From: Dudresnaya verticillata | Lineage: Eukaryota | Direction: 5' to 3' | Assembly (NCBI GenBank): GCA_977862235.1 | Contig: OZ374564.1 | Location: forward strand, 1,302,001 to 1,366,000 | DNA: 64,000 bases | In this document: piece after piece, positions 1 through 64,000 of the stretch | How the letters are laid out: the number at the start of each line of letters is the position of its first letter | Numbering within the stretch: position 1 is the first letter of the stretch | Position numbers and translations under genes: made by a program | The notes under the pieces: generated by a model | Seen by the model: only the letters and a program-made list of their open reading frames with translations | Told to the model about the DNA's origin: nothing | Database searches by the model: none

Positions 1-3000
1 ACAACTCAATCAAAGCACTCTTCCAAGAAAGGGGACTCTCCTTCTCCTTGCCGTTCACCACACGAGAGACACGCACCATCACCAGCACCATCAGCACAAC
101 GTAGGAGACCGAGAGGGAAACGAATCCCTTCATCAGGGCGTCCGATTCTGCTCCAAACCAGAACCCGGAAGCCAGGAAAACAGGCGCGTAAGTAGCAAGC
201 ATGTACCCGAACACCGGCATCCTTCCGAGAATATCTATCTGTCCTTGAATCCCATAGACCCATCCCACCGAGAACGTCTCCAAAATGCCCACAAGCAGCA
301 TCATGAAGTTAACCCATCAACACCCCCTGTGTTCAGGGTTCGCAAATCCGCTCCTCATCCAAAACGGCAGCATGGCGCGGATTAAATGGCAGCGGTGAAC
401 AGCCCTTCAACACCACGGCCAGAGAGAGGCAATGAAGAGAAATAAGTCACAAAAATTCTGCAATAGACACCTTTACGCCGGCCACCTATGCGTGAACGAC
501 CCCAGAAACCATCCAAGAATAACATCCCGGACGCCTTACCAGTCTCTTCGGCCCCAGTGTCTCTTGAACCCACGACTATACCCATGGAAGCGAGAGATCC
601 TCGTGTAGGCGTGACAGACAGAGGCGATGCAGATCTAAAACAAAACTCTGCTAGGGCTGTCGGATCTATTTCTTCTCGAGGAAGAGGAGCAAGCGACGAA
701 GAGAACTGTATCACGCCCCAGACATGCCCTGCACACAATGTCAGACGTACGCCTGAAAGCATTTCGGGTTTTAGTAGTGGCGCACCAGAACCCGACCCTG
801 ATGCTACCCCAGCGTTGACCGCGAGTACTAACACAAAAGGTAACGTGGAACGAACGCCAGGTGCTGATGGCTTGGAAATAGAGCACGGTGAGGAGCAATC
901 AGATGCTGCGACGTTGGATCTGGTGAGAGACGCAGAGGTGGAAGGTGGAAGTGATGGAATATTAGAGGACGAAGATACTGGAAGCGACCAGGAAATTGAG
1001 GCCCTCACCAAGGACGCGGATTACGTGCCGAGTGCGACAATTTTACGAAGACGCACGGCAGCATATGGGGCTGAACGGGTCCCGCAAACACCCAGAGTTG
1101 CTGAAGATGAGACCAATGGATCCTGAAAGAGAAGGTACCGCTTCTATGCAAGACAAAGGAAGAAGTTGAGGTTTGGTGATACTGCATTGCAAAAACGTCG
1201 CAATGCTGCTCTGGAAAGGCTTGAAGAAGAAGACTGGGGCTCCAAGGAGTGCTGCATGCGGAAGCAATGCTTCAAGAGGTTATCGATTGTGTACATGAAA
1301 GCCGAGATTCGCAAACTGTTGCGTATGGACGCCTATGATCGACGCAACCATTTGCACGGGTGGTTGCAACGACTGGGATGGAGTTATTACTTCGACGGTA
1401 AGCCATTATGCTACACGTTCCTGGAGACGGCGTTTGGGTTTTCCTAGGGACCTGCAGTATTCAGTCAAACAGTTTGGTGGAAGTGGGCCTATGGAGGGTG
1501 ACAATGCAGTGCCGAATCAGCCTCCGAGTGAGGGCATGGATAAGATACTAAGTTACCTCAACCGGCTTGCTGACATAACAGCAAGCTGCATGCCCGACGC
1601 AGATGAGAAGCATCTGCCGTACTTTGATAAGGCTGCGGTCTACGAGAACTTCCTTCCGGACCAGGAGAGACTGTATCCTGGAAAAGACCCGCCTAGACTA
1701 AACTACTTCTACCACGTCTGGAAGCAGCACCGCAGTGACATAAAAGCCCGCAAAATCCAACGCTTCACAAAGTGTTCGGAGTGTGAAGAAGTTCGTGCTG
1801 GACTTGCCAGGGCCGGCACAAACCGCAGACTTGCGGAGCCGTTCCTGCTCCGTAGAAAGGAACACTACAAGCTGGTTACAAAGGAGAGGGTGTACCATAG
1901 GGAGAATACGGAAAAAGCTACTTTGTATCCCTCCGAGTACTGTTCACTGATAATTGATGCCGCGGACCAGAAAGCGTTCGGAGTACCAACGTTCGTGGTC
2001 AGCACGAAGGCTACGCGTGGACATGCCATAGCAACCAAAGTTGTGGGCGCATTGGAACACGGTTCATTGAAGCACCTATCTCTGTTCGTCATGACAGGAG
2101 AGTTTGAGACCGGCGCAAATCACATGATCGAAACAGTCCATCGCCTTCTCACAGACAAGCATAACCATAGAACTCTGCAGCCTACGCTGTTACTGCAGCT
2201 AGACAACTGCACCCGGGAGAACAAAAATAAGTACATGCCTTCTTATCTGAAGTGCTTAGTCGCGTGGGGTGTCCTGCATGAAGTACAGGTTTCCTTTCTC
2301 CCAATCGGCCACACCCATTCCGACATCGACCAGGCTTTCAGTTGCACAAGCAAGAGTGTCCGATCAAAAGACATGCCGACCATGTCTTGCCTTCTCCGCG
2401 AACTAAGCATGTCATACACGCCTCGTCCATCGGTGGCAAAGTTGCTGCAGGTAGCCAACTTTTCCGGGCTGTGTGACAAGTATGCGTGTATTGGCAAGAC
2501 TGAAGCATTCTCACACTACAGATTCTTTCGTATTACTCGCCAACGTGGTAAGGGAATGGGCAGAAAAGCGAGATTCCGCACGCGATGCCTCGTCAGGATT
2601 CAGTGTGGAGATGAGTGGAAACCACTTGTAACAGAAGCACGTGGCAACTCTCTCAAACAGGAAGGATTCATGCTATTCACCCCTGACCTCGTTAAGACGC
2701 CAGAGACCATAGCGCGATGCCCACCTGATATGAAGGAGGTCAATGATCGCATACGTTGCACCGAAGTCCAAGCTCTCAAGGCGTCGCAGATCGCCGAGCT
2801 GGAAAATCTTAGGGATCACGTCTATAGAGATCGAAACGACCCTTTTCACTTGGACTTGGGTCACGCCCCGGAGACGAATGGGAAGCTGCGAAGGGACAGT
2901 AGACAGCATAGAGACCCCAAAATGCTTCCGGAGATACCAGAAGTGGAGCAACTACCCGCACAGGACCTAACCTACAGTCACAAAAGAATGGTGGCCGTCA

Positions 3001-4909
3001 ATTATGTTCAGGCAACCGAGTACTGTCCTTTTTACGTGGCAAAAGTGATAGAAGTTGTGAAACGGGACGATGGAAAGGTTTTGAAATTGTTGTTGCCGTG
3101 GTATGAAGCCAAGCACACCGGTAATGTTTTCAGTGCAGCTTACAAACCTTCGTTCTACAAAACCAGGCGTGGGGTCGCAAAGGAATGGGAAGAAGACGTC
3201 ACCGTTGACTGCGTACTTGTGGAGTTTGAGTCGCTCACTCGAAATAGCCGCCTGCCGGTTGCAGTACAGAATAAGGTGCGGGAATGCCTTCACAAGCAGT
3301 AGCATCCACAACATTTCACGCCCGCAGCCAGATTGATAGCAATGAATAGATATAGTAGAATGGGGTTGAGTAAATGTACTGAGACTGATGAACTCTTTGA
3401 TGAACGCCCTAAGTGCGTCATAAGTAAGTGCGACAAGCGGGAAGTCTTCCCGCTTGTCTTCAGTCGCGATTCTATCCGCGACGGGACGGACTGCCAATGT
3501 GGCAATCAACGAAATGATCACTGCCACCCCATCTTCGTCTAATTCCCAAGCGCCTCACTAAGCCCATTACCATCACAGAGTTGAGATTTCATCTACCAGC
3601 GTGCCGTAAGCACTAACAATAATTGAATCCTTTATCGCAACTCCGTCTGCGAGTAGCACCTGGTCGACTGACCCTTCTCAATCTGTCTCTACGATGGCTA
3701 GCGCGCATAAAAGCTCTGTGCAGGTGGCAAGCTCTCCAAGTCCGGGAGTGAGAGCCTCGGTAATGCCGCAGCAAAAGCTCAACTCAACTCGAGTCGGAGT
3801 TTCCCGACGCCTCGAAATCTACATCGGCGAGTGAGCCACCGAGCGCATCGCCGAGCATATCGCCACTGGGCAGTGTGTTAGCGTTGACTTCACCACCACA
3901 GTGTTTTAGAGAAATCCCGTCCCCGAATGAGACCTGCTTGGGTACACCGTCCATTTCAGCCGTTTCAGTGAGTGTATCTCAAAGCCCGGTACAATCCACC
4001 ACTTTTCCGAGAGTGTTAGCGTCAGCTTTTATTGTAAACCCAAGCACGACCCAGTCGATCTCTGCATTCCCAACAATCTCGATAGTTGGTTCACAAAGAG
4101 TGACACCAAGTGGATCATCAAGCGTGTCCAATAGTGCAGTTAGTCCGGTTCAGCCGACAGCATCCTCCTTGGCGTTGACAAGCACGACGGCACCGCCACC
4201 AAGCGACGCCATTTCTGCCGAGCCGACGGCGTCTGAGAAGGAGCGGGGCATGTCAACGATCGTAGAATTCACGCACTTTGATGCGCGATGATGTGCAGTA
4301 GAGTTTGTGCGCCAGGTGCGCGGCGGGGTGGGGATGTTGGCAGCGGCGGGACGTGGTGAACTTCAGGCGCAGGTGAAATTTGATAGGGTTTGCGGGGAGG
4401 AGGTGCTGTGCGAGGTGCGCCGCACTGGTCTAGGACCCGGGGTGGAATTGTGGGCATGGGAAGGGGTGGTACTGGTACCAGCACCCAGAGTGGAATGATG
4501 GCCGCGCACGACTGGCTTACCCCAGATTTACCCTGGCGGCCAAGCAGTACTAGTCGTGCGGGGCGACACTGCGCCCTTGAACACAGCTCAGGGCGGGCCG
4601 GGGATGCGGCGGGCGGGGCCAAGCGTGCTCAAGCACGAGCGTCGGTGCGCTGCCAGGCGCGCCCGGGAGGGCAGCAGGCGGCAGTGCAAATTCTGGGTAC
4701 ATTTTAATTCGGAAATTCCGAAAGTTTCGGGGACATTTTCCCGTATATGCGGCATGCTGTAACTCCGCAACCGTGTATGCTATCCCAAAACGGATTTATC
4801 CATTCTTCTCAGCTCCCTCTCCCCAGTCTAACGCGATATATAAATCTTCATTCCATTAACATTTTTCAGACTGATTCACACAGATTCTGAAAACCGGGAA
4901 ATCTGTGTT
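1..4909 (+). mobile_element. Right part of a large DNA transposon with a DUF7869-like transposase; left end outside the window
   Basis: Contains transposase 488-3302. The end at 4690-4909 (TAACT..CGGATTT..CTCAGC..CTCCCC..ATTCTGAAA..AAATCTGTGTT) parallels the end at 62350-62564 (TAACT..CGGATTT..CTCAGC..CTCCCC..ATTCTGAAA..AAATGCGTGTT). DIRS-like sequence starts right after it. Confidence 0.65.
488..3302 (+). pseudogene. Putative DDE/D-type transposase (DUF7869-like), disrupted
   Basis: ORFs 488-1126 and 1166-1447 are in frame (stop at 1124); a frameshift near 1440 leads into 1335-3302. Motifs CCxxxCF, FTKCSECE, SLIIDAADQ, LQLDNCTRENKN, FLPIGHTHSDIDQ. Collinear homolog at 48399-50565. Confidence 0.8.
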
Positions 4910-6015
4910 TTGGGTTGCGGAGCTGAATTCTTCGAGGCGTCTAATCCGACACGGGAACGGGGAGCTTTACCGGCAGCACCCTTAAGGATGCCTTCTGGGT
5001 TCTCCATCCGGAACAGATTTCACCTCCCTCACTGCGCAGGCTGCACGCAGCGGGGGTAGTGTCACTCACTTTTGGTTCGGTAACTGGAGGGTCATTGTGC
5101 TCTTCTTTCTGCATGATACCTCAACGGAACACAAGGATTGGTCTTGCTTGTCCATTTAATATTCCATAACGGGTTTCCCGTACAGCCGAATTTCTACCGT
5201 AGCAGATTTCGACGGCTTTTCCTTCCAACCGTGACAGTGTTCTAGGTCGGGAGACCAAGAGATGTGGTGTAGTGAAAACCCACGAACTCCGTAACGGAAA
5301 ACTGGCATTGCCTTCCTTCACGGGACGAGAGCAATACCACTGCGGTGAAGTCGCCGTTGTGGAGCGTCGACGACGGTTGAGTAGACTCGCGACCGGCGCA
5401 CCGGTGAGCTCGCGCCAGAAGCCAAAGCGGAGTGCAGCGGCATGGTAGCACTATATGCCTTGCTGGAACCTGCGGCGCCCACCAATCGGAACCAAGTAGT
5501 TGATTTATTTTTGATTAGGTAACTGTAATGAATCTGTACAGTAAGTAGTGTAATGCAGGCCAATAACAATGCCGAGCATGTCCGCAACGATGACTGGGAC
5601 CAGCAGGGCCAGATCCAACCAGTGGACCAGACCCATCCGGGTCTGGCCCACACGGACCGGACCGCGGGGCCTACCTTACACTATATAATGTGAGGCCACC
5701 GCGGACCCTTCAGTAAATGGGCAAGCAACCCTGGGCAAGGTCCTTTACCCTAATCTTTACCCTCGTACTTCTTCACAGTTTCCCCGCGCTAGTCCAGTCC
5801 ACGGATACCTCTATCTCCGTCTCGGTGTAGCTGCCCCGGAACTGTACCGTCCCCCATGTCCGTTGCTGCCCTTTACTCCTTACAGGTGTTGCCGCCCCTG
5901 GTACTCCCTTCAGTCTACGAACTAAGCTCTACCACACCAGTTTGGTGCGAACATTCCGTATTGGCATTGCCTGATCAGCTCTCCTTACAGGTGTGCCTCT
6001 CATTACACCACAACT
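4910..6015 (+). mobile_element. DIRS-like remnant (degenerate recombinase end plus terminal repeat)
   Basis: ~5340-6010 is a diverged direct repeat of ~9860-10535, which follows a recognisable tyrosine recombinase. RGALPAA near 4960 resembles RAAIPAA in that recombinase. Confidence 0.55.
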
Positions 6016-6019
6016 ACCT

Positions 6020-6540
6020 CCACGGGGTTGTAGAGCAGTTCGCACCGTTACGGGAGAACAGAGAGCGGGTAACCGAGACGGATATTGGGAAGCCAGAGAC
6101 AAGGGGGTGGTGCAAGTGCCGGGACGGACTCCGTAACGGTGATGGTGGTATACCGCAACGGGCTCGGTATGGGGAAAACCGTAGAGGAAAGAGCTGCAAT
6201 AGACTTGAGGCTCAAGGGTTGCTTGCCTGTTTACCCTTGGCGCCGCTGCGGTGCGGCCCTGATATACAAGTCAAGGTGGCACCGAGCGGTCTGGTCTGTG
6301 TGGGCCAGACCCTAGTGGTCCTGACCCATGGTGAAATCGGCCCTGCTGGTCCCAATCTCCGATACGGACATACGCAGCATTCTCATTGGCTGGCGAACTA
6401 CTCTAAAAAGTATACAGATACTCACTAAAATTGAATAATAAACACCACGAATACTCCGCTACGGTTGATGCACTCCGTTTACAGTACAGCAATGCTTGCC
6501 AGCGAACAGCAATGCACACAACACCGACACGGTTACATGT
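6020..6540 (-). repeat. Inverted, diverged copy of the DIRS terminal repeat
   Basis: Shares GTGTGGGCCAGA, GGCCCT(G/A)CTGGTCCC and GCATTCTCATTGGC with the reverse complement of 10040-10200; the first two motifs also occur in 5560-5660. Confidence 0.6.
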
Positions 6541-7102
6541 TGCCAAATCATCAGCGTGGCGCGTTTCCACATCATCCGTTACGGTTGAAGCACCGTCGGC
6601 ACAACGGATGCTCCCCACGGTTCACTTCATCACATCCTACACCAAGTTCTCGTCGAGATGAAAGTGTCTTTCCGCGCAAAGTGGCTGCCCTCGGCTCTCA
6701 ACAAGCACGCAGACAGCTTGAGCCGAAAATGGAACCCAAGGGACCTCGCAGCGACGCCATAATTGCTGCAGTCCATCGTCAATTCGCTCCAGCTACAAGT
6801 TGTGCGGTGTTTCTGGCCACTATGCGAGGCACCGACCGCTCGTCGCAAGGTCATGCTCGTGCGGTTCGCTGAATACTGGGGCAACGGGAATAGTCGCTTG
6901 TGGAACCCCCTCCTCCTTGGATCTCGGCAACGCTTCTCATAATCAGGGAAGAAGGAGCTCACAGCGTGATGGTGGTGTCCAACTGGACTGGAGCTCCTTG
7001 GTTCGCATTGCTGCGTTAGCTCATACTCAGCAGTCGCGTAATAGGCCCCGAGCCAGGCCATCAACCGTTCACTTCCGCGAGGGCCAACCGCACTTGGGGC
7101 GT

Positions 7103-8832
7103 TGTGGTATAAAGAATGTCCACGGAGACGCGGGGAAGTCACGCAATGTAAGTAATGGCCTCGGAGCCGAACGTGTGGCCTGGTAGCATAAGGGGAAACC
7201 GAGAGAGGAAAAGGGGTGGTAGCGTGGTAGAGCGGAGCGATCAACACGAATGACCACGGTGTCAACGTATTCGTGCGCGGAAGGGAGAACTTGAGCGATC
7301 GATCACCGGGGATGACTCCGGGTGTGCGGGGCTATCGAAGATGAGGTTCGACCGTATCCGCGGTCACGAAGACGAAGACACCGAACTCGAAGAAACAGGC
7401 GCTTTACCGAAGACTACGAGGTCCGGGCGCTAGTCGCTTGTCGGAAACCCTTGGAGGTCGTGCCAGACGACTGGCTAAGTACTACTACGTGCGTACGAAT
7501 GCACGTCAACGCGGGAGACGGTTCGTACTCGAATGATTCGTACCGGCCTCGGTGACAACGAACGGTCGTCTCACGTAGGGTGGCGGTTACCAAGTGTGTC
7601 AGCGATCTATACGGAGGTACACGCGCGTCGTGGACCTCGGTGCCGTTACGCACAGGAAACAACGGGAAGACCACGAAGGTGTCAGCGATTTCGGATCAGG
7701 TGCGCACTGTAATGCGAATTGCCATCGTGCACGTGCGATCACGAAGTCAGTGCGGAATTCGTCCGGAAGTGTCAGCGATTTCGTATCGCGTGCGCACTGT
7801 AATGCGAACGCCATCGTGGCGCGCGCGCATTATGCGCACTGTAATACTTTTGCCATCGCGGCGTGCGCATTTGTGGTGCAAGGGGGGTGAGCCCCTTTTT
7901 CGCTGAAATACGTCGACCGACGGAGAAACCGCCACCGGCGCTCATCACCGCCGTTGGCGCACGAACACGTCATCGACGGCTCACTGGGGCGCACGCACAC
8001 GTTGCACGCCGCGCGTCATGTGGGCACTGTACGGTGATGGGCCGATATGGCACCCGGGGGTACTGTAACACGGATCTAGATGGGATCCGGATCCGGTATC
8101 CAGATTGGCTATCTGGATCGCCTACGCTGTAATGTACACGCCTGTAAGGCTGCGAGTGTTCGCATTGCTGGCCCGGATCCGGATTGGGATCAGGATCGGA
8201 CAAGTATTGGATTTGATCAAGGGCGCACGCTCTACAGTACGCGCGCGCGCACGGCTGTAAGGCGCACGCGTCCACGTGTGTGTGTAGCGCCCACGAAGGG
8301 GGTTGTGCGGCAACCTGTCAGGCGCGCGGCTGCATACGATGGGTGATCTGTCAGACGCGTCTCGGGACGACACGTGTCCCGAGTTCCCGCGCTGCGCACC
8401 CGCGCCGTCGCCGCCACACCGTCGTGCTATAATTAGGCAAGCCGTCCCAGACGTAGCAGTAAACGCCCGGGCAAGCCGGCCTTGGTCCGGACTTCCCGTT
8501 TCGCGCGCGCGTACCCTTCGCTACCGCTGCCCACGGCCTAAGCGTCTACCTCCCGTGCTTCCACGTCCATTACCGTCGCAGAGGTTTCTTCTTTTAGGTT
8601 TCCTTTGTTCCCCTTTCTTCCGCCTTGGGAGTTTAGAGTCCGCCCCTGGCGTGTCCTAAGCTCTGCCACCTACCGTCTCTAGACGTGCTACCCACCGGGC
8701 TCCCGAACGGTCCGGAGGTGCCCGTCAACGACGTTTGCACCACAGCAGTCACGGAGTCACTTCGAATTTCGTATTTCTCGAATATTTTCAGGTTGATCAC
8801 AGACTCGTTTTGCGCAAAGCGTCAATACCACA
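7103..8832. mobile_element. Solo LTR (outer, ~850 bp net of the nested insertion)
   Basis: Termini TGTGGTAT...ATACCACA; flanks GGCGT/GGCCT (4/5 TSD); internal ~90-bp degenerate repeats (GTGTCAGCGATTTCG..GTGCGCACTGTAATGCGAA) at 7680-7850. Confidence 0.7.
7872..8744 (+). mobile_element. Solo LTR (inner, 873 bp)
   Basis: Termini TGTGGTGCAA...TTGCACCACA; flanks GCATT/GCAGT (4/5 TSD); TATA-like CTATAATT near 8427 followed by a pyrimidine tract. Confidence 0.75.
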
Positions 8833-8955
8833 GGCCTGTTGTCGGCAGAGGTAGGAAGACGGCCGTACAAGCTCCGTAACGACGAATCCCCCTTTTGTGC
8901 CTTCATCTGCCGCGGGGCGGGTAACTAGCCATCTAGCACGACCTTGTAATGCCCG

Positions 8956-9860
8956 ATGAACGGATCGAACAAAGACGCGTCAGTAAAAACGTTTAAGAGT
9001 TTCAGTGATCGCAATGGACATGAATCTCTACCGGCTGAAGTGCGAAACATCCTCTGCTATGTTGGATTCCTTTTCGAGGAAAACTGCATCCACGGGAGAT
9101 CTGTGGATCACTATTTGTCTTACATGCGCACCAGATATTCCAGAGAAGGCCTTGGGAACCCTCTAGAAGGTAATCCTCATCTGAACCGCCTTAGTGCTTT
9201 CCGTCATCAAGATGGCCAACGAAGCAGCCTTCAAGACGTTCGAGCTGCTATACCAGCTGCAGTGGTCTTCCGGACCCCCGGTTTGGTCTCCAAGCACCCT
9301 TGGGATCCCTCACGGAGTATAACGCGGCTCTTGTGGGATTTGAGTATCTAATGACATGGAGGGAAAATACTGCTGGCACAGTTCAAGTCCAGGATGTTGA
9401 TGTAGTTACCATAGCGCCGTCAACATTTTCAGAACATAACGCTGACAGAGACTAAATTACTCTCATAGCAAGAACTCGATATCTGAAAGGACGACTACTT
9501 CGCGCTATAGGGGCATGCTGTCTCACATGCAGCCGCAGCCAAACATCCATCACCAACAGAAACCCACTGGCCCTCCAACTCCCCTTCTTTCAAAGAAAGC
9601 CGTCGTCTCTCAAAGGGTAATGATCTATATTGGGCCAGACCGGGTCTGCTTCTGCGCCCTCAGATCATCAGCGAGCGGCTTAGCGACTGTCGCACAGCTC
9701 TGCAGGTTGTGCCACCTCCTTTCAAATCCTGCACATCTCATAGTTTGCGCAGTAGTAGTGTTTCTGCACAGATACTGGCTTCTGCCCCGCTACCAGTGAT
9801 CGAGAGGCGCCGCGGTTGCAGGAATAGTCACATGGTTATCAATGTCTACTTTGACTCTCG
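8956..9860 (+). pseudogene. DIRS-type tyrosine recombinase, frameshifted
   Basis: N-terminal segment FKSF..LPAE..YVGFL..SVDHYLS..GLGNP; C-terminal catalytic-like TSHSLR...RGCRNSHMVINVYF in ORF 9709-9969. Confidence 0.75.
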
Positions 9861-11263
9861 GTGTGGTGAAGCGGCCGTTGTGGAGTGCCGACGACGGTCG
9901 AGCCGACTCGCGACCGGCGCACCGGTGAGCTGGCGCCAAAAACCGAACGAAAGTGCAGCGGCACAGTAGCACTGTACGCCTTGCTGGAGTCTGCGCGCAC
10001 CACCAGTAGGAGCCAAGTAGTTGATTTATTTGTAATTAGGTAATTGTAATGATGCTGTACAGTACGTAGTGTCAGCCGGCCAATGAGAATGCCGAGCATG
10101 TCCGCAACGGTACCGGGACCAGTAGGGCCGGACCCACCTGGTGGACCAGACCCATTGGGATCTGGCCCACACGGACCGGACCGCGGGGCGTATCTCCCAG
10201 TATATTAATGGGTGGCCACCGCGAGTCCTACAGTAAACGTGTACGCAAACCTGGGCAAAGTGACTTACCCTAAGCCTTACCCTCATACTCCTTTACGGTT
10301 TCCCCTCGCCAGCCCCGTGCAAGGATTCCTCTTACCACCGTCCCGGTGTAGCTGTCCTGGCACTGTACCGTACCCCTTGTCTGTGGCGTCCCTTTACTCC
10401 TTACAGGTGTTGCCGCTCGAGGTACTCCCTTCGGTCTACGAACTAAGCTCTACCACCCCGGTGCCGTGTGAGATCACTCCTTATTGGGATTGCCTGATCA
10501 GCTCTCCTTACAGGTGTGCCTTTCACTTCACCACACTCGGCTTCAACATTCTACGGAAATGAGACTTTACTTCTGGTCACTTCGCGGCTCCCCACCCTCT
10601 TTGCTCCCGTCCCCTTAGTAAGCATCGCTGGAGTAGAATGCTGCTCTGCATACGATTTGGATTTCAGTACGTGTACCAATCGCTTTACACACTTGAAAAG
10701 TCATGCTAAGAGTAGCGAGCATACCGAATGTCCTCAAATCAGAACTACTGGGTTGCAAGAAGACACGGGCTCCGAAACCGTATCTTCCGGACGCCTGTGT
10801 TTCTACATAGACGCCTTGCTTCGTCGGATAGTTCTGGGTTACACCTCGGTCCTGCGTGGGGGCGATAACGCTGCTACAGCAGTCCTCCCGACTTATAGGA
10901 GACCCCGGGCAAAGACGACCATCGCTTTCTGGGCAAGCTCTTTCCTTCGTTCTCCTCCTGCCGTACCCGTGCTCATTCACTTCAAGTCCCTTTCTTCGTT
11001 GGCATACATTTTTACGCGTTCAAAGGCGCTACGCCGTTATCTGCTACCCTTGCGCAGGGATTCACGCCTCCTTGGACTAGTCATTGTTTCGATGTGATTA
11101 CAGTGGGCGCGCGATAAGAGCATATTTGGGGTCGCATATTTTACCATCCACTTAGCGAATATATGCAGTAGGCGAGCGGGTCAATCAGAGGCCAGAACAT
11201 TGCCTTTGCTTCTAATTATAGAAGGAAGTTATCTTGTTCTGCGAAAGGCCCTCAGCTTCTGCC

Positions 11264-11437
11264 TGTAGACTACTCTCCAGCTTCGCACGTGCACACACCC
11301 CCGGGACTCGATCCCACGACCTCCATGGCGGACCAAGCAAAAAGAAACCACTAAGCTATTGCCGCTTCAGTGTGACTTTGCTTGGTGTAGTGCTGTGATG
11401 CTCCCTACTTAAGATCATATTTCAGTAGGTATCTACA
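11264..11437 (-). mobile_element. 174-bp TG...CA element with tRNA-like A/B boxes (copy 1)
   Basis: Reverse complement closely matches 22149-22322; termini TGTAGA...TCTACA; flanks TGCC/TGGC. Confidence 0.75.
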
Positions 11438-11722
11438 TGGCCTTTTCAACTGGCGCTGCAACGACTGCAGCCGAATGCTCACCTGCTGATGGCCAACGTC
11501 TTCCTGCTCGAGAAGGTGCCGGTGGCCTGCTTAATGGCGCAATCCGTCGCCGGCGGTTTGGGTGGGAATAATATTGCATTGCTTGACTCCATGTTGGGGT
11601 TGCCGCTTGTGCTGAACATTTCCCGGCAATATTCACTTAATGCAAATTATTTCAAATTCTTTGCATCATACAAAGGGGTTCTGGCTGGGCCAAGTATGAT
11701 AGCAAACTCTTAGGACATGCAG

Positions 11723-12130
11723 TTATCCATTATTCTGCATGTCCTCATACGCTGGCTGATATCGCAGGAACCATTCTGGTGGACTGATTTTGGATCCAGT
11801 TACCGCGCATATTCTGTTACCGGACATCCCCTTATCGCGCGCCCACTGTACTGCATTAGCGAATATTGCAATCATTTCCTTTTCGGCAATAAAGTCTGCA
11901 ATTTTTTGGATTCCAGAATGAGAGATGATTCCAACGCAGCCGTAGACGTCCATTACGAAGGGATGAAAGGTGAAGTCATGAGCACGACAAATGACGGCCT
12001 TTAGCAAGCTGGTGAGCAGCAAGGGCCTGACCAGAAACAAAGCCAGACGAGTGTGAATGAGAATGAGGATTGTGATGGAAACGTCGAACGCTTGTGGACA
12101 GGAAGCAAAAGTAGGATCATCAATAGACAC
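11723..12130 (-). pseudogene. Restriction-like endonuclease (RLE) end of a CRE-like non-LTR retrotransposon
   Basis: AFDVSI..H....C....FTFHPFVMDVYGCVG pattern, homologous to ORF 21595-22095. Confidence 0.6.
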
Positions 12131-12638
12131 ATCGAGACGGTAGGGTCACGATGCGGATGCGTTGGGTTGGGAAACGGCGCATTAACACGAACATCGAGCC
12201 CATGGGAGCGACAGATAGGACGAATAAACTTGACAAGCTTATCTCAAGGCATGTTATGGTGGTGAGTAGCATCCTCTTGAGTTTTACTTACGGTGGCATG
12301 GTCTCATGATGGGTGATGTTCGCAAATTGGTTTGGTGCGTTCTAGGGCTCGCTTCCAAACAGCTTGGTCTATTGTCCGTAGATAGTCGGTGGACAGCTTA
12401 AAGCCCTCCGCAACTGTGTAGCAATATTCCGGATGCAGCCCAATCCGGTTTAATTCCATAAGGTAATGTGGTTTTCTCCCTACTTCGTTCCTTCATTTAC
12501 TGAAGAATGAAATCACAGTCTGAAACAGAATATTCAGGATCGCCAAGACATAGTCCGGCATCAATCATGCACTCAATCCAACCTCTTCAGCCTCATTTCT
12601 AAAAGTAGCACGAGAACCTTCATTCGTCTACGTTGGTT

Positions 12639-13823
12639 TTAGGCCCCAAACAATCTACGAATTCTCAGCCAAAGCAAAGATCCTAATCCGTCGGAGAGCG
12701 GAGAAAGGTTTCGTTGGTTTTTGTGTGCCGAGCGCGATTGAATTATTCGTCGCGACTCGTTGACTGCCTGGGTTGCAGTCGGTCTATCGTCTGCAAGGGC
12801 CGTTAGAAGTTTGCCGATCAGCTTTCTCGCATCCTCTCCAACTCCTTTCCATTCCTTGCCACAAAAACGAACGCCTCGGCGTGCTTCAACAAGCATCGAG
12901 AAGGGATTGGAAGATTGAAAAGGAAGTCTTCTAGACAACATTGAGTATAGCAGTACTCCAGCTCCCCACACATCTGCCTTCGAGGGATCATATGCAACTG
13001 CGGTGTTAACTTCAGGAGCAGTGTAACCAAACGTGCCACACCTCTCGTAGGATGACATTGGCCCATGTCCGGATCTTGGGATATGGCAGCACGCCATCCC
13101 AAAGTCAATCAGAGCAATAGAGAGTGTCTCGGGGCGGCTGAAATCGGGCTCACTTTTGAATACCACGTTCTCAAGCTTGATGTCCCGATGTGCATACCCA
13201 GCGGAGTGCATGTGCTCGAGGGCTGCAAAGACTTGAACAAGCACGAGAAAAGTTTCCATCTCACCGAGCCCAGAGCCCTGGCGCTCCAGAACAGAGCATA
13301 GATCGGGTCCTTCCAGCAACTCCATGATGAGGTACACGCGCGCCTCATCCTCCAGCACCTGATATAAGGTTGCGACGTTGGGGTGCTGGCAGACGTTTCT
13401 GTGGACAAACATCTCGTTATGCAAAAATCGAATGTCAGTAGCGCTGAGCGTGGCCTTCTCCACAACTTTGACAGCGACCCTTTCTTTTCCTCCCGTCTCA
13501 AAGTGTGCGCTCGAGTTCTTCACAACATCTGCGCTGAAAACCTGGGCCGATCCGCCACTACTGATTCTCCTGCTCACAATGTATCCGAGCCTAGATGGGG
13601 TCAGGAAGGCAGGGAAGATACTTGGCGCTGTCTGCCAAACGCCCATTCCGCCACGTCTTTGGTTGCCGAGATCAGGGGGTGACGTTAAATGGGCAAGATT
13701 GGTCGGAGTACTCTTGTACGGGGTTGCGAAAGGCGACTCGAACTGAGGTAACAATGCGTAGTTAATGGAGTGAGCAATCAGAGCGGGTTGAAGGAGAGGG
13801 CACAAACTCTTTGACGAAGCCAC
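12639..13823 (-). CDS. Ser/Thr protein kinase, CAMK-like, intronless
   Basis: VAVK, HPNV, MELLEG, HRDIKLEN, DFG, GTFGYTAPE, ADVWGAGV, RPTA motifs; start codon uncertain. Confidence 0.9.
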   Translation of the reverse strand: MASSKSLCPLLQPALIAHSINYALLPQFESPFATPYKSTPTNLAHLTSPPDLGNQRRGGMGVWQTAPSIFPAFLTPSRLGYIVSRRISSGGSAQVFSADVVKNSSAHFETGGKERVAVKVVEKATLSATDIRFLHNEMFVHRNVCQHPNVATLYQVLEDEARVYLIMELLEGPDLCSVLERQGSGLGEMETFLVLVQVFAALEHMHSAGYAHRDIKLENVVFKSEPDFSRPETLSIALIDFGMACCHIPRSGHGPMSSYERCGTFGYTAPEVNTAVAYDPSKADVWGAGVLLYSMLSRRLPFQSSNPFSMLVEARRGVRFCGKEWKGVGEDARKLIGKLLTALADDRPTATQAVNESRRIIQSRSAHKNQRNLSPLSDGLGSLLWLRIRRLFGA

Positions 13824-14322
13824 GACATTTCCGGGAAATACACGTTATCTATGCGTGCGAACTATCGTCTTCGGCAAGAGCAGGTCCAATATTGGCAAAT
13901 ATTGACGAAAATTATCATACAAGCTGGCTCGCCAGCATTGGCTGGACTGCAAGTTACACAGAAAGGGCGGAAAAGCTCACAACCAAGAAATGAGCTTCGT
14001 CAGCAACCGTCAGGCTCGGCGGCTTAACAGAAGATACCCTCAAAAGACGAGGAAATCGAAGTCGAAATCGGAAGCGTCAGATTATACGCCGGGCATCGTT
14101 GTGCTCATAAGACATTCAGCAGCGGCCCCTGCCTAACTAGACACTTTCCATCAACAACTGGGTGCCACAAGAGCATATAACGAGAAAAAGGACCAAAGCA
14201 CTAAGTCAACATCTTGTGGCCCTTGGTCAGTGGAGACGCTCCACTGGAGAGGTTCACGAAGACAAGCTTTCAAGGAGCATTGACACAGCAGAGGGGGATT
14301 CTTTCAACACCAGAAACCTCCA

Positions 14323-16550
14323 ATGTCATCAGAGAATCCAGTACCGGGCTCTCAGAGACGAAAATGTCAGAATGGACCAATTGTGTTCTTGTCCGAGATT
14401 GTCGATGACATGCAGAGCATAATCAAAAGTGCTAACCTCATAATGGAGGAGCTTGAAAAAGGGCGGGCAGTGTTACGAGAGTTGCAAGCGGAGGGAGATG
14501 AGACGCACAAAGCGTTCAGTCCTAAGGACGCAGAAATGCATTCTTCGCAGAACAGAAGCGGTGTAAAACGGGCGATCGCAGATTCCGAAACTGAATCAGA
14601 AAGTCTAATCGCAGATTATATTGAAGTCCCCCCAACCAAGATGAGCCGAATTGTAATGTCACGCAATGGAAGCTTGCAAAAGAAGAGGAAGGTTGTGGCC
14701 AGGAAATCTCCCTGTCCAGAGCAGAAGGACGCGCCGGTATTGAAAACGTTGTAACTCAGAGTTGGCAGCGGATACAACCCGCCCTCGAAGACATGTCTGA
14801 CCCTCAAGAAACAGCTGTAGTTGAGGTACACGTCGCAAAAATACCAGATGCTGACCGTTTCGCAACTGCATGTGGCTCAGTTTCTATACAACAGGGATCA
14901 GAAGATGCTACAGACGCGTCTGCGGGAAACGACGTGGCTACTCGTGGAGTACTTCAGCGTGGTGATGGAAGTGCAAACATATGGGATTTGGCGCCGCAAA
15001 AGATGGAGTGGCTAAAGGCAATGGTAGCATCTCGAAATCCAAGGACTGTCTATTCTCATCTTAAGCACAGCGTGACCATTGATGAGCTCGAACCGTTGTT
15101 CTGCTTTAGCCGAGAAGAGATATGTATTGCCATTGGTGTTGCAGTCCATAATGTTTCAAGACTTGCTAAGGAGCTTGGAGCGAAGTATTGGCCGTTTTCG
15201 GAACATCGGGCAGAGGAAGAAAGGCAGAAAAAACTGATCACTTGGAGCGCTAAACGTGGAAATAAGGAGATTGCCAATGTTTTCAAAAAGCTGCTCCAGA
15301 AAAAGCGCGGAGCTAGTTCTGCTTGGAGGAAAGCTTTCATAGAGGAAGCCAAGAATAGGGTGACGGAGAGGAAGAGAGGGAGACTTCGTGAGGATGCAGA
15401 AATCAAGCCTTCACAGAACGGAAGTGGTGTAAGACCGGCGCTCGCAGGTTCTGAAACTGGGCTAGCAAGTCTAATCAAAGAGAATGTGGAAGTTCCGGCG
15501 ACCAAGATGAGCCGAATTGCAATTTCACGCAATGTCGGGTTGGAGAAGAAGAGGAATTTTATGGTCAGGGGAGGTCCCTGTGCAGAGCAGGAGGACAAGC
15601 CGGAAGAGGTCAAAAACAATTTGACTCAGAGTGGGCAGCGCTCACAACCCGTCCCCAACGATATTTCTAACCCGCAAGAATCAGCTGCAGGCAAGCTACA
15701 AGCACCAAATGTACCGGAGGCAGAATTTCTTACAGCCGCTGGTGGATCAGTGTCTAGAGAACGGGTATCAGAAGCAGTGAGTGCTGAACACTATGGGGAT
15801 ACTCGTGACGGGCATCAAGACGATGATGGCTGTACAAACATATGGGAATTGGCTCCACAGAAGATGGAATGGCTAAAGGCAATGGTAGAATCACGAAAAC
15901 CAAGGACTGTCTTTCCTATCTTGCGCGCAACGTGACAATTGATGAGCTTGAACCGTTGTTCTGCTTTAGCCGAGAAGAGATATGTATTGCCACTGGGATT
16001 GCTTTCTATAATGTTTCAAGACTTAGAAGGAAGTTTGGAGCGAAGTATTGGCCATTCCATATGCTCGGCACAGCGGGCAGAGGAAGAAAGGCAGAAAAAC
16101 GGAGCATTTGGAGCGAAGAACGTGGAAATAAGGAGATGGCTACTGCGTTCAAGAAATTGCTCCAGAAACAGCGCAGAACTAGATCTGCATGGAAGAAAGC
16201 TTTCATAGAGGAAGCGAAGCATAGGGCGCTGGGGAGAGAGAGACTTCGTGAGGATGCAGAAATGAATCATTCACATAATGAAGTAGTGTAAAACGGGCGC
16301 TCGCAGGTTCTGAAACTGGACCAACAAGTCTAATCAAAGGCAACATTGAAGTTCCACTGACCAAGGTGAACTGAACTGCAACGATACGCAATGCCAGCTT
16401 GGAGAAGAAGTGGAAGGTTATGGTCAGGAAAAGTCTCAGTACAGAGCAGAAGGATAAACCGGAAGGTGTAGAAAACGTTGTGACTCAGACTTGGCTGCGG
16501 AAACAACCCGTCCTGGACGATATTTCAGACCGTCAAGAAACAGCTGTAGG
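14323..16550 (+). pseudogene. Divergent RWP-RK domain gene built from ~865-bp tandem units, frameshifted
   Basis: VTIDELEPLFCFSREEICIAxG...SRL...GAKYWPF occurs twice. Units start at ~14524, ~15390 and ~16250 with KKRKV/KKRNF/KKWKV segments. Frame breaks near 14750, 15920 and 16280; the third unit abuts a LINE fragment. Confidence 0.65.
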
Positions 16551-18130
16551 CGGTGATAAAGTTTACTCAATAAAGTTTAGAGTGCACTTGCCTCGGCGTC
16601 AACGGCCTATTGGCAAACAAACTACGTATCTAGAACGAGATATATCGATCTGTGGTGGGGTCTCCGGAGGATGTAGTATGTTGGAGGCCAGTGCCACGGG
16701 TTTGTTCAATTGCTTGGTTTACGCGTGCAAGGGAGGTGGGAGTTGGGTTTGGCAGACCAGGAGATTAAAGATGGACCGTAGGCGGCAGTCGTCCGCTACA
16801 AGCTGACTGGGGAGGGGTGCTGATGGACATTGGAGCTTAGAATACAGTTCTGCGGCTAGCCGCTCGATGTAGATGTTAGACAGGATAGGGTTCAGTGGAG
16901 AGCCTTGCGTCACACTTCTTTGAACTGCTCCAGTATATCGAGAGCTGTCGTCCACCGTTCGTAAAGCGGGGGGGCAAGGGTAGCCGCGATCATACGAGTT
17001 AAGTGGCCAGGTAGTATCTCGTCGCAGAGTTTAAGGAGTTTGAGACTGTCAACTCCGCTGTATGCACTCTTGAGGTCTAGAACAACGACATAGTCATCCC
17101 CGAACTTCACGGAGTGTTGGGCTAGGACAATAGCCATTTCCGTGCGGAGACCTGACTGGAATGTCAGCTGCATTAAGTGTTGGTTGAAGTGGGGTTTCAC
17201 TTCGTATGCGATCTCACGGTCAACAACCTTGCGCAGATGTGCGAGTAAGCTAATTGGTCTATAGTTTGATGTGTCGTTTCGCGAGCAGCGTTTGTGAATT
17301 GGAACCAGCAGCCCAGAGCTCCACTGTACGGGAAAGATTGAAAAGCCTGCGCAAACTTGCCATATTGCCATGAGGAGGTTCACAGCCAACTCCGGGACCA
17401 GTAGTAGCATTTCGACATGGAAGTTGCAACAACTTGTTGTTGGTACCGATTGCCTTTCCGCGCGGAGAGGCTCGAACAGCCCTTGCAAGGCTTTTCCGGA
17501 AATGTTGTGGTACCTCAGATATACTGGGTGTGAGGTTGATGGGCAGGCTTGGGTTTCGTCCTGCGGAGATAAATTGAGTGAGACTCGGGGGAACAGTCGT
17601 GGACCAGCGATGGTGAGAGAGGCGATACGGGTATTGTTCGTGCGGTGCAGTGCACGTATTGCAACGGCTAGCTCAGAGTTGGGGCGAGTAAAGAAGGCCT
17701 CTTCTTCCCGTACTTGTGCATGTTTCTTCCGTGCTCGAGTACGAGAGGTAATGATCCTTCGCAGATGTCGAAATTGTTTTTCAGCGTTCGTATGACTTGG
17801 TTTGCCGATGATTCGCTTTGCGCAGGCAGCGGAGCCGATCGAGTTCGTCCATCCAGAAGGGCTTGTATCTAGACGGGCATGGTGGGTGGAGTAGAACCCA
17901 AGGGGTTGTAAGGGAGGGAGCGACGGGGGCGAGGGCAGCGTCTGCGGCGGGGCGGGACGTGGCGTGTCGGAGGTCGCGGATCAGCTTTGGAATGGCTTTC
18001 TGGTAGGTCTGGCGGATCCGGGCTTGAAACGCCGCATTCGACAGCATGGTTTTTGTAACCCGGCGCAGCAACGGTGTTGAATATGCCATGTTCGGCTCGT
18101 TGACCGAGGGAGAGCAAGGCAGCCGAAAAC
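16550..18130 (-). mobile_element. Degenerate LINE reverse transcriptase fragment
   Basis: LVPIHK..NYRPISLL, VLDLKSAY, QGSPLNPIL, LVADD motifs across frameshifts. Confidence 0.85.
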
Positions 18131-18317
18131 AGACAGGTATATGGCTTGCATCCCATGGCCCTGATTGTATCCATGGGGCAGGGGCAATTGTAATGTCAAA
18201 ATTGGCAATGGCGTAGGTGAATTAAAAACGGAAAATTTAAAATGGCTACAGCTGCAGGTGATGCACAAGATCCGAAAATTGCGTAGGCTGACTTTATCAC
18301 CACTCAACCCCCCGGGC

Positions 18318-19510
18318 CGGCTGTTTGCTGACGACTGCCTCATACATATTCGCTCAGCTCACGCATTCCGGCAGGCACTCCTGGTTTGCGACGACTGGGC
18401 ACAGAAGTACGGGATGACTTGGTCTGTACAGAAGTGCGCTGTGCTGCTCCCACACCGGCACAGAGGCCGCCGTGGCTCTGCGCAGTTCCGCCTAGCTGGG
18501 AAGCCTGTCCCCCATCGCGATATGACTCGATACCTTGTAGTAGACATCTCCCCCGATGGAGCCCAAACTTCAACTACGCTGACTCGCATTGGCTCAGCAG
18601 AGAAGAATCTTCGCTCACTAGCCACTGTGCCTAGGCATCGTTTCACCCAAAATACCAGCCAGTGCCTGCCGTTTCATATACAATACCTTCGTGCGCTCAA
18701 CCTACGAGCATGGCCTCACACAGGTCAGATATACAGCTACAACGCAAGCCGCAATGGACAGTCTGGATGCTGCATTCTTCCGCCTAGTGGTTTCGCAACC
18801 GTCGAAACGCATGCCCCGTCTCCAGCTACAGAAACTCCGCGCGATCTTCCAGATAGAACTGCCTCTCCTGCGTCAACGAGCCCTGCAGCACAAGTTAATC
18901 GCCTCCCTCCAGATTGCGTGCTCGACACCAACCGCGGCTATCGCGCCCCTCCTGGCAGGCCCGACACACGTTACGTGCCCTCCGCCATGTATCGAATGAG
19001 ACATTACAAGAGGCGCTACAAAACCCGCTCCCCCCTCGCGTCCTTCCCGAGAAACGCTATTCCGCCTGGAAGGAAGCCCTAGCAGGGAGCTTCCCCCTTC
19101 TCTCCGCAGGTTTTCGTGCCCCGCGCCGGCCCTGCGACTCGCCGAATACCGCGACGGACTGCTGGCCATCCGTTGGCATTTGGGTACCTTCCCCATCCCC
19201 ACTTCCTGACCTCCCAAAGGTGCATCCCTTCGAACACACACCCAAGCCCTCCAATTTGCTCTCCAAGCCAGCCGCCATCCCCGACGATCTAGACACCATT
19301 GCCAGTACGATCGCCGCCATCCGCACCCTGTGCTCTGCAGATTTTCCCTCTCTGAACATGCCGTCATCATCCCAAACATGCACACACTACCGCTGTCCTT
19401 TTCTCCTCCCCGGGGTACCCTACAGTGACAGCCCTCTGCCACTGCAGCTGATCCTGGTTTCCTGTACATGTTAAGTCACCCGAGCGGGACAAATTAAAAC
19501 AACCATTAAA
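18318..19510 (+). mobile_element. 3' part of a second LINE (RT C-terminal half and tail)
   Basis: LFADD..CDDWAQKYGMTWSVQKC..RYL; Cys/His-containing C-terminus; A-rich end near 19490-19510. Confidence 0.75.
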
Positions 19511-19741
19511 AGTTTACCAGCACTTATGCACTGTGACCCTCACCTATTGAGAAAGGCTCTCTACAGCTATTGTGAGCAATATAAATCTCAACGAGCTGGT
19601 GTGGAAATTGTACGACCCTGCTACGGAGCTTCATCCGCTCAAAATAACTTCTTGAATGTTTGAGTTCAACTTTTACAAACGCCATCAAAAAGTCTTGGAA
19701 ACGTAAGAAGGTATGACGGGGCTCTTGGGCGATAGTATAAC

Positions 19742-20860
19742 TCAGAGTAGCATCTCATTGTCCACTAAGTTAAACAAAACCATCGTCGTGCAATGCGATT
19801 CTACAAAGAGATCAACTCCGGGCAATTCGCATACCCATCTCTCAATCACCTTGCGGACACAAATACTATCGAAGAGGCGGAACTGCCGAATGAATGCAGC
19901 TTGTGAGTGCCGGAATGCAGGAGAAGCCGGATCATCGCGCTCGGCGAAAATTTGCTGAATGGCCTTGGGGTCAGCCTCCTTGATTGCCTCAGAAGCTGCT
20001 TTGATGACGAATTGGGTGTATTGAATGTTCGCACGGATGTCGTGACGGGATCCGAGGAGTCCATGACCTCCTAAGAAAAACTTCCAATGGAGCTGTAGCA
20101 GACTGCGCTGAGCGGCAATATATCTCTCCACGTCAGTTGTAAGTGCGAAGCGAAGGAAAGGAGCCTGCCCGGGCCAAAGAATGTCAACAAAGTGGACCAC
20201 GCCGGGGCCATCAGAAGATGGTACTACATACGCAGCAAGGTCCTCATTAGTGTGCCCACCAATGTTGAGTAATTTGATCTTCAGAGTGGGTGCAATGTCA
20301 ACAGTGCGGCCGCCTGTTCTAACAATGACATCTGGCCGTGGAATTGTTTGAACGGCATCGACGGCATGGCGAGTCTCTTGGGTGCCCCAAACGAATAACT
20401 TAGCCTTGGGGAAGCTCCTCTTGACGAAATTGAACACTAGACCCGCACTACCAATGTGGTCCAAGTGACGGTGTCCGTACACTAAATCAACACGCTTGGG
20501 TTTGTCTCCATCTAAGATCTTTGTGACGGCAGTGTTAACCAGATATGTTCCGTCCGGTCTCATTGAGGATTGGGACATAGGGAAATCGACGATAGCGAGG
20601 CGGTTGTTTTTGTACGCTATGAGTACGTGATAGGCGCCATCGTTGTACCAGTGCACTCCGGGTCGAAGTTCGGTGATATTGAAGCCTTGCTCGTCAATTG
20701 GACCGGGAATCTTTGAAGGTGGTAGCGGGACCAAGGGGCAGGGCTTCCCGACCTTGAGTGCATCGATACACTTTTGCGCTGCCGGGCATGACTGGGCTGC
20801 TAGAGCTGTCGTGCAGACTAGCGTCAGTTGTAAGAGGATCGTGGATGTGCGTTGGTTCAT
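19742..20860 (-). CDS. Secreted metallo-beta-lactamase-fold hydrolase
   Basis: Signal-peptide-like N-terminus; HRHLDH (HxHxDH), GGHT, FVD and GGHG motifs; intact 372-aa ORF. Confidence 0.85.
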   Translation of the reverse strand: MNQRTSTILLQLTLVCTTALAAQSCPAAQKCIDALKVGKPCPLVPLPPSKIPGPIDEQGFNITELRPGVHWYNDGAYHVLIAYKNNRLAIVDFPMSQSSMRPDGTYLVNTAVTKILDGDKPKRVDLVYGHRHLDHIGSAGLVFNFVKRSFPKAKLFVWGTQETRHAVDAVQTIPRPDVIVRTGGRTVDIAPTLKIKLLNIGGHTNEDLAAYVVPSSDGPGVVHFVDILWPGQAPFLRFALTTDVERYIAAQRSLLQLHWKFFLGGHGLLGSRHDIRANIQYTQFVIKAASEAIKEADPKAIQQIFAERDDPASPAFRHSQAAFIRQFRLFDSICVRKVIERWVCELPGVDLFVESHCTTMVLFNLVDNEMLL

Positions 20861-21699
20861 TGTGGAGTTGAGGTGCTACCGCGTAAGGTATGCGATTTTG
20901 GAAGACGATGAAGTTGGCAGGGTGAATGTGCTGGTATATGTTCACTGGGAGGAGCTTATGTTCCGCTCGGCGACACATGAGGTCTGAGACTTGGACACAT
21001 ACTCGACTCTAATGGAAAGATCCGAAGACCTCCAAATCCGGCGCAAAAGGAAGTCAGTTTCTCCCAGAGCCATGCGAAGGAGAGCGCATGTATTTGACCG
21101 CGACCAGAAAGGCTGTGGGGCTGGTGTGTAACTGTACCGCAGAACACTGTGGAGTACATTGCTTCTGGGGTTCACTTTGAATTGTATCTGTGCATTGCAA
21201 CGCAGATTGCGAATGGATTCGTGAAGGATGTGCAAACAGGTGATTTCCAAAACGAAGTAGCAGCTGTGGCCGTAATCTGTCTCTGGAGCCGCACTTTGTT
21301 TGTGGATTGGAAGAAACTGCATGGCGACGGGCACAACCAGTGCCAGTTAGCCTTCTGCCAAAGCCGTTTCCTTCTCATGAGGCGTGTTGGTTGACTGTTT
21401 CAATGGTCAGAAGTTGTTCTTCTCAAACCGTAGAAGCACTTTCACCGTATGAGAAGGACATGAGCTGAACACATGTCACACGGACCAGAAAAGAGAATAC
21501 CTCACGATCGCCGTATCCAAGCCGGAGATGAATTATGGTGAGTGACTGCAAGTTGCCGGGGAATGAGAGTGCTGCACGAACTGAGCAGTAGGGATTGGGC
21601 GTGCTGCGCATGCGATGTTTCTACCGGTCGTCCATGATCATCCAATGGGGGTCGCGTTCCCGTTCGCCGTTGGAGAGAATCCGGCCAACTCGCTCGCTA

Positions 21700-22095
21700 T
21701 TCGCCGCAGCAAAACTTGACGTCTCCGTGGTGACCCCACACCATCCAACGACACTGTCCAAAACGCCTCGCTCTCAACATCAAGCTATTCACCGCCGCGA
21801 GCAAGCTAAAGCCCGTCATTATCGTCGCTTATGTTCTACCAACCGGATAGAACTCCATCCTATGGTGATGGACATCTATGGTGCCATTGGTTCTGGGTTC
21901 GATCGAGGCGCTCAGCGCGTTGCGAATTTCCTAGCTGCTATGAAGGGTACTTCGCCGATATCTGAGAAACTATCTCTTCTCACCCACCTCACCTCTCTTG
22001 TACTTCAATCTGTCGCGGTGGCTGTTAACCGCCGTTTACTCTTCGACCGTCGCCTTTCAGATGAGTTTGAGATAAGCCCCCTTACGGGGCTGTAG
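21700..22095 (+). pseudogene. RLE domain (3' end) of a CRE-like non-LTR retrotransposon
   Basis: LDVSVVTP...REQAKARHYRRLC...LHPMVMDIYGAIG...LVLQ. Confidence 0.75.
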
Positions 22096-22148
22096 TCTTT
22101 CCTATGCATAAAGGTCTCCATCTCTTTGTTTTCAGTGGTTGTGCCTTC

Positions 22149-22322
22149 TGTAGATACCTACTGAAGTAGGATCTTAAGTAGGGATCACCACAGCACTACA
22201 CCAAGCATATCCACAAGGAAGCGGCAATAGCTTAGTGGTTTCTTTTTTCTTGGTCCGCCATGGAGGTCGTGGGATCGAGTCCCGCGGGTGTGTGCACCAG
22301 CGAAGCTGGGGAGTAGTCTACA
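22149..22322 (+). mobile_element. 174-bp TG...CA element with tRNA-like A/B boxes (copy 2)
   Basis: TGTAGATAC...GTAGTCTACA; perfect 4-bp TSD CTTC; A box TAGCTTAGTGG (~22228); B-box-like GGATCGAGTCC (~22272). Confidence 0.8.
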
Positions 22323-24210
22323 CTTCGCTCTGTGTTATCCCGCTGTGGCACACAGCGGGCACTGTAGTTGACGCAGACAACGTTAGATGGCAGCCAGATC
22401 ATCTGGTATGATAGCAAACCCGTCAGTCAAGATAGGACGCATGATTTGGCGCAATTATGCGACAATAATCGCGGGAAGCTGTTTGCACGCCAGCGCGGCG
22501 CGGACGAGGGCCAACGGCGGGTTCGAGCGGCTCCCGCCTTGACAGAAGGCCTACATAAACCTGCTCCACTCCAGTCGAGGAGTGGGGGCAACGAGCACGG
22601 TGCCCACCAGACTTGCCAGCGCCCGAGCGCCGTTTCCCAGATCCCTACAGTGCCAACCGGGCTCCGGTCGCCACAGGGCACGCACGCGATCGCCGCGCCG
22701 CACAGTACCCATCACTCTGGATCCGACGCTATGCCGAAAAAGCCGCCAAATGCGTTACTGCGTTCTCGAAGGACTTATCCTCATATTCTCGAGGCTTCTT
22801 TTTCGAATGAGTGAACCGGCATGTAACCACATTCCAGAAGCGCCTGTTTCATATAGATGGAGACCTTAACGCTGAGGAATTGCTGCATCTACTTATGTCT
22901 TGATAGATGGGGCTTTGCTTCCTGAGAAAGTTGCAAGCGGATACAATTGTTTTGTTCTTGTCTTCTTCACTTTTCACAGCAGCCGACTCGACTTTTTGGA
23001 ACGCATTCGATGATCGGGAGCGGAGGCGGGAGGGTAGCCGGGAGTGTGAGTGAGGCGACATTGTCCGGACTTGCCGGCTTTAAGTATTGTCCAGCGGCAA
23101 GAGTGTAGCGGTTTCGTCGGACGCTTTGCATGCCCGGCGTCTTCCCCCTAGAATTGAGACGTTGGCGGTCTGTCGTACACTGTGCGACTCGGTTCGGCCT
23201 TGCCCTCGTACATCGTCTTTTTGTTCGTGGTCAGCGCGATTTGTAGTCATTTTCTTGCGGCTGCGAAACGGTACAGCTTAAGGAACACATTTTCTCGAAT
23301 AGAGCAAAACTTTCTTCACACTCCACGACACGGTCTCCGCTAACCGTCAGAATGACATTCTATTTCCATTTGCTCACGCATATGTCGCAGAAGCTGTCGC
23401 CCAGCGCAGAATCGATTTCTTCCAACATGAGGTTGTCGTGATCCCTTGGGGATCCTTTCTGTATGTCACTATTACTCGCCATGTTAAGCTCCTGGATGAC
23501 CCGGTAGCCGCCTGGGTGCAGCTAAAAACCGTGCTGGTTCCTATTGGGAGCGGAACATAATGATAACATCTAGAGAGCTGAAAGCTTCCCTGACGTATTA
23601 CGGCATCTGAAGTATTGGAGAAAGACCAGCCAAGCTGCAATTGCTTTCACTCATCCCTACGAAACATGCATAAGAGCGTGAGACAGTAGCCTTAATCTTG
23701 CCTTTGTAAGAACATTTCTGATGAACGGCGTTGCGGACATTTGCGTGGTTGCCAACCATCGTGGTTAGAACAGAGCATAAATCTGCTCGAAGTCAGTCAC
23801 CTTGTCCACCGCCAAGCCATCCCTGCCTTGCAAATCGCGCAATGCTTCATGAATACAAATAATCCGTTTCTTCATGGCGATGCTTCTCCTTTGGTTGCAT
23901 TTTTCTTCGCATTGATCTATTGATAACATCTGTATTCATCTGTATTCTGTGGTCTAGAGGGGAAAGTGTCACTATCCTTGCTCTCTGATTCTGTCGAGTT
24001 CCAGAGCTGGAGATTCTGTGTCTATTCATAGTTGACGTTTGGCACTAGTGCGTCAAGAATTGCACGTACTAAATGTGAGCCCTTGTTTGGCGACCACTTC
24101 CGTAAGGTCTCTCAGACCAATCAATCGTTCTTGCCAAAGCACTGCGTACCCGAATTTTCTACTATACGTATGTAGAAAGTAAAGGTTTAGCACCACTATG
24201 CTGAAGTTTA

Positions 24211-24219
24211 TGTGTGTGC

Positions 24220-24294
<75 letters not shown>
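24211..24294. repeat. (TG)n microsatellite
   Basis: About 40 TG units with two CG interruptions near the start. Confidence 0.95.
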
Positions 24295-24295
<1 letters not shown>

Positions 24296-24582
24296 ATGTG
24301 GGTTTGTCAGCAACGCCCTTTCTCAATTATGTAATGTATTAATTGGGGGAGTGTACGAGGTTACTTGGGTCGGGATCGTAAGGAAATCTTCAGTTCTCTG
24401 TCAACATCTAGTACTCTAGGATAGAAGTCTATGCGAACTGTTCAGTTATCTATCAACTTCTAGCACCCCACAATAATAGTCTATGCAAACTGATGTCAAT
24501 TTGATACTAACTAACGCCATTTCTTTGAGACTATGGATCTTTGAATCAGTCATGAACGGCTGTATTCATAATGTGTGATAAT

Positions 24583-25419
24583 TGTGGCATAGCTGTAAGA
24601 CCAGCTGTGCCACGCACGCGCAGCTGTAAGACCAGCTGCGCCACGTGCGCACTGCTGTGCGCACGCTGTCAGCCGGTGGCGCCGAAGCCCCGCTGAACTG
24701 TAAGGGAGTGCGCAGTGGCGCCCACGTGTGCACGCGTTCGCGTGTGACACTGAAACTCCCATGTAATTTCTACGTTTATTGTTTTGCAAGTGTACAGCAC
24801 CCTCTAGTGTAAGCGGCGGTCGAACGCCCTGCTGTCCCGCGCGCTGTGCGCACGCACTCCGGCGCAGAGCCGTTGAGTGCGTGACACGCGCGCGCGCACT
24901 CCGGCGTCGAGCCGTTGAGTACGTGTGGACCGTTCCGCCTACGCGCGCCCCCGGGTTACCGTTACCCGTACGCGTCGACGCGTGTTGGGGCGCGCCAGCG
25001 CACCTCCCGGGTTGGTGCCGCCGCAGGCCCTGTAGTATATCTAGTAGTCGCCCCTCTGGGCTTCAGTAAACCAGGCAAGCCAGCCTACGCCAGGCTTGCC
25101 CTTTCTGCTTTGGGTTTCTTTCCCAGTCCTTCGCCCTACGGCTTCCCTCTTTCCCTAGCCGTCTAGGCTTTCCTTTTCCTTTCCCCACCGTCGGTTTCGT
25201 GCCGCCCCACGACGGGGACGCAGGGATCCGGCCGCTGCCGCCCGCGTACGGTACGCTCCGTGCGCGCTCAGGCTTCGACGCCGTTGATCCGCGACCGTCG
25301 ACGGCGCGCGCGGCCGACACCACCGCTCTACCAGCACAGCTACCACCCTTCGACGGGTCTGGGTGCGATTGATCGACCAGCGCAGCTAGACGTCAGTTCG
25401 ACCTGACGTCTATGCCACA
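24583..25419 (+). repeat. 5' LTR of Gypsy A (837 bp)
   Basis: TGTGGCATAG...CTATGCCACA; near-identical inverted copy at 38465-39301. Confidence 0.92.
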
Positions 25420-25420
25420 C

Positions 25421-25433
25421 TGGTCTTCCGACC
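25421..25433 (+). promoter_or_regulatory. Primer binding site, possibly for tRNA-Tyr
   Basis: TGGTCTTCCGACC lies 1 nt after the LTR. The complementary tRNA end (..GGAAG-A-CCA) implies C1:G72 and A73, which are eukaryotic tRNA-Tyr identity elements (inference). Confidence 0.7.
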
Positions 25434-25487
25434 TAGAAGTCGCAGAAGACCCTATCACCTCTTGCGTCGACGCGATCGAGGCCAAGA

Positions 25488-27908
25488 ATGCCGCCGCTAC
25501 CTACTTCGGCCGCTGCCGGTTCGGCAGACGCCGCGGCTGGTGAAGTTGGCGGTCGACGCACTTCCTTGCTGAGTAACGTCGGCGTCTCAGGAGCGCCCCT
25601 AGAGGAACCGCGCATCGAGCGCAGGGCGGCTATAGCCAAGGCCCTAGGAGGGACACCGGTCTCTGCGACCGACCTCCAGCTACTCTACGAGGAGACGATG
25701 GACTCACTTTCGGAAGTGTACGACACCTTCATGGCCTCAGTCGCAGACGCGCGGGCACAAGGTCAACGTGACCTGGAGTCGCTTCGACGCGGAACTCTCG
25801 CCTCCGTCGAGGAAGGATTAACCCGAACTCAAGGGCTCCTCGACGAGCTACGCCAACGCGTTGAGTTGATTGAGCACGCACCGGCGCGGTATGACCGACG
25901 GGCGCCTAGCCCGTCGCCGGTGCGGAGCCGTCCTCCGCGATCGCCGTCTCAAGCGGGTCCGGTTCGCGAACTGGCCAAAGCCCTCCTTGCTGAGCGTCGT
26001 GCTCAGCGAACCCTTTTTTCTCCACCGGCCTCTCCGCCTAGGAGTGGGCAAGGGTCCCCTCGCCCTACAAGAGATGACGACCCCTTCTACGGGGTCGACC
26101 CCAAGCTACTGCAACGCGCCCTCGACGGGCGCGGAGTTGGAGGGGCATCTAGCCCCTCACCACACGAAGGTCCCGTATCGGCCTACTGGCACTGGGGGCC
26201 ATTGATGCCGGGCGTCGAGCCGCTGAGCACCTTGGTCCCCGAATTCGCAAAGGCGATCGACTACCGCTCCTATCTTCTAGACGACATAAGGCAGCGGGAC
26301 AATCAGCAGCAAGTCTGCAATGGCAACAACGCCAAGATTGTCAGCCGGATGAAGGCTCTCATGCCGCGGCTAGATCGCTACGACGGCAAGGAGCCCATCC
26401 GCTTGCTTGGCGTGCTTAGACAGCTACGCCAAGCCTTCAACTGCGTCGGCCTGTCGGAAGGCGCAGCGGCGCGAGTGGTGTCCTGGTTCCTAGACGGAAC
26501 GGCATCCCAGGTGTATTCGAGTCACCTTTTCTCGGGGGTCCGGACTACTAGTCGCGGCACCCCCCCGTGCTGGGCCTCGGTGGTCAATGCCCTCGTCGAG
26601 AGGTTCGTCACCGACGACGTGATCGCCGACGCGCACGACCGACTGACCACCGCCCGGCAGCGGGACGCCGAGTCAGAACTCGAGTTCGCCTCTCGTCTAG
26701 AGGGCTACGCAGATGACTGTGCCGGCGTCTACTCCGACGAGAACCTGACGCACCAGTTCCTGCGTGGTCTGCTTCCGACCACCCGACCCGCAATAGCGGA
26801 GAATGTAAGGCAGATGCCGATGGTCGAGCAGACCAACTTCAGTACCGTTCGTCGGATCGCCCACAGTGAGGGCACAACCTACCGCGCCCGCACGGCCAAG
26901 GCGTCGACTCCGGCCATCGTTTCGGGGCGCGGTAGGGGAAGCAGTTCGCCAAGCGGCCGCACGCTGCTTATCGAGGCGCCACACACACCCGATAGGGAAG
27001 CGGCCTTCGACGGCACGATGTTGGTGGCGCCCGATGACGATGGTTTCGAACCCGTCATGGTCGTGCCCGCGCTGTCGACAGCCGGGGCGGCGCAAGCCGA
27101 GGAGACCCTCGACATATCAGGACGCATCGACGCCGTCCTGCCGAGGAGGATCCCTCCGTTCACACCGGCGCAAGAGGCCATGGCCCGCGCTGTCACCCCT
27201 GATCGACAGGGGTGGTACATCTGCTGGTTCTGCCGAGAACTTGGGCACATCATGTACTCGTGCCCATTCCTGACTAAGGAACAGCAGTTGTACTGCGCGT
27301 ATGCGAACTGCAACCATAGACTGGAGACGCAGCCGCACGCGCGCAACAACTTGCAGCAGCTCATCGACGAGCGCATGCCGGCAGGCGCCAAGGCAAGTTA
27401 CCCCGCAAGACGCTTCGACGCGCAGCGGGGTGGGGCCCGACGTTTCGACGCGAGGGATCCCCCGCAGCGCTTCGACGCGCAAAGGTATCGCGGGGAGCCG
27501 CGACAGTACCGCGGGGATCGTCGAGATCCGCGCCGCGAATACCGAAGGGCAGACGTCCCGCGGTTCCTCACTCGCGACAAGCGGGTCGGGTTTGACGACC
27601 AAGCCGGTCGCCAACCTCGGGAGTCGACGCCCTCGAGGCCCGACCCGCAGCGCGAACTGCTTCGGGCAGTGATGACCGTGCAGGAGCACACCGGGCTAGC
27701 AGCCGACGAGTGGCTCCCGCGAGCGCTCGATGCGCAGAGCAAGGGCGAGTCCGCCCGGGGGCAGGTCGAGCAGCCCCCGCTCCTTTTTGACACGCCGCCG
27801 CGATCGACGCGAGGAGCCGGCCCGGCCCCTGGCCAGCCAATGGGATCCGAGGAAGATAGCTCGGATTCCGAAAATAATTTTGACCGGGTCGAACCGGAAA
27901 AAGAGTAA
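25488..27908 (+). CDS. gag: Gag
   Basis: 806-aa ORF after the PBS; capsid-like RQRDAESELEFASRL..QFLRGL; zinc knuckle CWFCRELGHIMYSC. Confidence 0.88.
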   Translation: MPPLPTSAAAGSADAAAGEVGGRRTSLLSNVGVSGAPLEEPRIERRAAIAKALGGTPVSATDLQLLYEETMDSLSEVYDTFMASVADARAQGQRDLESLRRGTLASVEEGLTRTQGLLDELRQRVELIEHAPARYDRRAPSPSPVRSRPPRSPSQAGPVRELAKALLAERRAQRTLFSPPASPPRSGQGSPRPTRDDDPFYGVDPKLLQRALDGRGVGGASSPSPHEGPVSAYWHWGPLMPGVEPLSTLVPEFAKAIDYRSYLLDDIRQRDNQQQVCNGNNAKIVSRMKALMPRLDRYDGKEPIRLLGVLRQLRQAFNCVGLSEGAAARVVSWFLDGTASQVYSSHLFSGVRTTSRGTPPCWASVVNALVERFVTDDVIADAHDRLTTARQRDAESELEFASRLEGYADDCAGVYSDENLTHQFLRGLLPTTRPAIAENVRQMPMVEQTNFSTVRRIAHSEGTTYRARTAKASTPAIVSGRGRGSSSPSGRTLLIEAPHTPDREAAFDGTMLVAPDDDGFEPVMVVPALSTAGAAQAEETLDISGRIDAVLPRRIPPFTPAQEAMARAVTPDRQGWYICWFCRELGHIMYSCPFLTKEQQLYCAYANCNHRLETQPHARNNLQQLIDERMPAGAKASYPARRFDAQRGGARRFDARDPPQRFDAQRYRGEPRQYRGDRRDPRREYRRADVPRFLTRDKRVGFDDQAGRQPRESTPSRPDPQRELLRAVMTVQEHTGLAADEWLPRALDAQSKGESARGQVEQPPLLFDTPPRSTRGAGPAPGQPMGSEEDSSDSENNFDRVEPEKE

Positions 27909-30900
27909 AGGCGGCGCCGTTCGTGCGGTCGCGCGCACCGTCTCTCTCTACCCCAGACCCACCATCCTCCGCCAAGCCGTCGACGGCAGGCAGGACGTCG
28001 AGTCCCAACCAACGAAGGACCCCCTCGCCAAGCAGCGCTGAGGGCCCCCTGCGCGAAGAGCCGTCGAAAGCCACGCGCTCCAGGCCACCTTGGCCCCCGC
28101 GGCGTCGACGCAGGCGACAGATAGGACGCCGAGCGCGTAGGTGTCCGTCGACGGAACCTGAGGCTCCCTCTGCTCGACGCGAAGGTGCCATGGCTCACTG
28201 CGTCGACACGGAGCCGGCCACTACCCCCGACGGGTATGTGTGCCTCTTGTCCTCGGAGATATACCGCGTGTCTGGGTCGCTAGGCGCTGACCCAGGGGTA
28301 ATGATACCCCACACCATTGCGGTGGACACCGGTTCCGGGTACAACCTCATCGCGAAGCGGGCGCTGCCGCCCGGATGGGATCCGCACGCGGCGGCGATGG
28401 AGTCGACTCCTCGCCTCGCCGGGGCTGATAAGACCCCACTGAGCCTATCAGGGGTGGCGCACCTCTCGATGAGGTTGGGGAACACGACGTTCCGCGTGCC
28501 ATTCATAGTGGCAGACACCTTGGCCGTCGACGTCCTGGTGGGAACGCAGTTCCTCAATGCGCACGTGCGAGGCATCGACGTCGAGTCGAAACGCCTATCG
28601 CTCCGACGTGGGGGCTCGGTGCCCCTCCTCAAGCGCAGTAGACCTGCCGAGGACCGCAAGCCGGCATCGAAGCAGAAGAACCCGTCGACGGGTTTGTCGA
28701 GAAAGCACCAGAGGGAGCTCCTCGACTGGGATATCGACACCCAAACCATCCGCCTCTCTAGGCAGATGGTGCTCCCAGCCTATTCCCAAAGGCTCGTCTC
28801 CGTGACGTCAGGAGCAAGTGGGCTGATCCACACCGAACCCAAACCCTCGTTGCAGTTCCGCCACGGCGTGAGACTTACCAACGGGGTGCACGACGTCGAG
28901 TCGATGCGCCCCTTCGGGGTCATCGTCGGGAACTTCACCGACAAGCCTCGGACCCTGCCTAAGGGTACCGTTGTCGGCTACGCGGTTAGGAACCTGGTGG
29001 CACTGATAACTCCAGACCGCAAAGTCGCGGAGGAGTTTGGGCGGGTGATGAACATCACCACCCTACCACCACGGGGGCAGAGGCCCCCGGTCAATCAGGG
29101 TGCCGTGGAACCATCCACCTCGCTGTCGACGGCGAAGGGCACCGACGCCCAGCCGCTGCAGGGCGCAGCTACCGCCGCAGCGAAGGCCAACCCGTCCGTC
29201 GAGGACTGGGAGGCGCAGGTCGATCTCTCGTCTATCGAAGACGAGGTGACCCGCACGGAGGTCCTCTCCATGCTCAGGAAGCATCAGTCCATGTGGGACG
29301 GGAGGCTGGGCACTATTGCCGCCACCCGACACCACATCGACGTGGAACGGGGCACTCGCCCCATCCGCTCCATGCCCTACCGACAGGGCCCTGCCATGCG
29401 CAAGCTGGTGCAGGACGAGGTGGATAACATGCTTCGTGCAGGGGTTATCGAACCCGCCACCTCGGAATGGGCATCGCCAGTCGTCCTGGTGCCCAAGAAG
29501 GACGGCACACTTAGGTTTTGCGTGGACTATTGACGTCTCAACACGAAAACACTAAGTGATGCGTACCCTCTACCGAGGATGGACGACTGCATCGACAGTC
29601 TAGGCGACGCAGCCGTCTTCTCGACGTTGGACTGCAACGCGGGGTACTGGCAAATCCCTGTCGCAGAGGCTGACAGGGATAAGACCACGTTCACTTCGTT
29701 CTTAGGGTCGTTTCGCTACTTGCGAATGCCCTTCGGGCTGAAGAACGCCCCCGCGACTTTCCAGCGCGCACTGGACATCATCCTCAGCGGAGTCCGATGG
29801 CAGTGTTGCCTGATCTATCTAGACGATGTGATCATTTTCTCGCGGTCGATCGCGGAGCACGTTGGTCATCTAGACCAAGTGCTGACTCTGTTGCACAAGG
29901 GAGGAGTATCCCTGAAACTGAAGAAGTGCCACTTCTTTCAGTCACGCGTTGGATATCTAGGCCACGTCATCGAACCGGGGAAGCTACGCATGGCGCAGAC
30001 GAGCAGCGACGCTTTCCGCCAAGCGCAGTTCCCGACCTCCCTGACTAAGGTGAGGTCGTTCCTCGGCGCGTGCAATGTCTATCGCCGCTTCGTGCGCAAC
30101 TTCGCGAAGATCGCGCGTCCTCTGACGGACATGACCCGCAAAGACGCGGATGTGGACTTCGACAATCCAAGCGCCGACGCGCTCGAGGCATATGAGACGC
30201 TCAGAGCGAACCTCATATCGCCCCCTATCCTACGGCTCCCCAAGACGGGTAGACCCTACGTCCTCGATACGGACGCATCGGCTTATCAGCTCGGATGCGC
30301 CCTACTGCAGGAGCAGGAGGACGGCCAGCTATACCCAGTCGGGTACTGGTCCTACTCGCTCAACTCGGCGGAGCGCAATTACTCCGCCACTAAGCGTGAG
30401 TGCTTCGCAGTGGTGTGGTCGATCACAACCCTGCGGCCATACATCGAAGGCACGCGATTCACGGTTCAAACCGATCACGATGCGCTTCGATGGCTGATGT
30501 CGCTGACCGACTCTTCGGGTCGACTGACCCGGTGGCGCCTGCGGCTCGCGGAATTCGACTTCCAGATCGAGTACCGCCCCGGGCGGGTACACCAAGTCCC
30601 GGATGACCTGTCCCGCTTGGTTCGGCCCCAGCGGAAACAGGAGGAGGTTGACGACGACGTCCCTACCTTTGATCCCCCGGCGATCGACCGCCAGCAAGGG
30701 GAGTCCTCGGCTGAGACGCCGGTGGCACGTACGGGTACAGAACCCGCGGCTCCCGTCTTGGTGACCACCCGCTCGCCGGCCAACGCATCTACGCGTTCGG
30801 CCCCAGCGCAGCCCGTCCCGAAGCCAGTCCGGGGAAGCATCACCGGCACCGCGCCCAAGACGGTCGCGGTAGATGAACCCCCGGACTTGGCCGACGAAGC

Positions 30901-32527
30901 GGCGTGGGACGACACCGACGACGTCGACCTCTTCGATCTCCTCCGCGTCGACGCGGGAGACGAGCCATCGGACTTGACGTCCGTGGAGCCAGTGAAGCTC
31001 CCTTCACCTATTTCCGTCGAGGAATTTGTGGACGCGCAGTGGCACGACTCCTTCTGCCAGACCGTACTGGCCAGGCAGTCCCGCCGACGGGATAGCCATT
31101 TTTACGAGGACGGGGATGGGCTTCTATGCCGCCATCATCCGGTCATAGCTTCGCTAGACCAGATAGTGGTGCCCGAGTCGTTACAGCCTCGGCTGCTCAC
31201 GCTCGCGCACCACTCCCTCTTCGCGGGCCACCCAGGGCAGAACAAGATATTCTATTCCCCGCGTGAGACCTACTACTGGCCGCATATGGCGGCCAGCATC
31301 GCCATGACAGTAAGAAACTGCAGGAACTGTGCCCGTAACCGCATTCGACTGCGCAGACACCTTCATAAACTGAAGCTGTTCCCGGCCACCAGGCCGCTGG
31401 AATCCGTCGCTATCGACATACTGGGCCCCTTGCCCAAGACCAAGTCTGGTCGCAAATTCCTCGTCGTCATGACGGACCGCTTTACTAAGCTGACGCAAGT
31501 CGCGCCTCTGCGCACCATTACGGCTTACAACGTCGCAGTTGTCTTCTGTGAACAGTGGGTCTTCCACTACGGGCCGCCTAGGTCCTTGCTTTCCGATAAC
31601 GGAAAGCAGTTCACATCGAAGTTCTTCCAAGCCGTCTGCCGGTATTTGGGTTTGAACAACGTGTTCACCTCCGCGTATCACCCCCAGTCGAATGGGCACG
31701 CTGAACGCTACAACCGGACGGTCATGGCCATGTTGAGGAACGACGTCAACGATCACCAAAACGATTGGGATCGATACGCCTCTGCGTTGACGTATTCCTA
31801 CAACTGTCACGTGTACCGCTCGACGCGGACGACTCCATTCCGCTTAGTGCTGTCACGGCCTCCGCCGGAATTTACTAAGTTTCACTCGGCGGTCGACCGC
31901 CCGAAACCTAGTGAGGATGTCCGAACGGACTTCCTCAAGCGGTTAGACACCGCTATGGGCCTGGCTTCTGCCGCCCTGGCCAAAACGCAGAGGCGTTACA
32001 AAAAGGACTTTGACCGACGGGTCCGGAAGGTCAACTTCCGCATCAAGGCCGGAGACTATGTCTTCATCGACGCAACTGACGGGGTGACGAAACCACCGAA
32101 GTTGCAGAGCCCGGCCATCGGGCCTTATCGAGTGCTGCTCAACGACGAGCGCACGTTATTTATCGACAGAGACGGCTTGGTCGAACGCATCGCAGTGGAC
32201 CGAGCCGTCTTCTGTCCCCCGCCTCTGCGGGAAGACACCGCGCGTCGAAGCGCGTACTTGCCCACCGCCAACGATCTCGCGTCCAAGGCCGTCGACGGCC
32301 CGCGGTTCGTGGTGGACAAGGTACTTGACCATGGCACAGCCGAAGACGGCACGATGCTCTTTCAGGTCAAGTGGACCGGCTACTCTAAGCCGACTTGGGA
32401 ACCTCGATCCCATTTGCCGGAGGAGATGGTGAGCCAATACTTCCGCGCGCAGAAGCGTCGGAAGGGCTCTGGGCTCGACGCCCCATCCCCTCCACTCGCC
32501 CCCTCGGCGGGGGCGCCTCGTGCTTAA
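27884..32527 (+). pseudogene. pol: Pol (protease, RT, RNase H, integrase, chromodomain) with one premature stop
   Basis: VDTGS; YLDD; TDAS; integrase HHCC-like region, IDILG, SDNG; C-terminal VDKVLDH..VKWTGY..TWEP. TGA at 29531 where the 63-kb copy has CGA. Confidence 0.93.
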
Positions 32528-33725
32528 GGAGGGGGCCCCAGGCATTCTTTGCCTCAGGCATTCTTTGCCTGTTATTACCCTCATCCAGGCATCCTTTGCC
32601 TTTTTCCCAGCGACGGGAACACGTGGGGCCTAAGCCCCACGGTAAGGGCATGAATTGCGGCTGCCTAAGCCGGCGGCCCAAGCCGAAAGCACCCCGCGCC
32701 AATGGCAGAGGCCAAGGAGCAGGGGTGCTCTGCGAACTGCGCATCACAGGGACGCTGGGCACGAGAAGCCACTGAGCCATCCAAGCCGAAGCGCCACCGA
32801 CGTCGACGTCAAGTGGCAGCTGCACGCAGATGGCGGAGGGCAGGCGTCGACGCCCCCTTCACCAACGCCGCGCCGCGGCCGCGCGTAATATTCGGCCAGC
32901 ACCCACTGACCTGGTGCCTAGCCGGGCGGGGTGCCAACGCGCATAGCCCCCACGACGATGTGGGGCACCAGAGCCAAGAAGGCCGGCGTCCTTCGAGTTG
33001 CACCGCTGCGCTTCGACGCGTGAGCGGCACAACCACCGCGACGATGGGAAGGCCGAGGGCACCGCGGCAGACGACCGGCCCCTGCCAAATACAGGCGTGC
33101 GCTTACCCATATTTGGGACGCGTGCGCCCCACAAGCGCAGAGGCGCAGATTTGTGTTCAGGCTACAGTGTCTACTGTAGCCAAAACACAAATAATTGGGA
33201 ACGCCCAATGGGGTCCGACACCCCCGGGCCTCTGCCCACTCATCCAGGGGCATCGACGCCCCTGGCCTGGGGTTGGCTGCACAAGCCGCCGCCACGCTCG
33301 TGGCTACTCCCGGCGGAGGGGACCCCGTCGACGCGGTCACCTCCGGCGCAAAGCCGCGACGCCACTAGGGGCACCCGCTCCGCGCTGACGCTCCGCATCG
33401 ACGCGGCGTTGCGCGCGCTGGCAGCCCCCTGTGTGGCGTCGACGCCAGCACTGCGGACCGCCACCCGCTTCGACGCGGGTCAGGCACAATAGCATCCATG
33501 AGGAGGTGGGGCGTCGAAGCCCCACCACCTGCTACAGCGAGCATAGCTCGCACGCAGCCGCGCGGTCGAAGGCGCAGCTGTTGAAAACGCGTCGACGCGG
33601 ACCGAAGTCTTCGCCCACCCCTTGCCCTTTAATGAACCAGACACGCAGAGGCGGTCTTAAAACTAGCGAGGCGATCGACCGCCTCGAACTAGGATGCTTC
33701 TACAGCATAAGCCACTACGGCATAA

Positions 33726-36700
33726 CTACTGGGCGGCCGCGCCCCCAGGACCCACGCCGGGAAAGGCGGGCGCAGAGCCCGCTGCCCCCGGCGCCGCGGG
33801 CACGTAGCCCTCAACCACAGTTGTGGTTGCCGCCGGCGCTGGTGGAAGACCCCCGGCGGGAAGCGGAGGCGCTGAGCCTCCGTACGCCACTGCGCCCCCA
33901 CCTATGGGAGCCGCAGGGGGGTAGGGGCCCATCGACGGGCCCCTCACTGGCGGAAGAACCGCTTGCTGTGGCACGACGCCTGCAGCACTGGGCGGCGCGC
34001 CTGCGCCGCCCTGAGCGCCTGGGTACATCAGTTGCCCGGCGCCTTGCCAAGGGGCAACCGGGCCAGAAGGGCCCGGAGCGTACGACTGCATCGGCTGCAT
34101 CGACGCATACCCCGTCGGGGGCGGCTGGTACTCCTCACGCAGCCTCTTGCGCGCCGGCGCATAAGACATGCGCTGGATTTCCCCGCGGAGCCTCTGCACC
34201 TCGCGGGCAAAGCCGTCCCGCTCGTCGCGGTATCGAACCGCGACGGCATTGGAGGCGTTGACGTCCTCCTGCAGCGCCACTGCGCTCGATTCCAGGGCCT
34301 GCAGGAGCGTGCGTGTCGATACGCCTTGCCCGACGCGCGCCAAGGAGGCCGCGCTGCGGACAGTCGGATCGGTCCAGACTGCCGCACTCACCGCCTCGTC
34401 CAGTGGGTCGACCACTGGAGGGGGTGGGACATAGGCCACCGCCGGCGACTTAGACGGGGCCGGCGGGGGCTGGTACACCTCAACGGCAGCAGCCGGAGGG
34501 GCGCGGGCCGTCGACGGCCCCGCAGCAGACGGTCCGCCAACTGCCGCAGGGGCGGCGGGCGCACGACGCGCGGACGCCCTTGGGGGCGGCGGGATGTACG
34601 ACTCGGTCTCCGCCGCCATGACGGCCGCGGCTGACCCAGGGTTAGCACCCACGCCACGACGGCGACGTCCGGCGCGCTCAGCGCGGGCCATGTCGGCCAT
34701 CGAGGCGAACCCAGAGCGCTCGACGCGCTCCCGCCGGTCGCGCGTGCCCCGATTGCGCTGGATCTTATAGAGGGCCCCTGTCTCTGGCAAGAAGCCACAC
34801 ACGAACGCGTCGACGCGTGAAGAGAAGTGACGCCTCCGCGTGTGTTTCTCGGTTGCCGCTGCCACTCGGCGGACTACGCCGAGCAGCTCGCCGAACCCAA
34901 ACGACTTGCCATCCGAAGGACGGAGCAAGTCCGGGAAACACGGCCTCTCGCTTGACCAGCCGGTCGCGAGGAAATTAATCAGGCGGTCGTCGAAGACCCA
35001 GCCTGTCCCCTTCGCGAGGAGCTCGCTGCAGTAGCGGCGGCCCACCTCGAAGGCGTATTCATCTGAGCGCCTAGCCAGGAGCTCACGACGAGCAGCTACG
35101 CGACCGACTGTCGCGTAGTGGAAACCGGTCTACGGTTATCCACGGGATAGTGAATCCCGATGGCGTCTCCCGGTGGGAGTACTACTCCGCTGATGGGAAC
35201 CAGGCCGCGTCGAGCGCCGGATGCAACTTGCACCCCTTTGACGGACGTCCTTCGCCCGGGGCCTTGCACACGTCCCAGTCCCGCTCCCCGAAGCACACCC
35301 CAAAGAGGCGGCGCGCAGAGTCGGCATCGGCCAGACGGTGCGCGAGATCCACGGGCTCGTCGACGGGCACCGTGCGCATCTCTGGGATGGTGGCAGGCAG
35401 GGGCGGGGCCCACTCATCGGCGGGTGTCAGGAAGAGGGCATCGGCTGCCCTGTCCACCCGCCGAAGCTCCTCAAGGGAGGCGACGTAAGAAACGTCGCAG
35501 GGTAACCCCAACGGCGTGAGCCAGACTATGGCGTCCGCCGGGAGGAAAGCGGCATAGGCTGCCGCCCCTCCGTCCACGCTCGCGTGGGCCACCCTCAGGA
35601 GCCGCCGGACGTCTGCCCGAGGCTCCTGCAGCCCGCGCCACTGATCCAGCGGGATCTGGTGGCGCGGCGCCCCCCAGGCGAAGACCGTCTCGGTCGGGGG
35701 CGCGTGCTGTCCAGGGGGCGCCTGGCCCATGAGGGGCGGTCCGACTGAGACCGACACCCCAACAAGAGGCACGACGGGCGCAGCGGTGGACTCACCCACG
35801 CCCGCGGCCTCCCCCTCTGCGTTGGCAGAGGCCACTGGAGACGGCGTCGGGGCCGTCGACGGCCCCAAGCCACCAGAATCGCGCGGCACAAAGGGTGCCG
35901 CCGCTGCGGGGACTTTCCCCGACCCTGATGGCGTGGGTGACCTCGACCGACTCAGGTCGAGCACCTTCGCCACCATCGGCACCGCGGAGCGCGAAGGCTG
36001 CTCCGCGGGTGCCCCTCCTCGCGTCGACGCGGTTTGATTGCTGTGAGCCGTAGGCTCTGCGCGAGGCGGGCCAGTCGGGTGAAAGACCCGAGCCGCCGCT
36101 ACTGGGCGCGGGGCGGCAGAGGCCGCCCCACTCGGGTCCCTCACTCTCTTGCCCTGCGCCGCAGCAAGGGCCACCGCCTCTGACCAGACGTCAGCGGCGG
36201 GCGGTGGGGTGGAGTTGGCGTCGACGCCACCCGCCCCGGCGGAAGAAGCCGGCGCAGGAGCAGCCCCGGCCTTGCCCAGCGCACCCGTCGATGGGGGCGC
36301 TTCTTCTGGCGCAACCGTCGAAGGTTGCGCCTCTTCTGTAGTGACCGTCGAAGGTCGCTCTGCAGTTGGCGCGGCCGTCGAAGGCCGCGCCTCCCCGCCA
36401 GCCGGCGCCCTTGGCACCGGCTCGGCAGGCGCACCCCCTACGACTGACTCAGTCGAGGAGGTGGGCTTGGTAACCGGCGCCCCCTCGGCGGGGGCGCCGT
36501 CCGCGATCGGTTCGCGTGACTCCATCGCCGCGTCGACGCTGGCGATGGGGGAGGAAGTTGAGAGCGTCGAAAGCTTGGAGCGTATGGCACTGGTCGACAG
36601 GCAGCTGTACGCGTGGGGGAGGGAGTGTTGGTGGTCGTGGTGAGCGATGACCAGACCACCCACCCCTCGGAGCCGCAGAGGCGGCTCCCTAAATAGCCCG

Positions 36701-36798
36701 TCGCGGCTCAGCGCGGGCACACCCGACGTGGCATCGACGCCCGTCACCGACGGACGCCCGGGAGCCCGCTGGCCAATCCCGGGCGCCGTCTTGGCCAC
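33726..36798 (-). pseudogene. Long antisense extra ORF of the Gypsy element, unknown function
   Basis: ORFs 35182-36798 and 33726-35045 can be joined by one stop and one frameshift (~35100); the N-terminal part recurs at 37712 and 39361. Confidence 0.6.
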
Positions 36799-36948
36799 CC
36801 CACAGCGTGCGCGTTGTAACGGTCGCGACCGAGGCGTTCGCGCTTGAGGGGGGTGTAGTGCCAGGGGGTTCCCCCTTTTTTCGCTTTCAAGCGGGTTGAT
36901 ATTCCGCGTCTACCGACGGGCGACCGCCAACGGCGCGCTCAACCCACC

Positions 36949-37695
36949 TGTGGTGCAATGGCCGTACGCGGCTGTAGAACACCCCCGAGAGTTCGGGCTC
37001 GGGAGGGTAGCTGCGCGATCACGCGAGAGTATCGCGTAAACGCGGTGGTAGAGCTAGGAAGCAACCCGGCGGCGGACTGTAAACACCGTCGGGTTGTCTG
37101 TGGGCGTGGACGCCAAAAGTAGGTGACCACCAGTGAAGGGGCGTAGACGCCAAAGGTGAAGGGAGGATGAAGGGATAAGGGGAGGAGCGGAAGGGGTAGA
37201 AACGGGGAAATGAAGGGAGCCGAGCGCGGCGCGGGGAGGAGCAGCGGGGAGGTGCGCGTAGGGAGCGTCGGGCTGGCGGTTGGCACGGGTTGCGCTAGCC
37301 TTAGCCCGCGGTGACGCCGAGCAACGAGCTCGTGGGTCAGGCGCGGGGGAACTCGGCTGCAGAGCCCATGCTTGGGGTTGGTTTACTGAGGGTGGCCGGC
37401 GCTACTCGCCTTAAGTCCCTGGCCACGGCGGTAGGATAGTTAGGGCTACCATACACTACCTACAATAAACTAACACTGACACCTCAGTGTACCTAGTGTA
37501 CACTGAGTGTCGACTGCTGTAAAGGGAAATGTAATTAATAGGAACGCGCGCGGGCAAGCCCAGAATGGGCTGCGCGCGTCCGAAGTGGGCCGGCGTGGCG
37601 ACGTGTGCTATCTAACGAGCACACGTGTGTACGCCTTCGCGAGTAACGCGCTGATCACGTGGTAACACGAAAAGGGGCAATATCGTTGCACTACA
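36949..37695 (-). mobile_element. Solo LTR (747 bp)
   Basis: TGTGGTGCAA...TTGCACTACA with perfect 5-bp TSD CCACC. The minus strand shows GTAG-CGCC..TCAGTAAACCA then a pyrimidine tract, as in LTR A. Confidence 0.85.
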
Positions 37696-37700
37696 CCACC

Positions 37701-38464
37701 CGCGGGGTGGTGTGGCCAAGACAGCGCCCGGGATTGCCCAGCGGGCTCCCGGGCGTCCGCCGGTGACAGGCGTCGATGCCCCGTCGGTTGTGCCCGCGCT
37801 GAGCCGCGACGGGCTATTTAGGGAGCCGCCTTTGCGGCTCCGGAGAGCGAGAGCGGTCCGGCCATCGCTCACCACGACCGCCAACTCCCCGCGTGCTGTC
37901 CCTTGTCGACAAGCACTGCACGCTCCAAGCTTCGACTCTTTCAACCTCCTCCTTCCTTCCCCTATCGCCAGCGTCGACGCGGCGATGGAGTCACGCGAGC
38001 CTATCGCGGGCGGCGCCCCTACGGAAGGGGCGCCGGTCTCCAACCCCGCCACGTCGACCGAGTCAGTCGCGGTGGGTGGACCTGCCGAGCCGGTACCAAA
38101 GGCGGCGGCGTGCGGGAAGGCGCGGCCTTCGACGGCCGCGCCAGCCGCGGAGCAACCTTCGACGGTCGCTGCGGCAGAGGCGCTACCTTCAACGGTTGCG
38201 CCAGAAGAAGCGGCGCCAACGACTGGTGCGCTAGGCGATGACGGGCACGCTCCTGCGTCGGCTTCTGCTTCCGGGTCGGGTGGTGTCGATGCCAACCCCA
38301 CCCCAAAGCCCGCCGCTGACGTCTGGTCAGAGGCGGTGGCCCTCACCGCGGCGCAGGGCAAGAAAGTGAAGGACCCGAGTGGGGCGGCCTCTGCCGCCCC
38401 GCGCCCAGTAGCGGCGGCTCGGGTCTTTCAGCCGACTGGCCCGCCTCGCGCAGGGCCTACAGCT
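37701..38464 (-). mobile_element. Fragment of a related Gypsy 3' internal region (copy B)
   Basis: Diverged inverted copy of ~36045-36800; cut at 38464 by the LTR of copy C. Confidence 0.8.
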
Positions 38465-39805
38465 TGTGGCATAGACGTCAGGTCGAACTGACGTCTAGCT
38501 GCGCTGGTCTCGTAGTCGCACCCAGACCCGTCGAAGGGTGGTAGCGGTGGTGGTAGAGCGGTGGTGTCGGCCGCGCGCGCCGTCGACGGTCGCGGATCAA
38601 CGGCGTCGAAGCCTGAGCGCGCACGGGGCGTACCGTACGCGGGCGGCAGCGGCCGGATCCCTGCGTCCCCGTCGTGGGGCGGCACGAAGCCGCCGGTGGG
38701 GAAAGGAAAAGGAAAGCCTAGGCGGCTAGGGAAAGAGGGAAGCCGTAGGGCGAAGGACTGGGAAAGAAACCCAAAGCAGAAAGGGGCAAGCCTGGCGTAG
38801 GTTGGCTTGCCTGGATTACTGAAGCCCAGAGGGGCGACTACTATATATACTACAGGGCCTGCGGCGGCACCAACCCGGGAGGTGCGCCGGCGCACCCCAA
38901 CAAGCGTCGACGCGTACGGGTAACGGCAACCCGGGGGCGCGCGTGGGCCAAACGGTCCACACGTACTCAACGGCTCGACGCCGGAGTGCGCGCGCGCGTG
39001 TCACGCACTCAACGGCTCTGCGCCGGAGTGCATGCGCACAGTGCGCGGGACAGCAGGGCGTTCGACTGCCGCTTACACTAGACGGTGCTGCACACTACAA
39101 AACAATGAACGTAGAAATTACATGGGAGTTTCAGTGTCACACGCGTACGCATGCACACACGGGCGCCACTGCGCACTTCCTTACAGTTTAGCGGGGCTTC
39201 GGCGCCACCGGCTGACAGCGTGCGCACAGCAGTGCACACGTGGCGCAACTGGTCTTACAGCTGCGCGTGCGTGGCACAGCTGGTCTTACAGCTATGCCAC
39301 ACAACCCCCCCTCAAGCGCGAACGCCTCGGTCGCGACCGTTACGACGCTCACGCTGTGGGGTGGCCAAGACGGCGCCCGGGATTGGCCAGCGGGCCCCCG
39401 GGTGTCCGTCGGTGACGGGCGTCGATGCCACGTCGGGTGTGCCCGTGCTGAGCCGCGACGGACTGTTTAGGGAGCCGCCTCTGCGGCTCCGAGGGGGGGT
39501 AGTCTAGTCATCGCTCACCATGACCACCAACACTCCCTCCCCCACGCGTACAGCTGCCTGTCGACCAGTGCCATACGCTCCAAGCTTTCGACGCTCTCAA
39601 CTTCCTCCCCCATCGCCAGCGTCGACGCGGCGATGGAGTCACGCGAACCGATCGCGGACGGCGCCCCCGCCGAGGGGGCGCCGGTTACCAAGCCCACCTC
39701 CTCGACTGAGTCAGTCGTAGGGGGTGCGCCTGCCGAGCCGGTGCCAAGGGCGCCGGCTGGCGGGGAGGCGCGGCCTTCGACGGCCGCGCCAACTGCAGAG
39801 CGACC
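38465..39805 (-). mobile_element. Gypsy copy C: 3' LTR (38465-39301), PPT and 3' internal region
   Basis: 837-bp LTR matching LTR A; minus-strand GAGGGGGGGTTG before it; 39305-39805 matches the reverse complement of 36352-36853. Confidence 0.92.
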
Positions 39806-40239
39806 TTGGCTAACGGACCATTCCTTCGAAACTTATGGCGGTTTGCGTGAATTTACCCAAAATATTTCCAGGTATTCTGAATTTCAATTTCCTTGCGTCG
39901 ATTTGGCCCGGGCGGCCCACTCCGCGGTCCGCACTGGGCCAAATTGGAAATTGCCGGCCCGCAGCATGCCCCTCACCGCGCGCGCTGCATGCGCGCCGCA
40001 TCGCCCATCTGGCCCGCCCCGCGCGTGCTCGGCGCCGCCTGCAGACTACCCCGTTACCAATTTTCGGCTTTCTGGTGCAACGGGTGCACTGTGCTGTGCG
40101 CGTCTGTGCACAAATCCGCACGCGACCGCATACAGACTGCCTCGTCACCCGCCCCCCCCCGCCCCGCCCCGCGACGCACAACGCCTTGGACAAAACCTGC
40201 TGTCGCAGTTGCCCACCCGCGTGCACACCGTGGATCCCG
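39806..40239 (+). repeat. Left terminal inverted repeat (outer ~115 bp missing)
   Basis: Reverse complement of 62018-62449 with about ten differences by eye. Confidence 0.92.
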
Positions 40240-40271
40240 ATTCTCAACTAACCCCTTTACTGTTCTTGCTA

Positions 40272-40351
40272 CTTACACATCTGAACCAGGGTCTTCCACC
40301 GTCCACTCCTCGAGGAGTGGACGGTGGAAGACCCTGGTTCAGATGTGTAAG
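40272..40351. repeat. Perfect 80-bp palindrome with no spacer
   Basis: CTTACACATCTGAACCAGGGTCTTCCACCGTCCACTCCTC|GAGGAGTGGACGGTGGAAGACCCTGGTTCAGATGTGTAAG. Confidence 0.97.
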
Positions 40352-41064
40352 GATCCAGCACTTCCCACCCTAAAAGAGCCATCACCGCTAGAGCCCCTCG
40401 CATCACCCCCTCTCCAACCAAGCCAGCCCTCTCAATCATGTCGCGAGTCCACCCCATCATCTGGACCCGGAGCCAGACAGTTGTGTCCAGCTCCTCCGCA
40501 GCCAGTGCGCGAGCCTCGTCCAGCCCAGCGCGCAGGGCACGGACCTCTTCAACCAGCGCCAGCGGGGCTGGGTCGGTCGGTAGCATTCTGGCTGTATATG
40601 GCCGACCTCCGGCCTCGGTCAGCTTCCTTTTGTTCAGACGCATGTCACTCCATGTTGGTAGCGGCGCTGAAAATGATCCCGATAGAGATGCAACTCTCAA
40701 GCTTTGTGTTATGAAGTTACGAAATTACCTGCAGGGCTGATGCAGTTGATGTCGTGCACGTCACGGCAACAGTAACCACCTAATTCAGGACTGCAAGTCC
40801 TACAAGGCAACCTCGCACATTGACTGAGGTCGATGTCCACTCGTTCGCGCGTTAGTTTCGACAATTCAGCATTACTAGGCGAGGCATGACTCTCGACGCT
40901 GCTTCGAACTATCGCTGCAACCGCTTTCAAGCATCAACTGAATCCTTCCTGAAGAAGCCGAAAATTTGCAGGAAGCATGACGGGGACTGTGCATGCGTTG
41001 ACAGGGTCGGACCCAGAGTAGGTTCGGCTAATGTCAGAGAAGGTCGTCCTCGCTTATTTACAGA

Positions 41065-41530
41065 ACAAAGTTGTTGGTAGTATGTCGAAGAAGGAGTCCC
41101 ACGTGGTATCAAACAACCTGCCGCTGCATCGTGCGTTCTCTGCGTTTTTGTTCGATACCAAGGGACGCATGCTTCTCCAACAACGTGGAGCGAAGAAAAT
41201 CACCTTTCTGTCGTTCTGGACGAAAACCGTATGGGCTCATCCGCTCCACACGCCTGCTGAGCTTGGTCGGGAGGACAGTGGAGATGCGCTTGCAGGGGTC
41301 ATGCGTGCTGCCATGGAAGCTGTCTCATGAGCTAGCTCGGTGTCAAAGAGGGAGAGGTCGGTATGGACGACCTGCACTACATGACTCGCATTCATTAGCG
41401 TTCTGAAAATGACGGAGGGGTGTGGGGTGAGCATAAGATTGATTACGTGTTCATGGCCGTGAAGGACGTAGCGCTATACTGCTATAGCTCCTGAACCACA
41501 TGAAGTCCGAGCAGTACGTATCTTCGTGCT
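41065..41530 (+). pseudogene. IDI1: Type I isopentenyl-diphosphate isomerase fragment
   Basis: LHRAFSAFLF..LLQQR..KITF..WT....HPL; downstream LHYMTRIH, WGEHKIDYV and EV motifs with stops and frameshifts. Confidence 0.88.
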
Positions 41531-42707
41531 TAGAATTATTAGAATTCATTGTCTCGGGTAGGTGAAGATAGATTTATGCAGTACGGGAGCGTTGGGTGCT
41601 TTGTAGTTGAAAGAGAGAGGTGGGGCGAGATGCGATGTAGGTGTGGGGCAGGACGACTTCCAGCAACATGCAGGTCTTGTGGACCGAACAAGATTACCAC
41701 CACTGAGGGCTGCCTTTACCCTGGGCTCAGCTGTCGGCCTCCAGAGCGATACACAGGCTGCCCTCCAGGCTTGACATAAATTCAACTTACCTACAGCCAA
41801 AAAAAGTTGTTTTCGCCAAGCTTGATACATCGGGACGCTCTTGTATATGCATACCGACGCCGATAAATTGCACTGGCTTGTCAGCAACGCAAGTGCAACC
41901 TAAGGAAGGATAGAAGCTAGGCTTGCTCTGCACAGCAGGACTAATCGCTTCCACGTTGTTCAACAGCTTAGAACAACGCGTTTGCCTTTACTAGTATCGT
42001 AGCAGTGGTACGTTCTCCGAGGCGCTACTGGAGATCCGCCTCATTAATAGAGCGCATCTGTGGAAATCATAATTCTTTTGTTGCAAAGTGGACGAAGGTG
42101 GGTGGCGGTGAGTGGTTTCGATGATACCAGCAGCATTGAGGACTACATGCAAAGGGGGGAGGGGCCTGATCATACATAATAGAGCCCCCGCCTGTGATAC
42201 CGCCCCAACTAGTCGGGTAGTCAGGAAGCAATCATAACAGTACGAAGATATTCATTTGAGCTGCCGTATCGGCGTATAACAAGCACTGGGGCCAGTTTTC
42301 GGGCCTGTTTTCCCGTTCCAGGAAGTCCAAACGGCTGAAAGCTTGGAACGGGGGCGATGTTGGGGTCTGAAAACCTAAGAATCTTTTGCCGCCGGTAACT
42401 ACAGCAGGTAACTTTTTCCGATCCGTAGCTGTCCAAGCAGCACCACCAAGTATCTCGCTAGAAGCGTTTAGGGGCGGAAGTTCATCGTGCGATACGATTA
42501 GGCTCCAGCACGTGCCGAGTTATTGTGCGTTTCTTTCGCAGACAACCAATCGCGAATAAGCTCTCGATGCAGCTATATCGTCAGCGCCAAGCCCCGACCA
42601 GCCCCGACCTGAATGGTCGCCATTCACCCATATCAAAGTAGTTCTAATGGTCATAAAGTCTGCTTCATGTCCATCCGTGTGTGTGTGTGTTTGCTTCATG
42701 TCCATCC

Positions 42708-42742
<35 letters not shown>

Positions 42743-43542
42743 TCACAGCTACTGAGAGCGCAAAAAAGGGGTTATCATTTGCTGAAGCCGGCATAGATGC
42801 AGAGCGATTTGCATTCTTTTTCGCTGAAGTGCTTCTCCCCTCGCTTAGCAGAGCCCCTTGTGTCAAGGATGAGGGAAGGAGGACGTTCAAACATCTGCGA
42901 AAGCTTTCTAAGATGTAAGTCGTACAATAGCCTGATGAGAACCACTGCATTTCTAATTGCTTCACAGCCATGCCTTCGACCTGATCCTTTGTTCATCACT
43001 TTATCTTTTGTAGTTCGGGAGTCTACCAAGATAAGTCACCGGTAATTCTAGAGACCACACACCATAAGCCCACTCTGAGCAAAAATATTCTTCAAAGCAT
43101 ACGTATGCTAGTCCGTACGGACTAAACATATGAAATAAAGCGTCGACGGAGAAAAAGTAGTACCACGTACGTACGTAGCGTTTTTATGGAAGAGCAGCTT
43201 GCGAACGTTTTTATCATTGCTCTTGACGCACTGCACGCCACGCGCGAGTTTGCTCAGCTGGGCGAAACGGGAAAGAGGACTGCGCTCGCTCGGAGCTGTG
43301 TGACGGTTGAGCACGGCGGGCTCTAAGGCGCAGGACACGGGTCGGTGCGTGTGTGAAGCGGATTGTCACGGAGACGGCGGAGTGGAGACTCGGCTCTCCG
43401 ACGCGTGCGTGCGCTGCGGACGGACTCTTGACGTGAATCAGCGTACCGTCCCGCCGCTCACCGCGGACATACGTCACACGCTTCTGGTTTTACCGTTGCG
43501 CCTGGTCGACAGCAACTCTATCGTCCTTGCGTTGCGCGGCCC

Positions 43543-46500
43543 TCACTCCACCAGTTTGAGGATGGCCAATTTCCCCTCTTCGCGCTGGGATACGCTGGTT
43601 GTGCGTAGCAGTACACCCAGCGTCCTCCCGTCCGCGCCCACTTGCACCGTCATGATGTCCTCCTCGAAACTGGCCATCACTTGCTCCACCCCGTCTATGA
43701 CGCGCACAAGGTCGTTCCGGCAAGCCTCGAAGCGCGCCCGACCGAGCATGGCGTCACCTGCAGCAGGCACTTCTGTTGGCGGCAAAAACTGCCGGCAAAC
43801 GTCTTCCCAGTCTTGCCGCTCCTCGTTCTCGACCTCGGGGTGAATGCACTTTGTCGCCTCGACGTCCCAGACCCAAACCACCCCGTTCTTTGACTGCGCC
43901 ACGACACGCATCCCGTCATTGCTTACCGCCACGCGCTCGATCAGATGCAAGCTCCCCTTCATGTGACGCCCTACCAGGTCCCAGTCTGAATCAACGTCCC
44001 ATACGCGGATCACACCACGTCGCGTTCCTGACACGACTCGGCACCCATCAGCACTAAATGCGACTGCCGAGACCGATCGCGTGTGTCCCAGGAGACGCTC
44101 CCCTACCGTCTGTCCCGTATCGGCGTCCCACACTTGAACTCCGCCTGAATTCTCCCCGGACACCACGCGGGTGCCGTCAGTGCTAACGCCAATGCACGAC
44201 ATCCCGCCCAAGTAACTAGTGAAAGGTCCTTCGCCACTCTGCTGCGATTCCACGTCCCATATGCGAACCGTCCCGGCCGCTGCCGTCGCCACACGAGTAC
44301 CTTCAACGTTAATAGACACGCTCTCTACCCAGCCAGCATGTCCCGTTGAAAGCACCGTCACCAGCTCTCCTGTTTCAGCATCTGTCACTTTGACGGTACG
44401 ATTGCGCGCGCCTGATGCCACTCGCGGACCGCAGGTACCGTTGCCGCTAACTGCAACTGTTGTTACGCCGTCCCTGTGCAAGGTTAGGTACTTCGCCTTC
44501 AGTTTTTCTGCTTTCGTGTCCCACGCACGTACCTCATTTCGAAGAGTGCCGGAAACCACTCGAGTGCAGTCCGGACTAACCGCGACGGCCGCCACCCAAA
44601 AGTGACCTTCTGGGGCCAGTTCCGCTGCTTGCCCTCGTTCAACATCAAAGACTTGGAGTCTGCTATCAGGCGACCGCGACAACACATACGCTCCATCGCT
44701 GTTCTTTGTGAGAGCATCCACCCAGTCGCCAACGCCCGTCAGAGGATCCCCAGTTTCTGCATCCCAAACTCGAGCAGTCCCGCCATGTGTAATCGACACC
44801 ACACGGATGCCGTCGGCCGTTGCCACGACGTTGTTCACTTCATCCCAGTGTCCAAGGAACGCATCACGTACCATTTCCTCAGACTCTGTTCTCCACATAC
44901 GTACTGACCGATCGCTAAAACCCATCACGACAATATCTCCATCTACAGATATAGCCCCAACACGTGCTTCGACTATCTCATGCTGACCTTCTCCAGCTGA
45001 ACTCTCCTCGTCGACGATCCCTCCACCTTCACCATGACGCTGTGTACTCCCAACTTCTGCCCCTAACGCTGTTTCATTTTCGAGCTGCAGCTTCACAATC
45101 TTGCTTTTCCCACTTTCATGCTTCGCGACGAAGAGGGCGCCGTCGCTGTTCGACCCACAACTTGTCACTCCTTGTCCTTCGATGAAACGAACATCATAAA
45201 CTACATATGGAACTTGAAATGTCTCCAACAGAGAGTCATGTGCTCCCTTCAAACACGATGTTACTGCCCGGATCCACGGTCTACGTGCAGACTTCTCCAC
45301 TCGATGTATGAAATCTCCTACCCAGTTTGGTTTCGATTTCGTTGCTAGCAGTCTTGCATATAACTGAAACTAACTGCCCGTTGTGTTCCCCACCCCATAT
45401 AGGAGACTCATTCGCACAATCTTGGACAAAGCCTTTAGAACATCAGCCTTCTTCGCAGACTCGTCCACAGGCGCCGGGTGGGAACCTAGGCTACTGGCAG
45501 TTTCAATCTCACGCCCATCTTGTCCCCATTTCTTCAAATAAGACTCAACATCACTCTCGAGAAGCAAAACAGTGTTCATCGCCATCATCTTGAATAGCCA
45601 TTGGGGGCTGCTAAGCACATTGTACACATCCGGGCCTCTCCCTGCAGCGTGAATAATTCTACACATGTTTCGCACGATGTAGCCGTCATCCTCGACAAAC
45701 GCCGGCCAGCACTCCCCATCATCAATACTTTCCGGTAACTCTGACCTGTACGCTTCCAGTATCTGGTCGAACCACTTCAACAATTCCCCATTTCCTTTTT
45801 CTTCGGCTCCTTTTGCTTCAGACTGTGTGAAGTCGTGTGTAAGGTCGTGAAGCCGGAGCCCAAAACACAGCTTACCTCCAACATGTCGATACTCAGCATC
45901 GGCTACCCCCACCCGTACCATTGCTTCTATCTTCTTCTTTGTCTCCACATCATCCGCAGTGCCCCAAATATGGCGCAGGGCTGGCACAGGAACCCAGTCC
46001 TGTTTCTGAATCACACACAACCGCCGATGCAATTCATGGTAGGTCGGCTGTGATCGGGCTTTCCCTCCCTCACGCGGCTTGTCCAGAATATCCAAGGAAA
46101 CAAGCAGCGCTACACCATACCCTGGATAATTGTCTTTCGTCACCTGCTCTACTAATTCATGGCGTCTGAAAGACTCAAGATATACATTCCATGCAGCCCT
46201 CTTATTGCCGCCCATCGCGTCTCTGTCCGACTTAACTCCCGTTCCACACAGACTCAAAGCAAAAGGTAAGCCGTCGCAGATCTTCAGGATTGCATTAATC
46301 GCTTCAGAACATTCAGCATCTTGCACCTCTGCTTCGACGTCAGCCTCCTCAACCCCCGCTACGCGCAGTAAAATATTCCTCGACTCTGGACCCAACGGAT
46401 CTCGCGGATTGAATGTCACCGTGTCTCCTAGACTTCGAGCCTGTCATGTACAGCATTCTCGTTATGTGTTGTGTAGCACTGCAGTAAACGTGAGTGATGC

Positions 46501-46640
46501 AAGCGCTCGAGGTCTCCTGGTCTACAAGTCAGAACGCAGATGCCCCAGGGTATTGTTGTACAATAATGGAGCTCTCCCATTCGCTGCTGATTCTGAGACT
46601 CCCACCCGGAAGTGCGGGTGGTGCAGGGATCCCGAGTCAC
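43543..46640 (-). pseudogene. NB-ARC (STAND) + WD40 protein, N-terminally degenerate and frameshifted
   Basis: ICDGLPFAL (GLPL-like) and LHDL (MHD-like) in 45370-46419; many GH...WD repeats in 43543-45300; no intact P-loop seen. Confidence 0.82.
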
Positions 46641-47233
46641 TCATCACTGTGATTCCAATTCAAGGGTATGGAACCCGGCACTCAGATGATGCTTTCGCTA
46701 TAGCTATGTATTACAATACATCGGTAATACTAGTACAAGGTCCCAATCGTGGTGAACCGTGCACGGTGCACATGGACAGCGCATAATGTCACCAGTCGTT
46801 CTGATTCCACTTCACAAGCAGAATACTTGCCACAAATCGGTGACCGACTGCCTGCAGCCCACACATGTTCCGAAAGCATACCGGGGGACTACACAATATT
46901 GTAATTAGGGGACGAAGAAATGCCTCCTTTGACTGGGTCAGACGACTAACGATAGGTAGACCGTTGCTCACTCACTGGTGATTCCGTTTCGCATATGCAC
47001 ACAGAACAGCATAGGAGGTTATCTGGCGAGGTTTCAGCACGTGACACCACTCCGGTGCCCACTGCGTTCTCTTCCCGATATTCTTGTTCCACCGCGCTGC
47101 GCTGACCGCCGCCAAAGGCCGCTTTTGACCTCCCACCCTTTCTTTTCTCACGATCGTACGACGCGTACTCAAAAGCGCTATTGACGGCACTGATCCCAGC
47201 GAGACGAGGCCCTTACTGCTATCGTGGTACAAA

Positions 47234-50200
47234 ATGCCTCGCACAAGAGAACGTCGCACTGCTTTGCGTCAAAGGCCTGTCACTGCGGACCGACATGCCG
47301 TCTCCGTGAAGGGAGGGAACAATTCCTCGGCCAAGACTATCGATAAGGCGACGGCGGAGACGGCCGCGGAAGAACCCATTCGCAAACAGGGGCGGAAGCG
47401 CGCCCGCAGTAACCAGCCCTGGCACGCAAATCATGTCAGCGTCGAAGAAAGTAGTGCTGTTGCTGAACGGAGAGGAGGTGGGTACGGCTGATCCAATGAC
47501 TCCGGCGTCTCCGGAAGAGGCAGACAGTACAGGTTCATTCAAAGTTAAGATGCATGGAACGTGGTTAAGAGAGGTGCAGCGGAAGAAGGAGACATGGATA
47601 GTCATCTATAATCTCCGTATTCGGAATGGACATGGGGACAAGAGGTACATGTATAAGTATCCCGGTATAAAGTCTCCCCCCACCACTCTAGCTGGTCTAA
47701 ATGTGGGTATTCATGTATGGGACAGGTAGCAAGTCCGCACTGTGAAGCCGCAACCTACAAGCGGTGCTGGAGAACCCGGCGTGGCGACCGGGGAAGCTTG
47801 CCCTCGGATAGAAATGGAGCAACCGGGTGAGAGGCACACTGTTCGTGCCCGGACGTCAACTAGGCGGTCAGGCCGTAGGGGGGTCGGGGACTTGCTCATA
47901 AGCGGACGGTGACGAAAAAAATCACCCGTACCGGTCAGTCTGATCCCAGCGCTCAGCCACACCAAGAAGGTAATGACCGCACTACCCGCCCGTATGTGCC
48001 CGCGGCCGTACCAATTAGAGGGCAAAGAAAACACGGAAGCTGGGTTATCAAAACTGGAAAGTAATGACGCGGCGCCGCGTGGGAGCGCTCCAAAACCAGC
48101 CGAGGCTGAACGGGAGAAAGGAGATTCCGGGAACGGCGCACAAGAAGACAATACTCCCGTCGACACTACAGCAGAAGAATGTGCGGGAGGTCGTGATCAC
48201 TAGTCTGAAGAAGAGCATCCTGACGTCGAGACTGCAGACGATGGGGAGGATGCTGATTCCGACACGCCGGAATGGCACCCCTCCGAAGGGGAGGAGATAA
48301 CACTAGAAGGGCGTGGAGACGGCCAGGCTACTGCTAGGACGAGCCGGAAGAGGAATTATAGACATGATGCTCGTCCGAAAGGAACCCCATCGGGGCATTT
48401 GATGGCTGCGAAGAGGAGAAAGGTAGTGGAGGTGATGGAGATGCAGGATATCTCAAACATTTTCTGCTGCCAAACGAAACAATGCTTCGGAACCATCGAG
48501 TCAGTCTACATCAGGACTGAGTCACGCAAAATGATGGACAAGAATCGCGCGGAAAGGAAGCGATACCTCACGGGACTACTGGAACCCAACTCCAACATGT
48601 ACTTCTTCAGCGGCCGGCCGGTTTGTTACTCATTTCTGGACAAGGCTTTCGGTTTCTCTAGAGACCTGCAGTCGGCAGTGAAAGGGACAAACAAGAGCCG
48701 CGAAAGGAAAGGGAGGGGGCTGATAGTTGGTGGTACTTCTACGGAACAGATGGAGGTGATAACTTCGTTCTTGGAGCGCCTCGCAGAAGTCTCTGTTGAT
48801 TCGAAACCAGACAAGGCTGAAATCCACCTCCCCTTCTATGAGAAGCTCGCAGTCTATAACACGTTTGTGACTGAGCACCGCACTCTGTACCCTAACAGAG
48901 CAACACCATCACAGAGCTACTTTTATAGTATCTGGCTCCGCAGCTGTCCGCACATTAAGGTCAGGCGAACTCACCGGTTTTCAAAATGCTCCGAGTGCGA
49001 GGAGATCAAAGATCTTCTCGCAAAAGCGGCAACGGATCTAGCGGGAACCGAAGCGCTTCGCGAGCGGCGGGCAAGGCACGTGAGAATGGTCATGCAGGAG
49101 CGAACAGAATATCGCAAGAAGTGTGAGATGGCTTCGATGTATCCGCAGAACTATTGCTCACTCATCATCGACGGTGCTGACCAGTCCGCATTTGGACTGC
49201 CACACTTCCACATCAAGGTGAAGGACACACGCGGACACGGAATGAAGGCCAAAGTAATCGGCGTTCTAGAGCATGGCCAAGTCCCACATCTAAACCTTTT
49301 CACGATGACTGCAGAGTTCGAAACAGGCGCAAACCATGTCATCGAAGCTTTGCATCGCGTATTGATGGCACGCAGAGAGAGGATGCCACTGAAGGGTACG
49401 TTGTTCCTCCAGGTCGACAACTGTACTAGGGAGAATAAGAACAGGTTTATGTTCGGCTACTTGGAGTATCTCGTTGCTATGGGTGTATTTCCGGAAGTGC
49501 ATGCGTCGTTTCTCCCCATCGGTCACACGCATGCCGATATCGATCAAGTTTTCAGCTGCACTTCGAAGAGATTACGCGTTCGAGACGCCATTATCATGGA
49601 CGACCTCATCCACGAACTACGGCAATCATACACTCCTCAACCGCGTGTCACGGAGATGTTGCAGATTATTAATTTCTCCGGGTTGTGCAAAGAGACCAGA
49701 TGCCTCGGGCGTACCGAGCCCATTTCAGAATATCGGTACTTTAGGTTCAGTGCGGAAGGAGCTAAAGACACAGACGCCGGTACGTTCAAGACTCTCTGCG
49801 AAGTGAAGAGGGGCTGCAAAGACTCTTGGAAACCGTTACATACGCGAGATGGCCAGGGGGATTTTTGTTATTTCCCCCCAACCTGCACCGGACTCCACCG
49901 ACTCCCTGTCGAGCACCGCCAGATGAACACGAAGTAACCAAGCGTCTACGATCCGCCGAGACCAGAATCAGCAATCACAGTAAGCTACAGAAGCTGTTGG
50001 CACTTTGTGATAGAGTTTACGAGGACCGTGAAGACCCATTCCACTGGGCATTGGCGGATGTGTTTGAGTTGGAAGGGGCTTACAAACCGGATGGGAGCGG
50101 CCCTAGCGCACCCTCGGAATCGGGGTCAGACGCTGAGAATGTAGTGGAACAGGACCTCACTTACACAAAGAACAGCTTTGTAGCCGTACTAGGCGACGAC

Positions 50201-50565
50201 TGTACCGAAGGATGCCCGTTCTGGCTTGGGCAGGTGATGAATTGGGAGACGGATGGGGGGGCAAGGTTACCAATTTGCAAGTAGAGTGGTACCAGAGAAG
50301 GAGTACTCGAGGGAATACTTTCACCGGGCGTTATCAGAAGGCGAGAATAACCGATGCAAATGGACATGTCAAACCGTGGAGCGATACGGTCCCGGGGAAG
50401 TCGGTTTTAGTGGAGTTCGCGCGTTTAACCAACTCTGGAATACCCGTCAGGGTGCAGCGAAAGATCAGGGAAGCCCTAGAGATGCGAAAGAGAGGAGACG
50501 ATCCGGAAATTAGTACTTCGGTAGAGGCGGGGGGACCAGGAGCAAATGGCATGGAAAGCAAATAG
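47234..50565 (+). pseudogene. Putative DDE/D-type transposase (DUF7869-like), disrupted
   Basis: 47433, 47973 and 48399 share a frame, broken by stops at ~47727, ~47910 and ~48201. Motifs FSKCSECE, SLIIDGADQ, LQVDNCTRENKN, FLPIGHTHADIDQ; frameshifts near 49860 and 50255. Confidence 0.82.
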
Positions 50566-53500
50566 CTTGGGGTGAGAGGGAGGCGAAGCAGGAATAAAGT
50601 TGTGTCGCTAGTGGCAAAATGGGGTCAAGATTCTGGGCGAGAATTGGAAAAGGGTTAGAGTGTATGCATGTAATGCCACGGAACAGAGTGTGCAGGCTAG
50701 CCTCATGACGCAGCTGCGTCATGAGGCAGCATCTTTGCTGGGTAAACCGGATTGCTTGTACAATCACAGTCGTGTTGTAAGCAACCTTAATGCCTGCAGC
50801 ACGCCAAATAAGTGAGAAAAAAAGAACCACTGTTCTCTCTTATGCACTGATACAGAATGCAATTTCGGCTTTCTATCAACCACACGGGTTGTGATTAACG
50901 TGTCCGACCTGCCAAATCGTACCTTGCACACTTTGGGTGCGATCACACCGCGGCACCCGCGGGTGCCCCCAAGTGAAGGGATGGTTCTACCCAATACCTC
51001 AAGATCTGGCGGCGTGGAGGGTCTCAGGGGCTCTGGGAACCGCGCTCCCGCCATGGTTGTTGCTCGTCCGCAGGTGCAGAATCCGACACCAATGTTAGCA
51101 GGAGACGGGACGGGCTACATGACTTATGAGCGTGTCCGCGTGATAGTTCAGATGCTTTGTGATCTCGGGTCCTGTTCTGTCCTTTTGTCTGGGGATGAAC
51201 TAAGGCTTGCAGTCGAAGCAGGCACGGACATGACCGAAACTGTTTTATATGCCAATGGGAAGACCTTGCAGGGGCTCGCGTTTGCGGTACATTTGCTGGT
51301 TTTAGGTCAACATTGACTCAGAGTTTGATCTTGAGCACATTGCTCTGGTGGAGAAGAAGTCAAGGACAATCGCGAGTGTTCTCATTCGTATTAATCCGCA
51401 TGCAGATTGATAGCATGTGCACATTGACGCTCAGGTCCATCCATTCATCACTACTGGGCTGGCGAGCAGCACGTTTGGTGTCCGCAATTCACATCTGCAA
51501 CGATTTTTGAACCTTATCGAAGAGGAGACTTGCTGCGCTTGATCGGAGTGCATTTATATCTAGGCATTCCGGACGTATGATGTACCCTGGAAGCCGCCGG
51601 TCTCTTGTAAAGGTATGAAGCTATACCATTACCTAATTTAAAAGTAACCTTGTTTTGGTTTACCAGGACCGCGACAAGCTCAATCTTGCTGTCTGTCGGT
51701 AGGCATTAAAGACAGATCCTCCTAATACAACTAGCATGCCAACCACAGAAAAGTAAACAAAGTCAGACGGTAGGACCTCTAAGGCCCCAACAGAGTGCTC
51801 CACAGAGTAGACAACATCAATCCCTACGGCAGCAACCTGATCAAGTTGCTGCCGTCGGGAGTCGATTGTGACTTTCACTGCCATACAGTGCTGCGACCGC
51901 TACCTGTCTCAGATCTGCAACACGATTGCCTCCGGACATGAATCTTGTCCAAGGGGACGAAAGTTCTAGCAGCGGTGTATACGAAAATGACCGTTCCATT
52001 TAGTCCACAATATTGCGACGGGCAGGGCTTCCAGCGTCCACGAACAGTTTGGAAACAAGAGCAATCTGCCCAGTGTCTAACCGCATGAGGATAGGTTGCT
52101 CTGTGAACCCATGTTTCTTCAGGGTTACATTCAGACCATCCTCTCGAGTGCCAATAAGAGAGCTGCAATTCATTGCACGTAGCATCCTGAGGGGTGTTTC
52201 CGATCCCGTTCGAAGCCTCCTCTGGTCGTTACCGTTCGAAAGAGACGTTGACAACATGCACACAGGCAGCTGGCCACAAACGCCTGTACCGATACCAAAA
52301 ATGTTTTCAGATAAAGGCCCAACAGCTGAGCAAACCATGCCAAGGACCATATCGCGTATAGCAGGCATATTCTTGAGGGGTTCGTACAAGTCGATTACGT
52401 TGATTTCCTGCTGCAGCAGAAGAGTGTTCCAGGAGCTGTAGACAAACACATTACAGCTCTTCACTACGAAAACAGGACCTACGGCATTATTGTGCATAGC
52501 AATGTCCAGAACTGAGCCTTTCCGACATTCAATAGCATTGCGTGTACCAGCATGTTTTCTTTGTCCTCGAGGACAGATCTAAAACCACCAAACGCACATC
52601 TACGTCATCGTACTTGAGCCATAGTTCACATCCCATTGTCACACGCACCGGAGGATCATACAATTGCCTCCCTGCAGTGTATCAGCGGCGACTTCGGAAA
52701 CCACAATTTGTTAGGGTAATGACCGGTGCTACGTCTCGCTCCTTGCAAGGAAGCCGTGCACCTTGTGGCCGCTAGCCCCGTATGACAGCCAGCCGCGGTC
52801 GACCTGCCCATTCGGAACGACGTCACATCCCTGCAATGCGATGCCCCTTTCGAAACCCTCTCCATCCACCCGCACGACGTAAGCACAAACACTCGTGCCC
52901 TTCTGCCTGCGGATCAATGGTAGCTTGTTCAGCCTGGAATTCCGACAAGAACTTCCCAAATATGGCAGTGCCAGTTCCGAAGCTTACTGCCTTCACAAAG
53001 CTACCGGTCTCTCCATACCGGCACACGACGACAACAAGCTCCCGATGGATAGAGGCGAGAGCACAGAGTCTCTCTCCGACATGATTCTTCCACAGGAGTT
53101 CCCCTCCTCCCCGCGTGTTGTGCCCGTAAAGAGACCCAAGCGTGGACAATCCGACAAACAGCGACTTACCTGGGACCTCTTAGAAGGCGCCGTCAAAGAG
53201 ATGCACCCGCACTTCCTCCCGTGCCCACACATCAGCGTCACCACCATCTACCCACAAGCGACCGCCTGGGGCCGATCTTAAGACTGTCGTGGCAAGCCGC
53301 CAGGTGAGTACGCGGTTGCCGGTTTCCAGCTCTGCTTGCAAAACGCCTATACTATCACTAGTCCAGTTCACGTTGTTGTACGTTACAGCCAGCCCCGTCC
53401 ATGCGTGCACAAGAACGTTGGGATCATCTTGGGTGCATGGCCGCACAACGAATTGGACATCATCTGAGGAGACATTGCATCCTCGGCGCGAGCACGCGCG

Positions 53501-54059
53501 CGCGTCTACGACATACTTCACAACGCACGAACAAGACTGCGAGGTTCATTGCGCGGTTGCCAACCTAAACAGCCCCATGCACGGTTGCAAACTAGGCATG
53601 CTTCGTCTTGACGAGAATTGTTACGCGAGACGAGCAGGACCCGCGGGGGAGGCGTCGGAGTCTGTGGCGTCTCGAGTGCAGACAGACGTAATGCAGACGC
53701 AGTCTGGGTGGATGTGCTCGCAGTTGACAGCACGACGGATAGGGACGCGGGATGCGCAGGCTACTGCGGTGGCGCATACGTCAGCAAACACATCACAGTG
53801 CGCGACGGGGGCACTTCCGCGAGCGCTTCGCAGTGCGGAGCATTTCCGCAGACGCGGGCTGGGTGAATGGGCTCGCAGTTGACAGCAGGATGGATAGGGA
53901 CCGCTGGAGGTACCGTTACGCGACACAGTGTGTCGCCTCGAGCTTGAAAAGAGAGGAGGTGGTGATGGTAGGAGACGGCGGTGACCACGAGGACGGTGCA
54001 TGCGGTGAGGTTGCGGTGCGTGGAGACATGCTCCGCAGCAGGCGGGTGACCAGCAACCG

Positions 54060-54362
54060 GATAGCTAATTCAGTGAGACTTCCGCCGGAGCTATCGGCGC
54101 ATATGGATTTTTTTATAGCTCCCTGTCGCCGACATATTCGAAAAGCTATTTCTTAGGTTTCCCATTTCGGCGACTATGGGAGCTATGTAGCTAACGGAAT
54201 GCCGCGAGTGTAAATATCTATTTTCTTAGGTATTTTGATTTCGGGAAACACGGGAGCTATATAGCTCCCGCGGAGGAGGAAATCAAAAAGCTAAGAAAAT
54301 AGATATTAGATTTCTCCGGCGCCATTAGCTATTGGCTGATATTCATATTCGTTTATAGCTTT
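54060..54362. promoter_or_regulatory. AGCT-rich non-coding island with two imperfect hairpins
   Basis: 11 AGCT in ~300 bp; hairpins 54115-54186 and 54213-54307 (centre CGGGAGCTATATAGCTCCCG). Function unknown. Confidence 0.6.
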
Positions 54363-55374
54363 TCACTTTGGTCCTCCTGCGTTTGCTACTTTTCCCGAGA
54401 CGCCCAGCCGCACCGCTCCGAGCCCGACATCATCTGAAAACGCACTGCCACTCAAGAAAACGCACACCACACAACACCAGCGCCCTTGACAAGGGCAGCA
54501 CACGACTGGAACCCTTTTCACAGCGTAGGTCGAGCCCTCGCCCCCGCACCGTCCCCACTGCTTCCGCCCTTCGCATCCGGCGTCGTGCTCGGTTTAGCGC
54601 TCACTGCAGATGATGGCTGCGTGGGCGGCGACTTTGTTCCGCTTGGAGGGTCCGTCGGCGTCGGTGCTTTTGATGTTTGTCGTGTGTAGCCGCCAGGGAT
54701 TTTCGGCCGTGCGCGGCCGTGCGCAGCCATAGCCGAAAGAGACGATGGCAATCTGCATAGGACGCTTGTCAGCTGCATACACTACGAGCTGTGATAGCCC
54801 AACGCCTGGATATGAGGGAGGCCCCGCAGCCCTCCGCATGGAACGATACGAGATGGGAGCGCATAAATCCATGGCGGGCTGGCCACCGACGATGCGGGTC
54901 TGGGCGGCGCCCGGGGGGCGACGTCTGGCAGAAAGACGGGGCAGTCTGCATAGTTGCGCGCAAGCATGTGTTCTTTGCGCGTGCCGCGAAGGGAGAGACA
55001 AGCGTTGCTGCTGTGATGGAAAGCATGCGCTTGCTCAAGAAAACAACTGGCATCGAAAACTTTGAGAAGGCGACCAGTGGGCATGATGCTGAAAGTAGAG
55101 GAAAGCGAGAGTTGCTACTGCGAATGGTTGCAGACGATGTTTTACGCGTTGTTGATGAGGTGAAAGACTTGCAGAAGGTAGCTTCATAGATGATGAGAAT
55201 CACCCAATGCACACGGAGGGCATGCAGCCGTTTCATGTTTCACGGCGTTTGGTCGCGACGAGCGTGCATGGATGCCATAGTTCCTTCCAGCTGGAAATGT
55301 GCAGTGGACCGTCCGCCGCCCTCGACTGGCAGAATGTACATCCGGTATAGCCCAAAAATAGATGGAGCAGACTT

Positions 55375-58305
55375 TCATGGCTCTCTATCACAACCCTCCA
55401 TCATGTGAAGATCCCATGCGAAGAATGCGTTTAAGTCTCGCAGCAGTGCTGGCGGTTCCTCCGGACCCTTAAAAGTGTACTTATACGGCCTCTCCGCGAA
55501 CTCATCGCGAACTTTGAAGGAAAATACAGCCACGAGATGCTCTCCCTCCTTGCCGAGCTCCCGCAACCCGTGCTGGTGTATTTCTGTCTTCAGTCCGTGG
55601 GCGTCGTTACCCGGTTGCAATACTGCCTTCCCAACCTTATCTGGACCACACAGCAGCCAAACTGCGTCACCACCTTTGAGTTGCGGTCGATCGCATGACA
55701 GCGGTTTCTCCCTAGGCTTTCCTGTACGTTTCCCAGACTGTTGCTTACCTGGGGACATCATTAGAGTCTGTGATTCCCTTTCAGACTGATCAGTACGTAC
55801 CCTCTTCGTGTCCGGCTGTTTGTCTATCTGTTTTGCCGAACGCTTCTGTGCTTGGACCCCTGCATCTTGAGAAGACCCGTTCTGCTTCTCCTCTGCCATG
55901 CGCTGCAGGCGTGCACGAGCCAGTCTGTATGTTTCCGGGTTTCTTTCGACGAGGTAACACTCTCTGTCTGTCCGAAGGCAGGCAATGCCTGTAGTCATTG
56001 TCCCCGCATGAGAGTCTAGGACCGAGCCGCCTTCAGGGCAGAAGGTTATGATGATCTCAGTAAGTGCATCAGGATTTTTCTCCTCCGTCAGAACTAGTGC
56101 CCTGCTAGTCCCTGGCTTCATGAGCTTATCTCTGGGTACGGGAACAGAGGTCATCACAGCAAACTTTCGTCGCTCCTTACACGAGATGAAGTGGTACGGG
56201 CTGGAGAGGTCTGGAGAGAAAGAGTTCTTGGATGTACCCTTGCGCCTTCCGAAGGCTGCTGCCTCAGCCCCATTCTGCAGTCCCTTCTTGCGACTTATCT
56301 GGACAGTAGTTGTGTCTTTGCAGAGTAAGAAAGGGTACTGCGGACTATCGAAATTGTTGTCGGTAAGTGCCTTTTGAAACAACGGGAATTTCAAGAAGCT
56401 GCAGAACAGAAACACCCAACCACCCTCCTTCACAACACGTCCACAAAACTCGCAAAGGCGCTTGATGTCTTCTTCACTGAAATGGTTTGCGTATGCAGTT
56501 CCAGCATTTGACATTCCCTTCAGGGTACCATACGGAGGGTCAGCAAGCACGAGGTCAAAGAGAGGACTGCATTCATTCCTGATTGATTGGTCATATTCCT
56601 CCCACTTCATCTGATATGTTCGTATCCTGCATTTGGAAAGCGGGTCCTTCTCCTCCACATCAGAACCGGTATCCAGTCCCTTCGACTTGCGTGTTGAAGA
56701 AACAGAACGACTACCCGGTCCAATACACTCGTTCGGGATGTCATTGTTACCAGCTAATGCGCCTGTGTCGTTGTCGTCTGTAGGATCCAGGACCGATTGC
56801 GTATTCTGCCTCTGCGTGTCAGTTACAGTATCCTTAACGGCTTCCGACTGCTTTTGGCCACCAAGGGCCCCCTTAGAGTCTTTTTCTTTCCCCCCTTGAG
56901 GTTTTCCATCAACTTCAGAGCTCGTCTTATCAATCTCAGAAGCTGAAACTATTGGCTTCTCAGTTTCTCCTATGTCTGGAGATGTATCTTTCCCAGAATC
57001 AGTTTCTGCTTGGAACTGGTGCTTGAATTTCTTTTCCTTACCTGGAGCTTGTTGCGGGCATTCCCTTCGATAAGCGGCTATCAAGGGTTTGAGCACATCG
57101 TGGTCATTTCCGAAGTTTGCACGCACCTCGTGGTCCAGCTTCGTTGAGTGAAGGAGGTTCTGGCGAATGACGTTCATACCTTCAGGCCAACTCTGGCTCT
57201 CGATAAGGCGTTCGAATTTCCGTGCTTCCTTCATTGCTGCTTTCGCCCTTCCAAATTGTTCCAGAGTCTGAAAGCTGGTGACTGACCGGAAACTCTGAAG
57301 TCGATGTACTTCGCGTAGTCGGTACGAAGTTGAAATCTGTATTTCTACGCCATCCTCCAGTTTGTTCCCATTCATGAAGGCGATTGCAGACTTCAGTGAT
57401 GAAATGTGGATGAACTTTCTGTAGACTCGGCAGTCAACCTTCCTCATTGCTCCGTCCTTGTCGAGTGTTGTCCCTTCCTTGTCTCCCGTCATCTTTGCAG
57501 CTAGATCCGGTCTCTCGTCATTTGTAATTTGTCCAATTGCGTGAATTACTCTCGTATCCAACCGCATAACTGTCTGAGCAGTCTGTTTAATGGTGTTGTT
57601 CCGATATAACTTCGAACCGTCATACGCCTCCACAATTTTTGGGGCATTTGGTCGTTTCCCAGTCTTGGCCTGCAACCTCTCCGCCTCCTCCCGCAGACCG
57701 CGGACCAGGTCAAAAAATGTAGTCTCGATAAAGTATCCCTGGTCGTGTTTCTCATTCTGATGTCGTGCCAGCTGCCGGAGCTCATGGACGTTTTGCCCAC
57801 TCTTCAAAATCGTTACAGGCCATGCGAAAGACTGCCAGACTGTTGGGAACTCCTCCATTAACTCCAAAATAACGCAATGTCTATGCAAGCCGTCAACAAT
57901 GCCGTACCATTTGGAGCGATTGTTTGCCTTCTCCAAAGCCTCCTCCTCCGTGTACTCCTTCCCTTCCTCTTTCATATTCTTGAAATACGCAACGACGTGA
58001 CCCCGCAGAGACCCTGTCATTTCGATGACAATTGGAGAGTCAGACCCGGCAACGTACCCAATAGTCCCTTCACCGCCTTTCTTCTCTGATGAGTGCAGAT
58101 GAACGCGAGCTTTGAGGCGTTCCACTCCGGAGCGCACCACGGGTCTTATTGCTGTTAGCGGGAAGCACGCCCTGGGGTCAATTCTCATATTCACGGAACC
58201 CTCCATAACGTCAGAAAACAATGCCCTCCTCATGCTTGCAGAAGAGCAATTTTGGTCCGCTTCAGATTGTGTAACAGCACCCTTTCCTGAACGTTTCTTG
58301 CCCAT
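55375..58305 (-). CDS. ParB/Srx-like domain fused to a beta-class DNA amino-methyltransferase (probably N6-adenine) and a C-terminal transposase-shared domain
   Basis: Intact ORF (open to 58410; first ATG at 58305). YGIVDGLHRH; DLVLADPPYG (motif IV) precedes EEKNPDAL and GGSVLDSHAGTMTTGIAC..RECYLVE (motif I), the beta order. Confidence 0.88.
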   Translation of the reverse strand: MGKKRSGKGAVTQSEADQNCSSASMRRALFSDVMEGSVNMRIDPRACFPLTAIRPVVRSGVERLKARVHLHSSEKKGGEGTIGYVAGSDSPIVIEMTGSLRGHVVAYFKNMKEEGKEYTEEEALEKANNRSKWYGIVDGLHRHCVILELMEEFPTVWQSFAWPVTILKSGQNVHELRQLARHQNEKHDQGYFIETTFFDLVRGLREEAERLQAKTGKRPNAPKIVEAYDGSKLYRNNTIKQTAQTVMRLDTRVIHAIGQITNDERPDLAAKMTGDKEGTTLDKDGAMRKVDCRVYRKFIHISSLKSAIAFMNGNKLEDGVEIQISTSYRLREVHRLQSFRSVTSFQTLEQFGRAKAAMKEARKFERLIESQSWPEGMNVIRQNLLHSTKLDHEVRANFGNDHDVLKPLIAAYRRECPQQAPGKEKKFKHQFQAETDSGKDTSPDIGETEKPIVSASEIDKTSSEVDGKPQGGKEKDSKGALGGQKQSEAVKDTVTDTQRQNTQSVLDPTDDNDTGALAGNNDIPNECIGPGSRSVSSTRKSKGLDTGSDVEEKDPLSKCRIRTYQMKWEEYDQSIRNECSPLFDLVLADPPYGTLKGMSNAGTAYANHFSEEDIKRLCEFCGRVVKEGGWVFLFCSFLKFPLFQKALTDNNFDSPQYPFLLCKDTTTVQISRKKGLQNGAEAAAFGRRKGTSKNSFSPDLSSPYHFISCKERRKFAVMTSVPVPRDKLMKPGTSRALVLTEEKNPDALTEIIITFCPEGGSVLDSHAGTMTTGIACLRTDRECYLVERNPETYRLARARLQRMAEEKQNGSSQDAGVQAQKRSAKQIDKQPDTKRVRTDQSERESQTLMMSPGKQQSGKRTGKPREKPLSCDRPQLKGGDAVWLLCGPDKVGKAVLQPGNDAHGLKTEIHQHGLRELGKEGEHLVAVFSFKVRDEFAERPYKYTFKGPEEPPALLRDLNAFFAWDLHMMEGCDREP

Positions 58306-60053
58306 CCAGCCAAAAATGTAATTCAGCACTTTTGAACAAACGGTCGCCGTACGTCTTTCCAACTGGTTGCCGAAGTTGTTTCCAACTGGTTGTGTTAAGC
58401 TGATGAGCACGGGATAAGCGTTGCGGTTTCCACGAAGAGCACTTCGTGTTTACAACAATATGTCCGTAGTCAGGTCAGTGGTCACTGCATTGAAAGACAA
58501 TATATATCATGCCGGTTTCCAGCTTTAACCTGGAAACGAAGTTTGTCCGCATGACTAACAGCCTCACGTACGGTTTTAACTTTGCCGGAAAGATAGTTTG
58601 AGCCCTGTACCACTGGTGGTGCCCTGATACATTCCGCGAGATTACATGAAGCTACAAATCACTGCAGGGTTCTATTGGTCGTCGGTAAATATATCGACGT
58701 ATTGTGCCGTAGGGGTGTTCGCCCTAAGTTCGTACTTTCTCAGAAAATCTTTGGAATTCAGTTCTAACCATCCAACCGTACAGTGATTCCGATTCACAGC
58801 TGCCCTACTAGGGTATCTAAACGATGCTCAAGGCGGGTAAGAAATGGGCATACGAAATAGTTCCACAACGTGGAGGGGAAATTGGAAGTTCGTGTGCCTG
58901 CGTAGGCACACTCCCTTGGACTGGGGGTGATGTGGACGATTCGCAAACGTACAGTCATTCCGATTGTACCAACATGAAGGTGTTCCTCAGAAACGATAGG
59001 AATAACCTCGGATTTTCGAATCGGCAAGAGGTTACTGTCCGCCCACACAGAGTCGTTTAACATTGACATTTCCTGAAACCTGCGCCTCCACCCTGCAGAT
59101 ATGGTCATCATAAGACCACTGCAGCACCGAAACAAACTGATGATCACAATCTGCCATCGGATGCCACGACAAACGTAAGTATGCGTGTTACCCAATGATG
59201 CAAGTAATATCAAGGTCAGGGAAATGATTAATACCATACGTGAGACCATAATACAGCCTGTACCAGTGTGTCCAAGTGATCCCAGTAAATACGTTCCAGA
59301 ATTGTGCACAGGTCAGCATGCCCTCGTTCTAGCAATACAGAAAAGGCCTATTCTGCGGAGGTTTACACAGTCTGATCTGCGGTTCCACCTAATATCTGGG
59401 CGGTGTATGTGAACTATCCAGCAAGTTGAGGCTGCATTTTTGCAGGGTCCTCATACTGCTGCCGGTATAAGTGCTTCGGTACAGTACGGTCATTCTGATT
59501 ACCGGAATTTGAACGTGTCCAATCGAAGATGTATCCCTATTTGTATGCAGAGAATGCCTAAGCCTCGTACACAGCCAAAACCATTAGCTACAAGTGTTAC
59601 TTTCAGTTTAAAAGCGCGCAATCGTTGCATTTCACAGACCTCCTCGACGGTACTGAGGAACAGAAATACGGCTGTACACACAGAGAAGAGGATTTCTTGC
59701 CGAAGTGTAGTCATTCCTATTACTATCGACATTCTCATTGACCTCCCGGTGTTGCCGGACGACATACAGTCAGGTTTCTGCGCATTTCATGGCCTCATGC
59801 GCTGTGAATTGAGGCGCCGATTGGCAGAGCAGCAGCGCCGCCTTAACGGTGACTCTTTGCAATTTTCGGAGCGCATAATGCGATCCTTGGAGGTGAAGGA
59901 TGAAGAAAGAGTCATGGAACAGAACCGTGCTCGGGAGTTTGAGGTCGTTATGGGTCAATACGATCATGACCAGAACATGCTCACAGTGGTATACCGTGGG
60001 GGAATGAAGAAGCTTGATTAGGTATCGGGGGATGCTTTCTCCGGATCCGAAGC

Positions 60054-61247
60054 TCATGAAATCGATGCCGTCTTGGTCGAGGCTATTCGCCTGGCAAGCG
60101 AGCCAGTACGGGAGATGGAGCGAATGTGCCGCCTTCTCCTGACTTGGCATTTTGCCAAAACTAACGCAGAAGGGACTGTGGAGGTAAAGGAGGCAAGGGT
60201 GGCCCGTGCGGAGCATGAAGTGCGCGTCATGTATAAGAAAGCTTCGTCGTGCAAGTACTTGGAGACGCGCGTCGGTCTTGGCTACGTGTGCTTATGGCCG
60301 TACCTTTCGTCGTCGGTAATGTTAGAAACGAAAAGACGTCGACGGTTGTATTCTTGACGAGCGACGTAATACGAATTACGCTCCTGGCGGCTTTTGAATT
60401 TGCCATGTCCCCGCGAGAGTACTTCCAGCACAATAGCTGTGTCGGGATTTGACATCAGCTTCTTTTCCTCTCTCTGCTGAATATCAACTAGGAAGGCCTT
60501 GAAACCTCCAACTCGTTCCGTTTGTCCGTAGTTCTTTGCATTTGCCTGTCCATGAACGCGTTCCATAAAGGTAGGAAAAACAGAACGGTCGAATAGTCTG
60601 ATCCCCAGTGCCTCAAGGCCGGTGAACCGTTTGCCTTCGGAGATGCAGTTGTCAATTAATGCGAGTAAGTTGGACTCACCAATGCGGCGGACCATATCTT
60701 TGCCAGTTTCCTCTGGTCTGCGCAGGGCATTGAAATCCAGACACGACAGATCGTGGCTCTTCCCAAGCAGTTCATCACTGACTTCTCGTGCAGGCTCCCT
60801 AGGTACGAAGTCAGACATCTTCCCCTTACGTACGAGGATGTGCGTTTGGACTCCCACAGGGGGTAGTACATCAGCGGGGGATTTCTGCATCAGGACCTTG
60901 GATCGCTATTGTTCCTCTGGGCTATATACCGTGTACTTTTTGTACCTAAATACAAGATTGGATTCATCATGCCTGCCACGTCGAATGTTCAGACAGGCGA
61001 AGTTTAACCCACTATCCTCTCGAAACCGGGACCAGCAAATTGATTCCTTCTTCGCCACGTATTCGGGGCAGTTAATGCTGCACATGTTGATATCGACGCT
61101 TGTTTCAATACATGTGCGAGCCCGAGCCCTGTATTGTGGAAGGGGAGTATGCGCCGGCAAAATAGAGTTATCAATAGTGGTATCAGAACGACCTTTCTGG
61201 GTTCTCGTCTTCATTTCAGCAACCTCGGCTGATGGTATCCCTCCCAA
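60054..61247 (-). pseudogene. Unknown reading frame interrupted by single stops
   Basis: ORFs 60906-61247, 60282-60890 and 60054-60254 are in one frame; no family recognised. Confidence 0.35.
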
Positions 61248-62017
61248 CTGTATTCAGACCCGTTCAGGCATTACGAAACGAGCTGGGCACAATTATGCTT
61301 TAAGACCCACACTGAGACGCATGGCACAGGCAGTAAACAACCGAGGTGCATTGGCAATTGCCGCATGTATTATATCCCTTTCATGAAGAGGCTATATACG
61401 CCTTGCAGGCAGCACCATACCGGGACCAGGAACCCGCAATGGCAGCTGACGAGTCAATGTGAAGTGGGTCAACAAATGTCGCCAACAGCGGAAACATGTC
61501 CCTTTCATGAGAACGTCCTGCTCATTTAACACCGTAGATTGTCAGTGCTTCAGTTATTGAGTACACTGAATGTATATTAACCCTGACGCGTCTGGGGAGC
61601 AGGGTCGTGGGAGTTTGGACGCTATTCTCAATCGCAATGGTGGTGGACTGGAAGCGATCCCCCTGAAGGTTGAATGAGCTTACCAAACGCCGCATTTGTT
61701 TTCCCCAATGGAGCTTGCGAAGTTGCATCAATGGATGGGGCTACGGACATGGTTGGAACGGGGAACCTTTGGGGTGTCGACAACGCAATCGGTCGCGCGC
61801 GTGGTTAACCGGGAAACAGCTGCAGGCTTATACATTTTATTATCATTACTTAACGAACTACGTAGTGTTGGGTGCGTGTCATGGAATGGCCATACTTGTG
61901 TCTGCGAGTTGTCATGACATCGGCATGTGGCGTCCCATCGTAGAGAAATACGGGCGGGCGGGTCGTGCAGCGCGGTCGGGGAGCGACGGGCAGGGCGCGC
62001 TGACGAGGTGACGGCAG

Positions 62018-62564
62018 CGGGATCCACGGTGTGCACGCGGGTGGGCAACCGCGACAGAAGGTTTTGTCCAAGGAGTTGTGCGTCGCGGGGCGGGGCGGGG
62101 GGGCGGGTGACGAGGCAGTCTGTATGCGGTCGCGTGCGGATTTGTGCACAGACGCGCACAGCACAGTGCACCCGTTGCACCAGAAAGCCGAAAACTGGTG
62201 ACGGGGTAGTCTGCAGGCGGCGCCGAGCACGCGCGGGGCGGGCCAGATGGGCGATGCGGCGCGCATGCAGCGCGCGCGGCGAGGGGCATGCTGCGGGCCG
62301 GCAATTTCCAATTTGGCCCAGTGCGGACCGCGGAGTGGGCCGCCCGGGCCAAATCGACGCAAGGAAATTGAAATTGAGAATACCTGGAAATATTTTGGGT
62401 AAATTCACGCAAACCGCCATAACTTTCGAAGGAATGGTCCGTTAGCCAATCGGATTTGACCACCGTACTCAGCGGACGCTCCCCTTTCCAACGATACCAG
62501 AAAATAGCTATTCAACTCCAGTCTGTTTAGAAAGTCGTATTCTGAAATCGCTCAAATGCGTGTT
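62018..62564 (-). repeat. Right terminal inverted repeat including the putative true end (..AAATGCGTGTT)
   Basis: Matches the left repeat up to 62449; the extra ~115 bp resembles 4790-4909; Gypsy pol resumes at ~62566. Confidence 0.85.
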
Positions 62565-62565
62565 A

Positions 62566-64000
62566 GGGGCGATATGAGCTTCGCTCTGAGCGTCTCATAT
62601 GCCTCGAGCGCGTCGGCGCTTGGATTGTCGAAATCCACATCCGCGTCTTTGCGGGTCATGTTCGTCAGAAGACGTGAGATCTTCGCAAAGTTGCGCAAGA
62701 AGCGGCGATAGACATAGCACGCTCCGAGGAACGACCTCACCTTCGTCAGGGAGGTCGGGAACTGCGCATCGCGGAAAGCGTCGCTGCTTGTCTGCGCCAT
62801 GCGTAGCTTCCCCAGTTCGATGATGTGGCCTAGATAGCCAACGAGTGACTGAAAGAAGTGGCACTTCTTCAGTTTCAGGGATACTCCTCCCTTGTGCAAC
62901 AGAGTCAGCACTTGGTATAGATGACCAACGTGCTCCGCGATCGACCGCTAGAAAATGATAACATCGTCTAGATATATCAGGAAACACTACCATCGGACGC
63001 CGCTGAGGATGATGTCCAGTGCGCGCTGGAAAGTCGCGGGGGCGTTCTTCAGCCCGAAAGGCATTCGCAAGTAGCGAAACGTCCCTAAGAATGACGTGAA
63101 TGTGTTGTTATCCCTGTCAGCCTCTGCGACAGGGATTTGCCAGTACCCCGTGTTGCAGTCCAACGTCGAGAAGACGGCTGCGTCGCCTAGACTGTCGATG
63201 CAGTCGTCCATCCTCGGTAGAGGGTACGCATCACTTAGCGTTTTCGTGTTGAGACGTCGATAGTCCACGCAAAACCTAAGTATGCCGTCCTTCTTGGGCA
63301 CCAGGACTACTGGACTACTGGTGATGCCCATTCCGAGGTGGCGGGCACGAAGCATGTTATCCACCTCGTCTTGCACCAGCTTGCGCATGGCAGGGCCCTG
63401 TCGGTAGGGCATTAACCGTATGGGGCGAGTGCCCCGTTCCACATCGATGTGGTGTCGGGTGACGGCAATAGTGCCCAGCCTCCCGTCCCACATGGACTGA
63501 TGCTTCCTGAGCATGGAGAGGACCTCCTTGCGGGTGACCTCGTCTTCGGTAGACGAGAGATCGACCTGCGCCTCCCAATCCTTGACGGACGGGTTGGCCT
63601 TCGCTGCGGCGGTAGCTGTGCCCTGCAGCGGCTGGGCGTCGGTGCCCTTCGCTGTCGACGGCGAGGTGGATGGTTCGACGGCATCCTGGTTGACCGGGGG
63701 CCTCTGCCACCGTGGTGGCAGGGTGGTGATATTCATCACCCGCCCGAACTCCTCCGCGACTTTGCGATCTGGAGGTATCAGCGCAACCGGGTTCCTAACC
63801 GCGTAGCCGACAATGGTACTCTTAGGCAGGGTCCGAGGCTTGTTGGTGAAGTTCCCGACGATGACCCCGAAAGGCCGCATCGACTCGACGTCGTGCACCC
63901 CGTTGGTAAGTCTCACGCCGTAGCGGAACTGCAACGAGGGTTTGGGTTGGGTGTGGATCAGCCCACTTGCTCCTGACGTCACGGAGACGAGCCTTTGGGA
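62566..64000 (-). pseudogene. pol: Pol fragment (RT region) of Gypsy copy C
   Basis: Near-identical to the reverse complement of ~28785-30224; stop at 62987; small deletion/frameshift near 63340; YLDD present. Confidence 0.93.

Follow-up and report, generated by a model that had tools for sequence, protein, structure and literature searches.

Does the DNA enclosed by two facing inverted repeats in Dudresnaya verticillata represent a single cut-and-paste transposon that carries its own DNA-modification gene and, if so, to which family does it belong? The element was delimited at 39806..62564 (22.8 kb) of the 64,000-nucleotide stretch analysed here (the window), and it comprises inverted ends, a broken transposase gene, an open methyltransferase gene and fragments of host genes (Table 1). 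We consider it probable that this is a decayed, non-autonomous giant cut-and-paste transposon of the Sola1 type, bearing a broken transposase and an open ParB-like/methyltransferase gene, the product of which is predicted to bind the palindromic motifs of the element and to methylate adenines there. The Sola1-type assignment, which we regard as likely, is based on described features. The reference description of the Sola superfamily is reportedly that of Bao et al. 2009.

Table 1. Coordinates of the features discussed in the text (positions in the window).
Feature	Position	Strand	Remarks
Second DUF7869 element, right part	1..4909	+	transposase ~887-3302, 46% identical; homologous end at 4909; other end outside the window
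Host Gypsy 3' region and LTR, left flank	38465..39807	-	LTR 38465-39301
Left TIR	39806..40239		outer 115 bp missing; TT at 39806-39807 common to TIR and Gypsy flank
Perfect 80-bp palindrome	40272..40351		directly inside left TIR
Isopentenyl-diphosphate isomerase (IDI), truncated captured fragment	41025..41330	+	E 1e-15 vs solved IDI; NUDIX E 0.002
WD40-repeat ORF, 608 aa	43543..45369	-	captured host gene fragment
ORF sharing the frame of the WD40 ORF, one stop between them	45370..46443	-	possibly STAND/NB-ARC-like, by GLPxAL and LHDL motifs only
DUF7869 (Sola1-like, DDD) transposase pseudogene	47442..50565	+	3 stops, at least 2 frameshifts; likely C-terminal BAH domain
Unnamed ~100-aa domain, transposase N-terminus	47442..47744	+	homologous to methyltransferase C-terminus
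EMC1 C-terminal fragment, captured	52000..52578	-	PF07774 E 1e-5, below curated cut-off
Array of AGCT-centred inverted motifs	54061..54360		candidate protein-binding array
142-aa ORF	54761..55189	+	no homolog of similar length found
Methyltransferase gene, open, 977 aa	55375..58308	-	ParB-like N-terminus; beta-class N6/N4 methyltransferase (DPPY); unnamed shared C-terminal domain
Short ORFs	58794..61386	both	no Pfam match
Right TIR, full length	62018..62564		at least 547 bp; ends ...GTGTT
Host Gypsy pol, right flank	62565..64000	-

Inverted repeats and the terminus of the element

The initial annotation had described the repeats as near-identical over ~430 bp, and this description holds: 39806-40239 and 62018-62449 align over 434 columns with 97.7% identity, and the copies, both facing inward, differ by 8 substitutions in 432 aligned bases (1.85%) and by 1 indel. 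The 115 bp missing from the left terminal inverted repeat (TIR) correspond to 62450-62564 of the right one. No target-site duplication can be read, because this outer part of the left TIR was lost together with ~6.1 kb of the host Gypsy.

Most likely the element truly ends at 62564, with an AACAC...GTGTT terminus that it has in common with the second DUF7869 element in the window. The ends of the two elements align over ~250 bp with a score of 101 (shuffled sequences, 12 +/- 11; best of 500 shuffles, 53.5), and 19/26 terminal bases are identical between them. The terminal motif was found in the window only at 62564 and 4909, that is, once per element and not as independent ~550-bp TIR-like elements. 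The length of the TIR falls in the range known for Sola, and the terminus is Sola1-like (AAC...). The second element provides an internal control for the terminus. CCC...GGG termini, with a CCCC start at 62569, were considered as well and appear less likely, as the reference Gypsy copy already has a C-run and a T there, and the match between the two elements begins with AACAC and proceeds inward.

The methyltransferase gene and its apparent linkage to the transposase

The methyltransferase gene is intron-free and open throughout, and it lies tail to tail with the transposase gene on the opposite strand. The corresponding ORF (55375-58449) matches the Pfam family N6_N4_Mtase (PF01555) at E 8e-11. 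Motif IV (DPPY) precedes motif I, which corresponds to the permuted Rossmann fold of the beta class, and the structural model matches CcrM, M1.HpyAVI and M.BceJIV at E ~1e-10. The predicted mark is N6-methyladenine, N4-methylcytosine being also possible. An intact ParB-fused beta-class methyltransferase had been annotated at this place; the open 977-aa gene and its Pfam match bear out the methyltransferase, whereas for the ParB part the matches are weak. The N-terminal region carries GIVDGLHR, a DGxHR-type motif, and weakly matches DndB (best E 5e-4; 3/23 members), DGQHR (E 0.087), the phrog_1033 ParB (E 2e-4; 1/23 members) and phage ParB structures (E 4e-4 to 1e-3). The profile-profile probability for ParB was 8.8%, with a ParB profile of 6 sequences, one of which is probably not ParB, and a PDB sequence search with this region gave no match. 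Within the array at 54061..54360 lie a perfect palindrome of 20 bp (54251-54270) and, in two inverted copies, a 14-nt motif that recurs in the outer right TIR. Neither this array of palindromic motifs nor the EMC1 fragment had been noted in the element before.

The genes for the transposase and methyltransferase appear to be linked in other DNA as well. Contigs of 5.5 kb or more have room for both genes; of the 11 methyltransferase clusters on such contigs, 8 match a DUF7869-transposase contig, linkage being judged from the matching length and source of the contigs and not from DNA; the null model gave a mean of 0.065 and a maximum of 2 in 20,000. The match of P0176 with P0042 on a short contig (4334 bp) is physically impossible, and chance matches therefore do occur. 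Around the homologs, no TIRs were noticed. Moreover, the two proteins co-diverge (Mantel rho 0.63, p 0.009, 9 pairs). This apparent linkage and co-divergence, along with the terminus shared by the second DUF7869 element, argue for the earlier proposal of a single cut-and-paste element with its own DNA-modification gene. The metagenome scan with the methyltransferase alignment (9/64 parts) yielded at least 28 loci, whose matches to the methyltransferase domain were all distant (22-44% identity), and the N-terminal profile was matched by none among the metagenome matches listed. Viral contigs contained no methyltransferase relative and one distant transposase, and prokaryote genome contigs contained 5 distant transposases, without a methyltransferase and without a clear TIR pair.

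The same element could also be read differently, in that the ParB-methyltransferase would serve mainly as a DNA-binding accessory, gathering the ends or recruiting the transposase, with methylation being dispensable. Spm TnpA plays a comparable DNA-binding accessory role. We hold this to be somewhat unlikely, even if several observations point to it. An intact [DN]PP[YFW] is absent in 54/90 aligned methyltransferase homologs, many of which still keep long ORFs, and the SAM-binding motif I of the window protein, DSHAGT, is atypical and unique among 95 aligned proteins, so that catalysis may not be the conserved role. The ~100-aa domain common to the methyltransferase and the transposase N-terminus points the same way. 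However, DPPY is kept in the window protein and its closest homologs, and pseudogenes or mis-called fragments may account for some of the degenerate homologs. Searches of Pfam and the Atlas gave no match that would bear out a likeness of the shared domain to En/Spm Transposase_23/DUF8039. Selection is hinted at by a methyltransferase staying open next to a broken transposase; we do not claim it, because the WD40 cargo, too, has only one stop in 2.9 kb.

As to the wider family, we suggest tentatively, as something possible rather than probable, that DUF7869/Sola1 is an old two-gene system, whose transposase and ParB-methyltransferase have been inherited together over deep divergence (identities falling to 28-38%). 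A mobile ~100-aa domain would be common to the two, placed at the C-terminus of the methyltransferase, at the N-terminus of the transposase or at both. As the targeting partner of the transposase, the accessory protein would bind a parS-like array and the TIR motif and write the element's own adenine mark, many sublineages having retained the binding role alone.

Flanks, cargo and the class of the transposase

Gypsy sequences had been recognised on both flanks in the same orientation and in the correct order, and the comparison with a plus-strand reference Gypsy copy agrees with this. Both flanks are on the minus strand; the right one (62566-64000) matches the reference at 28784-30224, and the left one matches it at 36351-36853 (39306-39807 in the window) and then continues into the LTR. 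The ~6.1 kb of Gypsy absent at the left junction corresponds to reference ~30225-36350, with a 2-nt TT microhomology at this point. Both flanks likely derive from one Gypsy copy.

Inside the element, the IDI fragment was found as initially annotated. Of the NB-ARC-WD40 fragments annotated there, the WD40 part was recovered. The adjoining ORF, which may be STAND/NB-ARC-like to judge from its GLPxAL and LHDL motifs, gave no match to NB-ARC in Pfam or PDB searches. It is quite unlikely, in our opinion, that the locus is a rearranged composite, in which ectopic recombination or aberrant transposition brought a TIR end and interior together with another Gypsy copy, and the IDI, WD40, EMC1 and unknown ORFs are partly local host DNA or nested pieces and not fixed cargo. 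The flanks do diverge unequally from the reference Gypsy copy (5.05% vs 1.99%, Fisher p 0.003), the left end is truncated, and pairs of homologous genes are accommodated on contigs of 6-13 kb, so that relatives can be more compact. Yet the order and orientation of the flanks fit one Gypsy copy, the divergence of pol and LTR does not differ (p 0.48), and the TIRs face inward with few differences. Besides, giant Ectocarpus families are described, in the accessible part of the source, as having fixed nested insertions and extra genes, their transposases being often pseudogenised (PMC12477816).

The DUF7869-like transposase reported at the outset is present (Pfam match of ORF 48204-49937 at E 2e-46), its gene being extended to about 47440-50565 and recognised as a pseudogene. 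The stops are at 47727, 47910 and 48201, the frame changes near 49870 and 50257, and a possible start at 47234 is in another frame. In 108 aligned transposases (numbering of the homolog P0012), D406, D488 and D528/D530 are conserved at 100%, 99% and 100%, respectively, and the window copy has retained all of these acidic residues of the DDD type. The P0012 model (pLDDT 82) matches BAH domains at probability 0.98-1.00 and gives weak RNase H-fold matches (IstA, Mos1, intasomes) at E of at least 0.008, with no transposase match in Foldseek at E <= 0.001.

Membership in the EnSpm/Plavaka (CMCT) group, like that of the giant red-algal PAG2/PAG3 elements, appears very improbable. It was brought to mind by the junction C-run, which initially suggested CCC termini, and by the PF01555 methylase and ParB-like protein that red-algal Plavaka carry beside inverted-repeat arrays, according to the accessible text (bioRxiv 10.1101/2025.02.11.637652). 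Against it, the transposases lack the C(2)C and H(3-4)H motifs whose conservation defines CMCT (PMC12730594): CxxC follows the second D in 5/108 transposases, and H(3-4)H occurs anywhere in 39/108, at no conserved position. Furthermore, no Pfam match to Plavaka or Transposase_21 was found, the termini are neither CA..TG nor TGT..ACA, and a SET domain is absent from the window protein and from all the methyltransferase homologs scanned (0/63). An assembly artefact, or two independent short elements facing each other by chance, is hardly credible, given that the substitutions and indel between the repeats argue against a collapsed duplicate, neither repeat copy contains an inner terminal motif, this end is found again downstream of the second element's transposase, and the gene pair is encountered in other DNA too.

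If the locus is a decayed Sola1-type transposon, as we prefer to read it, the transposase of an active relative would have excised the element at its TIRs and inserted it into a Gypsy pol gene, probably with a 4-bp duplication. A later deletion joined by microhomology would have removed ~6.1 kb of Gypsy along with the outer part of the left TIR, thereby immobilising this copy. We envisage the BAH domain as a possible reader of nucleosomes or histone marks close to the target or the element, and the ParB-like domain as the part that would attach to the 54061-54360 array and to the related TIR motif; N6-methyladenine (or N4-methylcytosine) would be deposited on the element by the methyltransferase. 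Such a mark might keep the element transcribed against host silencing or gate the access of the transposase to the ends.

Comparison with known systems

In 2025, self-marking transposons were put forward for brown and red algae in two reports, in the accessible parts of which no test is described (PMC12477816; bioRxiv 10.1101/2025.02.11.637652). The intron-free open 977-aa gene, which lends itself to expression, the candidate binding array and the linked homologs found here make self-methylation directly testable, while the shared domain and the frequent catalytic loss sharpen the question of whether the protein marks DNA or binds DNA. These two features are additions to the known design in so far as they were not found in the literature searched, a search that was incomplete, so that the domain may be in print. 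Our finding also connects Pfam DUF7869 with Sola1-type elements; the name 'DUF7869' was found in no paper of the literature searched, a search that also missed the Ectocarpus paper.

The architecture itself has already been published for Sola1-1_Ec32 of Ectocarpus, so the Dudresnaya locus adds another example of a known design, and its initial assignment to a poorly described family does not stand. In the available part of the description, Sola1-1_Ec32 is 21.5 kb long, has AACCG-CGGTT termini and a 4-bp TSD, and encodes a 1104-aa ParB-like protein with an N4/N6 methyltransferase on the strand opposite to the transposase (PMC12477816). The two elements are thus alike in size (21.5 vs 22.8 kb), in long TIRs, in termini starting with AAC (AACCG vs AACAC) and in the opposite-strand ParB-like/methyltransferase protein (1104 vs 977 aa), the likeness being by description. 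They differ in TIR length (282 bp vs at least 547 bp here), in host, and in the IDI, WD40 and EMC1 cargo fragments present here. The shared ~100-aa domain and likely BAH domain found here are not mentioned for Sola1-1_Ec32 in the accessible part of that paper (PMC12477816).

[quoted passage not shown] Like the Dudresnaya element, these PAG1-3 carriers are giant DNA transposons that combine a PF01555 methylase and a ParB-like domain with an array of inverted repeats, and for which self-binding and self-modification have been proposed. Unlike them, our element has a DUF7869 transposase of the DDD type without CMCT motifs, and its ParB-like domain and methylase are fused in one protein, with no SET or 2OG-oxygenase domain seen.

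The Sola superfamily, in the portions of the sources consulted, is characterised by a DDD transposase, TIRs of 11-1124 bp, a 4-bp TSD and some members >15 kb (PMC10741241; PMC12973397 Table S2), and one Sola1-annotated plant cluster has AACAC...GTGTT TIRs with a 4-bp TSD (PMC12973397 Table S2). The Dudresnaya element resembles it in the DDD transposase, TIR length, large size and the AACAC termini of that plant cluster; a methyltransferase or BAH domain is not given there as a general feature. Finally, VANDAL/VANC of Arabidopsis and the TET/JBP fungal transposons, judging from the accessible parts of their descriptions, also encode proteins proposed or shown to alter the epigenetic marks of their own element. 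In contrast to these systems, which remove or oxidise cytosine methylation, the Dudresnaya methyltransferase is predicted to write an amino-group methyl mark.

Ends of the element and its Gypsy flanks

Comparison of the window with itself revealed inverted repeats identical at 97.7% over 434 columns, with 8 substitutions and one indel between the copies, in agreement with the ~430-bp near-identical repeats of the initial annotation. The ends were established directly, with the help of a second element in the window, whose DUF7869 transposase is 46% identical to that of the target. Its downstream end aligned with the target's right end across ~250 bp (score 101 vs. 12 ± 11 in 500 shuffles); read inward, both ends start with AACAC and share 19 of 26 terminal bases, and this terminal motif occurs in the window only at 62564 and 4909. 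The Gs outside 62564 correspond to the Gypsy's own C-run plus T, one base fewer, so that the right end stays at 62564, as originally placed. Both TIR copies lack an inner terminus; this speaks against a pair of short elements independent of each other, the alternative considered in the initial annotation. The second element is Sola1-like, has a frameshift near 1440, and gave no methyltransferase match in its part within the window.

The + strand Gypsy copy used as a reference confirmed that Gypsy pol lies to the right and the Gypsy 3′ region to the left, in the same orientation and order; along the minus strand, pol is followed by the element, the 3′ region and an LTR. The pol flank ends at reference position 30224 and the Gypsy resumes at 36351, thus indicating that ~6.1 kb of Gypsy is missing. 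In the left TIR, the outermost 115 bp are absent as well, and TT is common to both sequences at the left junction, the simplest reading being a microhomology-joined deletion following insertion. Because the flanks diverge unequally from the reference (72/1427 mismatched bases in pol vs. 10/502 in the 3′ region, p 0.003) alongside p 0.48 for pol vs. LTR (36/836), their origin from one and the same Gypsy copy is no more than likely. The reference Gypsy encodes a chromodomain, and its sequence beyond the purine tract is unlike its own 5′ LTR. Together with a third piece of the same 3′ region, it brackets 36853-37700, both ends of which start alike.

Coordinates of the target element's features and of other features in the window
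Feature	Position	Strand	Remark
Second element, right part	1-4909	+	
Second DUF7869 transposase	~887-3302		
Direct repeats, 670 bp	5341-10535		4.5 kb apart; partial inverted copy at 6273-6394; possible DIRS/Ngaro-type element
Remnant resembling tyrosine recombinase	~8950-9870		by eye
Inverted repeat, 174 bp, 92%	11264-11437 / 22149-22322		10.7 kb apart; encloses kinase ORF, ~860-bp triple repeat, reverse-transcriptase fragments
Reference Gypsy	24583-36853	+	
Long antisense ORFs in its 3′ region	33726-35129, 35182-36909		
Third piece of Gypsy 3′ region	37692-38464	-	older (85%)
Gypsy LTR	39301 to 38465	-	next after 3′ region
Gypsy 3′ region, left flank	39807 to 39306	-	comparison with + strand Gypsy
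TIR pair	39806-40239 / 62018-62449		
Perfect palindromes within element	40272-40351, 50700-50727		80 bp, 28 bp
Transposase homology	47448 to ~50484	+	three frames
AGCT-rich stretch	54061-54360		
Methyltransferase ORF	58308 to 55375	-	977 aa
Protein-like overlapping ORFs	59413-60905	both	without Pfam match
Gypsy pol, right flank	64000 to 62565	-	comparison with + strand Gypsy

Gene content and lesions

Gene content and lesions were read directly from the DNA. Judged by its sequence, the target's transposase copy is dead, since homologs align across three frames and stops occur at 47727, 47910 and 48201. In an alignment of 108 transposases (106 of the best 120 of 172 matches plus two window ORFs), the acidic residues D406, D488 and D528/D530 are conserved (numbering of the homolog P0012), and neither CxxC nor H(3-4)H is conserved after the second D. 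The transposase thus fits the DDD description of Sola in the accessible text of PMC10741241 and falls outside the CMCT definition as excerpted from PMC12730594. A structure model of P0012 (pLDDT 82) gave no Foldseek match at E ≤ 0.001, the top ones, all above this value, being IstA, terminase nucleases, Argonaute PIWI, Mos1 and intasomes; BAH domains were matched with a probability of 0.98-1.00. An Atlas search returned eukaryotic DUF7869 clusters. DUF7869-like transposases were also seen in five bacterial metagenome-assembled genomes (4/5 on contigs <5 kb), possibly as eukaryotic contamination, and a fragment of one lies at 5108-6001 of L029, a contig filed as giant-virus DNA.

The methyltransferase frame is open, can be aligned over its full length with 7 homologs (868-1010 aa) and has an intact DPPY motif. 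Although its model is poor overall (pLDDT 51), the predicted fold of the methylase domain is established by matches of the catalytic domain to the beta-class CcrM, M1.HpyAVI and M.BceJIV (E about 1e-10), in line with the class originally assigned. A profile search found 263 representatives at E ≤ 1e-30; in a set made up of the window protein, the 7 homologs and 149 of 150 listed representatives, the window's motif I, DSHAGT, was found in 1/95 aligned proteins, and [DN]PP[YFW] was kept in 36/90 spanning motif IV. The proposed ParB fusion is suggested by an N-terminal DGxHR motif and weak, concordant matches to ParB-superfamily models, but comparisons with profiles and with PDB gave little or no signal. 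No SET domain appeared in the 63 homologs scanned.

The cargo is fragmentary (IDI, WD40 and EMC1 pieces). The annotated IDI and WD40 fragments were both recovered; the NB-ARC part is putative and based on motifs. The host is a eukaryote, presumably a red seaweed. The AGCT-rich stretch holds 11 AGCT sites vs. 6 in the second densest 300-bp segment (252 across the window), a perfect 20-bp palindrome and two inverted copies of a 14-nt motif; one more copy lies in the outer right TIR and no others occur at ≤2 mismatches, the pattern being derived from these three sites and its chance figure not independent. This stretch may be a binding array or the leftover of a nested end.

Association of the two genes

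Linkage was judged by the matching size and source of contigs, not by the homologs' DNA. We compared 17 methyltransferase clusters with contig sizes (7 full-length hit clusters and 10 picked from representatives) against the best 120 of 172 transposase matches, together with members from 14 of the corresponding clusters. An exact match to a transposase contig was obtained for 8 of the 11 clusters on contigs of at least 5.5 kb, while randomly shifted lengths averaged 0.065 matches, with a maximum of 2. We excluded the 6 clusters on shorter contigs, among which one match was physically impossible, so that an individual match may arise by chance. Across the 8 matched pairs and the window pair, methyltransferase and transposase distances correlate (rho 0.63, p 0.009); the trees have two sister pairs in common but differ in the position of the window element.

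The C-terminal ~100 residues of the methyltransferase show homology to the N-terminal ~100 of the window transposase. This domain, which has no name in Pfam or Atlas, is N-terminal in 8 of the best 120 of 172 transposase matches and present in 16/52 methyltransferases of at least 780 aa. Of the nine pairs, 5 carry it on the methyltransferase alone, 1 on the transposase alone and 2 on neither protein, and the window pair has it on both.

Comparison with known elements

We consider the element as described quite likely: a Sola1-type transposase would have inserted it, a later deletion would have immobilised this copy, and the accessory protein is predicted to bind the element's own motifs and to methylate adenines there. 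Whether its conserved job is methylation, rather than binding alone, is evenly balanced.

The accessible part of PMC4738411 describes adenine methylases linked to ParB in eukaryotes, without an element of the present type, and that of the Bostrychia preprint (bioRxiv 10.1101/2025.02.11.637652) Plavaka elements with PAG2 and PAG3. In the portion of PMC12973397 consulted, the TIR and representative-sequence columns of two Sola rows (Table S2, rows 3204-3205) seem exchanged.

Its residue triad and termini agree with Sola1, to which the element probably belongs. According to the available text of PMC12477816, Sola1-1_Ec32 (21,549 bp, AACCG-CGGTT termini, 282-bp TIR, 4-bp TSD) encodes, on the strand opposite the transposase, a 1104-aa ParB-like plus N4/N6 methyltransferase protein for which self-binding and self-modification are proposed, the same way of working as here. 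The feature is real and a new member of a recently described kind, not of the poorly described family first supposed, this design being already in print. To this kind, our locus contributes evidence that the two genes have long been inherited together, a domain common to both proteins, a likely BAH domain and frequent loss of the catalytic motif.

Follow-up and report, generated by a model that had tools for sequence, protein, structure and literature searches.

A predicted barrel module shared by the transposase and the DNA methyltransferase of a eukaryotic transposon family

A 64,000-nucleotide stretch of the Dudresnaya verticillata genome (GenBank assembly GCA_977862235.1, contig OZ374564.1, positions 1,302,001 to 1,366,000 of the forward strand; hereafter the window, numbered from its first letter) holds a decayed transposase gene and, on the opposite strand, an open DNA methyltransferase gene. 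A preliminary description of the window proposed that the N-terminus of the transposase and the C-terminus of the methyltransferase share a domain of about 90 residues, and that this paralogous module links the two proteins, making the methyltransferase a native component rather than cargo. The locus thus raises the question of whether the module is real and whether it is what joins the two enzymes. The features that bear on this question are the following.

47234–50565, plus strand: decayed DUF7869 transposase gene (PF25273, E 2e-46; start at 47234 guessed from the upstream basic frame)
47433–47729, plus strand: copy A, a ~95-aa module at the transposase N-terminus, ending at a premature stop (profile E 1e-29)
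50140–50481, plus strand: transposase C-terminal domain, BAH/chromo-barrel-like as judged from the model of a paralog at 2931–3299
50700–50727, no strand: perfect palindrome of 28 nt, some 135 nt beyond the transposase stop
52000–52578, within 51875–53545, minus strand: EMC1-like broken host-like fragment (PF07774, E 9.6e-6, 25.8 bits against a cut-off of 27)
54060–54360, no strand: palindromic array holding five GGAGCTAT copies whose orientation alternates, 1 kb beyond the methyltransferase stop
55375–58305, minus strand: open 976-aa methyltransferase gene, its last ~100 aa being the module (PF01555, 42.8 bits against a cut-off of 26.7)
55384–55674, minus strand: copy B, the methyltransferase C-terminal tail, predicted SH3-like barrel (profile E 1.5e-31, pLDDT 92.8)

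Copies A and B are a true paralogous domain. In a single BLASTP comparison they share 27% identity over 97 aa (E 1e-11), and tblastn against the window gave an E value of 1e-7. Both stretches lie where the preliminary description had placed them, and its alignment of copy A with the methyltransferase tail withstood shuffling: the Smith–Waterman score is 96, whereas 3000 shuffles compared with the whole methyltransferase peaked at 60 and 200 compared with all six frames of the window peaked at 61, which rules out chance similarity. The local alignment score at the DNA level is only 21; the duplication must therefore be old, and a recent DNA duplication is ruled out as the source of the two copies.

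The window transposase is laid out as the module, a low-complexity linker, a Cys-rich, putatively DDE-type core (48204–49937) and a predicted C-terminal barrel. It is broken, with three in-frame stops between copy A and the core (47727, 47910 and 48201) and two frameshifts, located by the transposase profile near 49870 and 50258. The first stop falls after the WD motif, as in methyltransferase tails, and copy A could on this account be the tail of a lost upstream methyltransferase, not a part of the transposase. However, no methyltransferase sequence is present upstream of copy A, and P0002, an uninterrupted homolog of 978 aa with the top search score among the best 120 of 172 transposase homologs, aligns through its residues 16 to 799 with 47448–49967 in a single frame at 40% identity. 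This alignment runs across the stops, indicating that the module is the N-terminus of the window transposase. Copy A also groups with the N-terminal copy of P0002 in a tree of 53 domain copies (96/80), and an origin from a lost methyltransferase is highly improbable. An intron removing the stops is likewise unlikely from sequence, as the linker of P0002 is open and the window gene is also frameshifted. Thus, the module had been correctly described as sharing the frame of the transposase core, but it is not continuous with it in this copy, as three stops intervene.

Conserved Asp, Cys and His positions were found in the transposase alignment, and we infer that the enzyme is of the DDE type. Its C-terminal domain was modelled from the intact paralog (2931–3299, plus strand; pLDDT 91.5) and matched the MTA1 BAH domain with a Z score of up to 7.1 (rmsd 2.3, 72 aligned residues), with chromo and PWWP domains tied. 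The model suggests that DUF7869 transposases end in a BAH/chromo-like barrel, possibly a chromatin reader on a DNA transposase. The paralog belongs to a second DUF7869 transposase of the same subclade at 1007–3302 (plus strand), which has one frameshift near 1440 and lacks the module; a 27-nt palindrome (3432–3458) lies about 130 nt after its stop. Hairpins after the transposase stop, found in both window copies, had no fixed place in 14 loci and are not a general feature. A scan of viral contigs with the transposase gave no matches.

The module is predicted to fold as an SH3-like barrel. AlphaFold2, given 82 rows, returned a small beta structure with the pLDDT listed above, for which the nearest solved folds were Tudor, KOW, BAH, Sm, CAP-Gly and PWWP barrels, tied at Z 4.0–4.7; the top neighbours showed rmsds of about 3–4 and 9–17% identity, with no family prominent. 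The Tudor, PWWP, KOW and BAH barrels have the SH3-like arrangement of the model, at Z scores of at most 4.7, and values below 5 support only this common barrel arrangement, that is, a fold class and not a function. Foldseek with the model found nothing at E ≤ 0.001 in the PDB or viral libraries, and searches of PDB sequences and of the Atlas yielded no family name; Atlas matches to CBM48 were of low recognition and disagree with the predicted fold, and were rejected. The strand-glycine, HG motif, hydrophobic strand, terminal tryptophan and ~90-aa length of the module may loosely resemble the pattern of the transposon-borne Tnp1/En-Spm-associated Transposase_23 (PF03017) and DUF8039. Single-sequence hmmscan, which leaves room for remote homology, matched neither PF03017 nor any other Pfam family (0/82 members at E 1, 0/11 at E 10). 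Positions conserved over the 82 rows are H39, Y70-P-Y72, P81, Y91 and W93-D94.

The methyltransferase is composed of a ParB-like N-terminus, a helical region, a linker, a beta-class N6/N4 DNA methyltransferase domain, a second linker and the module. Its DPPY (motif IV, at 589) precedes SAM motif I (at 764), and both are intact; the alignment to its relatives is unbroken from end to end of the protein, its best solved relative is DpnA (E 5e-14), and PF01555 was matched by 21/21 family members at E ≤ 1. The N-terminus carries the motif VDGLH at 137 and a DG-HR motif that we take as a ParB-like mark, and the region aligned with the ParB-like region of the third class of module carriers described below (hhalign E 4e-5, prob 71), with one weak DndB match. 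Scans of viral and metagenome contigs with the methyltransferase gave no matches. Motif IV reads DPPY in only 9 of the 19 relatives covering that position, and therefore not all relatives need be active. The 10 others include P0165, P0170, P0185, P0191, P0212 and the gene at 338–3121 of locus L008; the degenerate motif suggests that these lineages are altered or inactive.

How widely is the module distributed, and on which proteins? An 11-sequence module profile run against 1.84 billion representatives gave 189 matches at E ≤ 0.001, of which the 150 listed include four profile seeds. Among the 150 matches listed, the seat of the module is the C-terminus of a ParB-like/N6_N4 methyltransferase in 24, the N-terminus of a DUF7869 transposase in 11, and the N-terminus of a ParB-like/2OG-oxygenase-like protein in 9; the remaining 106, mostly short pieces, are unclassified. 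Proteins of the third class are long; a ParB-like motif and, at the end, an oxygenase-like HxD...H pattern were recognised in them by eye, and Pfam gave a weak DndB match in only 1/9. All three classes are predicted DNA-acting enzymes, and in each the module holds a fixed terminal position and is joined by a long low-complexity linker. The preliminary description had left it to intact transposase homologs to show whether the domain belongs to them, and here eight of the best 120 of 172 do carry it: a profile made solely from two methyltransferase tails recovered their N-termini, and a deeper module profile recovered the same eight. The other 112 of these 120 lack the module, and a search of the 90 transposase loci that we fetched did not find it in any.

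In a transposase tree of 123 rows, the module occurs in 11 rows, all within one 40-row clade, and starred branches force at least three changes. This patchiness might indicate that the module is functional on the accessory enzymes alone and that the transposase copy is a passenger of recombination within the element. Against this, the H, YPY, P and WD positions are still conserved in deeply diverged transposase copies, and 14/16 transposase copies form their own group in the domain tree (83/90), such that a passenger copy appears improbable. A single origin of all transposase copies was not rejected by the domain tree (AU p=0.092). The methyltransferase tail is the more common seat of the module, a copy having probably been gained or kept by the transposases of one subclade.

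The linkage of the two genes was analysed across the family. Upstream sequence of 2.5 kb or more is available in 20 of the 90 transposase loci that were fetched, and in 7 of these 20 a methyltransferase-family gene stands beside the transposase, divergently in six and in tandem on the same strand in one. One of them, L008, was in the methyltransferase profile but had been found first by tblastn. In addition, for closer relatives, 14/37 methyltransferase contigs, and 13/19 of the long ones (above 5.5 kb), are identical in exact length and source to a transposase contig, compared with a mean of 0.21 and a maximum of 3 in the jitter control. One of the 14 matches (4334 nt) is too short for both genes and was set aside as chance; the remaining 13 represent 7 independent families. 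Because one match is impossible and 8 of the 14 come from two near-copy clusters, this linkage by length is indirect. The transposase tree and the methyltransferase tree, the latter with the tail removed, co-diverge (r=0.88, p=1e-4, 10 pairs including the window), and the nearest relative of the window methyltransferase is P0293, the partner of P0002. From these comparisons of sequence, the methyltransferase is a native, co-diverging component of the family. Methyltransferase or ParB-like genes also adjoin distant DUF7869 transposases in other metagenomes (L015 at 1095–8339, L017, L024, L032 and L053, the last by eye only; the accessory gene of L015 encodes 1335 aa, with a PF01555 match at E 2e-18), indicating that the pairing is wide.

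The module does not pair the two enzymes as a rule. In 7/7 linked families exactly one partner carries it, a count based on called proteins, in which frameshifted copies or exons left uncalled could be missed. The carrier is the methyltransferase and not the transposase in six of these families, while the P0002/P0293 family is reversed, with the module on the transposase and not on the methyltransferase, although the absence from P0293 could likewise hide an exon or frameshift. L008 has both genes and the module in neither (six frames), and the module is therefore dispensable; both partners carry it only in this window. Pairing of copies is thus not a general rule, and heterodimerisation through the two copies, as first envisaged, is weakened. 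A complex prediction for copies A and B, run without alignments and with the partner fold uncertain, scored 0.00, which counts neither for nor against pairing. A broader proposal is that the module is homotypic, its copies on transposase, methyltransferase and 2OG-oxygenase-like protein binding each other, also in trans, to form a cut-write-erase complex. Such a complex would account for the presence of one domain on element enzymes of three classes and for the two copies in this window, and Sm-like and CAP-Gly barrels are among the folds tied as nearest structural neighbours; the single carrier in all seven linked families and the 112 transposases without the module speak against it, and we consider it unlikely. 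Hence, of the earlier proposal that a paralogous module links the two proteins, the paralogy holds and the link as a rule does not. Its corollary fared likewise: linkage and co-divergence bear out a native methyltransferase, while the module is not what makes it native, given the 112 module-free transposases among the best 120 of 172, L008 and the third carrier class.

The locus itself is less regular than the family. The two genes converge across 4.8 kb, and they may be two separate truncated elements of one family that lie this far apart, a reading confined to this locus that leaves the family-level result untouched. The convergent arrangement stands in contrast to the six divergent and one tandem pairs elsewhere, the EMC1-like fragment, hairpins and the palindromic array lie between the genes, and the transposase carries five lesions and the methyltransferase none. 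A second transposase of the clade is present at 1.0–3.3 kb, and neither terminal inverted repeats nor a 4-bp target duplication was found for this one decayed copy. On the other hand, both genes fall in matching subclades, and no remnant of a second partner was found on either side. We regard two elements as a plausible account, though one short of an even chance; one element with an insertion is a possible alternative. The palindromic array has a z of −8.0 and contains 5 of the 6 window matches of its 8-mer, a motif picked after the array had been seen. We consider it a candidate element end or ParB-like binding array; a comparable small array lies past the methyltransferase stop in L008.

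Other features surround the two genes. Upstream of the methyltransferase (58794–61253) are long frames at 59413–60357 (plus strand) and 60282–61253 (minus strand); each is interrupted by one stop, and neither has a Pfam match or a counterpart in the fetched loci. A WD40-repeat gene with an upstream helical domain occupies 43543–46443 (minus strand), with one stop at 45370, and is presumably STAND-like. A broken host-like NUDIX fragment (41022–41406, plus strand) resembles isopentenyl diphosphate isomerase by eye. Gypsy-type LTR retrotransposons lie at 24583–39301 and 61.9–64 kb, together with nested repeats and an inverted copy, 95% identical, at the end of the window. The window further contains three ~860-nt tandem units in one frame (14555–16551; weak RWP-RK match, E 0.17), an 84-nt near-perfect palindrome where two repeats meet (40270–40353), and a non-coding repeat with internal inverted arms in two copies (5341–6390 and 9862–10535; 83–88%).

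Transposons with ParB-methyltransferase genes have been published. As described in the accessible text of PMC12477816, Sola1-1_Ec32 of Ectocarpus (21.5 kb, 282-bp TIR, 4-bp TSD) encodes on the opposite strand a ~1100-aa protein with ParB-like and N4C/N6A DNA methyltransferase domains, which was proposed to attach to and modify the element that encodes it; such ParB-methyltransferase proteins are there called a possible new class of accessory proteins. The family studied here is similar in having a ParB-like plus methyltransferase gene opposite the transposase strand, in the window and in 6/7 loci. The window transposase is known to Pfam as DUF7869 only. No shared module is mentioned in that portion of the paper. 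The accessory genes of red algal Plavaka elements, in the available part of Petroll et al. (10.1101/2025.02.11.637652), include PAG2 with PF01555 and PAG3 with ParB-like and 2OG oxygenase domains, the latter beside inverted-repeat arrays. The third carrier class fits the description of PAG3 by eye, a comparison made by description only. Taken by itself, the likeness to these published red algal genes would suggest a red alga as host. Unlike in the PAG genes, ParB-like and PF01555 regions here share one chain and the transposase is of DUF7869; in the part of that study available, no domain common to PAG2 and PAG3 is named. The SET domain, a PAG2 feature, had no match in 21/21 methyltransferase members at E ≤ 1. 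The ParB-HTH-fused chlorophyte-type Dam, a eukaryotic N6A methyltransferase whose N-terminal region is of the ParB type (Iyer et al., PMC4738411, as far as accessible), belongs to group 2, whereas here motif IV comes before motif I, PF01555 is matched and the structure matches are to DpnA/CcrM. Of other sources seen in part, bioRxiv 10.64898/2026.05.21.726589 deals with retrotransposons only, and PMC6431247, PMC3627910, PMC5751038 and bioRxiv 10.1101/2021.09.26.461848 provided context only. In the literature covered, which took in few subscription papers and was without Repbase reports and bioRxiv supplements, we found no description of the shared module, and self-modification by algal ParB-methyltransferase or ParB-oxygenase transposons stands as a proposal with no test. 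Judged against the same sources, the module and its three seats seem to be new, and so does the co-divergence.

These data can be combined in a model in which the module is a portable, tethered targeting barrel, binding chromatin, DNA or one common partner, a reading based on sequence and predicted structure that we hold to be somewhat better than an even bet. In this model the module would have been shuffled between proteins of a transposase-plus-DNA-methyltransferase transposon family. The ParB-like region would bind repeat arrays belonging to the element itself, and the DPPY enzyme would write N6-methyladenine (or N4-methylcytosine) in the element or its vicinity. The module, usually present once per element, terminal and on a long linker, would help the enzyme that bears it, whichever that is, to find the substrate. 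In the window copy the transposase is dead and the methyltransferase frame is open. Among the tied neighbours of the fold, the KOW, Sm and CAP-Gly barrels do not read chromatin, a point against the model.

More tentatively, and with considerable doubt, the module may be a new reader or docking domain of algal transposons that addresses an adenine methyltransferase as writer, a 2OG-oxygenase eraser and a transposase with a BAH-like barrel to one mark or site. If so, one copy per element would be enough and could be swapped between enzymes, and a eukaryotic DNA transposon would mark itself, with DNA methylation coupled to cutting or target choice. A compact domain found on a writer, a putative eraser and a transposase offers a 100-residue handle for a direct binding test, and its profile marks accessory genes partly missed by Pfam. 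For the family as a whole, the co-divergence marks the methyltransferase as an old and stable partner of the transposase lineage, not an occasional cargo.

Follow-up and report, generated by a model that had tools for sequence, protein, structure and literature searches.

The closest described counterparts of the gene analysed here come from algal transposons. In Ectocarpus, the brown-algal Sola1 element Sola1-1_Ec32 (21.5 kb, with 282-bp terminal inverted repeats) encodes a ParB-like domain and an N4/N6 DNA methyltransferase in one 1104-aa protein, on the strand opposite to the Sola transposase, and its authors propose a self-marking role (PMC12477816). Among the accessory genes of red-algal Plavaka elements, PAG2 is a transposon-borne PF01555 methylase with a SET domain, and PAG3 combines a ParB-like domain with a 2OG-oxygenase and has inverted repeats beside the gene; Plavaka accessory genes move among transposon families (bioRxiv 10.1101/2025.02.11.637652). 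In their accessible parts, both of these recent papers propose binding and modification of the element by the ParB/methylase proteins that it carries. Phage methylases are found at ParB-terminase loci (PMC4738411), the bdelloid N4CMT is a host gene with an SPPY motif and a chromodomain that has been shown to write N4-methylcytosine (4mC) on transposons (PMC8885841), and DIRS and LTR retrotransposons carry prokaryote-like adenine methylases, termed DAM (bioRxiv 10.64898/2026.05.21.726589).

The gene examined in this work, referred to as ParB-MTase, belongs to a kind already described for algal transposons, as the accessible parts of those reports present it. It lies in a 64,000-nt stretch of Dudresnaya verticillata contig OZ374564.1, the whole of which is called the window; the analysis points to a red seaweed as the likely host. 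Based on its domain architecture, its fold, its intact catalytic motif, a barrel common to a DUF7869 gene and congruent trees, ParB-MTase is probably an accessory gene of the adjoining DUF7869 putative DNA transposon, whose predicted product would bind element DNA via its ParB-like region and write N6-methyladenine (6mA) there. The locus comprises the following features:

47433 to 50565, plus strand: DUF7869 putative DDD transposase (PF25273, E 2.3e-46), with three stops and two frameshifts
47433 to 47729, plus strand: N-terminal part of the DUF7869 frame, homologous to the C-terminal barrel of ParB-MTase
50700 to 50727: perfect 28-nt palindrome, 135 nt past the DUF7869 stop
51660 to 53600, minus strand: incomplete and broken copy of EMC1, a host gene (EMC1_C, E 9.6e-6), with several stops and frame changes
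54050 to 54360: tandem inverted repeats in an AGCT-rich cluster, some 1 kb beyond the 3' end of the ParB-MTase gene
54745 to 55189, plus strand: possible small gene, read by eye, which belongs to no family and seems to change frame at a G6 run
55375 to 58305, minus strand: ParB-MTase ORF, 976 aa, with a ParB-like region, a disordered linker, a beta-class amino-methyltransferase, a linker and an SH3-like barrel
56986 to 58227, minus strand: conserved N-terminal region, aa 27-440, with a ParB/Srx-like core at about aa 28-188 and then a helical part
55891 to 56643, minus strand: beta-class amino-methyltransferase domain, aa 555-805, with PF01555 and fold matches
55378 to 55689, minus strand: SH3-like beta-barrel at the C-terminus, about 98 aa long (model pLDDT 93.5), without a Pfam family

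The preliminary description of this DNA had reported an uninterrupted ORF of about 980 aa, and this was borne out: the frame is open from 55375 to 58449 on the minus strand (1024 codons from stop to stop), and its first ATG is at 58305, downstream of the start at 58410 given earlier. The three motifs named there are also present, namely VDGLHR at aa 137, DPPY (motif IV) at aa 589-592 (56530-56541) and the motif I variant LDSHAGTMTT at aa 763-772 (55990-56019), to which motif IV is N-terminal. The enzyme domain is a beta-class amino-methyltransferase of PF01555. The profile search suggested in the description gave 43 bits in Pfam against a cut-off of 26.7 (E 6.6e-11), and the expected methyltransferase fold was found, with CcrM as a match (Foldseek E 3.7e-11; VIA Z 23.8, rmsd 2.8 over 221) and further matches to BceJIV (Z 22.9), PvuII (Z 19.1) and N4CMT (Z 18.9); 6mA DNA enzymes rank highest by both sequence profile and fold. 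The phage affinity proposed earlier holds for this domain, which matches phrog_67 of PHROGs at E 6e-26.

The other half of the proposed fusion, a ParB domain, is seen by fold and not by curated profile: Pfam, NCBIfam and PHROGs gave no ParB match on the protein, and weak ParB sequence matches occur in its relatives. Five ParB/Srx-type entries match the N-terminal region at Z 5.2-8.7, each middling alone, including 5k5d (Z 8.7), PadC (Z 7.2), KorB (5.8) and sulfiredoxin (5.5); four of the five fall inside aa 28-188, and 5k5d spans aa 28-359. By fold, this region appears to be a ParB/Srx superfamily core. Conservation across the family points to R54, DGLHR and N184 as its core residues. The CTPase clamp motif of ParB is a GxxR arginine patch; DGLHR is present here, and 23 of 52 full-length family members retain R142. 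In the Atlas, the clusters nearest to the N-terminal region consist of phage proteins (0.91). No SET domain was found in the ORF, in 90 flanking frames or in 153 scanned relatives.

The DUF7869 gene lies 4.8 kb from ParB-MTase on the opposite strand, and the two have a barrel in common. The C-terminal barrel of ParB-MTase is homologous to the N-terminus of the DUF7869 frame (BLASTP E 1e-11; profile E 1.8e-22), and it is fused to DUF7869 in 11 of the 120 relatives listed. Its structure matches only generic SH3/Tudor/KOW/PWWP folds (Z up to 4.9), with no Pfam match, no Foldseek match at E <0.001 and all Z <5; a search for longer barrel-bearing proteins returned only three, all already in the profile. 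A likeness of the barrel to plant En/Spm Tnp1/DUF8039 domains was not confirmed. The DUF7869 protein, by its motifs a putative Sola-like (Sola3) transposase, has no PDB profile match. Its three acidic motifs are kept in 87, 106 and 118 of the 120 relatives listed and in both window copies, the window containing a second DUF7869 gene.

The association between the two genes extends beyond this locus. Ten of the 14 ParB-MTase clusters on contigs of at least 6 kb pair with a DUF7869 protein from the same source on a contig of exactly equal size, against a null mean of 0.064 and a maximum of 2 in 20,000; co-location is thus inferred from source and contig size, not from DNA, and the 26 entries on short contigs yielded one match by chance. 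Partners were sought among the 120 relatives listed, where four of the 14 clusters have none. The tree distances of the ten pairs correlate (r 0.73, p 2e-4), and the ParB-MTase protein groups with P0010 and P0014, while the window DUF7869 proteins group with the partners of these, P0167 and P0170. The two window DUF7869 proteins are tree sisters with weak support (0.705; r 0.74 versus 0.69), so the tree alone does not single out the partner. Since the family goes with DUF7869, the trees agree and the adjoining DUF7869 gene bears the same barrel, ParB-MTase is most likely an accessory gene of this element, in line with the preliminary assignment to a transposon.

The EMC1 copy, which is likely to be cargo that was captured or a pseudogene that intervenes, sits between the DUF7869 and ParB-MTase genes and counts against the accessory-gene reading, as does the search for terminal inverted repeats and a 4-bp target-site duplication, which gave none above shuffles in the regions searched; the element may have lost its ends, or they may be located elsewhere. 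We infer a single element from 47.4 to 58.3 kb, into which the EMC1 fragment was taken up. This span is 10.9 kb, or 8.5 kb minus EMC1, and six of the ten partner contigs measure 7.1-8.9 kb. The second DUF7869 gene has a 27-nt palindrome 130 nt past its stop, and both post-DUF7869 palindromes are among only three in the window with arms of at least 11 nt. The AGCT-rich cluster holds a perfect 20-nt palindrome at 54251-54270, its folding is stronger than expected (z -6.5; 0 of 100 shuffles as good), and 14 of the window's 80 AGCTA/TAGCT occurrences fall in one 500-nt bin. A 14-nt AGCT pattern was rejected as a window-wide motif, with 8 matches at three mismatches versus 5.5 expected. Rfam gave no matches in 46000-62500, and the frames at 59413-61386 have no family match in Pfam, NCBIfam or PHROGs.

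The ParB-MTase protein belongs to a large family without a name, of which 52 full-length members were compared. DPP[YF] is retained in only 17 of these, motif IV being altered in the other 35, across several clades. In the protein's own clade (SH-aLRT 99, quick tree), DPPY is present in five of five members, and E742, D764 and GT-x-TT are kept throughout. The protein keeps 60 of 64 family-conserved columns, rank 11 of 52. Its motif I, which had been noted as a variant that could mean reduced activity, largely follows the rest of the family (G768 in 46/52, T771 in 39/52); only H766, where most members have Y/F, is out of the ordinary (2/52). GxHR and DPP[YF] tend to co-occur (12/16 versus 7/35), which is not counted as co-evolution because kin share states. 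In the viral and metagenome scans, the sole full-length relative is L004, one of 56 metagenome loci, which is frameshifted with motif IV altered, and the remaining matches cover the MTase domain only. L025 and L027 have a long PF01555 ORF that is sister to the family and lacks the ParB region; neither Pfam nor PDB confirmed a SET-like tail seen in them by eye.

In the proposed mechanism, the ParB-like region would bind the element's own DNA, the intact DPPY domain would write 6mA on it, and the mark might benefit the element by self-marking or by protection from silencing. About two-thirds of the family lost DPP[YF] and kept long ORFs, so that the role held most constantly is likely DNA binding, to which methylation was, judging from these sequences, likely added and then kept in this protein's clade. 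An extended version of the mechanism is unlikely: a whole DUF7869 lineage may have co-evolved with a phage-derived ParB clamp-methylase that loads at element palindromes as ParB does at parS, spreads and writes 6mA, the barrel, moving between transposase and methylase, tying the system to chromatin, and most lineages keeping the clamp as a pseudo-enzyme. If true, this would be a eukaryotic transposon with bacterial-style load-and-spread self-marking.

The loss of motif IV also bears on a rather unlikely alternative, in which the gene is an accessory gene but its product is mainly a non-catalytic DNA-binding or scaffold protein, with the ParB-like region and barrel binding the element or chromatin and the methyltransferase weak or dead, perhaps in a recently drifting copy. 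Besides the 35 altered members, four of the ten transposase-paired ones (P0022, P0023, P0031 and P0045) have an altered motif IV; H766 and V145, the latter in place of a conserved Ala, are rare; and private changes are somewhat raised (23/184 versus 13/174 in each of two sisters; Fisher p 0.06). H766, V145 and a branch length of 0.66 versus 0.39 and 0.44 for the sisters, like the middling ParB matches, also count against the main reading. The conservation of DPPY, E742, D764 and GT-x-TT throughout the five-member clade argues against the non-catalytic alternative, as does the presence of GT[LMF]TT in prokaryotic DPPY enzymes, which had been chosen by that pattern. It is improbable that the enzyme is active in the transposon and writes 4mC, or works on single-stranded DNA or RNA. 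The earlier step from DPPY to 6mA agrees with the accessible part of PMC8885841, but the PF01555 domain has, by the same source, switched repeatedly between 6mA and 4mC, and the N4C enzymes PvuII and N4CMT match the fold too; against this stand the DPPY motif, in place of SPPY, and the top rank of 6mA enzymes by profile and fold.

Domestication, in which the host kept the gene after the death of the transposon for a host function, like the rotifer N4CMT, is a distinctly poor candidate. It would draw on the absence of lesions in 2.9 kb of ParB-MTase versus five in the 3.1-kb DUF7869 frame and on the broken EMC1 copy in between. The chance of no lesion in the ParB-MTase ORF under uniform decay is P 0.037 with all five lesions and 0.18 with the two frameshifts, and private changes are more numerous in this protein than in its sisters, rather than fewer; intactness, offered earlier as a sign of selection, is weak evidence of it. 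The earlier picture of decayed neighbours fits EMC1, which is clearly broken, but the transposase only in part: all three stops lie inside a 158-codon N-terminal linker (P ~0.003 if evenly spread), which is shorter in many relatives; the two frameshifts fall in runs of G, near 49860 and 50255, and may be read errors; and its core retains 121 of the 126 conserved columns, where six intact relatives retain 121-124. That the stretch is phage or bacterial DNA, either contaminating or integrated, is scarcely credible. The phage methyltransferase family match and the phage neighbours of the N-terminal region point that way; however, viral contigs hold no full-length relative (three loci match the MTase domain only), the window has the eukaryotic neighbours EMC1, a kinase and WD40, GC content resembles the surroundings, the barrel is common to the adjoining DUF7869 gene, and the family is a clade apart from 40 DPP[YF] enzymes of prokaryote-like loci.

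If the enzyme is active as the accessory gene of its transposon, a DNA transposon would be placing a prokaryotic mark on its own DNA, in mirror image to the rotifer N4CMT. The locus provides a testable set: an enzyme with intact DPPY and its sisters, relatives whose naturally dead motifs can serve as controls, and palindromes as candidate sites. In the literature searched we found no paper on 'DUF7869' and no report of DUF7869 co-divergence, of motif loss in 35 of 52 members or of the common barrel, some of which Repbase reports or the Bostrychia supplements may hold.

Compared with Sola1-1_Ec32, the likeness is one by description: a ParB-like domain and a methylase in one protein of about 1000 aa (976 here), opposite the transposase. 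Unlike in the described part of that system, the partner here is DUF7869, no terminal inverted repeat was found, and the barrel is common to the transposase; the DUF7869 partner is putatively Sola3-like, versus Sola1 in Ectocarpus. ParB-MTase resembles PAG2 in being a transposon-borne PF01555 gene and PAG3 in its ParB-like domain and nearby inverted repeats, and differs from both, as they are described, in that ParB and methylase are fused and the nearby transposase-like gene is DUF7869, not Plavaka, and from PAG2 in that SET is absent. A PAG2 gene would be expected with a Plavaka transposase, PAG1 and PAG3 inside 15 kb. With CcrM, M.BceJIV, M1.HpyAVI and phage methylases it shares the fold, the order of motif IV before motif I, and DPPY; unlike bacterial and phage beta-class enzymes, to which identity is about 20%, it has a 410-aa N-terminal region, long disordered linkers, a C-terminal barrel and a eukaryotic transposon setting. 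The DAM enzymes of retroelements are another enzyme family, and PF01555 and Plavaka are absent from the main text of that paper. Like N4CMT as reported, ParB-MTase is a eukaryotic instance of a PF01555 enzyme of prokaryotic type that ends in a small barrel domain; unlike N4CMT, it has DPPY and a ParB-like region and is likely the transposon's own gene.

The methylase occupies an open frame on the minus strand (55375-58449); counted from its ATG at 58305, it comprises 976 aa. When this frame was translated, the intact ORF claimed in the preliminary description was confirmed, and its three motifs were found where it had placed them: VDGLHR (aa 137), DPPY (aa 589) and LDSHAGTMTT (aa 763). The AlphaFold model, built on a 90-row alignment (mean pLDDT 82.4), shows three ordered parts and is disordered at 448-549 and 816-872. 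Residues 555-805 form a beta-class amino-methyltransferase, for which CcrM ranked top in Foldseek (E 3.7e-11). The proposed DPPY amino-methyltransferase is also confirmed by the Pfam profile N6_N4_Mtase, which matched above its cut-off (E 6.6e-11). On the other hand, no ParB family was matched in the ORF by the Pfam search, and the ParB-like assignment holds only for the fold of the N-terminal region, which in VIA-align resembles Pnob8-like ParB (Z 8.7, rmsd 4.3, 220 aligned), PadC (Z 7.2, rmsd 2.6, 97 aligned), KorB (Z 5.8), sulfiredoxin (Z 5.5) and free serine kinase (Z 5.2). These ParB/Srx-type matches of the model are singly middling and mutually consistent, and the relatives give weak profile matches to DndB and ParB-like families. 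The last 98 residues are modeled as an SH3-like barrel (pLDDT 93.5), whose matches to known structures are only generic (Z up to 4.9).

A search of 50%-identity representatives at an E cut-off of 1e-3 returned 904 proteins, of which 118 reach 1e-30; the list covered the best 150, and none of the relatives looked up has a name. The full-length set consisted of 52 non-redundant proteins of at least 750 aa (57 before 5 that shared a 90% cluster were set aside). Of the 64 columns conserved in the family, the methylase retains 60, which ranks it 11th in this set. Its motif I, initially flagged as a variant, mostly follows the family pattern; what is rare is the His at the aromatic position, found in 2/52 members, compared to Y or F in 45/52. 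At columns invariant in five close relatives, the methylase deviates at 23/184 and each sister at 13/174 (p 0.06), a surplus that mildly hints at drift. Since two related proteins, P0021 and P0027, have Cys-rich, zinc-finger-like tails where the barrel would be, the C-terminal module differs between family members.

The probable partner of the methylase is the following gene:

47433-50565, plus strand: DUF7869 partner gene, a putative transposase (Pfam)

Three acidic motifs, retained by 87, 106 and 118 of the 120 relatives listed, suggest that DUF7869 is a Sola3-type transposase, and the transposon class of the element is inferred from this; literature and database searches gave no confirmation of the Sola3 label. 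The partner frame carries three stops, all within a 158-codon linker, and two frameshifts, both at G runs, while its core retains 121 of 126 conserved columns, as in intact relatives. The element may therefore be recently dead, or in part hit by read errors. The picture of an intact gene among decayed neighbors thus holds in part: the methylase is unbroken and the EMC1 fragment and transposase frame are lesioned, but the transposase core is conserved. Under even decay, the chance of a lesion-free methylase is 0.037 to 0.18, so intactness lends no strong support to the suggested selection on this copy.

DNA context of the family relatives came from one 3-kb contig (L004, 1 of 56 loci), and co-location was assessed indirectly, by agreement in source and exact length of contig. 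Among 26 methylase clusters looked up, 14 lie on contigs of at least 6 kb; a DUF7869 protein agrees in both respects for 10 of the 14 (null mean 0.064, maximum 2 in 20,000 shifts); short-contig entries gave 1 chance agreement among 26, against 0.26 expected. We infer that the two genes share contigs in these relatives. The methylase and DUF7869 trees of the 10 pairs are congruent (Mantel r 0.73, p 2e-4), the methylase grouping with P0010 and P0014 and both DUF7869 proteins of the window with the partners of those two, P0167 and P0170. The partner frame opens with a homolog of the methylase barrel (E 1e-11; profile E 1.8e-22), a domain present in 18/52 methylases and 11/120 DUF7869 relatives (120 of 159 matches listed). 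Of the 10 pairs, 8 have the barrel on the methylase (one of them marginally), 1 has it on the transposase and 1 lacks it altogether; none has it on both proteins, unlike the window locus, where both carry it. A single barrel per element seems enough, which argues against barrel-to-barrel contact between the two proteins.

The locus runs from the transposase (+) through a 28-nt palindrome, the broken piece of EMC1, a cluster of AGCT-rich inverted repeats (z -6.5) and a possible small gene to the methylase (-). It spans 10.9 kb, or 8.5 kb if EMC1 is left out; of the ten partner contigs, six measure 7.1-8.9 kb and four 10.3-17.3 kb. The palindrome lies 135 nt beyond the stop of the partner gene. 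Similarly, a 27-nt palindrome lies 130 nt beyond the stop of the second DUF7869 gene, and these are two of the three palindromes in 64 kb whose arms reach at least 11 nt. That second gene (at about 0.5-3.3 kb, within 467-3458) is ~50% identical to the partner copy over the core, with a frameshift near 1440; no methylase remnant adjoins it within the window. The regions searched yielded neither a TIR nor a target-site duplication. Convergent frames at 59413-60354 (+) and 60285-61386 (-), each with a coding-like GC pattern and internal stops, matched no family in Pfam, NCBIfam or PHROGs and could be additional cargo.

Given its architecture and co-divergence, the methylase is probably an accessory protein of the element. 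Its ParB-like region would bind it to its own element, with the palindromes as possible candidate sites; the methyltransferase domain is predicted to write 6mA there, and the barrel to contact DNA or chromatin. That the protein is mainly a non-catalytic binder is a distinctly less likely reading. It is favored by the altered motif IV of 35/52 members, spread over several clades of a quick tree (17/52 keep DPP[YF]), and opposed by the five-member clade holding the methylase, which has DPPY in 5/5 (support 99). It is rather improbable that it writes 4mC or acts on another substrate; VIA-align Z scores for the domain are 23.8 for CcrM, 22.9 for BceJIV, 19.1 for PvuII and 18.9 for rotifer N4CMT. 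Domestication by the host appears slightly less probable still, and foreign DNA is very improbable, the neighbors (EMC1, kinase, WD40 in Pfam) pointing to a eukaryotic host. Long frames with few introns, taken together with the literature, suggest that this host is a red seaweed.

Elsewhere in the window, two copies (5341-6390 and 9862-10535, ~84% alike) of a repeat shorter than 1 kb, which has inverted arms inside it, look like a MITE. Three tandem ~860-nt units (14284-16551) encode a repeat that is RWP-RK-like by eye, with no Pfam match. LTR-retrotransposon-like stretches with gag/pol by eye (24550-40350 and 62018-64000) are GC-rich (up to 70%, against a 50% background), the copy at the window's end being ~95% alike on the opposite strand; a perfect 80-nt palindrome occupies 40272-40351. 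The frame at 43543-46443 (-) combines a winged-helix-like part with WD40 repeats, as in STAND-type proteins, and has an in-frame stop at 45370. Long unbroken host frames encode a protein kinase (12639-13844, -; Pfam) and a protein in which a metallo-beta-lactamase-like motif is seen by eye, without a Pfam match (19742-20875, -).

The L025 (738-5837) and L027 (1980-6509) loci hold long GC-rich ORFs, nearly identical to each other, whose PF01555 domain carries DPPY and which lack the ParB region. Against 40 prokaryote-like enzymes chosen by motif pattern, this domain is sister to the methylase family (FastTree 0.913 and 0.996). Their tails are SET-like by eye, which Pfam and PDB did not confirm; they are possible PAG2-type relatives. 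In the accessible text of the Bostrychia preprint (bioRxiv 10.1101/2025.02.11.637652), PAG2 is PF01555 plus SET, PAG3 is ParB plus 2OG-oxygenase beside inverted repeats, and both move among red-algal transposons; in contrast to PAG2, no SET domain was found among 153 methylase relatives scanned. The wider setting is covered by PMC4738411, PMC8885841 and a DAM-retrotransposon preprint (bioRxiv 10.64898/2026.05.21.726589), and the portions available of PMC12730594, PMC12695648, PMC4455052, PMC5751038 and the Auxenochlorella preprint added nothing on the family. The present analysis adds the link to DUF7869 elements, the frequent loss of the catalytic motif, the shared barrel and the candidate binding sites. 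The methylase itself is a real intact gene of an already described kind: the Ectocarpus element Sola1-1_Ec32 has a 1104-aa gene that likewise joins ParB-like and N4/N6 methylase parts on the strand opposite the transposase, and in the sections available its authors proposed self-modification without an assay (PMC12477816).
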